This document shows positions 1-64,000 of a stretch of 64,000 bases of DNA, one piece after another. The notes under the pieces are model-generated. The model worked only from the letters and a program-made list of their open reading frames with translations, did no database searches and had not been told where the DNA came from. The stretch comes from Glaucostegus cemiculus (Eukaryota), in NCBI GenBank assembly GCA_976551045.1, contig CDPCPM010000033.1, positions 27,528,001 to 27,592,000 of the forward strand, given 5' to 3'. How positions within the stretch are numbered: position 1 is the first letter of the stretch; the number at the start of each line of letters is the position of its first letter. The position numbers and the translations under genes are program-made.

Positions 1-223
1 TGCGGAAGTTGCCTTGATCTTGCAGAGCACAATTTCTAACCTTTAGGCGATGAGTATCACCATCAATGCTAATTTCATACTTGCTGTTTGATTCCAATTT
101 TTCAGTCCCTTTATACCAGGAAAGCTTGATTTCAGGATAGTTTATCTTTATGGCACATTCAAATACTGCATCTGCATTTGTTCGTACAACTTGATCTTCA
201 ATATCTTTGATTAATTCAATGGG
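1..223 (-). CDS. ttn: titin N2A Ig I81 exon (cut by window edge)
   Basis: tgcag|PIELIKDIEDQVVRTNADAVFECAIKINYPEIKLSWYKGTEKLE, matches human I81 (KINYPEIKLSWYKGTEKLE). Confidence 0.95.
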
Positions 224-333
224 CTGCAGTGAAAATAAATATTTTTATAAATATTTATTTCAAAAAATACCCAAGGGAGTACCACAGAATATCATTTGAG
301 GTAGCTATTGCATTATAAAGATGGAAAACTTAC

Positions 334-420
334 CTCAACTTTTTCTATTCTTTGCTGGATATATTGAATTAGTTCATTAAACTCCTCTTCTTCAGGACCT
401 CGCCCCTGCTCTTCTATCTC
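334..420 (-). CDS. ttn: titin UN2A exon 2
   Basis: 87 nt, phase 0-0, EIEEQGRGPEEEEFNELIQYIQQRIEKVE|gtaagt. Confidence 0.93.
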
Positions 421-533
421 CTTAATAAAGCACCAATGAAAAGTAATGACTCAAGAGCATGGATGTAAGGCATCTATTCTGCATAAAAAAATATAATATG
501 AACTATGGTAGAAATAAACATAATGTTACGCAC

Positions 534-717
534 AACTCTGTGAGTTTCATCTCCTTTGCTGGCCTTCAGTTGCTCAATAGCTTGTAGGAGACCGCGGAAA
601 TCTGTAATTCCATACATACGTGCATATTTTTCATATTCCTTAGGATCAACATTCCTTAAAAGTTCTACAATATCAATGTCCTTTTCTGCTTCTTCTTCCT
701 TTTTCTTGGATGGTGTT
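534..717 (-). CDS. ttn: titin UN2A exon 1 (MARP/CARP-binding region)
   Basis: DIDIVELLRNVDPKEYEKYARMYGITDFRGLLQA is the hallmark UN2A sequence; 184 nt, phase 2-0. Confidence 0.97.
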
Positions 718-969
718 CTTTTAAAATAAATGGTAAAATTAATTCATTATTAATGCGTTTTTAAGAAGTACATCAAAAATAGATGACTCAATCTAACAAT
801 ACTAAAATCTGTATATCAAATTCATCATTGAATTTTATCCATCCCATTAATTAGAACAAATCATCATACATGAAGATGCCAAACTGAAGAGAAAGAGAGA
901 TTTGGTTATATTATGCAAATAAATCAAGTAAATCAACTTTGTTAGCGATTCCCAAATCATAATACTTAC

Positions 970-1252
970 TTCTTCAATTTTGCTCTAAAGTCTGTTTCAA
1001 CAATGATTTCTTTTTTCTCCTCAATTTCTAAGTTGGCACTGCTTTCAATTTCACCAAATTTATTAGATGCAACACATCTGTAATGTCCAGTGTCAGTTTT
1101 TACAACATCTTTGATTTCTAGTTTAGCTTCTTGTCCCTTTTGTTGTATAATAATTCGGCCACCATGGTTCATTTGCCTCCATTTGCCTTTCATCCATTTG
1201 ACATTTGGAATTGGATCACCACCAACCTTTGCAATAAATGTTGCTATATCCT
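970..1252 (-). CDS. ttn: titin N2A Ig I80 main exon
   Basis: ATFIAKVGGDPIPNVKWMKGKWRQMNHGGR...LKK; cag acceptor, gtaagt donor. Confidence 0.97.
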
Positions 1253-1344
1253 CTGAAATGTAAAATGGCTTCTTTAAATATTACATCTTACAGAAATATT
1301 TCATTTTAGCAAACATACTCAGAAAAAAAATCAACTGCACTTAC

Positions 1345-1434
1345 TTTCTATTACTTTCAAGTTCTTTGGTTTCTCAATGAAGAAGACCTTGTCAGATTGT
1401 GGTGGAGAAACCACTTTCTTTGCTGCTGCTTTTT
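1345..1434 (-). CDS. ttn: titin first N2A exon (linker plus start of I80)
   Basis: 90 nt, phase 1-1, EKAAAKKVVSPPQSDKVFFIEKPKNLKVIE; absent from the ORF track. Confidence 0.9.
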
Positions 1435-2694
1435 CTAAATCAGAACAAATTAAAAGAAATTAATAGGTTTAATTCTAGTAACTGCACAATTTCTCAAAAG
1501 AATGTGTGCTCTGTACGTAAAAATATAGTAATTATTTTTTTATCTAAACAAAAACAACAAAGGTTTTCAGGGCACATTTATGCCATCACTTTGACCTTGT
1601 CACAAAATAATCTGACCTGCATCTAGAGAGGAAGAGCAAGAGTCCATTCTCTAGAGAGTCTCCTTCTTAGAGTTGTGGTCAGGTCAATTCCTCAGTTTAA
1701 ATATAGGTTGTATGAAATTTTGTGTGACACCAACATTACAAAAATTAACATTTGCATATGGAACCTTATCTAATCACTTATGGCTCAATTCATTTCTTTC
1801 TTAGTTTAAATACTGAACTTCAATTCAATAGTAGGGGTGGGGTAATATTTGTAAGGTATTTGGTGAATAAATTTGAGATAGTCTTATGAGTTCCTTTAAT
1901 GTGCAAGTTGTGAGGAATTTGACTTTGTATTTCATCTCATTTCTCTTCAGTTAATGGTCTGCCTTAACTACTTTCACAGCTTGTCGTTCCTATTTTTCCC
2001 CATTCATGTGCAGATAAAAGAGATATACAATTTTGTGCTATTACTTCTCTGCAGCAGTTTTGAATACATGTGGCATCATCGCACCATTGAGAAAAATTCA
2101 GATGTGAAGACTTTGGATCAGTTCAATGAAAAATAGTGTGATTTTTTCAAAATTATGATATAATTTTATGTTGAAAATATAGTCTAGCCTGTTGATGTCC
2201 TTTTGCCAGGTTTTGAATCTACTGATGAGAATAGTAGGATTTTGTCAGCAGTTTATCGTACATACACATACATACATTATATATTAGCCACTTCTGCCAG
2301 GATTAAAACAAGATACTACTTCTATAATATATTGCAAATAACGATCTCAACTTTAGTCTGAAACAAGCTCTGTGGTGAGGATATTGTTGGATGGTGGTGG
2401 CAAAGATCAATTCTGGGGATTCTGAGGTCTGGAAATCCAGAGAAGTGGGTTTCCTTAATATCCTGCAAAATGAAATTGTCAAGTTATAGTCAACATGGAG
2501 CCAGAATGACAGGATAGAGACCTTCAAAGTAGGAAATTCATGAGAATAAGTGAATGTATGGAAATGTGAGAGGTTGTTGGGATGGAATTGGGGTGGGGGT
2601 TCTTTTCTGGTTTCTTTATAATACTCAAGGGCTCTGTTTTATTTTAATTTCCTAAGCCTTACATACACTTCAATTTCCTTTCAACTAAATTCAC

Positions 2695-3560
2695 CATCCC
2701 TCTTATTATCCAAGATTCCCTTACCTTGCCTTAATTGTCCTTCCTTCTTACTGGAACATACCTGCTCAGAAGTCTGTGCAGTTGGTCTTTCAACACCCTC
2801 CAAAAAACTGCTGTGCCCAGTTAACTCTCCCTAGTTAACTCTGCCTAATACTGTCATAATTTGCCCTGCTCTAATTTAATACTCTCCCGCAAGGATCATA
2901 CTTATCCTTATCTATAGCTATCTTAAAACTTAAGAAGTCGTGGTCACTGTTCCCTAACTGTTCTCCCACTGAAAGGTTAGTTACCTGGCCAGGCTCATTA
3001 CCCAACACCAGGCCCAGTACGGCCCCTCCTCTATATATTGATTTAAGAAACCCTCCTAGATGCACACAACAAGTTCTGCCCCATCTAAGCCTCTTGCACT
3101 AAGAAGGTCCCAGCCTATATTAGAGAAGTTGAAGTCACCCACTACAACAACCCTGTTGTTTTTACAGTTTTCCCTAATCTGTCTGCATATCTGTTCCTCA
3201 ATGTCCCAGTGGGTACTGAGAGGTCTGTAATACAATCCCATCAGAGTGATTGCACCTTTCTTATTTTTGAGTTCTACCCATAAAGACTCAGTGGCTGAGC
3301 CCTCCGTTATGTCCCCTTTGAGTGCAGCTGTGATATTGTCCCTGATTAAAAGCGCAACTCCTCCCCACCCTTTTACCTCCTTCTCTGTCTTTTCTAAAAC
3401 ATCAAAATCCTGAAACATTAAGCTTCCATCCCTGTTGCTCTCTCGACCAAGTTTCTGTTATGAGCACAACATCATAGTTCCATGTACTGATCCATGGTCT
3501 AAGTTCATCACCCTTACCCATAATACTCCTAGTATTAATATACACACACTTTAACCCATC
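2695..3560 (-). mobile_element. CR1-type LINE, decayed ORF2 endonuclease fragment
   Basis: GGVALLIR..ESLWVEL..GLYYRP..VVVGDFNF and LGNSDH APE motifs with frameshifts; boundaries approximate. Confidence 0.85.
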
Positions 3561-4935
3561 CATCCCATTATGTCTATTACCTTGCTCTTGCCTGTTGTTA
3601 TTGATGATGATATTTACCTTCCTCTCAATCCCTCCACTTTCTGAGCTAGTGCTCTGGTTCCCAGCTCCTTGCCAAGCTATTATAAACTAAAGTGACATGG
3701 ATCTACTTGTAATATTTAGTTTATTGAACTAAGCTATCCAGGGCCTTGTAAAAAATATTCAGTCACTGAGAATAAGAAACATATGTTACCAATTGGCAAT
3801 GGGTAAGAAATACCTGTTTTTAGTGCGCAATGATCTATGCATTCATAGAAATTCCCATTCAGGAAGACAATCGGGCCTTTGTGGTTGTACCAGCACAATT
3901 ACTACACATTACAATTGTATCAACTGGAAGAAAGTAGTGGGCAGAGTTGTCTCCATGTTTTTCAAATCAAAAGCATTGTACTCCTATCTCTCAACTTTTT
4001 TGTAATTTATGTGTGGTCTACATATGTGACCACCACTCATCTATACAAATAATTCAACAAGGTATATCAAAAGTGATTGCACATAAAAATGCAGTTCTTC
4101 TACTGTGGACAAATTAATAATTACTTATATATGTTCTCTCTCAAAATTAATTTTAATTAATAACATTTCATAAAATTATTTAAGTTAAGACTTGTATCAT
4201 GCTTACCGAACAAAAGCAACACATAAAAATATTTGGTACTGCAACTAAAACAACAGATATCAGTTTCAAACCAAATAACATTTTGCAGGTTTTTAAACAC
4301 AGAAGTGATGGTTTCAAGCACCCTAATGAACTTAGCTAAAATTAAATATAAATGTGTCTTCTCTCTTGCACAGAATATACAATCCATTAGTTCATAACTA
4401 AACAGTAGTGGGTGTCTAACAACAGGGAAAAAAAATGTAATTAAAAATCAGAAGTTGAAAATTGCAATAATGTTTAATTCTTTAAGAATTTCTAAGCAAA
4501 AGCAAGAGCTAAGAGCAAGAGTTCTTTCTTCATTAAGTACCACAAAACTTAACAATGGGGTCTTGATCCATGCAGTTACACTACCTGTGAAAATACCTTT
4601 AGAATCTGACTCAAAGAATGACAAGTGGTAGCTTGGCACATATGGCAGAGTCCAGATGGGTCACTTCAATTCATAAACATAACCACTGATTACTGGTTAT
4701 TTCAGCCATCCAGATCCATCTGCATGGCCAAGGAATCCTCCTTTATCTCTCAGTATGATAAACTAAAGATCATTTCTGCCTTAATACAGTAAAATTCAAG
4801 AAATTGAATGCTTACCAAAACATGATTTTAAGACCTTCTGGCATACATCATTCAGATAATAATAGCAATTTAAATCATAACTACCCCATACCCCACGACA
4901 ATAAACTGGACTTTAAACTCAACTTCAAACTTTAC

Positions 4936-5223
4936 CTTGGATTGTTAGTTTGGCTTTGCAATTGTCAGTTCCAGCCTCATTTGTGGCTTTACATAAGTAG
5001 TCACCACTATCTGTTTTTGCAGCCACTTTAATTTCTAGGGTAGCTGTGCCATCTACAAAAGTCATGTTCAATTTTTCAGATGGTTTAATTTCTTTCCTGT
5101 CTTTGAACCATTGTAGTTTAATTGGTTCAGACCCATGGACATGACAACTTAGTTGCATGGACTCTCCTTCAGTTGTTGTCATTGGTTTAAGTGGAATATC
5201 AAAGACAGGTGGCTTCTTAAGTT
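4936..5223 (-). CDS. ttn: titin Ig exon L (I79 equivalent)
   Basis: 288 nt, ELKKPPVFDIPLKPMTTTEGESMQLSCHVHGSEPIKLQW; gtaaag donor. Confidence 0.95.
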
Positions 5224-5929
5224 CTAAAACAACAATGAAATAAATGTTAATATTTAATACAGAAATTTTTCCATTATCACTTTATATAATCTCTCCCCTT
5301 TGAGTTTGTGCCCTTGTTGTTTCCAAATTAAAAGGTTTCCTCTTTCACCTAACAATATTTAGTTGAAGACTTGCTCAAAATCACTAATGGCACTTAATAA
5401 TTTGCCAGGAATATGTGCATTTTTGCCAGGCAATATGTTTATGGAAACCTTCAGCACTTTTCCACCACATAAAATTTCATCTAATGACCTATCCTCAAAA
5501 TGATGGAACTTGCCCAAGAACAAAAGGAAGTTAACATAGAATGATAGTTAACTAAGATATAAATCCTTCCCATTTTAGTTGGATTTTAATAACAAAACAG
5601 AGGCAAGCTGGATAAAGACACAAAACCCAAGAAATAAAGAACTTATTTTCTCAAAACTTGCAGCAATGTAAAAACCTTCCAAAGTTATAAATCTTTCTCG
5701 TTTCATGTGCCATTCAATAACTTGACTTCAATGGCATTACCATCTCCAAGTTCCACACAAACATCCTGGGAGGCCACCAAATGACCAGAAACTCAAGTTT
5801 GCAGAAATATAGTGATTCCAAAAGAGTGACAAGAGACTCATCTCCTGATACCACAAGGGCAAGATGGTATACTTTATTCTTTATTATTATAGCTGGAATG
5901 TAAGATTATAAAACAGAAGAAACAGATGA

Positions 5930-6505
5930 CGGCATTCTATAATCATACTGCGTGCTTACTAACAAGTTACCTTCAGTTAGCCGTATACAAAGACATCCAG
6001 GTTCCCCTGAGCACCATCACTTTTCAATCTCCGACCATTTAAACAATACTCTAAAAGTCTGACACCATTTGGGCAAAGCATCTGACTTGATGGGCACAAT
6101 ATCTGCTGTTCTAAAATACTTCAAATATCTATTCCCTCCACCAGAGCAACATATGTGTAGTGTGTTTCATCTACAAATGCACTGCAGTTACTTGCCCAGC
6201 CAACTCTGACAGCACCTCCTAAACCTTGATTTCTACCACCAAAAATACTAAAGAGAATAACACCACCCACACGATCTTGTCCAAGTCGCAGAACATTCTG
6301 ACTCTGAAATAAACTGATGTTCTTTCTTTGTGCCTTGCTATAAATTCTGGAATCTCCTCTCAATGGCATAATGGGACTAGCTTTTCCAGAAGAACTGTGG
6401 TGGTTCAAGAACATGACTCACACCACCTCCCAAGTGATACTAGTGATGAGCAATATATGCTGACCTTGCCAGCAATGCCCAAATCATGAAAAATGAATAA
6501 ATAAA
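5930..6505. mobile_element. old composite LINE remnant (inverted CR1 piece plus a LINE 3' end), copy 3
   Basis: ttttcaatctccgaccatttaaacaatact followed by ...tgaccttgccagcaatgccc..aatgaataaataaa; related copies near 9270-9810 and 14220-14735. Confidence 0.55.
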
Positions 6506-6719
6506 GAGAACTTTTTTATATTTTCTGCAGCGTTATTGATTAAAAGACAAGATTTAAACAAAATGTGTATAAGAAAAGTCAACAATAGGCAACAATTTTA
6601 GAAGTTCATTAGACATCAGAATAATATATATCAAGGCTAAAAGAAATGACTAAACAAACAATAGAAAATGCAAGTGTAAGCTACCCCAACCCTTGTAATC
6701 ATGAATATCCATCACTGAC

Positions 6720-7010
6720 CTTTGATCAGCAGAGACACATCAAGTTTTGCAGTGCCCGCTTCATTGGATGTTTCACATGTATAAACACCAGAATCAGCAA
6801 GCTGTGCTTTCTTAATGTTCAACAATATGACATTATTTTTAAATGATAACTCATAATTTTCAGTCTGCAAGATCTCTTGCTCATCTTTGAACCAGGTTAC
6901 AGATAATGGTTGTGAACCAGAAACACGAGCTTCAAGTTTTATAGATTTTCCTTCTGTATCCTGTATTGTTTCAAGAGGCTTTTTAGTAAAGCTTGGTGGA
7001 ATTTTACGAT
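6720..7010 (-). CDS. ttn: titin Ig exon K3 (I78-like)
   Basis: 291 nt, DRKIPPSFTKKPLETIQDTEG. Confidence 0.95.
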
Positions 7011-7412
7011 CTGTAACAGAAAGGAGTAGTATCATGAAAATTTAACAGATCTGACTGGCCTGAAACATGCTGACTTTTGTCAAAAGTTCCAACTGGCACT
7101 GCTGCCATTCTTCATTTGAAATGGCAGTTCACGTGGAATTCTGCAATAAAGTGGAACATTAAGATAGGGAAATTGCTTCTTAGATTGTACACAAGATCAA
7201 GTCTGGTACAGAATATGAGACCCTATAGACTTAATGGGGATTGTCATGTGGAGTACTTGGGCATCTGAGATAAAAACAGCTCCGGAGTGGGCTGGGAAGA
7301 GGAACATGTTTGAACCATCTGTGTGCTAAGGCCTTGGTCTTACAGATATTGAGTGTAAGGCCCATCTTCTTGTATGCTTTGGAACTCTGCGTCTGAGCAT
7401 GCACAAATTAAA

Positions 7413-7846
7413 GTATCTGACATCGGTGGTGGGAAAGTTATTGGAATCGATCCTCAAGGATGACGTTAAGGAATACCTAAAGGCGCAAGGCAAGATAGGT
7501 CCATGCCAGCATGGTTTCGTGAAGGGAAGATCCTGCCTGACCAACCTATTGGAGTTTTTTGAGGAAATCTCAAGTAGGGTAGATAAGGAAGAGGCTGTGG
7601 ATGTTGTGTATTTAGACTTTCAAAAGGCCTTCAACAAGGTGCCGCACAAGAGGCTGATTAATAAGATGAGAGCTCATGGAATTACAGGTAGGATATTGGA
7701 ATGGGTGGAGCATTGGCTGGTAAGCAGAAAGCAAAGGGTGGGAATAAAGGGATCCTGTTCTGGTTGACTGACATAGGTTGTTCGACACAGCTTTGTGGGC
7801 CGAAGGGCCTGAATTGTGCTGTAGGTATCTATGTTCTATGTTCTAT
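7413..7846 (+). mobile_element. CR1 LINE fragment: RT segment joined to 3' tail
   Basis: LTSVVGKLLE..QHGFVKGRSCLTNLLEFFE..VDVVYLDFQKAF, then gggccgaagggcctg...ctatgttctatgttctat tail. Confidence 0.9.
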
Positions 7847-8486
7847 TTTAGTAGGCAAATGGAAATGTGTTACTTTTTAATTTTGTGTTTGCTTTGCTTT
7901 GGTTTAATTATTTCTAAACATTTTTGTGTGTTTTAGTTAATATCTTTATTTTTGATTCATTCAAAATTAATTTTTGTCATGTTTTTAATTACTTGCATTT
8001 AAAAATAATTTCAATGAACTTCATATCCAACTTCGGAAGCTACCAGGATTTTGAATGCTATTGGAACAAAGAGAAATGGGAAAGCGAAGGAAATTGGTGT
8101 TGATATAGAAGTTTAGCCTTGTTCTTTTTGAATGGTAGCGCAGGTTATTTTGGTTAATCCTATTTTTTAGTTCTTAAATGCTAAAATTATGCTCCAAGAA
8201 ATAGCTGGTAGAGTCAGGTGCATTATTAAAACAAAAAGTTAATGACCAACGTTAAGAAAAGTCCTCTATTTTTGATGTTACTTTTCACAGATTTTTTTTA
8301 GGCAATTGCCGATAAGACATTCAGGAAAGGCAAAGTAAGAATTCGACTAGCACAACACAACAAAAAGTAACAAATAAAAGTTATTTTTAAAAGATGTAAA
8401 ATAAACATTTTTTCCATAATTAATAAAGACTAGGCTCATATACTACACCAGAAAGTAAAGATTTATAACTTTGATTGAGCAATAAC

Positions 8487-8774
8487 CTTTCACAGACACT
8501 TCAGCTTTGCAGATATCTTTTCCAATATCATTGCTGGCCTCACAAGTGTATTGACAAGCATCTCCCTTATCTGCTTTTAGAATAGTCAGCTGAGGTGTAT
8601 TTTCCACATAAGTTATCTTGTAATTGCCACCCGATCGAATCTCTTTGCCATCCTTCAGCCAAGTAACTTTAATTGGGGAAGACCCAATTAAGTGGCATTC
8701 AAGATCCACAGTTTTCCCAATTGTAACTTCCACTGGTTCTAGTTTTTTGTCAAATAGAGGAGCAACTCTAGACT
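8487..8774 (-). CDS. ttn: titin Ig exon J3
   Basis: 288 nt, ESRVAPLFDKKLEPVEVTIG. Confidence 0.95.
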
Positions 8775-8941
8775 CTGAAAACATAACAAGAATTGCATTC
8801 TTTTGTAAATGCATCAACAGCAAAGTAATAACATCTAGCAATGACTGATGAAAGAAGAAATTAAAGCACTAATGCTATAAAATTCAGGTAAATGTAAATT
8901 AAGCAAAGAAGCCAAATTAGTAAATATTTAACCCAACATAC

Positions 8942-9229
8942 CTTTGAGAGCCAGTTTTGAACTACATGAAACATCTCCTACTATGTTGGAAGCTTTGCAA
9001 GTGTATTCACCAGCATGATTCAACTCAGTTTTAAGAATTTTAAGAACTGCTACATTCTCATTGAAAGATATAATTAGGTTTTCTCCAGGAAGCAATTTTA
9101 CACCATCTTTAAACCAAGAAGTTTCAATAGGAGCTGAACCAGCAGTACAACATTCAAATGTGACCGGTAAACCAACAGTTACTTCAATATTCTCAATTTC
9201 TCTTAAGAAAGAAGGTGGTGTTTTATGCT
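8942..9229 (-). CDS. ttn: titin Ig exon I3
   Basis: 288 nt, EHKTPPSFLREIENIEVTVG. Confidence 0.95.
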
Positions 9230-9269
9230 CTGTAAAATAAAGAGTCATGAAAATAAGAAGGTCATTTGA

Positions 9270-9810
9270 ACGTCCTACTTGCTTGCCATACCCACATGTT
9301 AACTTACAGTGATTTATGCACAATGATACCAAGATCTCTCTGAACACCAACACTTTACAATCTCTCACCATTAAAGCAATACTCAGGAAGCTCAACACCA
9401 TTCTGTACAATGCAGCCAACCACTCTTAGCCACTCTAAACATCCAATGCAATCAACACCAGGGTACCATGGCTATAGTGTGCACCATCAACAAAATGCAC
9501 TTCAGTCACTTGTCTAGGCAACTCTGATAGTACCTGCTAAAACCACAAACACTACACCAATAAAGCACATGGCACCTGCAGGTTCCTCTCCAAGTCACAC
9601 AATATTCTGACTTGGAAAGATACCATTGTCATCACCACTGGGTTTAAAATCACAGAATTATCTTCCTAATGGTATTATGAACTACTTTTTCTGGAAATCT
9701 ATGGCATTTTAAGAAGGTAGCTAACTACCACCTTATCAAGGGCATTTGAGATGAGCAATAATTGTTGACCTTCCCACTGATGCTTAATCATAAGAAATGA
9801 GTAACAATAA
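9270..9810. mobile_element. old composite LINE remnant, copy 2
   Basis: ctttacaatctctcaccattaaagcaatact...ttgaccttcccactgatgc..aaatgagtaacaataa, similar to 5930-6505. Confidence 0.5.
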
Positions 9811-9924
9811 TTTCTACATATATTCTGTAGCAAGCTATTGGTTCAAAGATCCCATTTGACAAGAAGTGTTTACAACAAATAGGGATTTTAGAATGCCCAT
9901 TGGGCATTAGAATAATGAGTAACC

Positions 9925-11915
9925 AAAGAACATAAAAAAACTAGAACAGGAATAGAACATTCAGTCCCTTGCATCTGTTCCAACATTCATCAAGATCATG
10001 ACTAATCGTCTGTCTGGGTGCCATTTTCCAGCACTACCACAAGTTCCTTGACTCCATTAAAATCCAGAAATTAGCCAATTTCTGTTTTGAATGAAGAACT
10101 GAGGTTTCACACTCCTCTGGACTAGAGAATTCCGAAGGTTCATCACCATACGAATTAAGTAATTTTTCCTCATCTCAGTTAAAATGGCTTATCTCATATT
10201 CTAGGACCAAGAGTCCTGGTTCTAGTGTCCTAAAACATGGGAAACATTCTCCATTTCAAATCCTATTTTAAATTCCAGTAACATCACTTCTCATTCTTCA
10301 AAACTCTATAGAATATAGTCCCATTCTACTCAAATCTCCCTTCATATGGCAAAACCAGAATCCGTGGAATCAGTCTAGTGGACCTTTGCTACACTTCCTC
10401 TTTGGCAAGTATGTCCTTTGTTGGGTAAGGAAACCAAAAGTGTACCCAATTTTTCTGGTGCGATTTCACCAACTGCTATACAATTGCAATAAGACTTCCT
10501 TACTTCTGTAATCAAACCCTGTCGTTGCACAGGCTAACATACCATGCCCTCCTAATCATTTGCTACCTCTGCATGTTGGCTTTTAGTGATGAATACAAGC
10601 ATATCAGCTCCCTTTGAACATCAACACTACCCAATCTCTCACAATTTAACAAATATGCTGTTTTTCTGTTATGCTCACCAAAATGGTTGATCTCATACAT
10701 TTCCACATTAAATTCCATCTGCCATGTTCATGCCCACTCATTCAGCTCATTCATATCCTCGCAAAACATTCTCTTCCATGCTCACATTTCCATCTAGTTT
10801 ACTATCATCAGCACATTTTATAATGTGGTATTTGGTCCCCTAAGCCAAATTAGTGATATAGATTGTGAAAAGCATCAATCCTAGTGGTATCCTAGTTGAA
10901 GACTGCCAACCTGAGTAGGATCTGTTGATTGCCACTCCTTGTTTTCTGTCCAATAATTAATTCTCAATCCATAATATACTACCCTTGAATCCATGTGTTC
11001 TGTCCTTGTTGACCAATCTCCTTACTGAAAGCCTTTCCAAAATCTAATCCACCAGTTTTGCCCTTATCTTTCTTACTGGCTACATCCTTAAAGAAGTTCA
11101 TTAAATTATTCAAACATGATTCTCATAAATCCATGTGACTATGTTCAATCCTATTAACCTTTTCAAGGTGTTCTGTTATTAAGTGTTTCAATATAGATTG
11201 CAGCACTTTCTCTATCATCAATATCAGGATAACAGGTAGTAGTTCCCTGTTTTTCCTCTCCCTCCTTTCTTAAACAGTGGGATCACATTTACATACGTCA
11301 ATCCACAGGATTAATTCCAGAAGGCATAGAACCTTGGAAGACGACAGCCAGATCATCATCTTCTTCTAAACTCACTTCCTTCAAAACTCTCAAACGTAGA
11401 TCATCTGTCCCTTGGTATTTATCAGTTTTAAAGTTCACTAACTCCTCTAGTATCTTTTCTTGTCTAACACTGGTGCCTTCAGTTCCTCAATCTTGCTGGA
11501 CTTTCTCTTCTTTACTATATCTGGTAGGTATTGTGTATCTCCTTCCATGAAGACAGAACAAAGTAATTGTTTAATTTCTCTTTCATTACAAATTCCCATT
11601 ACAAATTCTCCTGTCTGTCTGTAAGGGGCCCACATTTGCCCTTGTTAGTTTTTTTTAACCTACTTATCAACACCCTCATAGTCCATTTGTGTGTTTCTTG
11701 ACAGTCTATTCTCACATTCCACTCTGACTTTATCAACTTCTTAGTCCACCTTTCCTGAATTCTAAAATGCTCGCAGTCTTCAGGCCTACTGAAATTTCTG
11801 ATAACCTTATAAAGCTCTTCATTTTATTTATACTATCTTTAATTTCTCTTGTCAACCATGGATGAATCACTTTTTCTTTTGGATTGTGTATCTTAAAGGA
11901 ATATACTTCTAACAA
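9925..11915 (-). mobile_element. heavily decayed CR1 LINE
   Basis: reversed tail (aacata..tagaacaggaatag..cattcagtccctt), RT remnants, HPWLTREIKDSI fragment; boundaries approximate. Confidence 0.75.
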
Positions 11916-11997
11916 CACTCTTAAAAATTACCAATAAATGTGACTGAAGGAACAAAAGAATTTGCATCCCTTGCAGTTGCGAATACCCTTCACTAAC

Positions 11998-12288
11998 CTT
12001 TGATCAGCAGAGAGACATTAAGCCTTGCAGTGCCTGCCTCATTGGATGCTTCACACGTATAAACACCAGAGTCAGCAAGCTGTGCTTTCCTAATGTTCAA
12101 TGTTATTACATTATTTTTAAATGATAACTCATAATTTTCAGTTTGCAAGATCTCTTGCTCATCTTTGAACCAGGTTACAGATAATGGTTGTGAACCAGAA
12201 ACACGAGCTTCAAGTTTTATAGATTTTCCTTCTGTATCCTGTATTGTTTCAAGAGGCTTTTTAGTAAAGCTTGGTGGAATTATATAAT
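11998..12288 (-). CDS. ttn: titin Ig exon K2
   Basis: 291 nt, DYIIPPSFTKKPLETIQDTEG. Confidence 0.95.
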
Positions 12289-13456
12289 CTGCAACAGAAA
12301 GGAGTAGCATTATAAATATCACATATATTCAACTAGCCTGAGGTATGCTGAGTTTTACTGAAGGTTCCAACCTGAACAGTTAACATTCTGTTATTGAAAC
12401 GGTATTTTGAGTTTTTTTTAAGTACTAGCATGGACTTACTGCAATGCGGAACTCCCAAAGCAGTTGTTTCTTTGACAAACTTTCTGCAAGATCTGAGACC
12501 ACATTGATTTTAATGGGAATTCTAGAGCAATAATTTTACATTTTTACTTTTGTGTTTGCTTTGGCTTGTGTTTCCTTAAGTGCTTTATATGCTACATTAT
12601 TATCTTTGAATCCTTTCAAAAAAAAGTATTTATTTGTTTAATTATTTGCCTTGATTTTAGTGGTTTTTAAACTAGTTTGAACATCAGACAATTAAATACG
12701 AATAAAATAATTGATGACTACTACAGTTGGCAAAACTCTGTCCTCAGCTTTGCCAACCATCAGGAAGTTTCCAGAAAAGGGCCTCTAATTTGCATGACCT
12801 GATAGAAATGCTGCTGGACTCCAGGGGTGTGGAAAATCATTAGGGCAGGACATTTCCATTGGACCCCGGTGAAAGCAACAGCAATTTAGGTAGGCTACAG
12901 ATTAGCATGATCACATCCATAGATTTTATTTTTATTTCTTCAGTAATATTATTTTTCTCTGAGTGAAACTTGGTCTCTCCCTCATTTGAATATGTTAAAG
13001 ACTAACCTTTACGGAGTATTGTTTACAGATCAGAATGAACAAGATTGGGAAAGCACAGGAAATTGATGCTTAGGAGTTGATGTAGAAGTTCAGCCTTGCT
13101 CCTGCTAAATAGTGGAGCAGGCTATTTAGCCTCAACTTGCTCACATTCTTTGGGTCTAAAAAGCTAAATATACATCTCAGGAAATGGACAGATTGAGTGT
13201 ACTGAAATAGAGAATGATCAGCATTAAAACAGTTCGACAGTTTTTTGACATTATTTGTTATAACTAGATTTGTTTTTTAGCTATTGCTAGGAAAGGCAGA
13301 TAAGAATACCACATACAAAATATAACAAAAACTGACCAAGTGGCTTATCAGTGTCATTTTGGAGTTGCAAGACAATCATTCTCCTTTAAAACTGATGAAG
13401 TCTCGGCTCATAAGATGAAAAAGGGAGCAAAGACTATAACTATTATTGATCAATAC

Positions 13457-13744
13457 CTTTCACAGTCACTTCAGTTTTGCATGAATCCTTTCCAATATCA
13501 TTGCTGGCCTCACAAATATATTGACAAGCATCTCCCTTGTCTGCTTTCAGTATTATCAAGTGAGGTGTATTTTCCACATAAGTTATCTTGTAATTGCCAC
13601 CCGATCGAATCACTTTGCCATCCTTCAGCCAAGTAACCTTAATTGGGGGAGAGCCAATTAAGTGGCATTCAAGATCCACAGTTTGCCCACTTGTTACCTC
13701 CACTGGTTCTATTTTTTTGTCAAATAGAGGGGCAACTCTAGATT
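13457..13744 (-). CDS. ttn: titin Ig exon J2
   Basis: 288 nt, ESRVAPLFDKKIEPVEVTSG. Confidence 0.95.
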
Positions 13745-13904
13745 CTGAAAATATTACAATAAAGAATTATATTCCATTATATAAGTATCAATTGCAAAGT
13801 AATAAGGTCTATCAATTATGGATCAAAGCAGATAGCAAAGTAAAATTAAGGTAAATGTTAATTAATTAAAGAAGCTCAATTCATAAATATTTAAACCAAC
13901 ATAC

Positions 13905-14192
13905 CTGTAAGAGCTAGTTTCGAACTACATGAAACAACTCCAACTATGTTGGAAGCTTTGCAAGTGTATTCACCAGCATGATTCATCTCAGTTTTAAGAA
14001 TTTTAAGAGTTGCTACATTCTCTATGAAAGACATAATTAAGTTTTCTCCAGGGAGCAATTTTACACCATCTTTAAACCAAGAAGTTTTAATAGGAGCAGA
14101 ACCAGCAGTACAACATTCAAATGTTACTGGTAGACCAAGAGTCACTTCCATATTCTTAATTTTCCTGACGAAAGAAGGTGCGGTTTTATGTT
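13905..14192 (-). CDS. ttn: titin Ig exon I2
   Basis: 288 nt, EHKTAPSFVRKIKNMEVTLG. Confidence 0.95.
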
Positions 14193-14219
14193 CTGTAAAA
14201 TAAACCATTATGGATTGAG

Positions 14220-14735
14220 AAGACTATTCTGACTTCCTCCTTGCTTCCCCTACGCACATACTAACTGTTAGAGATTCATGTGCAAAGAAACCCAAGTCAC
14301 TCTAAAAGCTAACACTTTTCAATCTCTCACCATGAAACAACACTTGAGAAGTTTGACAAAGCAACTAACTTAACCATATCTACAATTCTAAATCTCTTTA
14401 AACATCCACTTCCTCCATTATCAGTATGACATGGCTGCGCAATGCACCTCATGTACTTGACTCTCTGACAGCACCTCCTACCTCTATCACCAAGAAAGCA
14501 CACTTAGAACACAACCACTTGCAAAGCCTTCTCCAAGTTGCTTAATATTCTGGCATGTAAATATATCGCTACTCATTCATCATCACAGAATCTATGTTCT
14601 GGACTTCCCAATAACAATGTGTGTTTATCTTTCCGAGAAGAACAGTGGTTGTTAAAGAAGTTGGCTCAACAACACTTTCTCAAATAAACACTGGTGATAT
14701 GAGTAATGTCCACATCTTGAAAAATAAATAATAAG
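14220..14735. mobile_element. old composite LINE remnant, copy 1
   Basis: acttttcaatctctcaccatgaaacaacact...aatgtccacatcttgaaaaataaataa, similar to 5930-6505. Confidence 0.5.
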
Positions 14736-15442
14736 AACTCATACACCAAGCCTTCATTATCCACAAGAGGAAGGGACTTCCCACGTATAATGAATAAAAT
14801 TAACACCACTACGACATTGTCTTCTGTACCCTATAACCTTCCAAATAAACAAATATCTGCCCTATAATGTTCTGAAAATATTCACTCACATTGGATTGTT
14901 CAAATACTTATAAGGCAATAATAGTAGTTACTTCAAATGAAAGCATTTGTACTTGAAAACAGAGATCAGTTTTGAAATACAAGGTGAAGTACGCAAAGGC
15001 TGCTCTCTATTGGAACAGCGCACAGCAGGGAGCCACCTGACCCTAGCAGTCTAGAAACTGATCACCACATTCATGCAATGATCGCTACCTCAGCATGCAC
15101 ATGCATATAGATATACATGTTCAAAAAAGTTTAAGATAGGGACTGGGAACTAACTCACGAATATGTGATAGTAAATCCACTAATAATGAGGACTGCTTGC
15201 ATATGTACATTCTCTACATTAAGTCATTGGTTAAGAGACAATATTTAAATACATGTGGACAAAATCAGATGCCTGCAGGAAATTCTACATTAGAATAATA
15301 CCCATTACATGCTTATTGGACAGTAGAACAATGAATGAAATCAACGCTTTGAAAATATTGCCAATAGATTTGACTAAACAAAGGACAGGAATTGCAAATA
15401 TAAGCTTCCCAACTCTTGTAATCACTGATAGCCATTACTAAC

Positions 15443-15733
15443 CTTGGATCAGAACAAATACATTAAACTCTGCAGTGCCTACTTCATTGGATGCTTCACA
15501 TGTATAAACACCAGAATCAGCAAGCTGTGCTTTCTTAACGTTCAATATCACTACATTATTTTTAAATGCTAGCTCATAATTTTCAGCTTGCAAGATCTCT
15601 TGCTCATCTTTGAACCAGGTTACAGATAATGGTTGTGAACCAGAAACACGGGCTTCAAGTTTTATAGATTTTCCTTCTGTATCCTGTATTGTTTCAAGAG
15701 GTTTTTTAGTAAAGCTTGGTGGAATTTTACGAT
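15443..15733 (-). CDS. ttn: titin Ig exon K1
   Basis: 291 nt, DRKIPPSFTKKPLETIQDTEG. Confidence 0.95.
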
Positions 15734-16704
15734 CTGTAACAGACAGGAGTAGCACTGTAAAAATTATAAACAACCAGCTGTCCTGAAGCATGCTAACCTT
15801 TGCCAGTGCTTACAACTAGAACTGTTTCCACTTAGTCTTTGAAGTGGCAGTGCACTACAGACTTCTGTTCATTGACAAGGACTTATTATTAATTCACTGC
15901 ACCACAGGATTTTGGACACCTTTACATTGATAAAGTTGCTTCTTGGATCATGCACATGGTCATATTTGGTGGAAATTCTGACAGCCTAATGATGTTAATA
16001 AGGATTGAAGAGGAAAAACTGAGAAGGCAAAGGTAAATGTATTACCCTATAAATTTTTTTCTTTACTTTGGTGTTTATCTATCTATCTATCTATTTATTT
16101 ATTTAAATCTTTTTATATTTACTTCAATTTTATTAATTTTTAACCTATCACTGAATATCGGACAAATTTAAAAACTCATAAAATCAAAGACAAATATTAT
16201 AGCCAGTAAAGCTCCATGCCAAACTTTGCCAATTGTCAAGAGCTTCTGGGACAGGACACCCTTACTGCTCCACCTAATAGAATGCTGCTGACTTCTGGAT
16301 GCAGAGGTCCTCTGAGGTAGGCCCTCTGCATTTGGCTTCATCGTGATCCTATTTTCTGGTCCTTAAAATATGCTTCAGGAAATGACTGATCCATTAGTAA
16401 AGTAAAGAATTAATGATCAGCACTAAAATAATTCCACTCTTATGTTATTTTTCACAGTTAGTTTTGTCTTTAAGTACTTGCAAAGGAAAATCAAAATAAG
16501 AAATGCACATGAACAACATAACAAAAATTGACCAAGTAACTAGCAAGAAAGACGTTAAAAAAACACTATCCTTTGAGACTAATCAAGCCTTACAACATTC
16601 TATCATTTTTAAAGATGTCAAATAAACAATTTTTCTATAATTAACAAAGCTTAGACATATGATATGCCAGAGAGTAAAGATCTATAATTGTTATTGATCA
16701 ATAC

Positions 16705-16992
16705 CTTTCACAATCACTTCAGTTTTGCATGAATCCATCCCAATATCATTGCTGGCCTCACAAGTGTATTGACAAGCATCTCCCTTGTCTGCTTTCAGAA
16801 TAATCAGGTGAGGTGTATTTTCCACACAAGTTATCTTGTAATTGCCACCCGATCGAATCTCTTTGCCATCCTTCAGCCAAGTAACTCTAATTGGGGAAGA
16901 CCCAATTAAGTGGCATTCAAGATCCACACTTTGCCCTGCTGTAACTTCTACCGGTTCTAGTCTTTTATCAAATTTGGGGGCAACCCTCAGTT
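16705..16992 (-). CDS. ttn: titin Ig exon J1
   Basis: 288 nt, ELRVAPKFDKRLEPVEVTAG. Confidence 0.95.
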
Positions 16993-17162
16993 CTAAAAAT
17001 GTAACAAAAATAATCATTTTTGTTGTAAAAGTATCAACAGCAAAGTAATAACAACGTGCAATAACAGATGAAAGCATATATTAAAATGTCAATACTATAA
17101 AATTTATGGTAAATATTAATTAATTAAAGATGTTGAATTAGTAAATGTTTAACCCAAAGTAC

Positions 17163-17450
17163 CTTTGAGAGCTAATTTGGAACTGCATGAAGCATCTCCC
17201 ATCATGTTTGATGCTTTGCAAGTGTATTCACCAGCATGCTCCATCTCAGTTTTAAGAATTTTAAGAGCTGCTACATTCTCCATGAAAGATATAATTAAAT
17301 TTTCTCCGGGGACCAATTTTGCACCATCTTTAAACCAAGAAGTTTCAATAGGTGCTGAACCAGTTGTACAACACTCAAATGTTACTGGAAGACCAAGAGT
17401 TACTTCCATATTCTTAACTTTTCTTACAAAGGAAGGTGCAGTTTTGTGTT
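17163..17450 (-). CDS. ttn: titin Ig exon I1
   Basis: 288 nt, EHKTAPSFVRKVKNMEVTLG. Confidence 0.95.
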
Positions 17451-17589
17451 CTGTAAAATAAACCGTAACGGATTGAGTTAATATGTGATTGTACAAGCTT
17501 CCTTTAACAGTAAGTAAAAGATCAAACGTGTTCCAACAGAAATACACAAATTCGGCACAAATGCCAATTAATCTACCAATCAACATCAC

Positions 17590-17868
17590 CTTGTACAGTG
17601 AGCACAGCCTTTGATGAGCAGGAACCTATTTTGTTTTCAGCTTTACAAATAAATTCCCCGCAGTCATTCATTGCTACTTTCTTCCATTCCAATTTTGCAA
17701 CATTGTTCACAAACTCCATTTTGCAATTTGGCATGGCTCTCAGTTTTGTATCTCCTTTGTACCAAGCTACTTTTATTTCAGGTGTCCCAGCAAGTGTGCA
17801 TTGAAAAGATCCCGAGTCACCAACTGTTATTTCCAGAGGCTCTAAATGTTGGACAAATGTTGGTGGTT
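17590..17868 (-). CDS. ttn: titin Ig exon H
   Basis: 279 nt, [24 protein letters not shown]. Confidence 0.95.
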
Positions 17869-17993
17869 CTAAGATAAAAACAATACATATCAATGACTAA
17901 AAAAGATGCATATCAAATGTTTAGAAAAAGAAAGCAAATAAGAAAAGTATTGATTTTAATTCTACAGCTGAAAGAAATTAAAAGTGAACAAAC

Positions 17994-18272
17994 CCAATAT
18001 CTTCACTTCAGCATGACAGGTGTCCCTTCCAGCATCATTTTCTACTTCACAAGTATATGTTGCACCATCATCTCTAACAGTGTTGAGAATCTCCAAAATA
18101 CAAGATGATTCAGTGGTCGTTATAATATGCTTTTCAGACTGGAATATCTCAAATCCATTCTTCTTCCAGATTATTTTGATTTCCGGAGAACCAGAGTATA
18201 TGCAGTCAAGACAAACTGATTTTCCCAGTACTGCACTGGAATCTTTCATTTTTTTCTGGAATACTGCCGGTT
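17994..18272 (-). CDS. ttn: titin Ig exon G
   Basis: 279 nt, EPAVFQKKMKDSSAVLGKSVCLDC. Confidence 0.95.
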
Positions 18273-18372
18273 CTGGTAAGAGTACATCAGAAAACAGTTG
18301 TAAAAATATATACTTATAATGTTGGTAGAATGTTATTACTCGTGTTCATCTTTAAACCTGTATTTCACAAAC

Positions 18373-18651
18373 CTTTCACAAATAATTTTGTTGTACAAGA
18401 ATCTTCACCAGCTTCATTTTTGACTCGGCAAATGTAGTCTCCACTTTGGGAAGGTTCCACATTTAGTAGCTCAAGTACTGATGTTGAGTCACTTAAAGAA
18501 ATGTGACATTTTCTTCCTGTTATCAGCTCAGTGCTACCTCTAAACCATTTTACTTTCAATGGTGTTGTCCCAGTAACAACACTTGTAAACTTCACTGTTG
18601 AGCCAGGTAAAACTTCCTGAGAATCAGGTTTGCTCACAAATGAGGGTGGTT
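18373..18651 (-). CDS. ttn: titin Ig exon F9
   Basis: 279 nt, EPPSFVSKPDSQEVLPG. Confidence 0.95.
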
Positions 18652-19059
18652 CTAAAGGGGTGAAAATGAAATTATGTACTGTATAATTTATTTGGAATTT
18701 AAATTTCAGAAACATTTTATTATAAATGAAAATAAAACCATTTGTTATTTTTCATATGTTTTACCCCCCTTGTAATCTTCTTCTGACAGCAACCCATACT
18801 AACACATCTGCGCTGCACCTTCCTGTTTCTTTAAATCTAATTGTAGATGATCAGCATCATCAGATCATTCCATTCGTAATGATCATTAATAATCATTAAT
18901 GAATCTGTTTCCACCCTGACTCAAGACTCACACTAGTGTGCTTTCAAACTTGGTTCCCCACTTTTTATCTAACATCATGGGAGGCATCAATAATCCCACA
19001 ATTCCAGCAATGTTTATTTTTCTCGTCTATGCTCTCACTCATTTTTTTCTACTTACAAC

Positions 19060-19525
19060 TCTTTTAGAAAAATTAATTGTAATTTGCAAGATCAGCTGGC
19101 ACCACACCCCTATGTGCCTTTTGGTATCTCTTGGCCTCTATCACAGGGACTTCCTATGTTTTCTCCACCCTCCCCCTTCTCTGCAATTTAAAACATGTTT
19201 GATTTCCAGAGACACGGGAGAGTGCAGATGCTGGAATATGGAGCAACAAGCAATCTGCTGGAGGAACGCGGCAGGTCAAGTGCCACGGGGGGGGGGGGGG
19301 GGGAGGAATTATCTGTTTTGAGTTAAAACCCTGCATCAGGGCAGGGTTTCAACCCAAAACATCGGCAATTGATTTTTAACCTGGCTGAATTTGATGAAAG
19401 GTCATCAACTCGAAACAAAAGTACTGTTTCTCTCTCCAAAGATGTTGTCTGACTAGCTAATGTTTCAACCACATTATCTTTTTATTTCAGATCTCCATCA
19501 TCTGTAGCTTATAGCTTTTCAAGAA
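19060..19525. mobile_element. nested Penelope-like terminal-repeat remnants
   Basis: tgcagatgctggaat..gagcaac..aatctgctggaggaac motif, inverted repeat 19315-19360 and tgatgaaaggtc..gaaac core; family assignment from recall. Confidence 0.55.
19287..19303 (+). repeat. G17 homopolymer
   Basis: 17 consecutive G inside the Penelope-like remnant. Confidence 0.9.
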
Positions 19526-19677
19526 TTACACTGTCTCTGAGCACCATAAAGCATTTGCAATAAATGAACACACTTATAGCCAATTGGTTATCAAGCAAAA
19601 ATTATTACAAATTATAAAGCACCATTTTTATACAAAGAATAAGAAAACTTTGAATCATCATTAAGAATTAAACTGAC

Positions 19678-19965
19678 CTTTCACCGTCAAAACACCGCTG
19701 CATTCATTGCTTCCTGCAGCATTAGTTGCTTTACATAAATAATTGCCAGCATCTGATAGTTCCAAACTATTTATTTTCAAATCACACTTATTTTCTCCAA
19801 AAACCAGATGATATTTTTCTCCATGGACAATTTCATGTCCATCTTTAAACCAAGACATAGCAATTGGAGGTGATCCAGAAACCTTGCATTCCATTTGGAG
19901 GGGAGAAGCTAAGATACCATCCATTTTCTTTAATTTTCTAATAAATGTTGGTGGAATAATACGAT
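19678..19965 (-). CDS. ttn: titin Ig exon E9
   Basis: 288 nt, DRIIPPTFIRKLKKMDGILA. Confidence 0.95.
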
Positions 19966-20067
19966 CTGTTTAAATGGAAACAATTATGATTAGAAAGAGA
20001 TTCTAAAAATGGGTTAATAAATGGTAAAGAAAATTGGACAAAAGATTGAAAACGTAGGAAGTCAAAC

Positions 20068-20346
20068 CTAGAACGTTGACTGACAATTTGCAGCTGCTGC
20101 TACCAACATTATTCTGGACTTCAAAAGTATATTCACCACCATCTGCCTTCTCCGCAGACAGAATTTTTAGGCTAGCAATTCCATTAAGAAAACTAATCTT
20201 GTACTTTCTGCCAGATACCAGCTCTTGATCTTCCTTCAACCATTTTACTTTTAGCTCAGGTGTGCCTTTAACAACGCATTCCAAAGTCACTGGATCCCCT
20301 GAAGTTACGCTGACAGATTCTGCTTTTTCCACAATTGTGGCAGGTT
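20068..20346 (-). CDS. ttn: titin Ig exon D9
   Basis: 279 nt, EPATIVEKAESVSVTSG. Confidence 0.95.
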
Positions 20347-20464
20347 CTATAAGAAGTAAATTCATTTTTACAAAGTATTCTTATATATTGGTAAATAGAA
20401 TAATGGTAGGCAATGTTCTCAAGTATGAATTAAATTTCATATATATTGACATTAAGCTACTGAC

Positions 20465-20743
20465 CCAAAAGTGATAATGTAGCAGAGGACTCTTGCTTTC
20501 CAGCATCATTTTTGATTTGACAAACATACATTCCAGCATGTACTTGCTCCATTTTTGAAATATGCAAAGTAACAATGTTTTGTTCATGGGTGATAGTTAT
20601 ATCCTCATTATCTTTCACTTGTTTCTTTTCTTTCATCCATGTTACTTCAATTGGTTCTGAACCTCTAACAGTAGCTTGTAATGTCACAGACTCTCCAAAC
20701 ACTGAAGAAATGTTTGAAAGTTTCTTCACAAACATGGGTGGCT
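20465..20743 (-). CDS. ttn: titin Ig exon C9
   Basis: 279 nt, EPPMFVKKLSNISSVFG. Confidence 0.95.
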
Positions 20744-20852
20744 CTGAAGAATTAAAGAAGTATATCTTATGTGTGAAATATAAACTTATAGAAATGATTT
20801 CCCAAAACTGGTAGAGTAAAATTTAAATACAGAACTTAGAAAATTTACTGAC

Positions 20853-21131
20853 CTTTGAGATTTAATGTGCCAGTGCAATTAATACTTCCCACATCATTCT
20901 TGACCATGCACATGTATTCCCCTACGTCAGGTGACTCTACTTTAAGAATATAAAGACTTGCCACATGGTTTTCATAAGTAATTTTATACTTTTTACTTGC
21001 TCGAATTTGCCTTTTGTCTTTGTACCAGGTAACTTCAAAAGGAGATGTACCACTGAATTCACACTGCAGTATGACATCAGAAGTTTTTATTACATCCACT
21101 GCCTCAAGTGTTTTACTGAAAACAGGTGGTT
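20853..21131 (-). CDS. ttn: titin Ig exon B9
   Basis: 279 nt, EPPVFSKTLEAVDVIKT. Confidence 0.95.
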
Positions 21132-21222
21132 CTGGAAAAAGATGATAATTTGTCTTTTATGTATTTATGATGAAATAACCTTTTATAACTTTTTTGGCTG
21201 GTAAAAGGAAATAACTACCTAC

Positions 21223-21504
21223 CTTTGACATTAACTGCTACACTGCAGCTAACACTGCCAGCTTCATTGTGAGCTTCACAAATGTAATCACCGCTATCTT
21301 CTAAACTAGAGTCATTGACTTCAAGAACTGCTGCAGAATTATCAAAATGCATTTTATATTTGTCACCATCTCTGATTTCAGTATCATTCTTGAACCATGA
21401 AATTTTGATTTCAGGTGTTCCAGTCACTTTGCATTCAAAATGTGCTGATTCACCCTTCTTCAGTATTTTGGATGGTTCCAGTTTCTGGATGAAAGATGGA
21501 GGCT
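21223..21504 (-). CDS. ttn: titin Ig exon A9
   Basis: 282 nt, EPPSFIQKLEPSKILKKG. Confidence 0.95.
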
Positions 21505-21943
21505 CTAGGAAAACAAAATACAACACATTTAGTGCTGGTGTTACAAGAAGATTATGTTTTGGAAAGTGGAATTGTGAAAATTGTGGAAGGAATGTGAATC
21601 ATGAATATGAATCATATGAGAATGCTTCAAAAGTTTTAAAAAGACATACATAAATCAACTGTAATTTTATTGTATTTCATAAATAAAAAAGAAATGACTT
21701 AATGAAGAGTACACAACATATTCTTGAGATCATGAAGAGTACAAGAAGATAATGTAGGATTGCTATGATAAAGAATATAAGATGATAACACAAATGATGT
21801 CATAACGAGCAAAAGATGTTAACAAAAGAATACATATAACAAAGATCTGCACGAACTGTGAAGAACCCTAAAAGACATAAACAACAAGGAAGAACTAAAC
21901 AAGACACTGAGAAAACACACCCACACAACAAAGAATTCCACAC

Positions 21944-22222
21944 CTGTCACAAACAATTTTGCTGTACAAGAATCTGTGCCAACATCATTGGTGACGTGGC
22001 AAGTATAATATCCCGTATTGGAATGGTTTACTGAATTCAGTTGCACGGAACTGGATGAAACCTCTGTTACAATGCAACACGTTCCATCAGAATTTAGCTC
22101 CTTGTCATCCTTAAACCATTTGAAAGACAGAGGAGGTGTTCCTTTTGCATCACTCTTGAACAGCACTGTAGACTGTGGGGGAACCTCCTGTGACACAGGC
22201 TTTTTTATAAATCTTGGTGGCT
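21944..22222 (-). CDS. ttn: titin Ig exon F8
   Basis: 279 nt, EPPRFIKKPVSQEVPPQ. Confidence 0.95.
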
Positions 22223-22406
22223 CTAAAATTCATTGAACAAAGAACATATTTGTTGCAAGAAAACATAAATTTATAATTTTTGAGTTATAAATAATGACTA
22301 ATAAATTCAGAATAGTTAGGTCACACAGAAGACATTCATGAGGTTAAAACGTGTCTGACATCTAATTTGCCAGAAGTATGAGTAAAAAATTCAAAGACAG
22401 TCACAC

Positions 22407-22694
22407 CTTTCACAATCAGTTTGCTACTGCATTCATCAGTTCCTGCTATATTTGATGCTCTGCAAGTATAAATTCCACAATCTGAGATTTCTAGTTGATT
22501 AATTTCCAAAGACGAGGTGTTATCTTGCTGTGATAGTTTATATTTATTACTGTCCATTATCTCCTTTCCATCTTTATGCCAAACAATGGTCATTGGAACA
22601 GAGCCAGATACTTTGCACTCCATGATCACAGAAGACCCTAGTGCAGTGCCCATGTCCGTTAATTTTTTTGTAAATGTTGGAGCAATCAATTGAT
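22407..22694 (-). CDS. ttn: titin Ig exon E8
   Basis: 288 nt, DQLIAPTFTKKLTDMGTALG. Confidence 0.95.
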
Positions 22695-22810
22695 CTGTAC
22701 AATACAGAGCACAACTTGTAAGCTTGAGATGCAAAGGTTAAACTAAGTTAGCAAAGTTGCCTTCTTGATTACCGCATTGTATTTTTCACACCCAAATTAG
22801 AAATACTAAC

Positions 22811-23089
22811 CTAATACAGTCAAGCAAGCTTTGCAGCTGTCAACTCCGAATTCATTCTGGACCTCCAAAGTATATTCACCACTATTCGACTTCTCTACCG
22901 ACTGAATCTTTAAGCTAGCCACATTATTCTCAAAGGTCAATTTATACTTTCTGCTGGATATGAGCTCCATTCCATCTTTAAACCATTTAACCTTTAGGTC
23001 TGGTGTGCCTGCTACAGTACATTCCAAAACTGCTGGATTGTTTACAGTTACGTTGCATGATTTTGCTCCCTCAACAATTTTTGCAGGTT
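22811..23089 (-). CDS. ttn: titin Ig exon D8
   Basis: 279 nt, EPAKIVEGAKSCNVTVN. Confidence 0.95.
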
Positions 23090-23242
23090 CTGTTAAGAGA
23101 AAATATTATTCTGAGTGATTTCAGTACATTTAATATTTTAATGCTATATTCTTTTTCACTGATTCACTGATAAGTAAATTTGAACAGAAATAAATCTTAT
23201 TTATATGTCAGCCAATCATATTTCTTAATATTCCCGACCAAC

Positions 23243-23521
23243 CTGTTACTATCAATGTGGCATAAGATTTCTCAATCCCTGCATCATTTTTGGCCTGACA
23301 GATGTATTTCCCACTATCTTTTGCTTCAGCTGCTGCAATTTTCAGCATAGCAAGATTGTTTTCAAAGGAAATTGATATATTTTCATCTTCTTTGATATCA
23401 TCATTATCTTTCATCCAATTTATAGATAAAGGCTCTGAGCCTGTTACGAGACAGTGAAAACCAGTAGAATTTCCAACAAATGTTGTAACATTTTCAATCT
23501 TCTTCAAAAACGAAGGGGGCT
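23243..23521 (-). CDS. ttn: titin Ig exon C8
   Basis: 279 nt, EPPSFLKKIENVTTFVG. Confidence 0.95.
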
Positions 23522-23767
23522 CTAATTCAAGATAAAGAGACATACAAATAAATATGTGTGATATGCTCTGCTCTCTTTCAAGATTGTAATAAAATGGCAA
23601 AATATGCTGTGTTCTGAAACTAATCACAAAAAAAATTAATATTAAAGTTAGCTGCTAAAACCCTAATATATCTCATTTTATTATTATGACTAAAAATACT
23701 CCATTTTACTTTTAAATACATTCACTAAAAGTGACAAAAGATATATTTCTATCACCATGTAACTAAC

Positions 23768-24046
23768 CTTTTAAACTGACAACACAACTGCAGGAGCAGC
23801 TTCCCACATCATTGGTTACTGTACAGTTATATTCACCAACAAGTGAAACATCCACCTTCAAGATATGAAGGCTAATTAAAACATTCTTTGTGATCATCTT
23901 GTATTTTTCACTTGGTGGAATCTTTTTATTGTCCTTATACCATATAACATCAAAGGGCCCTGTACCAGCCACCTCACATTCAAGAGTAACACCACTGCTT
24001 CTTATAACCTCAGCAGATTGAAGTTTCCTTCTGAAACTGGGAGGTT
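23768..24046 (-). CDS. ttn: titin Ig exon B8
   Basis: 279 nt, EPPSFRRKLQSAEVIRS. Confidence 0.95.
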
Positions 24047-24162
24047 CTATAAGGCAATCATGGTAAAGAAAGCAAAATTAACAAAATTACAGAAACTAAC
24101 AATATCCCTACCCAAGAAAGTATCAGATGTATTTTGATGCCAATTTGGACATTACTACAAAC

Positions 24163-24444
24163 CTTTAACTTCAACTTCTGTGCTGCAGCTGTCACTGCCA
24201 GCTTCATTTCGTATCTCACATACGTAGTACGTACTGTCCTCCAGAACCATATCAATAATCTCAAGAATTGCCACAGAACCATCAAATGATATCATGTATT
24301 TATCACTGGCAATAAGTTTAGCACCGTTTTTATACCAAGAAACTTTGATTTCAGGTGTTCCAGTTACAATGCACTCAAAGCGTGCTGAGACGCCTTTCTT
24401 CAATATTGTTGAAGAATTCAGCTTTTTAATGAAACTAGGGGGTT
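24163..24444 (-). CDS. ttn: titin Ig exon A8
   Basis: 282 nt, EPPSFIKKLNSSTILKKG. Confidence 0.95.
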
Positions 24445-25053
24445 CTAGAAACCAAAATATTATAAATTTAAATATACATTAAAAGATATTCAACAGTAAT
24501 TCAAATCAATTAAACAATTATAAACAACTGGGCCACTATAGCATTTAGGGCCCAAATTACTAATTTAAGAAATTCATGGTTTAATACCAAAATTAGAGCA
24601 AACAGCATTTTGTAATTAATACGCTATTAGGATGCACCCTTCACCATTCAATAGTGGGAGTGGGTAGTCTAGGTTGTAAATATCCTGGGAACTGCAATCA
24701 TTGCCCCTCTAGGACTGAATAATACAAATTAAATAACAGTGGCACTGTCTGCTTTGCCAGCTGTTTCTTAAACTCAACATCTTATATTGGTGTTCTCCAT
24801 CAATATATAGTGTTTTGCCTTGCAGTTAATGGCAAAACTGTAGAGTATCATAATATAGAACAATGAGTTTGATCTTAAGTCAAAATCTAAATGCTTCACC
24901 TCACTCTCTCCATGGATAGCTCTGCAATGTTCTACCACTTGAGTACACAACTGTCAAGGAAAAGTTAATGTTCCTAAACCTTCAAGACAGCAAAGCAAGA
25001 AAAACTGAGCTATATAAGGAATTAAAACTGCAGAATAAATCAGAATTGCACAC

Positions 25054-25332
25054 CTTTAACAAGTAGTTTTGCAGAACAGGCATCTGTACCAACATCGTTG
25101 CTAACTTTACAGGTATAAGTACCCGCATCAGATATTTTAGCTGAGAGCAATTCTAGAAAATATGCTGAGTCTTCATTCCAAATAGAATATGCCACACCAT
25201 GCATCAATTCTCTGTCCCCTTTGAACCATTTTGTGGATAATGGTGTGCTTCCTTTCACAATACCCCTAAATTGCACTGTAGAACCGAGTACAACATCCTG
25301 CGACATTATTTTATCTGTAAAGCTTGGGGGTT
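25054..25332 (-). CDS. ttn: titin Ig exon F7
   Basis: 279 nt, EPPSFTDKIMSQDVVLG. Confidence 0.95.
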
Positions 25333-25550
25333 CTAAAAATCATACAACAAAGAAACATTTAATTAACTCAAGTTCATATATAAACTGGAAGAAATGATCA
25401 GATTAAAGCTAACTTTATTAATTACACACACTAACGTAGCCTTGTTGATTCACTTATTTAACTACTTCATCACTGCAACTAATGGCAAGTGCAAACTCTT
25501 TTGTAAACAAAATCAATGATAAAGAAATGTGACAAAGGAATGTTTCAAAC

Positions 25551-25838
25551 CTTTTACATTTAAGGCAGCACTGCATTCGTCCTTTCCTGCTGAATTTGCT
25601 GCTCTGCAAGTGTAAATTCCACCATCAGAAAAGTCTAGCTCATTGATTTCTAGTGAGACTGTGTTCTCTTGAAATAACATCTTATATTTGTCACTAGCTG
25701 ATATTTCCATGTCCTCTTTATACCAAGTAATGCTCATTGGAATAGAACCAGAAACCTTGAATTCCATTCGCACAAAAGATCCTAAAATACTGCTCATTTC
25801 CTTTAATTTTCTTGTTAACAATGGAGGAATTATTTGCT
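25551..25838 (-). CDS. ttn: titin Ig exon E7
   Basis: 288 nt, EQIIPPLLTRKLKEMSSILG. Confidence 0.95.
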
Positions 25839-25966
25839 CTGTTCATATAAAGGGATAAAGGACAAAAACATTAATGATCCTGAGTCAAATATTTCAAACT
25901 TTATGATAAGGTCCAGTATTTTTTCAAGTTTTAAGAAAACAAAGCTACTAAAAAGTATTCACTGAC

Positions 25967-26245
25967 CTAACACAGTCAAACGAATATTGCAGCTGTCAGC
26001 TCCAAACTCATTCTGAACTTGAAAAGTATAGTCTCCACTGTCATCCTTTTCAACAGACAGAATTTTTAACCTTGCTACCTTATTTGCAAAACTCAATTTA
26101 TATCTTCTGTTTGATTCCAGTTGCTTTCCACTTTTGAACCATACAACATTTAATACTGGTGTACCAGCTACAGTACATTCCAAAATGGCTGGGTTTCCTG
26201 AAGTCACTGTGAGTGGCTCAGATTTTTCTATGATATTCGCAGGTT
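25967..26245 (-). CDS. ttn: titin Ig exon D7
   Basis: 279 nt, EPANIIEKSEPLTVTSG. Confidence 0.95.
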
Positions 26246-26831
26246 CTGTGAAAAAATTAGACCATTTACATCAGGACAATTTAGCAATATTTAATCAAGA
26301 GTTACCATGTTAAGATAATAAATTTTGGGAGGGGTAAATTGCTGATGTGTATAATCCCTTTTATCTTGGGTCACAGCAATCAGAAACATTGGAATGCAAA
26401 TTCCTTTTGCATGCAGCTGTAGGTGTTCCATGCGAAATTAGCTTCAGCAGTCACAGTCAAAATTCTGACAGCATTGTGCTGATGGTACCAAATTATCCCT
26501 AACTGGACAATCAATTATCAATCTCATTTAGAAATACACTTGAGGAAAAAGGAAAAAATGCCTCATTGATCGCAAAGCAATCTTTTAAAGAGTTGACAAT
26601 GGTACATTGGGCACTATAGAGAATCAGAAAGGGAACAATATTCTGCATATTATGATGCCACACCTAATTCTGGCTGATGAACATGGAAAATATTCCCATT
26701 TCCAGTTATAACATTCCTCACTTTGATGTTCACATAATTAATTGTAAAATTAAAATGATTTTAGTGGTAACATAAATACCATGAAATACATATTATGCAG
26801 ATAATACTTGTGCTTATAATTTCTTACTAAC

Positions 26832-27110
26832 CCATTACAACCAAAGTAGCAAAGCATTTTGCTTTTCCTGCATCATTCTTTGCCTGACAAATATAATTTC
26901 CACTGTGATCTTCCTCAGCATTAATGATCTGTAATGTAGCAATATTGTTTTCGAAGGAAATTTTAGTATTTTCATCTTCATTGATACGTTTGTCATCTTT
27001 TTTCCAACTTGTAGTTATGGGTCCTGAGCCTCTTACAAGACACTGAAACACAGCTGGATTTCCAGAAAATACTGTTGCATTTTCTATTGTTTGTAAGAAG
27101 GTTGGTCGCT
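26832..27110 (-). CDS. ttn: titin Ig exon C7
   Basis: 279 nt, ERPTFLQTIENATVFSG. Confidence 0.95.
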
Positions 27111-27236
27111 CTAATTTGAAGAGAATATTTCTTGTTATATTTAAATCATGCTTGAAAAAGTATTACTTAATAAGAATATACTAATGATAAAAGTAACACA
27201 AAACATCCAAGAAACTTGAATAAGCACATAACTAAC

Positions 27237-27515
27237 CTTTCAAATTGAGTGTAGAACTGCAAGAACAACTTCCCACATCATTTTTGACCACACACTTGTA
27301 TTCACCAACATCTGTGCTATCAGATGTTAAAATGCAAAGACTGACTAAAGAAATGTCAGAGATCATTTTGTACTTTTTACTTCGATGAAGTTGCTTATTG
27401 TCCTTATACCACAAAACTTCAAAGGGAGTTGTACCAGCCACCTCACATTCAAGAGTAACATCACTAGATTTAACTACCTCAGCAGGTTCAAGTTTCTTCA
27501 TAAATGTAGGAGGTT
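27237..27515 (-). CDS. ttn: titin Ig exon B7
   Basis: 279 nt, EPPTFMKKLEPAEVVKS. Confidence 0.95.
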
Positions 27516-28308
27516 CTGAAGAGCAAACACGATAGTAATGTTTACAAATCACCAGGCCCATAGGTCAGGTTTACACAATGATTCCCAACAATAATTATCA
27601 AAAGAAAAGTCTGCATAATTTTATTTTAATGTGTTATAGGCAAGCACAGAAGACCAATCAGCATGCAAATATATCCTGCTATAGCTATCATTTAACACAG
27701 ATTAATAAAAATACATCAACAAATACCTGCAACCTTTTTACTTCATACAGTATCCACAACTTCAAAATAATTTTTAGCCAGGCCCATTAAAAAAAAATTT
27801 CCTAGATGCCCAGGAATCTAATCTTCAATATGAATTGGTTAGAAAGGGATGGGGGACAAGTGCAGGGATTGAACTTTGAATGTACTGGACAATAACAAAG
27901 CAATGATGCAGATTCCCTGCCACATCTGTAGACAAATAAACATTGCTAAGAAAGTAGCAAGGTCTTTGAGAGAATTTAAACATCTTTCCATAATGGTACA
28001 AGGAGAAGCAGGAGAGCTCCTTCTGGCACAATGAAGAAAGTCTTGGTCTCTAAGTGAGGGATTCCTACTTAAGCAGCAATGGTCTGGAAGTTAAAATCAG
28101 TCTTCAGAAGTCAGTTCTGAAACATTCCATTAAAATAGTCAGCTTTTGTTCCATAAATCAATTTGAGTATAGCAGTTAATTTTAATGCCCATTTAAAAAG
28201 GCATAATATTCACTTTTAAATAGAGGCTCTCATTAAACAAAAGGTGCAATGTGGCTGGAAAGACTTCTGAACCAACCATGGAAAATGAAATTGGGAATAT
28301 TTACACAC

Positions 28309-28590
28309 CTTTAACTGTGACCATAATGTCGCAAGATTCACTGCCAGCTTCATTCTGGGCTTTACAGGTATAATTCCCACTGTCATCCAAGATTACATTA
28401 GTAATCTCTAAGATTGCCACAGAATCAACAAACGTCATTCTGTATTTTTCATCAATACTAATTTCACGATAATTCTTGAACCAAGTGACTTTGATTTCAG
28501 GTGTGCCAGTTACTTTACACTCAAAACTTGCTGTCTCTCCTTTTTTAAATATTGCTGTTGGAGCTAACTTCTTAATAAAATATGGAGGCT
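28309..28590 (-). CDS. ttn: titin Ig exon A7
   Basis: 282 nt, EPPYFIKKLAPTAIFKKG. Confidence 0.95.
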
Positions 28591-28808
28591 CTGTAGAAAA
28601 AATTGTTGCAAACTTCATGAATATATAAAAATCCAAAACAAATCCATTCAACATAAAGAACAATGAGACACATAGAACATTTAAAATGAAGACAACACAT
28701 AGCACAAAAGTCACATTAATAATAACAAAGAGAACATTACAGAGCAAATTAAAGAAAATTCTGCACACAATATTTAAAACCATTCCACAATACAGACAAA
28801 TTGCACAC

Positions 28809-29087
28809 CTTTGATAAAGAGTCTTGCCACACAAGTGGCACTGCCAACTTTGTTGCTGACTTCACAAATATAGTCACCCGAATCAGAAACTTTGGCTGAA
28901 AACAACTCAAGTAAACTTGTTGAACTTTCATTTACAATGAAATAATCAGCTCCAGACATCAGTTCCCTGCCATCCTTCAGCCATTTTATAGTTAGTGGAG
29001 CAGTTCCTTTCACAACACTTCTAAACTGCACTGTTGAACCAGGTAAGCTTTCCTGCGCTATAGGTTTTTCTACAAAACTTGGCGGCT
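28809..29087 (-). CDS. ttn: titin Ig exon F6
   Basis: 279 nt, EPPSFVEKPIAQESLPG. Confidence 0.95.
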
Positions 29088-29321
29088 CTGAAAGTCAGGT
29101 AAAAAAAAATTGGATTCCAATGAGCACATTGTTTACACTGCATCGTATGTCAAGAGAAATAAAGAGTCAGAAGTAAAAATAAGAAATTACAATAAATTGC
29201 AATCAAATTTTAGGCTCTAAATACATTAATTTTCCTCTAAGAGGCAAAAAATCAAAAATTGAATATGTGTATAAATATAAAAGATATATAATTGAACTGA
29301 AAGCAAATTCAACTTTCAAAC

Positions 29322-29609
29322 CTGTTACATTTAAGAAACCACTGCATTCATCACTTCCCACTGAATTGGTTGCTTTGCAAATATATGTTCCACGATCTGA
29401 AATCTCTAGTTGATTCACTTCCAAAGTTGTTGTGTTATCTTGAGATAATATTTTGTATTTCTCACTTGTCATTATTAATATGCTATCTTTATACCAAGAG
29501 TAGGTCATCGGAAGAGAACCAGAAACTTTGCATTCCAGTTGTATGAAAGACCCTAAAACACTGTCCACTCTGCGTAATTTTCTTTTAAACAATGGGGGAA
29601 TTAGTTGAT
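29322..29609 (-). CDS. ttn: titin Ig exon E6
   Basis: 288 nt, DQLIPPLFKRKLRRVDSVLG. Confidence 0.95.
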
Positions 29610-29942
29610 CTGTCCAAGGTAAAGTGACAAAAGCACAGTCAATCAATTCATACAGCAAATATTTAAATGAATCAAAATCTATTGTGCCTTTTTAAAGTAA
29701 GAATTGTCATGTTCATTCGTATATGTCTTAGATGACTACTGAAAAATAAAATTAATTTCAAATTTTCCAGAATAGCTGATCTGCCAAATCCCTTCTTCAC
29801 AAGATTCCAATTTGAAAATTATAACATTACCTTTAAATAAGTTACTGTTCAATGCAATCAGGACTTTACTATTTAATAGCCACTTTTATAACACATTAGA
29901 TAAATAGATTAGCTGACTTCTAATTGCAAATAAGACACTAAC

Positions 29943-30221
29943 CTAATACTGTCAATGAAGCTTTACAGCTGCTGGTTCCAAACTGATTCTTGACTTCAAA
30001 AGTATATTCACCAGTGTCATCATTAGAAACAGAAGGAAACTTCAGGCTGACCACATTATTTTCAAAGCTGATTCTGTGTTTCCGACTAGACGTCATTTCA
30101 TTACCATCTTTAAAACATTTAACTTTTAGTTCTGGTGTACCAGTTACAGTACATTCCAGGTTTGCTGTATTTCCTGCTGTCACACTGATTGACTGTGCTT
30201 GTTCTGTGATTTTTGCTGGTT
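29943..30221 (-). CDS. ttn: titin Ig exon D6
   Basis: 279 nt, EPAKITEQAQSISVTAG. Confidence 0.95.
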
Positions 30222-30363
30222 CTATAAGAATAAAAATCTCTTTTATTTGTCATTGGTATGAATTTCCTTTTAGTTAATGCATGGCAAAGTATTTGAATTG
30301 ATTTATGATTAGAAAAAACAATGGAGTGCAGGGAAATATTAAGTTAATCAATATCCCACTGAC

Positions 30364-30642
30364 CTGCTACCAACAATGTGGCAAAGCACTTCTCAGTTCC
30401 TGCATCATTCTTGGCCTGGCACGTATACTTTCCAGCATGATTTTCTCCAACAGCATTTATTTGAAGAGTAGCAATATTATTCTCAAAAGACAAAGCAATA
30501 TTACCATCTTCTTCAATAACATCTTTATCTTTCATCCAAGTTAAATAAATAGGCTTTGAGCCTTTTACTTGACTTTGGAATACAACTGAATTGCCTGATA
30601 CTGTTGTTATATTCTCAATCTTCTTTATAAATCCTGGGGGTT
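30364..30642 (-). CDS. ttn: titin Ig exon C6
   Basis: 279 nt, EPPGFIKKIENITTVSG. Confidence 0.95.
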
Positions 30643-30818
30643 CTAGTTTAAAATAAATAATAACACAGCTAAGTGGGATTATTTAATTTTTCCATGACAG
30701 TTAAAAAGTAAGATAAAATGAAGACTTTTACAAATAAGTCAGCATTGAATTTCCAAACATGAAATAAGATGATTCTGATGTCACCTTAAATATCTTCTGA
30801 CAACACTGTAAAACTGAC

Positions 30819-31097
30819 CTTTTAAACTGACTGTAGAACTGCAGGAACAACACCCCACGTCATTTTGTACGACGCACTTGTATTCACCAACATCTGACGT
30901 ATCAGAGTTCAGAACGTACACACTAACTAAAGAACCATCAGAGATCATTTTGTATTTCTTACTGCGTCGAATTTGTTTATTGTCCTTATACCACATAACT
31001 TCAAAGGGACCTGTACCAGCCACCTCACATTCAAGAGAAATATCATTGGATTTAACTATCTCAGTGGATTGAAGTTTCCGTCTAAAACTTGGTGGTT
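30819..31097 (-). CDS. ttn: titin Ig exon B6
   Basis: 279 nt, EPPSFRRKLQSTEIVKS. Confidence 0.95.
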
Positions 31098-31216
31098 CTA
31101 AAAAGTAATCACAATAAAATATATCTAAATGAGTCAAAATACAGAAACTATCAGTATTCCTGCTCAAGAAAGTAAAGAATATATAGTCTTATTGAATAAA
31201 AGACATCATTACAGAC

Positions 31217-31498
31217 CTTTAACTTCAACTTCAGTGCTGCAGCTCTCACTACCAGCTTCATTTTGTGCTTCACAGATGTAGCACGCACTGTCGTTCAGAA
31301 TCACATCAATAATCTCAAGAACTGCCACAGCACCATCAAATGACATCATAAACTTTTCACTGGCTATAATTTCATCACCATTTTTGTACCAGGTAACTTT
31401 TATGTTAGGTGTGCCCCTTATACTGCACTCAAAACGTGCTGAGACTCCTTCCTTTAAAATTGTTGGGGAGTGCAGCTTTTTAATGAAGCTTGGAGGTT
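31217..31498 (-). CDS. ttn: titin Ig exon A6
   Basis: 282 nt, EPPSFIKKLHSPTILKEG. Confidence 0.95.
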
Positions 31499-32039
31499 CT
31501 AGAATCCAAAATATTACAAATTTCAACAGACGTTTATAAGGCAATCAAAACTAATTCAAACAAATGTGCATGCATAAATAACTGGCCATAAAACACAGAG
31601 ATCAGATTCACCAAACATACTCAAAACTAAGCTGTCTCTCTTTAGTCAGGGAAACAGCATTCTTTTTTTCATGTTCCCCATCACTGCATCCAGTAAAATG
31701 GTTTGTTACTCATTAGTGATGTGAGATACTAGGCTATGAGAATTCTTATAGCTGCCATCATTGTCATTAGTTTCAATTAAGAGACAGAATTCTCCACCAT
31801 TAAGTGTGCCTCATCTTGCAGTTAATGGGGCTTCCAAGAGCATTAGGTCTGACAAGCAAATCAGATCTAAATGCCTCAAGACACCATGTGCACTTCATGT
31901 TTGCCAATATCCATTTCTTTAGCAACATCTGGTCAATCATCAAGAAAACAAACGATGTTGCTGAACTTTCAAGGTAGAAAAGCAGGAAAAAACAATTCAT
32001 ACAACTCAAAACTGCAGATAAAAATCCATAATTCCACAC

Positions 32040-32318
32040 CTTTAACAAACAGTTTTGCAGAGCAGGCATCTGTACCAATATCGTTGCTAACTTGGCAGGT
32101 ATAACTACCCGCATCAGATATCTTAGCTGAGAGCAATTCCAGAAAATACGTTGAGCCTTCATTCCAAATAGAATATGCCACACCATGCATCAATTCTCTG
32201 TCCCCTTTGAACCATTTTATAGATAATGGTGTGCTTCCTTTCACAACACCCCTAAATTGCACTGTAGAACCAAGTACAACATCCTGCGACATTATTTTAT
32301 CTATAAAGCTTGGCGGTT
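32040..32318 (-). CDS. ttn: titin Ig exon F5
   Basis: 279 nt, EPPSFIDKIMSQDVVLG. Confidence 0.95.
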
Positions 32319-32578
32319 CTAAAAATCAAATAAAAAAAACATTTGATTAACAGGTTCATAGATGAACTATATAAACTGTTCTGATTAAAGTTAACTATAC
32401 AAATTATATGTGCTAATATATCCGTCAGAAGTCTATAGAAGTCTTAAAGAGAAATATGGTTGATTCATTTATTTAGATACTTCACTACTGCATCAAGCTA
32501 CATACAGAAACTTGTTTTGTAAAGAATGTATTTACATTTAGAACCAAGAAAGACATATAGGAAAGCAACAATTCAAAC

Positions 32579-32866
32579 CTTTTATACTTAACACAGCACT
32601 GCAGTCATCTTTTCCTGCTGAATTGGCTACTTTACAAGTGTAAATTCCACCATCTGAAAAATCTAACTCATTGACTTCTAAAGAGATAGTGTTTTCTTGA
32701 AATAGCATCTTGTATTTGTTACTAGCTGATACTTTTTGATCCTCTTTGTACCAAGTAACACTCATTGGGATAGAACCAGAAACTTTGCATTCCATTCGCA
32801 CAAAATACCCTAAAGTACTGCCCACGTCCTTTAGTTTCCTTGTAAACAATGGAGGAATTATTTGTT
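32579..32866 (-). CDS. ttn: titin Ig exon E5
   Basis: 288 nt, EQIIPPLFTRKLKDVGSTLG. Confidence 0.95.
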
Positions 32867-32988
32867 CTGTTCAATATAAAAGGAAAAAAAAATGATAAAA
32901 CACAAATGATATATTATACTTCTAACTTTGTGATGGCTTTGAATCAAAAGATATAAAAGAAAAACATCAACATAATTTGCATACTGAC

Positions 32989-33267
32989 CTATCACGGTCA
33001 ATGAAATATTACATTTGTTGGCTCCAAACTCATTTTGGACTTCAAAAGTATATTCTCCACTGTCATTCATTTCAACGGACAAAATTTTTAGACTGGCCAC
33101 CTTATTCACAAAACTCAATTTATATCTTCTATTTGATTCTAGCTGCTTTCCATTTTTGAACCATGCAACATTTAATACTGGTGTTCCAGCTACTGTACAT
33201 TCCAAAATAGCAGGATTTCCTGAAGTCACCGTGAGAGGCTCAGTTTTTTCTATGATATTTGCAGGTT
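32989..33267 (-). CDS. ttn: titin Ig exon D5
   Basis: 279 nt, EPANIIEKTEPLTVTSG. Confidence 0.95.
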
Positions 33268-33793
33268 CTGTAGGAAAAATACATTAGTTACTTCACAACT
33301 GAATCAATACTTATGTCAGGAATGATAGTTTATGATAATAAATTTTGTGGTGAACAGACATCACTGTGGTTTTGTAAGTTTATTGACAGGTTCAAACCTA
33401 GATAATACTACTATAATAAATGCTTTCACGACATGCTTGCTGAATGTATTCCTTGCAATGAGTTTTGGAAATCTCAGTCCAGCTTGCAGTGCCTCACAAA
33501 GTAGATAGTGATGGAAAATGGATAAAATAACAAACCATTATATTGGAAGTGCTTTTCAAAGGATTTGCCTATGGCTTGTTGGAGATAAGCAGAAGTACCT
33601 ATATTCTAAATATTACTAAACAACCCTAAAATGGCTGCTCAAGATGGAAAACATTTCCGATATCAACCATAACATATATTACTTTAATATTAACAGAATT
33701 CATTCAAATTTGCAATAATTTAACATGTAAATACCCTGAATCTGAAATCAATAGTTTCTGGGCAAATTTTTCTATTCATAATTTCCTACTAAC

Positions 33794-34072
33794 CCATTAC
33801 AGCCAGTGTGGCGAAGCACTTTGCTGTTCCCGCATCATTTTTTGCCTGACAAATATAAGTTCCACTGTGATTTTCTTCAGCTTTAATGATCTGTAATGTG
33901 GCAGTATTGTTTTCAAAGGAAATCTTAATATTATCATTCTCTTTGATACGTTTGTCATCTTTTCTCCAGCTTGTAATGATAGGGACTGAGCCTCTTACAA
34001 GACATTGAAATACAGCAGAATTTCCAGAAAATACAGTTGCATTTTCTATTGTTTGTATGAAGGCTGGTCGCT
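33794..34072 (-). CDS. ttn: titin Ig exon C5 (absent from ORF track)
   Basis: 279 nt, cag|ERPAFIQTIENATVFSG...ATLAVM|gttagt, translated by hand. Confidence 0.93.
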
Positions 34073-34247
34073 CTGGTTTGAAGTAAAGAGAATATACCAG
34101 GTTATAACTTACAGTTACACTACCAACATTTAATAATTAAAAATATTCTGCTTTAAAACATCCAATATTACATAATTCCATGATAATGAAACAAATAACA
34201 TACAACATCCAGGCAAGATTACTTACTTGAATTAGAATTTAACTGAC

Positions 34248-34526
34248 CTTTCAAACTGACTGTAGAACTGCAGGAACAGCTTCCCACATCATTCTTTACC
34301 ATGCACTTGTATTCACCAACATCTGAGCTATCAGACGTTAGAATGCAAAGACTGACTAAAAAGTTGTCAGAAATCATTTTGTATTTTTTACTTCGTCGTA
34401 TTTGTTTATTATCCTTATACCACAAAACTTCAAAGGGAGCTGTTCCAGCCACCTCACATTCAAGAGTAACATCACTGGCTTTAACTACCTCAATCGGTTC
34501 AAGTTCCTTAGTGAATGTAGGAGGTT
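34248..34526 (-). CDS. ttn: titin Ig exon B5
   Basis: 279 nt, EPPTFTKELEPIEVVKA. Confidence 0.95.
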
Positions 34527-34754
34527 CTGAAGAGTAAACATGATATCGTGATTTACAAATCACAGGCCACTAAATTCAGGTTTGCACAATGTCTCTTATA
34601 AAAAGCCATACTCAGCAAAAATCTTCACCTTATCAGCAGGAAGCATCAATAATTGCAAATTGAGACCCTAAGATATATAAGTGACCCAAATAGCAGTTTA
34701 AAGAACCCCCAAGCAACATGCCCACTGCAACTGCACATGGATAAATTCCATAAT

Positions 34755-35510
34755 TTAATCCTGGTATGTGTGAGGTTATACACTTTGGGAGGACTAATAA
34801 AGATAGGACACTCACAATGAACAGTAGGGGCTTAAGGAGTATTGAAAATGGAAAGATGTCAATGTACAAACCTAAGGATCCTGACATGGCAGCACATGTG
34901 GATAAACTGGTGAAGAAGGCATATAGAATACTTACTTTCATTAGCCATGGCATGTAATATAAGAGCATGGAGATTGTGATAGAATGTCATAAACCATTCA
35001 TTAGGCCACAGCTGGAGTATTATGTACAGCTCTGGTTGCTCCACTATCCAAAGGAAATGATGCAGAGGAGGTTCACCAGGATGTTGTTTGGATGGAGTAC
35101 ATCAGTTAAAAGGAAAAATTGGATAGGCTGGGTTTGTTTTCCTTGGAGCATAAGAGGCTGAGGGGAGGGCCTGATAAAGGTATACAAAGTTATGACGGGC
35201 ATTGATTGTGGTGGATTATAGGAAGCTTTTCTCGTAGCAGAGGTATCTAAAACTAAAGAGCATAGGTTTAGGGTAAGGGATAAGATATTTACAGAGGATC
35301 TGAGGAAAGACTTTTTCATCCAATGAGAGTGGATGGAATCTGGAATATGCTGGCTAAGTGGGTAATGGAGGCAGATACCCTCATTGTGTTAAGTATCAAG
35401 GAAGCTAAGGACCAACTGCTGTTAAATGGGATTAGTAGAGATAGATGCGTGATGCTTGACATGGTCATGACAGATTGAAGGGCCTGCTTTGTGCTTCAAG
35501 GTTCTATGAC
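34755..35510 (+). mobile_element. CR1 LINE 3' portion, decayed
   Basis: CEVIHFGRTN, RPQLEYYVQLW, QRRFTRML, then gaagggcctg..ttctatgactc tail. Confidence 0.85.
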
Positions 35511-35881
35511 TCATCCTGGGACTATAAGAAGAAGGGGAACTCCTGGCCTTGTAAAGAAACTTTGGGCTTCAACATCTTTGGATATGATACCCATAGCTAC
35601 CAAAATATGCCAAGGCCTCCAACAAGGAAGGCTGGTCTGCTTCAGCAGCACCCTACTGAAAAGTCAAATCACTGAAAAATAGTTATATTTTATTTTATGG
35701 ACCAGTTGGAATCAGAAGACAAGTGGCAATTAGGTGGTAAACATATTGGCCAATTAAAAATGTACAAGAATCAGCTCATTATGACAAGGCCCTCATTATT
35801 TCTTAATTAAACATCAGTTGCAACATGACTGGAAAAGCTAATGGACTAATGATGTAAAATGGAACAGGAATTTTTGCACAC

Positions 35882-36163
35882 CTTTAACTGTTACTGTAAT
35901 GTCACAAGCTTCACTGCCAGCTTCATTCTGGGCTTTACAGGTATAATTCCCACTGTCATCCAGGCTTACATCAGCAATCTCCAAGAATGCCACAGAATCA
36001 ATAAATGACATTTTATATTTCTCATTGACATTAATTTCATGATGATTCTTGAACCAAGTTACTTTAATTTCTGGTGTGCCGGTTATTTTACACTCAAAAC
36101 TTGCTGTCTCTCCTTGTTTAAATACTGCTGTTGGTTCTAACTTCATAATAAAATACGGAGGCT
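35882..36163 (-). CDS. ttn: titin Ig exon A5
   Basis: 282 nt, EPPYFIMKLEPTAVFKQG. Confidence 0.95.
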
Positions 36164-36420
36164 CTGTAGGAAACAACATTGTAAATTTAACAATATATAC
36201 AGTACTAAAGTCCAAAATGATTCCATTCAGCATAAAGAATGATTCACATGGAACATGCAAGAAGAACAAAGGAAGACAACACAGTGCACAAAATTAACAT
36301 TAAGAATAACAGAGAAAATTATGTAGAAAATCAAAGAAAGACTCCTGCACACAAATGTAAATAGACGGCACTTTTAAAGCCATTCCACAACAATTCAACA
36401 AATACAGATAAATTGCACAC

Positions 36421-36699
36421 CTTTGATAAAGAGTCTTGCCACACAAGTGGCACTGCCAACTTTGTTGCTGACTTCACAAATATAGTCACCCGAATCAGAA
36501 ACTTTGGCTGAAAACAACTCAAGTAAGCTTGTTGAACTTTCATTTACAATGAAATAATCAGCTCCAGACATCAGTTCCCTGCCATCCTTCAGCCATTTTA
36601 TAGTTAGTGGAGCAGTTCCTTTCACAATACTTCTAAACTGCACTGTTGAACCAGGTAAGCTTTCCTGCGCTATAGGTTTTTCTACAAAACCTGGCGGCT
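36421..36699 (-). CDS. ttn: titin Ig exon F4
   Basis: 279 nt, EPPGFVEKPIAQESLPG. Confidence 0.95.
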
Positions 36700-36919
36700 C
36701 TGAAAATCAGGCAAAAAAAATTGGATTCCAATGAGCACATTGTTTACATTGCATTGTATGTCAACAAAAATAAAATGTCAGAATTAAAATAAGAAATTAC
36801 AATAAATTGCAGTCTAATTTTAAGCTGCCTTTGGGTAAGATGCAAAAATCAAAAATTTAAGAAGAGTAGAAATACAATAAAGATATAAAGTGAACTGAAA
36901 GCAAATTCAACTTTCAAAC

Positions 36920-37207
36920 CTGTTACATTTAAGAAACCACTGCATTCATCACTTCCCACTGAATTGGTTGCTTTGCAAATGTAAGTTCCACGATCTGGAA
37001 TCTCTAGTTGATTCACTTCCAAAGTTGTTGTGTTATCTTGAGATAATATTTTGTACTTCTCACTAGCCATTATTAATATGCCATCTTTACACCATGAGAA
37101 GCTCATTGGAAGAGAACCAGAAACTTTGCATTCCATCTGTATGGATGATCCTAAAACACTGTCCATTTTCCGTAATTTCCGTGTAAACACTGGAGGAATT
37201 AGTTGAT
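36920..37207 (-). CDS. ttn: titin Ig exon E4
   Basis: 288 nt, DQLIPPVFTRKLRKMDSVLG. Confidence 0.95.
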
Positions 37208-38403
37208 CTGTCCAAGATACCAAAAGCACAAGCTGATCAACTCAAAACAGCAAATGCCTTAAATGAATCAAATTCATTGTATTTTTTGTTCCCAACAAGA
37301 AATTTTGTGATTTGTAGGATATACCTTCAGCGAATATTAAGAAATAAAATAAAAAGTCCTGAAATCACTTTTGTGCATTGTCCCACTATTATGGAACGCA
37401 GAACTTGCAATCATCAGTGACCATCCTCACTGCTAACTGCTATGCAAAATTTTGTTGCAGCTCCCACACGAGGAGTCAGCTCATTCCATCATAGCAACAT
37501 TCTCCATGACAGCAAGGCTACAGTGATGTAATGGTATTTTCTGGAGGAGTGAAAACCCTTATCTACTGAAAATCCTGAAAAATTTTGACAAACGGCTATG
37601 CCATATACATGGCTTATCAAGTGCCATCCGTTGTAGGACACTCGGAAATTTTCTGAATGATTCTTAAATACAGAAACAATCAGATATATTCAAAACTATT
37701 AAAAAGAAATTCAAAGTTTTAAAGCTATTAAATATTCTAAATAATTAAAAGTTTTTTTAAGTTTAAAGAATGAATATGCCTAAAATACTCAAAATTATTT
37801 TAACAGATTCAAACAATTATCTAAAATTTAAGCTAACTTTTACTGACCTTAGTCCTTGGGAATATTTTCCTTTCAATTAATTCAATGGAGAAACACTCCC
37901 TGTGTCTCCACGCACCTGGTCCAGATATTCAACACTAAAGAATATGCCTAAATTGCTGACCCCGGCATGAGGACTTACATGGGAAACTTTGTGTGGAAAT
38001 CACAAAGTTTCTAATAGTTACACAGGAAAAAGTTGGCAATTATAAAGGGAAGTGCCAGTATTTCCCTGCAGATTTAGGATATTATAAAAACCATGGGAAG
38101 CAATATAGCAGCATTATTATGAAAACAAAATAGACTGCAGATGCTGGAATCTGGAGCATCTTTGTGTATTGCCTGGGAGTACCCAGTTAAGAAGTTCAGG
38201 CCTAATCAATGCTTGAATGAAAGACCATTTGAAAATACAATAGCCTTGCTGCCTGGAGAAACACAAAACCCAACCAGCACATTGAATTTGGCAAGGATCT
38301 TAATCATATTGCATAAGCAAAAAACCTGCAGCCCTTATATTTGCTGATGGTCAACGTGAACACAATTTCATAATCAAATTCAAATTGCAAGTAAAACACT
38401 AAC

Positions 38404-38682
38404 CTAATACTGTCAATGAAGCTTTACAGCTGCTGGTTCCAAACTGATTCTTGACTTCAAAAGTATATTCACCAGTGTCATCATTAGAAACAGAAGAAAT
38501 CTTTAGGCTGGCCACATTACGCTCAAAGCTGATTCTGTGTTTTCTGCTAGACACCATTTCATTACCATCCTTAAAACATTTAACTGTTAGTTCTGGTGTA
38601 CCAGTTACAGTACATTCCAGATTTGCTGTATTTCCTGCTGTCACTCTGAGTGACTGTGCTTGTTCTGTGATTTTTGCTGGTT
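38404..38682 (-). CDS. ttn: titin Ig exon D4
   Basis: 279 nt, EPAKITEQAQSLRVTAG. Confidence 0.95.
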
Positions 38683-38803
38683 CTATGAGGAAAAAGAAAT
38701 CTCTTCAATACATTACTTACATTAATCTCATTTTCATTGATATATGGCAAAAAATCTGAATCCACTACAAGTTAAAATGGAGGCTAACCAATATCCCACT
38801 GAC

Positions 38804-39082
38804 CTGCTACCAACAATGTGGCAAAGCACTTCTCAGTTCCTGCATCATTCTTGACCTGGCACGTATACTTTCCAGCATGATTTTCTCCAACAGCATTTAT
38901 TTGAAGTGTAGCAATATTATTCTCAAAAGACAAAGCAATATTACCGTCTTCTTGGATAACATCTTTATCTTTCATCCAAGTTACGTAAATAGGCTTTGAG
39001 CCTTTTACTTGACATTGGAATACAACTGAATTACCTGACATTATGGTTATATTTTCAATCTTCTTTATAAATCTTGGTGGTT
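38804..39082 (-). CDS. ttn: titin Ig exon C4
   Basis: 279 nt, EPPRFIKKIENITIMSG. Confidence 0.95.
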
Positions 39083-39243
39083 CTGATTTAAAACAAATGG
39101 TTATACAAACATGAATTTTAATTTTAGTTTTTCATTATTGTGTTGAAATGTTTTAATCTAAAAGGTAGAATTGTATCATAAATAATTGAGCATTGTCTCA
39201 ATTAGCAGAAGCCAAATATGTTCCCACAAACACAAGAACTGAC

Positions 39244-39522
39244 CTTTCAAATTGACCGTAGAACTGCATGAACAACTTCCCACATCATTCTTTACAGTAC
39301 ACTTGTATTCGCCAACATCTGAGGTATCGGATGTTAAAATGCAAAGACTGGCTAACACATTGTCAAAGGTCATTTTATATTTTTTGCTGCGTCGAATTTG
39401 TTTATTGTCCTTATACCACAAAACTTCAAATGGAGTTGTACCAGTCACCTCACATTCAAGAGTAATATCACTAGTTTTAATTATCTCAACAGGTTCAAGT
39501 TTCTTTGTAAATGAGGGAGGTT
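39244..39522 (-). CDS. ttn: titin Ig exon B4
   Basis: 279 nt, EPPSFTKKLEPVEIIKT. Confidence 0.95.
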
Positions 39523-39608
39523 CTGAAGAGTAAAACATAACAATGCGGCTTAGAAAACAATCATATGTCAAAGAGTTCAATCTCTCTTTAAGGCACTGTT
39601 TTACACAC

Positions 39609-39890
39609 CTTTAACCTGAATCACAAAGTTGCAGCTGTTAACACCAGCATCATTCTGGGCTTCGCAGGAATAATCCCCACTATCTTCCACCTTTACATCA
39701 GCAATCTCAAGAACAGCCAACGAGTTTTGAAATGATATCCTATACTTGTCACTGGTTCTAATTTCTTGATTATTTCTATACCATGTTACTGTGATTTCAG
39801 GTGTACCAGTAATTTTGCACTCAAAACGTGCAAATTCTCCTTGTTTCAGTGCTGATGAAGAAGGTAGCTTCGTAACAAAGCTTGGAGGCT
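39609..39890 (-). CDS. ttn: titin Ig exon A4 (absent from ORF track)
   Basis: 282 nt, cag|EPPSFVTKLPSSSALKQGEFARFEC...VIQVK|gtgtgt, translated by hand. Confidence 0.93.
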
Positions 39891-40103
39891 CTGAGAAATG
39901 AGATGTAGTAAACTTGAATATTGGAATTACAAAGTCAAATTAGACACATTAGACACAGTAAATAAAGTGGACGAAGGACAAGGAATTACCTTCTGGTAAG
40001 AGTTACTCTTATACGAGTTTAAGAAAGCAAAGGAAGATTTTTTACAATGTTAAAAACGATACACAAAATTAAATTGCTATTGAGATTAACAAAAAATGCA
40101 AAC

Positions 40104-40382
40104 CTTTGATGAATACATTTGCAGTACTAATAACTGAACCAGCCTCATTGGTGAGTTGACAGTTGTAAACACCAGCATCAGAAGTTTTGGTTGAAATTAT
40201 CTCAAGGAAGTGTGTTGTTTCTTCATTCCAAATGGAACATCTTGCGCCAGGTTTCAACTCCCTATTATCCTTCATCCACTTGACAAATAGTGGAAGAGTT
40301 CCTTTCACAATGCTTTTAAACTGTAGTGTAGAACCAAGCACAATCTCTTGGGACATTGGTTTTTCTATAAAGTTCGGTGGTT
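40104..40382 (-). CDS. ttn: titin Ig exon F3
   Basis: 279 nt, EPPNFIEKPMSQEIVLG. Confidence 0.95.
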
Positions 40383-41115
40383 CTAAAAGTCATTTGAGAA
40401 AAAAAATGGTTTAGTATTTTCAGCAGAGGCAAAAATACTGAGATTTCTAGAATTATTTGTACTACTACAGCACTTTGTTACTGAAACAGATAATGTCAAG
40501 ATATTTTAGAAAGTTCGAATATGTATAGTTCATCTACATTGTTACAGAAAGTGAAGAAACAAATAATATTGGGTGAGATTATGCTGATATGGTCCCCCCT
40601 CCCCCACCTAGGTTTTCCCTGCACATCCTCTGGCATGTCTAGAGGATAGCCTAAAGTGATGCTTCAACAGGCAGTAAAGCCCAGTCTGCAGCTCTGCCAG
40701 TTTGAAAAGCTCTGAATGATTTTTAATAGCTTTTAGCTGTATCTAGAAACATTTAAAAACTACTAGAACAATTAAATTTTAAAAATATATTAAAATTAAA
40801 AGATTTGGGTGATAAATTAAAGGCATTAAGCTAAAATTAAATAATCAATTAAATTAGCCCATTTGCCTTTTAATCCAAAGCCTTACAAAGCCCTTTAAAA
40901 TTAATGGAGTTCAGACCTTATGTTCAGTCCAACCTCGTATGGAGTCCAGAGTCAGACTGAACATCACATTTGGACCTACCACCATTTAAACAGCTAAATG
41001 CCAATGATTCTGGAACTTCTGCTATTAGCCAGCATGATTCAGCCCATTTTAACCAGAAAATCAGCATCTGATGCACCTTATAACAGAAGAGGATTGAAAA
41101 AGTGTATCTTCAAAC

Positions 41116-41403
41116 CTTTTACAGTTAGGAATCCACTGCATTTACTACTCCCAGCAGCATTTGTTGCTTTGCAAGAGTAATTTCCACCATCTGTGATTTC
41201 AAGTTCGTTAATCTCCAAAAATGCAGTATTTTCTTCAAATGACATTTTGTATTTGTGATTCGCCATTATTTCTGTATTATCTTTATACCAAGAAATGCTG
41301 ATTGGAAGCGAACCAGATACTTTGCACTCCATGTGCATCAAAGATCCCAATATATTATCCATTTTCTTTAAACTTTTTATGAAAGATGGAGCAATTATTC
41401 GAT
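41116..41403 (-). CDS. ttn: titin Ig exon E3
   Basis: 288 nt, DRIIAPSFIKSLRKMDNILG. Confidence 0.95.
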
Positions 41404-41881
41404 CTATACAACACAGAACAACAAAGAAAGCTTATAAGCTGAAACATCCAGTGTAAGATTTTTACTCATCCTCCCCATCAGAAACATGATGGTAATGGAA
41501 TTAAAATGTAAGAGGTAGAAGTGCTGCCATTTTCTACTTCTATTACAAACTAGAAGATCTGTTTCTCAATGTAATGTAAATTCTGATCTTATGATATATT
41601 AGCACCTCAATATAATGCTATGGACTACTCAGCAGGAGATGCAGTAAACATGTTCCATTTCATAACGTCTGGTTGATGAAGCATAATCATGAAAGTACTG
41701 ACGATTCTGTTTATAACCGATTGCATATATTTAGAAGACAATATAAGTTGAATATATAACTTTGAGTTCAGACCATTTAAAGTATAATCTTCTCAGTCTG
41801 TTATAATTATATTATACCCTTTCAGCTACTGTTTTAATACGTACTATCAATTGTTTCAACACATTAAAAAAAATCACCAAC

Positions 41882-42160
41882 CTAGTACTGTCAATGAAGT
41901 TGTGCAGCTGCTGTGTCCAAATTCATTTTGTACTTCAAAAGCATATTCCCCACTATCATCCTTATCAACAGATTGTATCTTTAGGACTGCCACCTTATTC
42001 ACAAATGCCACTTTATATTTTCTGCTGGATGTCAATTCATTTTGATTCTTGAACCATCTAACTTTCAATTCTGGAGTACCAGCAACAACACATTCCAAGA
42101 TTGCCATTGTTCCTGAAGTTACACTTAAGGGCTCTGGTTTCTCTATGATTTGTGCAGGTT
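41882..42160 (-). CDS. ttn: titin Ig exon D3
   Basis: 279 nt, EPAQIIEKPEPLSVTSG. Confidence 0.95.
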
Positions 42161-42264
42161 CTGCAAGGAAAACCATACTTTCTCAAGTGACGAAGTTAAA
42201 AAAGTAATGTTTTACCTCTTACTACTTGACTAAAATTCACAAAGATCAAGTGTATTATACCAAC

Positions 42265-42543
42265 CTGTTACTGACAAGGTTGCAAAACACTTGTCAGTTC
42301 CTGCATCATTCCCAGCTTGACATGTGTACTTCCCACTGTGATTTGATTCTACAGAAACAATGTGCAGTACAGCAATACTATTCTCAAATGATATCTTAAT
42401 ATTGTCATCTTCTCTGACTTCTTCTTTGTCCTTCATCCATGTGACAAATATGGGAGTTGAGCCTTCTATTTGGCTGTTAAAAGTGGCTGAATTTCCAGAT
42501 AACGTTGTAACATTTTCAATCCTTTTCACAAAGGAAGGTGGTT
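42265..42543 (-). CDS. ttn: titin Ig exon C3
   Basis: 279 nt, EPPSFVKRIENVTTLSG. Confidence 0.95.
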
Positions 42544-42697
42544 CTGATTTAGAGTTAAGAATTGCATGAATTAGAGATAAGAATCAGACTCTCAGTAATT
42601 TTGTCATGCTACATTCATGAAACCTAGTAAGAATGAAATTCAAAATGGGATTATTGAAAATATCAAAAAAGAAAATGGCTGGCATTTGGTAACTGAC

Positions 42698-42976
42698 CTT
42701 TTAATCTGACTACAGCTGCACAAGAACAACTTCCCACGTCATTTGTAGCTTCACACTGGTATTCACCAGCATCTGAAATATCAACGTTCTGAATAAAAAG
42801 ACTAGCTAAGGATTTTCCAGTCATCATCTTGAATTTAATACTTGGTTGAATCTGCTTATTGTCCTTATACCAAGTGACATCAAATGGGCCTGAACCAGCA
42901 ACTTCACATTCGAGACTGATGTCATTTCCTTTCACTACCTCAAAAGGTTCGAGTTTCTTGCTAAAAGAAGGAGGTT
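42698..42976 (-). CDS. ttn: titin Ig exon B3
   Basis: 279 nt, EPPSFSKKLEPFEVVKG. Confidence 0.95.
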
Positions 42977-43069
42977 CTTTAAAAAAAAAGGGAAGAAAAA
43001 GAATTAAGATACCCAAGCAGAAAAGAAATATCACTGGAAAATAAGTTTTCAAAATTTCTTCATTAAAAT

Positions 43070-44343
43070 CTAGTTTTTTGAAGAGGTAACCAAGAGGATT
43101 GATGAGGGCAGGGTGGTGGATATTGTCTGTATGGACATTAGCAAGGTCCCACATGGAAGGCTGGTATGCAAGGTTAGATTGCACGAGATCCAGGAAGAGC
43201 TAGCTAAGTGGATACATAATTGACTTGATGTTAGGAAGCAGAGGGTGATGGTAGAAAGTTGTTTCTCAAACTGAGTCCTGTGAGTAGTGGTGTGCCACAG
43301 GGATTTGTGCTGGGCCCACTGTTGTTCATCATTTATATAAATAATTTGGATGAGAATGTATAAATATTTCTAATATTTTATAATATTTATAATAATTTAT
43401 AATATTTATATAAATCATTTATATAAATAATTTGGATGAGAATGTACAAGGCATGGTCAGTAAGTCTGCAGATGATATTAAAGTAGGTGGTATCATAGAC
43501 AATGAAGGTTATCAAAAATTACAACGGAATCTTGATCAGCTAGGTAAGTGGGCCAAGGAATAGCAAATGGCATTCCATCTAAATAAGTACAAGGTATTTT
43601 TGGAAGTCAAACCCCGGTAGGACTTTCACAGTGAATAGTAAGACCCGGAAAAGTGTTGTAGAGCAAAGGGACCGAGAAGTACAAGTACATTGTTCCCTGT
43701 AAGTGGCATCACAGGTAGACTGGATGGTGAAGAAAGCATTTCACATGCTGGCCTTCCTCAGTCAGGGCAGTTGAGACAGTAGTTGGGACGTTATTTTGCA
43801 ATTGTACAAAACATTGGTGAGGCTGCACCCAGAGTATTGTGTACAGTTTTGATTACCCTGTTATAGGAAAGATGTCACTAAGCTGTAAAGACTGCAAAGA
43901 AGATTTATGAGAATACTGCCAAGAATCAAGGGCATGAGTTATAGGGAGAGATTAACAGGGTTGGACCTTATTCCTTGGAGTGTATGAAACTGAGGGGATG
44001 ACCTTATAGAATTGTATAAAATCATGAGGGGTGTAGACAGGGTGAATGCACACAATCTTTTTCCCAGTGAAAGTGTGTCAAAAACTAGGGGGCATAGATT
44101 TAAGGTGCGAGGTGAAAGGTCTAATTGGGAACTGAGAGGCAACTTCTTCACACAGGGGGTGGTGTGTATATGGAACGCACTGCCAGAGGAAGTGGTTGAG
44201 GCAGATACAATAACAACACTTATAAGACACATAGACAGCTACATGGATAGGAAAGGTTAAGAGGGATATGGGCATCTTGGTTGATGTGGACGAGTTGAGC
44301 CAAAAGGCCATTTTTCTTGCTGTATTACTCTGTAACTCTATTA
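43070..44343 (+). mobile_element. 5'-truncated CR1 LINE (RT domain to 3' tail)
   Basis: gtggatattgtctgtatggac (VDIVCMD), SGVPQG..LGPLLF, YKIMRGVDRV..KTRGHRFKV..WNALP, tail ctctgtaactctat. Confidence 0.9.
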
Positions 44344-44361
44344 TATCTTATGGTCACACAC

Positions 44362-44643
44362 CTTTAACAGTAATTGTAACAATGCAGTTGTCAAAGCCAG
44401 CTTCATTCTCTGCTCTGCAAGTGTAATGTCCACTGTCTTCCACATTGACATTAATAAGTTCAAGGACTGATCTTGACTCAACAAATGACATCCTGAATTT
44501 GTCACTTGGGAGAATTTCACTTTCTTGCTTGTACCAGGTTACTTTGATCTCAGGTGTTCCAGTTACAGTGCATTCAATAGATGTTGAACTTCCTGTTTTC
44601 AATAATGTTATACGATCTGGCTTCTGAATGAAGTTTGGAGGCT
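44362..44643 (-). CDS. ttn: titin Ig exon A3
   Basis: 282 nt, EPPNFIQKPDRITLLKTG. Confidence 0.95.
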
Positions 44644-45835
44644 CTATAAACCAAAATGTAATTAATTGAATGAGAAAAATATTCAAAAGATTTTACCTGA
44701 ACTCAATGAATATGCTAAAAGAAAATTGATGACTAGCATGACATCCAAGTCAGATATATATATCTGACCACTGAGAAAATGTCATCTGTCATCAATCAAT
44801 ATTTTTAAGCAGCATGAAATGCAATTCACTAATACCTGTAAAGGTCCCTGAAAAATGGCATATCACAAGCTATATCTGAAGAAAGTCATGTTCATTCAAA
44901 TAAGTGAATAGCATTGTTATAAAAAGATCAATAGCAAACTCCAAAATGTTTAAAATAAAAAAAAACTCACTTAAGAACAAAAGGAGTCTTTTAGGTTACT
45001 ATTCACAAATTAGCTGCTTGATTTATACAACTGTCTTCTTGTCTATTTATCAGCATATCCATTCATCAGAAAACCTTAGCTCTGTGTCTAATCTCTACCA
45101 ATGATATGCACCACCTAACTTCACTTATCATGTTTTTCCCATTTGATTTTTTTTCATATTTTTATTCTATCATGAGTTCCATAGTTGTAACAGCTTTTTC
45201 CATTGTAAATGTCATTCTGATGCTCAAATCCACACACTGTGTTGCCACTGTTCTCTCAAAAAGCAACTTCAATTTGTATTTTGAAAATGTTCCTCATTAA
45301 CTACAATTTCTATTATCTAAAATAATGGATTAATCAAAATTTAGCACCAGAAGGTTTTTTTAAACTGCTCTGCTATGTTTGACCATGTGACAGCTAAGCT
45401 TCCTAGAAAAATGGACCCACAGGACCACAAAATTTTACCATCCCTAGAAGGATTCACGCACATGCGGTAGGCCAGATTGAGCATGATCTGCTACAAGGAG
45501 TTTACATGGGCCCAAATTCCTCTGCTTAAGTTCACAGTGTTGTAATCTTTAAAAGATAAGAGTGAAAAAATAAAGGAAAGAAACAGCAGCTGACCCTCAA
45601 AAGCATGCAATGTTACAGGGACCATTTGGGATACAGCCTAACACTGTGTGGCACCCTTGCAGTACATGTTGGGCAAAACAGAAAACTGAAGTTGTGGCCT
45701 CACTTCTAAGTCATGGCAATTCATGGACTGGCTCTCATGAGGTTTTCTTTTGTGATAATTCTACTGCATTAATTTTACTGGTCTGTAGATAGTACTTCTT
45801 TGTTCACGCTGTATTGAATTGATCAGCATTGTGTA

Positions 45836-46515
45836 ATGCAGAAATGCCTCTACTTCCTGCGGAGATTGAGGAAAGTGAACTCCCATCCTTCTATCATGAA
45901 AACGATCTGTAGAAGAACTATTGAGAGAATCCTGATACACTGCATCACCATCTGGTATGGGAGCTGCTCAGCTGCTGGACGGAAGTCCCTGCAGAGAACA
46001 GTGAGAGCTGCAGAGAAGATTATAGGTATCTCTCTACCCTCTATTGCAAATATATATATGGACCGATGTGTCAGAAAGGTCACAAACATAATGTCGGACC
46101 CTTCTCACCCCTTCTACCACCTCTTTACACTCTTGCTGACCGGAAGAAGGCTCTAGTGCATCTGGGCAAAGACTACCAGACTGTGCAATAGCTTCTTCCC
46201 ACAAGCTATCAGAACCATGAACTCCCTCATCCCTCCATCCCTCCCACCAACACCAAAGGATGCTAGGCGTACAAAGATGCACCAGCACTTTAAATGTCCG
46301 ATGTCTGCTGCCTCAGTACACTCACTCTAAGAACGTTTATTCGAGTCGCTATTTAATTTTTGTGGTTCCAATGTCGTTAATGTCTTTCTGTCTTTGTGTC
46401 ACTCATTGTTTCTTTTAATGTGACCAGCACCTTGATCTGTGGAGTACAGTATTTCGCTCCCATGCATGCTGAATATGTATATGGAAGTGACAATAAAAAC
46501 TGATTCTGAGTCTGA
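45836..46515 (+). mobile_element. Rex1/Babar-like non-LTR retrotransposon 3' end
   Basis: LYFLRRLRK..TIERILIHCITIWYGSCS..SLQR..DPSHP..LF C-terminal motif, 3' UTR with aataaa and ctgatt-type tail. Confidence 0.75.
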
Positions 46516-47154
46516 AAAAAGTGTTTTTAAATTATTGATGTAAAACTTATAAAAACAAATGACTAAGTTTCTAACTCAAGGATTTCACATCAAAACATCT
46601 TTGTGTTTATCTTTGTCAGCATAATTTCACAAGGTTTGTCTTTGATATGATTGGAGTGCCCAATTACAAACATTTTTCTATCCCATAGTCATTATCCAGC
46701 AAGGGAATAGTTGTAAAAATAAGACATTCCTGATGTGTTTTCCACTGGCCTGCCTATAAAAAAAAGTTGAATAAGAATATATAAGTAAAACTGATTTTAC
46801 AGATTTCAAAGGTAGCAAACAAAGTACCTTCAGTTCGGCCATCACTTTCCACAATATATTCAAATTGAATAGAAATTTAAAATCCCATACAAGAAGTATG
46901 TGGCCATGTCACAAAAAGTTAAATCAATAAAAGACAGAAAAAGATAAATTTTTCATTGGTCTAGTAAAAGTAAGACATAGAAATTAGTATTAATGTTGAA
47001 GGAAGAGTTGGGTTGAACAGAAAGACAGTACAAATAAGTAACAATTGAAAGAAAGCTGTGAGAAAAGAAACCTTCAAATAAAGATTGTTTTCAAACAAAC
47101 TTAATCGAACAAAACCATTTACAATGCTAAAATGAGTCATTAGAAATTTCACAC

Positions 47155-47433
47155 CTTTGACAAAAAGATGTGCCACACATGATTCAGTGCCAACTTCATT
47201 GCTGACTCGACAAGTATAGTCACCAGTATCAGAGACTTTTGCTGAATGGAGTTGTAGCATACTTGTTGAACCTTCCTTTGAAATGTAAAGTGAACTACTC
47301 GGCACCAACTCCTTTTTGTCCTTGAACCATTTGATGGTTGTTGGAGGAGTTCCACTAATAACACTCCTAAACTGTACTTTAGAACCAGGTACAACATCCT
47401 GAGACAAAGGCTTCACAGTAAAATATGGAGGTT
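47155..47433 (-). CDS. ttn: titin Ig exon F2
   Basis: 279 nt, EPPYFTVKPLSQDVVPG. Confidence 0.95.
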
Positions 47434-47668
47434 CTGAAAATTCCAGAGGAAGACTAGTCATTATCACAAGAAAATGAAATGAAAATTGATACAGTACATT
47501 TTATGAAAATGAAATGTTAAAATAAGAGCACAAGTATAATACATGCATTCTCAGCATGTTTGTTAATGTGGTAAATTAAATGAAAGGCAAGTAATACTTT
47601 GGATAACTGAAGGATATTAGTCAATATAATTTTGAAGCAATTAAGAAATTGAATGCAACATTTCAAAC

Positions 47669-47956
47669 CTTTCACAGTTAAGACACCAATACTCTGATCA
47701 GTTCCAGCAGCATTTGTTGCTCTGCAAGTGTAGGTTCCACCATCTGTCATCTCTAGTTGATGAATCTCCAATTGTGCAATGTTATCATGGTAAGAAAACT
47801 TATGTTTTTCATTAGCTGATAATTCTTCGTTGTCCTTATACCAAAGCACACTCATTGGAAGAGAACCAGAGATTTTGCATTCCATCTTAACAAAAGAAGT
47901 TTTGATGCCATCCATATTTTTTAAGTTTCTTTTAAATGATGGTGGAACTATGCGAT
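47669..47956 (-). CDS. ttn: titin Ig exon E2
   Basis: 288 nt, DRIVPPSFKRNLKNMDGIKT. Confidence 0.95.
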
Positions 47957-48066
47957 CTGTCCAACACATGGTGGGAAATCAAAGATTACTATTTCTTCCA
48001 AAATCTTTGCTGTTTCTTTTAAATATTTCAGTAATTGCAATGAAATTAAAGAGTAAAAATACCAAC

Positions 48067-48345
48067 CCAATACTGTAATGGAAGCTTTGCAACTGCTGCT
48101 ACCAACGTCATTCTCGATCTCACAGGTATATTCACCACTATCCTCTTTCTCGGTAAAAGGAATCTTTAAACTAGTAACCTTATTTGTAACGCTGATTTTG
48201 TATTTTCTCCCAGTAATCAACTCTGTGCCATTCTTAAACCATCTGGCTTTAATTTCTGGTGTTCCTGTAAAACTGCAGTCCAATGTTGCTGGCTCTCCTG
48301 CAGTTACACTAATAGAATCTGCCTTTTCTATAATAGCTGCAGGTT
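48067..48345 (-). CDS. ttn: titin Ig exon D2
   Basis: 279 nt, EPAAIIEKADSISVTAG. Confidence 0.95.
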
Positions 48346-49837
48346 CTGTGACAATAAAATAAATAATATTAGAGGGCAAGAATATAAGAAACAATGGAAG
48401 ACCATTTAAGTCCATTAATTTTCCTTTCATGAACCCACGCCATTGAATCTAAAACCATATGTGGACAATCTCTATTTGTAAAGATTATAGCATCTGTTCA
48501 TGCATCTCTCATGTTCAGGAGAACTGGTTAAACAAATGTTCATTCAATTTGGTGTTCATTCAATCCGCCTATCAACTATTAGTGACTCAGTTTGTTTTAG
48601 ACTTTCACACATGCTTTGCAAAAGTCAAAGGTCCAAAATACTCTAGAAGTCAAGTGCCAGCATATCTAACCTCCTTCTCAAGCTCTTGGGTCACTGTCAA
48701 GGCCAGTGGCAAAGCAATGACATGGAGAAATGGGAGTAGGCACTTTGCAACTGTCCTCTAAATCCTTTGCTAGGGCTAGAAGATGGTGTGCAAAGGAGAC
48801 CCCATTTCTTTGAATCATTAGTACTTTATGTGAATTTTAATTTTTGTACTTTTTAAAGTTATTAAGTCTATTTAACTAATTTTTAAAAGTCTCTTTCAAT
48901 CAGAGATATACAGTTCAAAAGTCTTGGACCGTAGCTAGTTGCCATGGGTTGTCAGGGTATTCAGAGAGGGAGGGATTGAACATTAAAAATCAGTTGTTTT
49001 CCTCACCCTTTAGGATGCATTAATTTTACAAAATGAATTGCTAAGAATACAAAGTAATATGGCACAGCTTCACAAAGGAGCAACTGCTACTTTCTGAACA
49101 TCATCTAGTGGTCGGATTCAAATAAACATTAAATTTAAGGATAGATGAAGTAATAGAGGGAGCAACATGGAAAGAAACAGAATGAACTGAGGACAAATTA
49201 AATAAGTAAAAAGAAGAAATAGAAAGAAAGACTGGATTAATAGAGTGATTGAAAAAAATAGTAAGCAACAGAAAGGAAACAAAAAATGTTTGGAAACTTC
49301 TGAGCAATTTATCACCTGCATGTAATTTGATAGTTTCAATTGAAAACACAAAAATCTCTTTCTGAGCCAACAAGATTGAATTTTATGTAACTACCATAAA
49401 TCACACAATTTCAAATGCCCTCGCAACATGGAACACTAGTCCAAATGTCTGTAGTAAGATTATTTCATATGCATGGACCAATCCATCAATTTCCTTTCAT
49501 GCATGGAGAGTGAAGATAAGTTTCCACTTTTGCAAGGATGGTGCAAATCATCCAACAATTTGTGGCTTTAATAACTAATACTGTATCTTTGCTCTGCCAC
49601 AAAGCCCGGAAGTTTTATGCACCAAAAATGGTGGACACTAGAAATTCAAAACTTGAGCCCTAAATTTAAGTTTAAGATTTTCTTTACCGTATAGCCATTC
49701 CAGAAAAAATATTATCTTTTATTTACATTATCTTAAAACATCCTTCTAAAAATTAAAGTAACTCAAAACATCTAAAGCTGTTGACTTTTAGAAATAACTG
49801 AATGTTTAACATATATGATAGCAATCTTTAAACCAAC

Positions 49838-50116
49838 CTTTCACAGTTAAACTTGCAACACATTTTGCGATTCCTGCATCATTCTTTGCCTCACAAACAA
49901 ACTTCCCACCATGATGTTTTTCAGCAGAAGCAATATGCAGTGTTGCTGTATCTTCTTCAAAAGATATTTTAGTATTAGCATCTTCAGTAATATCATCTTT
50001 ATCTTTTTGCCAGGTTATGGAAATTGGGCTTGAACCTTTCACAGTACATTGAAACATAGCAGGCGTTCCCAAAAGCACTGTAATATTTTCAATCTTCTTG
50101 AAAAATGATGGTGGTT
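49838..50116 (-). CDS. ttn: titin Ig exon C2
   Basis: 279 nt, EPPSFFKKIENITVLLG. Confidence 0.95.
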
Positions 50117-50235
50117 CTGTTTTTAAAACAGGACTCTCTAATTAGTCAGTGCAAAGACAACTTTTAATTAGGAGAAACAAAATTTATTTTATTGTAATAT
50201 AATGGAAGATAAGCTCTTGCTAAGTCTTCACTAAC

Positions 50236-50514
50236 CTTTCAAAGCCACTGCAGAACTGCATGAACAACTTCCAACTTCATTTGATACCGTGCATTGATAT
50301 TCACCAACATCCACAGTGTCAAATTTAAGAATATGTAAACGAACAAAAGAGTTTTGACAGATTGCCTTGTACTTTTTACTAGGCCTAATTTGCTTATTAT
50401 CCTTATACCAAGAAACTTCAAAGGGGGCTGTACCAGCCACTTCACATTCAAGAACAATGTCAGAGGCTTTAATCACCTCAAGAGATTCAAGTCTTTTACT
50501 GAATGATGGAGGAT
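50236..50514 (-). CDS. ttn: titin Ig exon B2
   Basis: 279 nt, DPPSFSKRLESLEVIKA. Confidence 0.95.
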
Positions 50515-50639
50515 CTGCAAAAGAATAAATAATAAATTCAATCTAACAGTGTCATTTGACATCTAGATCCAAGCATAAGATCCACACATAGCTTGTGAAT
50601 GTAGCCAAAGTCATAAAATTATGAGATATCTTCACAGAC

Positions 50640-50921
50640 CTTTAACTGTTACAGTAGCACTGCAACTCTCACTACCGACTTCGTTCTTAGCTTCACAAGT
50701 GTATTCGCCACTGTCTTCCACAACACCATCAAGAATTTCAAGAACTGACACATTGTTAACAAATGAGATTTGGTATTTGTCACTGGGATGAACCTGCTTG
50801 TCTTTCCTATACCATGTAACTTTAATTTCAGGTGTGCCAGTCACTTCACATTCAAATCGAGCCGAGTCACCACTTTTCAATAATTTTGATGGCTCTAGCT
50901 TCCGGGAAAATGTTGGTGGTT
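50640..50921 (-). CDS. ttn: titin Ig exon A2
   Basis: 282 nt, EPPTFSRKLEPSKLLKSG. Confidence 0.95.
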
Positions 50922-51145
50922 CTATAAAAATCAAGATGCCATGAAGAATATATTTACAAGATTTTCATACAAACTAACAAAAAAGCAAGAAAAAGCATCT
51001 ATTGTACTTTGCAATAATTAAAACTTCAACTCCTATCATTGAGAACATTGCTAAGAATATTAGAGATATTTTAATACAAAGAACATGAAACAATTGGATA
51101 CTGAATAAAATTAAGCAGAATAGACAAAAATGAAAAAATAATCAC

Positions 51146-51424
51146 CTTTAACAAAAAGATTTGTTGCACAGGAAATTGTTCCAGCATCATTGCTGATTTC
51201 ACAAATGTAATCAGCCATATCAGATGGTTTCACCGAAAAAAGCTCAAGATAGGTTGTAGAAATATCCTTCATAATGAAACAGCTGCCACCAGTCACAAGT
51301 TCTGTGTTACCCTTGAACCATTTCATTGACATTGGAGGTGTTCCATTTACAACAGCCTTAAACTTCACAGTTGTACCCGGTAGAACTTTCTCTGATGCAG
51401 GTTTGACTATAAAGCTTGGAGGCT
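51146..51424 (-). CDS. ttn: titin Ig exon F1
   Basis: 279 nt, EPPSFIVKPASEKVLPG. Confidence 0.95.
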
Positions 51425-52134
51425 CTAAAAGACATTTTAAAAAAAAGCACAATAATTCATAAAAATTAAACATATCAAGCAAGTAAGTTTCCTCACCCCT
51501 TTCTTCTCTCCCTTCTTTGAAGATGTGACACAAACTGAAGTACACTGTCATAACTCCAGAAGTCTGCTGGTACTTCAACTATTTGGGATCAGATAACTGA
51601 ATACATTCTAACATTGAAAGGGCATATCCCATAGGTTTCCCTAATGGATCAACGTTTATCTGCCAAGTAGTTAACAAGAACATACAAGGATCAATTGCTA
51701 ATTTGTGCTTAGTAAGCTGATCTCCATAGGGTAACTGCGGCATCATTATAATCAAGCAGTGAGGTTTGAGTGGAAAGAAAATTACAAAGGATGCTTACTC
51801 CCAATATTTGACTTGAATATTATGCCTATTGATATTAAATAAAGACAGGAAATAGCTCTGCAAGGATGACTCCTGCAGTTGAATATTGTGCTAATTTTCT
51901 CTATCAAGCTTCACATGAGAATTACGGCCATTGGATAGAAAACCAAAAGGTGACATAAAAATTTCCTTGGCAGAGTAACAACAGATGTCAGGAAAGCAAA
52001 AATGGCCCCAAATACTGCCAAACTGCAACATATTAATCAATGAATATGTACTTAAAATAAAAATAGTCTTGCAAAAGGAACAAAAGCTACATTAGTAAAA
52101 TGACAAATGGCAAAATTAAGTTACTTATTCAAAC

Positions 52135-52422
52135 CTTTCACGTTTAAGACTCCACTGCATTCATCACTTCCTGCAGAGTTAGTAGCTTTACAGGAGTAAG
52201 TTCCACCATCCGAAATTTCTAATCGTTTAATCGTCAAAGCAGCGGTGTTGTCTTGACATGATATTGTGTACTTATCATTGGCTGATAACTCTTTGTCATC
52301 TTTATACCAAGAAATCCCAACTGGGATAGAACCAGAGAATTTGCAATCCATGTGAAAGGTCGCACCCAAGATGCTGGTCATTTTCCTCAATTTTTTAGTG
52401 AAGGTTGGAGCAATCATACGAT
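52135..52422 (-). CDS. ttn: titin Ig exon E1
   Basis: 288 nt, DRMIAPTFTKKLRKMTSILG. Confidence 0.95.
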
Positions 52423-52520
52423 CTGTCCGAGGCAGAGCAACAAATCAATGATATTACCTGAATCAATTTAAAATATGCTTAAATTATTGCAAGAAAAGGA
52501 ATTATAAATTATATACTAAC

Positions 52521-52799
52521 CCAATACTGTAATAGAAGTTTTGCAACTGCAACTCCCCACATCATTTTTGACCTCAAAAGTATATTCACCACTATCCTCA
52601 TTTTCTACAGAAATAATCTTTAGGCTGGCAATTTTATTTAATAAACTTGTTTTATATTTTCTACTGGATATTAGCTCCTTTCCATTCTTGAACCATTTAA
52701 TTTTGAGTTCTGGTGTGCCGGCTATTACGAACTCCAAAGTTGCTGGGTCTCCGGCAGTCACACTAATTGGCTCCGCCTTCTCTATGATATTTGCTGGCT
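52521..52799 (-). CDS. ttn: titin Ig exon D1
   Basis: 279 nt, EPANIIEKAEPISVTAGDPATLEF. Confidence 0.95.
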
Positions 52800-52890
52800 C
52801 TATGGTGAAATGAAATGGTTAACATTAACAAAGCTTAGCAATGCAAAGTGCGTTGTTTCATAAACCAGACCAATACATTGTCAAACTGAC

Positions 52891-53169
52891 CTTTCACAAT
52901 TAATGTTGCTAGACACTTTTGGCTTCCTGCTTCATTTTCTGCAAGACAAGTGTACCTGCCACTGCTGTTCATTTCAACAGCAGCAATGTGAAGAGTACCA
53001 ATATTATTCTCTAAAGTCATTTTGACGTTATCACTTTCTGTGATAAGATCTTTATCTTTCAACCAAGTTAAAGTGATTGGCAGTGAGCCTTTCATGCTGC
53101 ATTGAAACACTGCTGAGCTTCCCAAAATTGCAGTAGCATTTTCAATTTTCTTCACAAATGATGGAGGTT
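52891..53169 (-). CDS. ttn: titin Ig exon C1
   Basis: 279 nt, EPPSFVKKIENATAILG. Confidence 0.95.
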
Positions 53170-53278
53170 CTAATTTAAAAGAAAGGTACAAATATTGGGT
53201 TATAGATTATCTGGTCCATCTGTTAAACCTTTACATTATTGTGACATGTTTATCTCAATTTCCATAAAGAATACTGAC

Positions 53279-53557
53279 CTTTCATCTTCACTGTTGCACC
53301 ACAGAGACACTTTCCTACTTCATTAGACACTGTGCATTGATAATCACCAACATCTGAGAACTCAAAAAGGCTAATGTGGAGATAAGCACGCATATTTTGG
53401 AAAATCATCTTGTATTTCTTACTAGATCGGATCTGCTTTCTGTCTTTGTGCCAAACAACTTCAAATGGAGTTGTACCAGCCAGCTCACATTCAAGAGTAC
53501 AATTGAATCCTTTTACCACTTCAGTGGGATCAAATGTTTTGATAAAAGAGGGAGGTT
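53279..53557 (-). CDS. ttn: titin Ig exon B1
   Basis: 279 nt, EPPSFIKTFDPTEVVKG. Confidence 0.95.
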
Positions 53558-53682
53558 CTAAAAAGGAATGCACAAAAATTCTATTTCAAACTACCTGCTT
53601 TTCAAAAAGATAAAAGAAACAAGCAATATGGATCTCTCAACAGCAGCAATGTGAAGAGTACTAATATCAACATTGTACAAAC

Positions 53683-53964
53683 CTTTGACTGTAATGATAG
53701 AGCTGCAGCTATCTGTACCAGCTTCATTTTGTGCTTCACATACATAATCCCCACTATCTTCTACATTTAGATCATTAATCTCAAGATCAGCTGAAGAATC
53801 ACTAAATGATATCTTGTATTTCTCTGAGAAATTGAGAATCTTATTGTCTTTGTACCAGGTAACACTAATTTCAGGCGATCCTTTCACTTGGCAATTCAAG
53901 TGTGCTGAATCACCTTTTTTCAACAGCAGTGATGGTTCTGGCTTTCTGATGAATGAAGGCGGTT
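53683..53964 (-). CDS. ttn: titin Ig exon A1 (I30 equivalent)
   Basis: 282 nt, EPPSFIRKPEPSLLLKKG. Confidence 0.95.
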
Positions 53965-54519
53965 CTGAAGATAAGTTTAAAGAAAAATATTAAGACATGC
54001 CAGAGTAAAGACATTTACAGAAAGAGAACTAATATCACCAAGATAATTGTTAAAGAAAAGTTGCAACACATAAGATATTACTCCTTCCTGGTAATTTGAG
54101 AAAAAATTAAATTCTTGCTTTTCAAATTTCCTCAACAACAAATCAACAGATAATAAATTAAATTATTAAAGAGTCAAAGCTATAAAGCAGCAATTATATT
54201 TTGGAGGCTGATAACATTTGTTTTCATGTTATCATGTCATCAATAGAACTCTTGATTTAGTAACTGTATCTCATTCCAAATTATTAGTTTTTCTATGTGA
54301 AATGTTTTCTGTTACAATATTGAAACAATGAGATAAGCAAAAAATAAACACAACAAATCTGCTTGCCTATCACCATCAGATGAAAGTAAGATTTCATAAA
54401 AGTGATGTGAATCTGAATCCAAATGAAAAGAATGAAACTAAATTCATAGCTGCTAGATAACTTTGCAGTCAGCTTATAAAAGTAACTGCCTAATATAGTT
54501 GATTCAAATACTACATATT

Positions 54520-54950
54520 GGTTCACCAGGTTGATTCCTGGGATGGAGTTATTGTTTTATGAGGAGAGATTATGCAATCTGGGCCTGTACCCTGCAGTTT
54601 AGAGAAATAAATAATCTCATTGAAAATTCATACTTCTTACAGGATTTGATAGGATTGATGTCAGGATGATATGTCCCTTGGTCTGGGTATCTAGAAAAAA
54701 GGGTTGCAATAAGCAGATCTGAGAAGAGAACAAATGTCTTCAACCAGAGCACCTAGGATTCTCCACTCAAGAGAGCTATGAAGGCTCAATTCATAAGTAT
54801 ATTCAGGACAGAGATAAATAATTTTTTAGATATTAAAACAATTAATAGATACAGGATTAGTACAGGAAAGCAGGACTGAGGTAAAAGATCAGCCTTTGTC
54901 ATACTGAATGATTGAGTAGGTCCAAATTTTTCCATTTCTTATATTCTTAT
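54520..54950 (+). mobile_element. CR1 LINE 3' end, decayed
   Basis: ggttcaccaggttgattcctgggatg (RFTRLIPGM) to a ttcttatattcttat tail. Confidence 0.7.
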
Positions 54951-55099
54951 TATTAGCATCCTCTTTCCTCAATATCTCTAATCATGTAATAAAAAAGGTC
55001 AATGTTACTTCTAGATGAATTTCTGTAACCCATGTCAAAATGGAAAAAGAGTGCCTAAAAACATATATGAAGACTTTGCATAAAAGATGAAACATCAAC

Positions 55100-55670
55100 C
55101 TATATATATATATATATCATATGCCTTTAACATAGTAAAATGTCCAAAGCCTTTCAGAGGACAATTACTAAACAACAAATTGAAACAAACCACAAAAGGA
55201 GATGTTAGGCTGATTACAGACAGCTTGGTCAAAAAGATGAGTTTTAACAAGTCTCCTTAAAGAGGAAAGAAAGGAAGAGAGGCAAAGAGATTTATGGACA
55301 ATTCCAAAGCTTGATAGTAAAGGCATGACCATCTAAGGTGAAGTGATTAAAACTAGGAATGCTTAACAGGTCAAAATTGAAGCTGCAAAATTATCTCAGA
55401 GGCTTGCTGAGCTCAGGGAGATAGAAGGTGTGATCAAGGGATCTGAAGTAAGATTGACAATTTCAAAATTGAAGTGTTGCTTAACCAGAAACAAGTGAGC
55501 AAAAGAGCGATAGGTGAAGGGACTGAGTGGAACTTAGGATACAGTAAAGTGTTTTGGATGACCTCAGGTTTATGGAAGGAAATACCAAGGAGTCTGGTAG
55601 GAGTCCTTTGTAAGAGTCAGGCCCAGAAGTAACAAACACAAGATGAGATATGGTTACAAAAGCATCAGAT
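55100..55670 (-). mobile_element. L2-like LINE 3' remnant with short (TA)n run
   Basis: gcctttaacatagtaaaatgtccaaagcctttcagagg resembles a reversed elasmobranch L2 tail (from recall). Confidence 0.45.
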
Positions 55671-55774
55671 GCTTCAGAAAACCTACTTTAATCATGGTGA
55701 GTCAATTAAATCACTGTATCAGAAGTACGATTGAACAAATGTAAAATACAGAAACTAAGATTAAAATATTTATA

Positions 55775-56100
55775 ACAGCAGCACAGTGACACAGCAGTTA
55801 ATGCTGCTGCCTCACAGCTCCATTGACCCAGGTTCCATCCTGACGTCCAGTACAGTCTATTTTGAGTTTGCTTTCTCTGACTGCATGGGTTTGCTCCAGG
55901 TGTTCCAGTTTCCTCCCAGAAATCCTAAAGTATGCTGGTCTATAGGTTATTTGGCTACATTAAATTACTCCAACTATGGGTAAATGCTCAAAGATTCAGG
56001 GCGAGTTGGTGGGCATATAAGAGTGGGTTACAGGGAACTAAATGTGGAAATTAATTGATGAGATTGCTCCAAAAGCCCACATGGGCCAAATGGCCTGCTT
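55775..56100 (+). mobile_element. tRNA-derived V-SINE (HE1-like)
   Basis: tRNA-like head (gcagcacagtgacacagcagtt..gctgcctcacagc..ccaggttccatcc) followed by V-domain-like gagtttgc..tgcatgggttt..tccagtttcctccca. Confidence 0.75.
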
Positions 56101-56246
56101 TTACATCATAAGAAAATATTTTAAAATATGAATAATGTAGCAAGAAATATTGGCTATAATGGAACCTTTAAAAATATTTATAGTTTTATATAGAGTAGCC
56201 ATAAAGTACTGCTTAAAAACAGCATGAGATTTACAACACTCTTTAC

Positions 56247-56810
56247 CTTTAACTGTTAATACTGCTGAGCAGGAATCACTTCCAGCTTCATTAGAAGCTA
56301 TACATACATAATTCCCGGCATCTTTCAGCTTAGCTTTCAGGACTTCCAAAACAGCTATTTTGTCTTCAAATGTAATTTTATAATATTTACTGGAATGAAG
56401 TTCTAATCCATCTTTTTTCCATGAAATTGTCACTGCTGTGTCTTCATCTACTTGACATTCAAGGCGTGCACTACTGTTAATTATAGTCTGAGTAGATTCA
56501 AGGCTCCTTGTGAAATGTGGTTTGTCAAGGACGATTAGATCAGCATGGCAGATATCAGTCCCACAGTTATTGGTCACTTTGCAAGAATAGGTTCCTTTGT
56601 TCTGTACATTCAAGTTATTAAATTCTAAAGCACGTTTGTTGCCTTTGGTTGATACTTTATAGTTCTCTTCATCTGTAATATCAATACCATTCTTCTGCCA
56701 AACTGTATGGATCACAGGCGATCCAGACACTGTACACTCAAGTTTTGCTGTTTTACCTACAAATGTTGTGACTGATTCCAGTCTGGTTACAAAGCTTGGT
56801 GGGGTAAGTT
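56247..56810 (-). CDS. ttn: titin double-Ig exon I28-I29 (human exon 51 equivalent)
   Basis: 564 nt, ELTPPSFVTRLESVTTFVGK...DKPHF...LECQVDED; gtaaag donor. Confidence 0.96.
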
Positions 56811-56904
56811 CTGCAAAATAAACATCTGGATTAAGTATTTTCATTTACTGAAGGAATTAAACCTTAAGGTAATAATCAAGAACTGGTACATTATCCCAAT
56901 TTCA

Positions 56905-57200
56905 ACCATAGAACCATAGAACAATACAGCACAATACAGGCCCTTTACCTCTCTATGTTGTGTCATCCATCAAACCACACCTCATTATCTAACCCTTTCC
57001 TCCCACATATCCCTCTATCCCACATTCCTCTATATGTCTATCCAACAATCTCTTGAACCTGTCTAACGTATCTGCCTCCACCACCACCCTAGGCAGTGCA
57101 TGCCATGCACCAACCACTCTCTGGGTGAAAAACCTCTCTCTGACATCTCCCCTGAACTTCCCACCTGTAATCTTAAAGCCATGCCCTCTTGTCTTGAAAC
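56905..57200 (-). mobile_element. CR1 LINE 3' end, relatively young
   Basis: KTRGHGFKITGGKFRGDVRERFFTQRVVGAWHALP; reversed tail ccatagaaccatagaac. Confidence 0.9.
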
Positions 57201-57519
57201 AGAAAGAAAATTGCTGATAGTGATGATGTTCTAATGCATTTGTTAGATCATTTACAGAGATTACCAAATAAAAAAATATATTTTCAATTTTATCTAGATA
57301 TCAAAACTGCTTTGAATGCCGTAGCTCTGTATTGTATTATTGTGAGATAATTAAAAGAAGACATGAAGTCAATGTTTTGGTTATATAAAGTTGAAATGAT
57401 AGAAATGGAAGGAAGATGTTTTCCTCTGGTTTAATTTCAAGTCCACACAATTTTGGAAAGTAAAATTATTCCACTAATTAGGAAACTACAGAGATCTTCT
57501 AACGTCTGAATATATGTAC

Positions 57520-58440
57520 AAACATACAAATTAGGAGTAGGAGTTGGCCACTCAGCCCCTTGAGTGTGCTCCACAATTCAATAAGATAATGATCAATCTG
57601 ACTGTAATCTCATTTTTACATCTACTTCTAACAAAAATACTCAAAGGCTCTGCTTCCACCTCCCTTTGAGGAAAAGAATTCCAAAGACTCACAACCCTCT
57701 GAGAGGAAAAAAATTCACTTCATCTCTGTCTTTATGGGCAACTCCTTGTTTTTAAACAGTAACAGCTAGTTCTAGAGTCTCCCAAAAGAAGCAATTTCCT
57801 CTCAGCAATCATACTTTGAAAACCTTATACATTTCAATCATTCCCTCTCACTCTTCTGAATTCCAGTGAATATGAGCCCAGCCTGCTCCAACCTTTTTTC
57901 CTTGTAAAACAACCTGAAAATTCTAGGTATTAGTGTAGTAAATCTTTCCTTAGTTGCTTCCAATATATTAGCACCCTTCCTTTTTTAAGGAGACCAATAA
58001 TGAATATAGTACTTCAGCTGAGATCTTACCAATGCCCCATAGAACCAAAGCAAAATATTTCTACTTTTATATTCAATTCACCTAGCAATAAACAATAACA
58101 TTGCATTCTCTTTCCTGCTTATAATACCTGCATTCTAGCCTTCGTGAGTAAAGCATTAGGACACTGAGATCCCTCTGCACCTCAGAGTTTTGCAATCCCT
58201 CACCACTCAGATAATATACTTACATTTTTTTAAATTTTTTCTGCCAAGGTATAAAATTCCACGTTTTCCCACAATATACTCCATTTGCCAGATCTTTGCA
58301 CACTCACTTAATCTATCTATAACCCCTCTGTAGATTCCTTTTGTCACTTTGTATTTACTGTCCCATCTATCTTTGTGCCATCAGCAAATTTAGCAACCAT
58401 ATTTTTGTTGCCTCCATTCAGATCACTGCTTAAATTATGA
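57520..58440 (-). mobile_element. CR1 LINE 3' portion, decayed
   Basis: reversed tail acatacaaattaggagtaggagttggccactcagcccctt; catctttgtgccatcagcaaatttagc is reversed KFAD-type RT motif. Confidence 0.75.
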
Positions 58441-58539
58441 AGTAATCATTCTGGTTTCATGAAATGTAGAGTTAAAACTATGCAAACCTTTTAAGACCAA
58501 GTTAAGTGAAACATAACAATCAAAGCATAATCTACTTAC

Positions 58540-58818
58540 CAGTCACAATCAGTTTAGCTGTGCTGCTTACACTGCCACTCTGGTTTGATGCTCTGCAAGT
58601 ATATTCTCCACAGTCAATTAGCTGTGGCTTCAAAAGTTTCAAGATGGAAATATATTTCTTGTTCACAATGTTGTATTTTTCACTATCACGAAGTTCAGCT
58701 CTGGCCCGGAACCACTGGAATCTCACATCAGGTACAGGTTCAACCTCACATTCAAACTGAGTAGCCTGTCCAACTATCACCTCCTGTGATTCAATCTTCC
58801 TTTTGAAAGCTGGAGGCA
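58540..58818 (-). CDS. ttn: titin Ig I27 exon (human exon 50 equivalent)
   Basis: 279 nt, VPPAFKRKIESQEVIVG..PDVRFQWF..DCGEYTCRASN; gtaagt donor. Confidence 0.96.
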
Positions 58819-59744
58819 CTGTAGATATAAATTTAAAACAAAATGTAAGAAGATTGCAACAACAAACTCTAATTCTTTCACCACAGAGTTTAGAAGTGGC
58901 CGACTGAAACTCAAAAATGAAGGAAGAAAGGGTGGCAGAAACTAACAATCCATGGAGTGACTGTGGAGAAGAAATGATGGTTAAAAGATGTTAGCTGACC
59001 AGTGGCTGTGCTCAATGTAGTAAATTATAACATTTCAATGCATGAAATTCAACATTTATTGACATATGTGAAGTGCATAAAAGCATGCAAGTAATTGATA
59101 CAAGATGAATTGTTTTTTTCCTGCAATAAAGTAGACGACAAAATGTGATATTAGGAGGAAAAAAAACAATATTCAGTTGTCTTCTCGTTATGAAATAGTG
59201 ATGGTGATGATAAATATCTAACACCTCCTCAAAAGTGGATATGGGGATGAAAGCAATATTGTGTTAGTAAAAACCTAAAAAGGTGGTTGATGTTAATCAG
59301 TTGTTAATATCAAAATAAAAGGGGGAAAACTGAATAATATATTCATAGTAAGTTTTTTAAACATAGAATTAAATTTAAGGACTCCTTGTTATTGGCAGTG
59401 AAAGCATATGAAGATCACATGATAAGAACTAGTTTCACATTAAGTCTTTTAAAACAATGTTATCAAGATTTAACATTTTTAGTGCATATTTTGTGAAATA
59501 AACAGATGTGGTCTTAACAGGCTTTGACGGCATTGTATATAGATACTAAATGGGTAACACAATTACTTTTTTACCATTAAAATATGATGGGAAAGAAGGA
59601 AAGGAAATGGAAGAACATAGTAGGAAAGATTGAGTTATGTTAATTTATTAGCATAAACTAAAACCAAAAGTTAACTATTTTGTTAATCAAATGGATTAGA
59701 TTCTGGAGTTCAAATTAATAAAGATTTTATCCCCATAATCCAAC

Positions 59745-62660
59745 CTCTTATTACAACTGTGAGTTTTGCAGAAGTAGTTGCTTTTCCTGCTTCATTCAGT
59801 GCCTCACAGATATATTCTCCTTGATGTTCCTCTTTCTGTACTTTGTTGATTATAAGTGAGTATGTGTCAAGATCTTGAAAACATTTGAACTCATTTTTTG
59901 AAGTAATTTTCTTCCCATTGAAATACCAGTTTAAACTTCTCACTTTTTTTATGACTGTGCTAAATGTCACTTGGCTGCCTTCATCTGCAGTGGTATCGGT
60001 AAGCCCTTTAATAATTATTGGATTGTCTTTAGTACCTTTTATTAGTGTTTTGCTTGGCATTTTCATTTGAGAAACATGAGTAGCTAAATTTTCCTCCATT
60101 TTTTCATCTCTCTTGAGAACTTTTGTCGAGGGTTCTACTAGAACAGGCAGGAAAGGGGCATCTGTGGTAATGATCATACCACTAACATCTTTTACATGAC
60201 TCATAACTTCCATTTTTCCAACTGTCTCCACAGATTTAACTTCTTGAGAAAAAGTTGCTTTCAGTTCCTTTTGTAAATCAGCTTTCAGACTTACAAGAGC
60301 ACGCTGCTCTTTTTCTTCAATTGTAAAAACTTTCTCTTTTGATTTTTGTATAGGTAGAGTTACAGATGGGAGATACTTCGGTGGCAGAGGCTCAGTTTTG
60401 ACTTCAAAATGCAAACTTTCAATTTTCATTTCAAAGGATTTAGCTTGTTCTGCTGACAGCTCTGTCTTTTTTTCTACAACCACAGCATTGCTGTATGCCT
60501 TCTCAAGTTTGCTTGGTGCAATATGAACAGCTGGTTTTTCACAGGGTAATATACCTTCTTTATGAAAAGTACTCATTGTTTCTATATAATGAGGATATAA
60601 AGTGTTTACATGTTCTCTTGTTGGTTTAATCTTAATGCTGTCCTTTACATCAGGTAACTGAGTTGTATATTCATAAGGTACCAGATGCTGCTCTTCTGAG
60701 AATAATGAATGTAGAGATGTTGGGCTCTTTCTCAGATCAGCGTTCTCTTCCTTGGGTACTTCAAAAGTAAATGATGATTCTTTGGGTAGAGTATCTTGTC
60801 CCTTAACAACTTGTAAATATAAAGGTTCCTTTTCTTTTTTCTCTGATGTCAATGAGATTGCATAATCTAACCCAAATATCATTTCAGTTTGTTCACTTTT
60901 AAGTAGTTGTTTCTCTTCTGCAGTCAACGCAGTTTTCACAAATTTATCTTTCATTAATAAAGCTTGTTGTGATTCAGATTTTGGTACTTTAAAGATAGAC
61001 TCCTTAGGGGTTGACTTCTGGCTTTCAGTAACAGATGCCAAGAATGGTTTTGGTAATTCTTTTAATGATTTTGATTCTTTTCCAGTATCTAATGGTTGTA
61101 TGCCTTTTGTAATTACATCCCCTATTTTTTTCTTCTCCATTGATACAGCTGTATAAATCTCCACTTTGCTTTCTTTTTGAATTTCACCTTTTTGTAGCTC
61201 AGGAACTTCAAACATGAACAAAGTTTCTTTAGGGGGTTCTTGAAATCCTTCAACTTTGTAAGTTGCAGTTTTTGAGCTAGAAATTAGATGTTTTTTCTGT
61301 GACATACGTGTTTCACTTGTCACTGGTTTGGGAGTTGCAGCAGGCAAATCTTTAGTATTAAAGCTGGCTTCCTTTGGAATTTCAGTCTTTTCCTCAAATG
61401 TGGATAAACAAAGGGCTTGGTTTGGCTGTGCTTCCTTGCTTGGTAACTTGAATACTGGTGGGCTTTTAATTGGTTCATAATGTTGCTCAGTAAAGCCCAG
61501 ATTCTCCTGTGTAGTTTGAGAATGCATTATCATCTGTTTCTTTCCTGAAATTGTTGATTCTGCAGCAGAGATTGTCACCTCGTGCAATATGCCTGTCTCT
61601 TCACTGTGGACAGCATGTTTATCTTCAGAGGCTATTGTATACACCAATTGATCCCTATTCTGTAACTCTGCCTGAGTATCACCAGGTAATTTTACTGTAA
61701 ATAAACGTGACTCAACAGCATGATCAGTAACAGACTTTTTGTTTGCTTTAATATGTTGCTTCTGAGCTATTTCCTGCTTTGAATGCTCAACAGCAGAAAT
61801 ATCGCTAATCACTATTAGCTCTGCAGAGCAAGTTGTATCTCCAAATGGGTTAAATGCTTTGCAGGAATACATGCCACTATCCTCCTTCTGTACATTATGA
61901 ATAGTTAATGAACCAGAGCCACTGGAGAAGTAACTCAGGTTGTACTGCACACTCTGACAAATCTGGTACTTTCCCTTATACCAAAGCACCTCTGGCATTG
62001 GTTCTCCTGTCACCACAAACTCAAATTCAGCAGGCATCCCTCTTAGGCACTGCAAAGATTTAAATTCTTTGCAAAAATGTGGTGCCTCACCCATAGATAC
62101 ATACATAGTTTCTGCTTGTTGCACCATCATAGCTTCTCTTGACAGTGACTCCTTACTTATCTTTTTTTCTGGCAGCTTTGCAACTGGAGGTTTTGCAGTT
62201 GATTTCCTAAATCCTCCCCTATCTTCCTTTGGTTTGATTTTCAGATATGCACTACATGAAATCTCGCCAAGTATATTAGTAGCTGTACAGGTATATTCTC
62301 CCTCATCCGTACATTTTGTGTAAGGTATAATTAGGCTATATTCATCCTTATCATAAACAAACTTGTAATTTGATGAAGGAGTCAATTTTTTACCATTATA
62401 AAACCACTGAATAGAGGGTTCGGGCAACCCACTAATAGTGACAGAGAATTTGGTTACATCTTCCACAACTACCTCCATACTAGAAATAGATTTGATGAAT
62501 ACTGGCACAGATTTTAAAGGCTCAGTTTTTTTATCCAATATGTTCAAAGGAACTGGAGTTTCAGGCCTGAGTTCAAATGTTTTGTCAGACACATGAAGTT
62601 CACTTGTGTAGAAATCTTCCCTCTCATCTTCAGCAGCGATGATTACAGAGCTAGAAAATT
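59745..62660 (-). CDS. ttn: titin N2B exon (I24, I25, N2B unique sequence, I26; human exon 49 equivalent)
   Basis: 2916 nt, phase 1-1; starts EFSSS as human N2B does and ends HQGEYICEALNEAGKATTSAKLTVVIR (I26). Confidence 0.96.
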
Positions 62661-64000
62661 CTGTATAAGAAATAAGATGGTTAAATTCAGAAGGCATGTC
62701 GATTGTGAGTATTGCTAAATACTGGAAAGCAAACAAAAATTACCAGAATTATTTATATGTCATTTTGTGCAAAACTTCTTTTGCTTCAAAGGGTTCAATT
62801 TCTATAACAATCTCCTTTAAATATTTATCTTCAATCTAGATATATAGTAGGAATGTGATTTTGCATAGAATTAGCTCACACAATTAAGGAAGTTTTATTT
62901 TGCCATAACCAATTTTAATAACACAGGAAATTTGTTTTAATATACCATTTATTCAAATTTATTGATTCAAAAGGTGTCTCTTCTAAGTAATTATTTGTGA
63001 ATTAAAATATTCAATACATGATCAATATTTTCATGTCCTACTCAAAGTGAATAAAAAAGGAGCTGCAGATTGAGGTTTGTTAGTAGTGGTCGGCATCCTG
63101 CAAATCTAGAATCACATTCCAGGGCATTCATGATAGTAAATGTTATTATTACATAAAAATGTACTGCATGCTACAAATCTTCAAAAGACTTAAAAGTAAT
63201 TTCTAATATAAGCTTTATTCCATCACTGAAATACATATTTTTCAATCAAATATATTAGATTTGATTGTTAAGTCACATCAAGAGATATTGCATTCCTACT
63301 TTTGCCTTGGCAATAGCAAAATCAATGCTATAATTTTCATTATCATCAAAACAACCAAATGCTAGCTATAAACCTCTGATTTATGCTGTTAACTTCTCTT
63401 ACCTAGGCAGCAATGAAATGTTAAAATTGGCTTCAGTATTTCTAAGCTATAGTAAAAAAAAAACAGCCAACAGTTCCAGGTTGCTCTCTAACAATTCACA
63501 CAGGGAGTATGTGGCTATTAGTTAAGTGCAGAATTACATCCACTGCGTTGACCTACAATCAAGTTATTTCCCAACACACAAACATCAGAATTCTTAGTTC
63601 AGTAATACAAAAGGAAGCCACTACCACCTGTAGAACCACAACTTAGTATAAGTTGCTGTCTAAAGGAGAGGTGGGATAATCAAAAGAAAATATATCTTGC
63701 ATACCAGCTGTATATTTACAGGATAACAGAACCAGGAGTTTGTGTACATATTAGTATACCCAGCAAATTAAATATAATTCCAGTTTTTAACATCAGAAAC
63801 CTATAGAAGGAATGAATAATTGCAGCATTAAATGTTTCTTCTCATGTGCAAGTCTTAATCTTTATACTCATCATGCTATATATCGTGTCAAATATGTGGC
63901 AAATAAAACAGGGAAACAATGCATGTTTTCACACAACTAGATTGCCATACTGAGATTATCATCAGAAACTTATTTATTAAAATATTCATGCTAATATCAT

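What the first reader, a model, noticed from the sequence alone, without database searches (positions are those of the whole stretch)
4936..56810. Differently built I-band spring: nine 6-Ig super-repeats and only one 10-Ig unit
Seen: I28-I29, (A-F)x9, G-H, (I-J-K)x3, L, giving 68 Ig domains between I27 and N2A. Exon length is fixed per position (282, 279, 279, 279, 288, 279 nt). Recalled: human I28-I79 has 52 domains with three 6-Ig and three 10-Ig super-repeats. Here A9-J1 is the only 10-mer. Inference: lineages lengthened the spring independently from different units, and the 10-mer is a 6-mer plus G-H-I-J.
Basis: partly seen in the sequence, partly recalled or inferred. Interest (0 to 1): 0.7.

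Follow-up and report, generated by a model that had tools for sequence, protein, structure and literature searches.

The report
Shark-type titin with tripled three-domain block
This is the elastic part of the muscle-spring protein titin in a cartilaginous fish; its overall repeat plan is already published for the whale shark, but here a block of three domains has also been copied twice, which likely adds a short, extra-flexible stretch to the spring.

Summary
In detail: 68 intact Ig domains lie between I27 and N2A, in the order I28-I29, (A-F)x9, G, H, (I-J-K)x3, L. The headline is mostly known. Unit 9 is the first six domains of the single 10-Ig repeat (100/99), so the plan is 8x6 + 1x10. That is the whale-shark count in Hanashima et al. 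2025 (PMC12241362), who already conclude that lineages lengthened this segment independently.

They come from a lineage-specific triplication of I-J-K (human I76-I78 equivalents) that crosses the 10-mer boundary. It is not an assembly artefact. The copies are 82-93% alike, under purifying selection (dN/dS about 0.3), and present separately in contigs of three related organisms. One new junction, at an old LINE-like remnant, was made and then copied.

All three domains carry the long three-residue linker, giving 10 in a row against 4 elsewhere. Expression is untested. Whether the 10-mer arose as 6+4 cannot be told.

The parts
59745..62739 (-). N2B exon (3 Ig plus unique sequence); the 5' coordinate is the ORF limit, not a mapped splice site
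   Evidence: 1009-aa ORF; best hit is Callorhinchus titin-like P0017
58540..58818 (-). I27 exon
   Evidence: same position in Callorhinchus and turtle proteins
56247..56810 (-). I28-I29 double-Ig exon, 564 nt
51146..53964 (-). 6-Ig unit 1 (A1-F1), orthologous to the first 6-mer of chimaera, turtle and arowana
   Evidence: 97/97
47155..50921 (-). 6-Ig unit 2, orthologous to the second 6-mer
   Evidence: 95/95
21944..44643 (-). 6-Ig units 3-8, which group with the third 6-mer of bony vertebrates. They contain a 12-exon block duplication (about C4-B6 / C6-B8) with patchy divergence
   Evidence: 91/96; dS from 0.016 (F4-F6) to 0.77 (B6-B8); heterogeneity p=1.5e-10
16705..21504 (-). The single 10-Ig super-repeat A9-F9, G, H, I1, J1
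   Evidence: A9-F9 group with all 10-mers at 100/99; PDB 3B43 domains 2 and 6 are the best matches of I2 and C9
15443..17450 (-). I-J-K copy 1: I1 17450-17163, J1 16992-16705, K1 15733-15443
11998..14192 (-). I-J-K copy 2: I2 14192-13905, J2 13744-13457, K2 12288-11998
6720..9229 (-). I-J-K copy 3: I3 9229-8942, J3 8774-8487, K3 7010-6720
14193..14707 (-). Duplication junction 1: old dispersed repeat from the K-L intron joined to the last 27 nt or so of the H-I intron
   Evidence: bridged by contigs in runs X1 and X11
9230..9963 (-). Duplication junction 2, a copy of junction 1
   Evidence: bridged by a contig in run X1
5899..6672 (-). The same old repeat (LINE-like; the label CR1 is recalled) in its original place in the K3-L intron
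   Evidence: a genomic copy runs into a LINE-type ORF end; no Pfam hit for that ORF piece
4936..5223 (-). L exon (I79 equivalent), single copy
969..1280 (-). ORF holding most of the first N2A Ig (I80 equivalent); N2A continues past the window end
   Evidence: same order after L in alligator, elephant and sturgeon proteins

Best explanation
This is the middle-Ig spring segment of titin in a cartilaginous fish, with the published shark plan of eight 6-Ig repeats and one 10-Ig repeat, plus a lineage-specific triplication of the three-exon block I-J-K that likely adds six translated Ig domains as a flexible stretch just before N2A. Shown: the exon order and integrity, class orthology, separate copies in related organisms, purifying selection, the shared junction and the linker pattern. 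Inferred origin: a first tandem duplication joined an old LINE-like remnant in the K-L intron to the acceptor end of the H-I intron, with no detectable homology between the two ends. Unequal crossing-over between the two copies then gave a third copy with the same junction. Symmetric phase 1-1 exons keep the frame, and a three-domain unit keeps direct neighbours at or below 40% identity. Inferred function: 578 more residues of poly-Ig in skeletal-muscle isoforms, raising slack length. All six new domains are joined by the long three-residue linker, which in I65-I66 allows free motion, so the run would be more compliant at low force than a 6-Ig repeat of equal length.
For: 66 of 66 exons intact. 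I1-3, J1-3 and K1-3 each form a window-only group (100/99, 100/97, 91/85). Of 12 outgroup proteins with a classified domain after K, 9 have L, 3 have D and none has I. Pairwise dN/dS over I+J+K is 0.27, 0.33 and 0.27, p<=3e-7. Copies are 84-88% alike over K and 81-84% over I-J including the intron, while contigs of organisms A, D and E match each copy in place at about 93-98%. Junction introns align with the K3-L intron up to the last 27 nt or so, which match the H-I1 intron at 24 of 27. Copies 2 and 3 are closest: 56 shared sites against 37 and 31. Long linkers precede E, I, J, K and L in the window and in outgroups. PMC5043576 (passage) describes the I65-I66 linker as three residues long, hydrophilic and allowing unrestricted motion. 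The published plan and skeletal-muscle expression of the segment in elephant shark are in PMC12241362.
Against: No transcript evidence for any of these exons. dN/dS also counts constraint on the original copy, and K1-K2 alone is not significant (0.54, p=0.14). PMC10665226 (passage) says titin tandems are extended whatever the linker length, so the flexibility gain may be small. The K clade is not starred (91/85), and Chiloscyllium K is the only elasmobranch row. No elasmobranch I or J sequence was available, and the whale-shark count is taken from the paper, not re-derived. The H-I1 intron is only 139 nt and could have lost a matching repeat, so a repeat-to-repeat crossover is not excluded. 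Adaptive value is not shown; the expansion may be neutral.
Confidence: 0.75

Rival explanations
1. The extra I-J-K copies are real but act as alternative or mostly skipped cassettes, so a mature titin carries one block or a variable number. They would tune isoforms rather than lengthen every spring.
For: The middle-Ig segment is heavily spliced: elephant-shark muscle skips one whole 6-mer (i36-41) and heart skips i28-i69 (PMC12241362). All exons are frame-symmetric. Skipping would avoid domains 82-93% alike only three places apart.
Against: All nine exons are intact, with AG/GT ends and pyrimidine-rich acceptors and dN/dS near 0.3, so each is probably used at least sometimes. Nothing in the sequence points to mutual exclusion.
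Confidence: 0.15
2. The triplication is a neutral, tolerated accident. The copies are kept intact only because a broken in-frame Ig would harm the chain, and the extra length or hinges have no selected role.
For: Copy number varies freely among lineages (6x6 in chimaera, 8x6 in whale shark). Turtles appear to have duplicated another out-of-register block that also ends at K. Six domains are under 10% of this 68-Ig segment.
Against: The three copies are retained in at least three other labelled organisms about 5% diverged. Retention does not separate neutral from adaptive. This rival is compatible with the structural part of the best explanation.
Confidence: 0.35
3. The copy number is inflated by mis-assembly (haplotype duplication or mis-joined repeats).
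For: Tandem arrays are a known assembly risk. No single listed contig spans the whole stretch. One exon pair, F4-F6, differs at only 3 of 279 nt.
Against: I-J-K copies differ at 18-42 nt per exon and have introns of different length. The region occurs at one locus in G000. Independently assembled contigs of three related organisms match each copy and cross both junctions.
Confidence: 0.02

Closest known systems
Whale shark (Rhincodon typus) connectin middle-Ig segment, Hanashima et al. 2025, PMC12241362
   Same: I27-I29, eight 6-Ig repeats, one 10-Ig repeat, then the two C-terminal Ig (w88-89 = K, L)
   Different: The paper counts w27-w89 with single I, J and K (62 Ig from I28). This window has 68 because I-J-K is present three times. 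The paper reports no 3-Ig unit, no 12-Ig block and no breakpoint analysis (parts 1-4 of 5 and the one supplement read; figures not seen).
Elephant shark (Callorhinchus milii) connectin, same paper and protein P0017
   Same: Units 1 and 2 are one-to-one orthologues (70-85% identity in the 11 domains compared); single 10-mer
   Different: Six 6-mers and no I-J-K repeat by the paper's count; P0017 ends in unit 3, so I could not check its C-terminal part
Tetrapod titin 10-Ig triplication (human I48-I77; alligator P0028, elephant P0047; PDB 3B43 I65-I70)
   Same: Also yields three I and three J domains, with the same domain classes and linker pattern
   Different: The unit is the whole A-J 10-mer, J is followed by A, and K is single. 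The window's I and J copies form their own clades apart from these.
Human titin triplicated nine-exon PEVK region with a LINE-1 (as described in PMC12241362)
   Same: Multi-exon tandem triplication in the I-band with a LINE near it
   Different: PEVK exons rather than Ig, and recent (1-3 million years by that account). Here synonymous divergence is 0.21-0.28, well above the roughly 5% between the related organisms.

Membership tests
Titin/connectin middle-Ig segment | Lies between N2B/I27 and N2A | tested here: met
   N2B ORF and I27 upstream, N2A Ig and unique sequence downstream, Novex-3-like exons further upstream (the Novex-3 label is recalled)
Titin/connectin middle-Ig segment | One I-set Ig per phase 1-1 exon | tested here: met
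   66 of 66 single exons; Pfam I-set above cut-off for the 4 exons scanned; best PDB hit 3B43 titin
Titin/connectin middle-Ig segment | Domain classes A-J in 6-Ig and 10-Ig super-repeats | tested here: met
   Alligator, turtle, elephant, arowana and bonefish domains map in order onto window classes
Titin/connectin middle-Ig segment | Two single-copy C-terminal Ig (I78, I79) after the last 10-mer | tested here: not met
   L is single but K (I78 equivalent) is tripled together with I and J
Cartilaginous-fish 6-Ig expansion (Hanashima 2025) | More than three 6-Ig repeats and a single 10-Ig repeat | tested here: met
   Eight 6-mers and one 10-mer
Cartilaginous-fish 6-Ig expansion (Hanashima 2025) | Growth in six-domain blocks only | tested here: not met
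   A 3-Ig triplication and a 12-Ig block with a shifted register are both present
Cartilaginous-fish 6-Ig expansion (Hanashima 2025) | Expressed in skeletal muscle, spliced out in heart | tested here: inconclusive
   Three RNA runs of a related organism gave next to no cover on these exons; tissue not given
Tetrapod-type 10-Ig triplication | Whole A-J unit repeated, J followed by A | tested here: not met
   G and H are single and J is always followed by K
Repeat-mediated unequal crossing-over (NAHR) | Homologous repeat copies at both original breakpoints | tested here: not met
   The repeat is in the K-L intron and both junction introns; no match in the 139-nt H-I1 intron beyond the acceptor end. 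It may have been lost.
Concerted evolution by gene conversion | Patchy divergence between paralogous blocks | tested here: met
   12-exon block heterogeneity p=1.5e-10; I-J-K pairs p=0.006. Conversion is inferred; tracts were not traced across species.

The most novel reading that the evidence does not exclude
Titin's spring has a third, much shorter repeat unit. A 3-Ig block made only of hinge-linked domains was tripled next to the N2A signalling hub, giving a run of ten flexible joints and placing domains up to 93% identical three positions apart. It would be a natural test of how close near-identical Ig domains can sit before misfolding. The K-L intron would be a recurrent breakpoint, used independently in turtles.
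Probability: 0.4. Interest if true: 0.55.

Novelty: new variant of a known kind. Interest (0 to 1): 0.36.

Why it matters
The main idea, that sharks and mammals lengthened titin's spring separately, is in print. The addition is that duplications need not follow the 6- or 10-domain register. A three-domain unit is tolerated, apparently because direct neighbours stay at or below 40% identity (window maximum 43%), in line with the misfolding rule discussed in PMC4660218. The block offers a natural construct for two open biophysical points: whether long linkers make poly-Ig softer, and whether near-identical domains three places apart can swap strands. The junction at an old LINE-like remnant bears on the transposon role that Hanashima et al. 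proposed but did not analyse.

Tried and rejected
RNA evidence: no RNA holder listed. Three raw RNA runs of organism A (X18-X20; about 18-24% of each read) laid almost only on intronic repeats, with next to no exon cover and no splice joints among those shown. This is no evidence either way. DNA run X15 (organism C, about 3% read) had some depth in 29 of 30 bins but is too thin for copy number. X4 (organism B) matches the window at about 100% and may be the source sample, so it is not counted as independent.

Protein searches (241 proteins held) gave only two cartilaginous-fish titin fragments (Callorhinchus P0017, Chiloscyllium P0010). Full-length titins exceed the length limits, so the absence of a K-to-I order is weak evidence for elasmobranchs.

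Direction of origin of the 10-mer: class-level identities are flat and the tree is unrooted, so I left it undecided. The order of the organism was not determined.

Literature: searches found no paper on a 3-Ig unit or on a turtle duplication. The library lacks most subscription journals, including the 2017 zebrafish paper and Kenny 1999. The primary I65-I70 papers were not held, so the linker claim rests on passages in PMC5043576, PMC3859903 and PMC10665226. No structure or complex prediction was run, since single Ig exons would add nothing. Look-ups of earlier scan notes by place, long word list and sequence were empty.
Full report
Observation. The window holds part of a titin (connectin) gene on the minus strand: the N2B exon, I27, the middle-Ig segment and the start of N2A. 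It lies at G000:C33:27528001-27592000 in a 2.85-Gb assembly, and the I-J-K stretch matched no second titin locus. A splice-aware scan gave 66 single-Ig exons between 53964 and 4936, all open and phase 1-1. With the I28-I29 double exon that makes 68 Ig, and no broken Ig exon was found between them. Eight 6-mers and the genome size suggest an elasmobranch (inference); the order was not determined.

What is known. Hanashima et al. 2025 (PMC12241362; parts 1-4 of 5 and the supplement read, figures not seen) report six 6-Ig repeats in elephant shark and eight in whale shark, each with one 10-Ig repeat. Human has 3+3 and zebrafish 3+1. They conclude independent elongation, note that the 6-mer equals the first six domains of the 10-mer, and propose the 10-mer as ancestral. 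My tree of concatenated A-F units (27 rows) agrees. Window units 1 and 2 pair with chimaera, turtle and arowana units 1 and 2 (97/97, 95/95). Unit 9 joins all 10-mers (100/99). Units 3-8 sit with the third 6-mer of bony vertebrates (91/96, internal order unresolved). So the window is 8x6 + 1x10, the whale-shark count. An unchecked scan note (e1-9847553) reports the same count in another shark.

What differs. The whale shark has 62 Ig from I28 by the paper's numbering; the window has 68. The six extra are two more copies of I-J-K, the last two domains of the 10-mer plus the first of the conserved C-terminal pair. Class identity is fixed by alligator, elephant, sturgeon, arowana and turtle proteins and by PDB 3B43. 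In single-class trees the three window copies group alone (I 100/99, J 100/97, K 91/85 with Chiloscyllium K outside). Among 241 proteins held, 22 have a K-class domain and 12 have a classified domain after it: 9 L, 3 D, 0 I. Only one of the 12 is a cartilaginous fish.

It is real. The copies are 82-93% alike as protein and 81-88% as DNA. Four contig sets were laid on 6600-18300 at 92% likeness; 32 of about 25,900 pieces were shown. Organisms A, D and E each gave separate pieces on copies 1, 2 and 3 at about 93-98%. Runs X1 (14025-14872) and X11 (13948-14425) cross junction 1, and X1 (9102-9500) crosses junction 2. No piece spans the whole stretch. Organism B is about 100% identical and is not counted. 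Pairwise dN/dS over the three exons is 0.27-0.33 with dS 0.21-0.28, so the duplications predate the split of these relatives and the copies are constrained. One of nine single-exon pairs (K1-K2) is not significant.

How it arose (inferred). The K1-I2 and K2-I3 introns both align with the first 730-820 nt of the K3-L intron (61-63%) and then end in the I acceptor. The last 27 nt of K1-I2 match the H-I1 intron at 24 of 27. The shared stretch is an old dispersed repeat (40 of 40 scored candidates matched in each, one being the window itself). One genomic copy continues into an ORF resembling another LINE-type fragment of the window (no Pfam hit; the CR1 label is recalled). So one new junction was formed at this remnant and later copied. 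The simplest path is a non-homologous tandem duplication followed by unequal crossing-over; copies 2 and 3 are the closest pair. The upstream breakpoint shows no repeat, so a repeat-to-repeat crossover is not supported. Separately, a 12-exon block (about C4-B6 and C6-B8) is duplicated, with dS from 0.016 to 0.77 (heterogeneity p=1.5e-10). B4, B5, B6 and B7 are unusually alike across units (73-86%). Both point to gene conversion, as two unchecked scan notes on other shark genomes also say.

How it likely works. The added exons encode 578 residues. A three-residue extension precedes E, I, J, K and L in the window and in outgroups. The window therefore has ten long linkers in a row before N2A where others have four; a 6-mer has one in six. 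PMC5043576 (passage) describes the I65-I66 linker, the H-I junction here, as allowing unrestricted motion. PMC3859903 (passages) summarises the model of stiff segments with hinge points. Against this, PMC10665226 (passage) finds tandems extended regardless of linker. Adjacent domains in the block are 34-40% identical, while domains three apart reach 93%. PMC4660218 (passages) ties long-lived misfolds to identity between neighbours and says its model neglects non-neighbours. Whether the exons are used in series is unknown, because the RNA runs were uninformative.

Verdict. The unpublished part, as far as searches reach, is a genuine, lineage-specific 3-Ig triplication with a mappable junction. 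It is a new variant of a known kind, of modest interest (0.36).

Noticed in passing
Proteins P0003 (Terrapene), P0007 (Gopherus), P0008 (Pelusios): Predicted proteins of three turtles show K followed by D (K-D-E-F-G-H-I-J-A in P0003; H-I-J-K-D-E in P0007 and P0008), and Terrapene has two different K domains. This fits an independent, out-of-register duplication of about 18 Ig that also ends in the K-L intron. It rests on gene models only.
   Followed up: partly
window:21944-39890: 12-exon block duplication with a shifted register and very patchy divergence (F4-F6 differ at 3 of 279 nt, B6-B8 at 72 of 279); B4-B7 are homogenised across units.
   Followed up: partly
window:38404-38682 and 29943-30221 (D4, D6); 36920-37207 (E4): The conserved core tryptophan of the Ig fold is replaced by cysteine in D4 and D6 (92-aa domains, shared through the 12-exon duplication), and E4 has a cysteine right after it. 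These may be mechanically weaker domains.
   Followed up: no
window:7330-7826, 3059-3686, 43994-44257, 45818-46153, 56992-57300, about 19200-19500: Decayed LINE-type and other repeat fragments in introns (RVT_1 at 7330-7764; weak endonuclease hit at 3059-3457). Those within 4700-24600 account for nearly all reads laid from the RNA runs.
   Followed up: partly
P0002 (Poeciliopsis) and P0004 (Synchiropus): Teleost titin models with an altered 10-mer end (G-H-G-x-K, and H-K-L without I-J); may be second-paralogue structure or annotation gaps.
   Followed up: no
L011:9999-2644: Two very long ORFs (1261 and 1175 aa) with Ig domains upstream of N2B, in the position of the Novex-3 exon (label recalled).
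   Followed up: no
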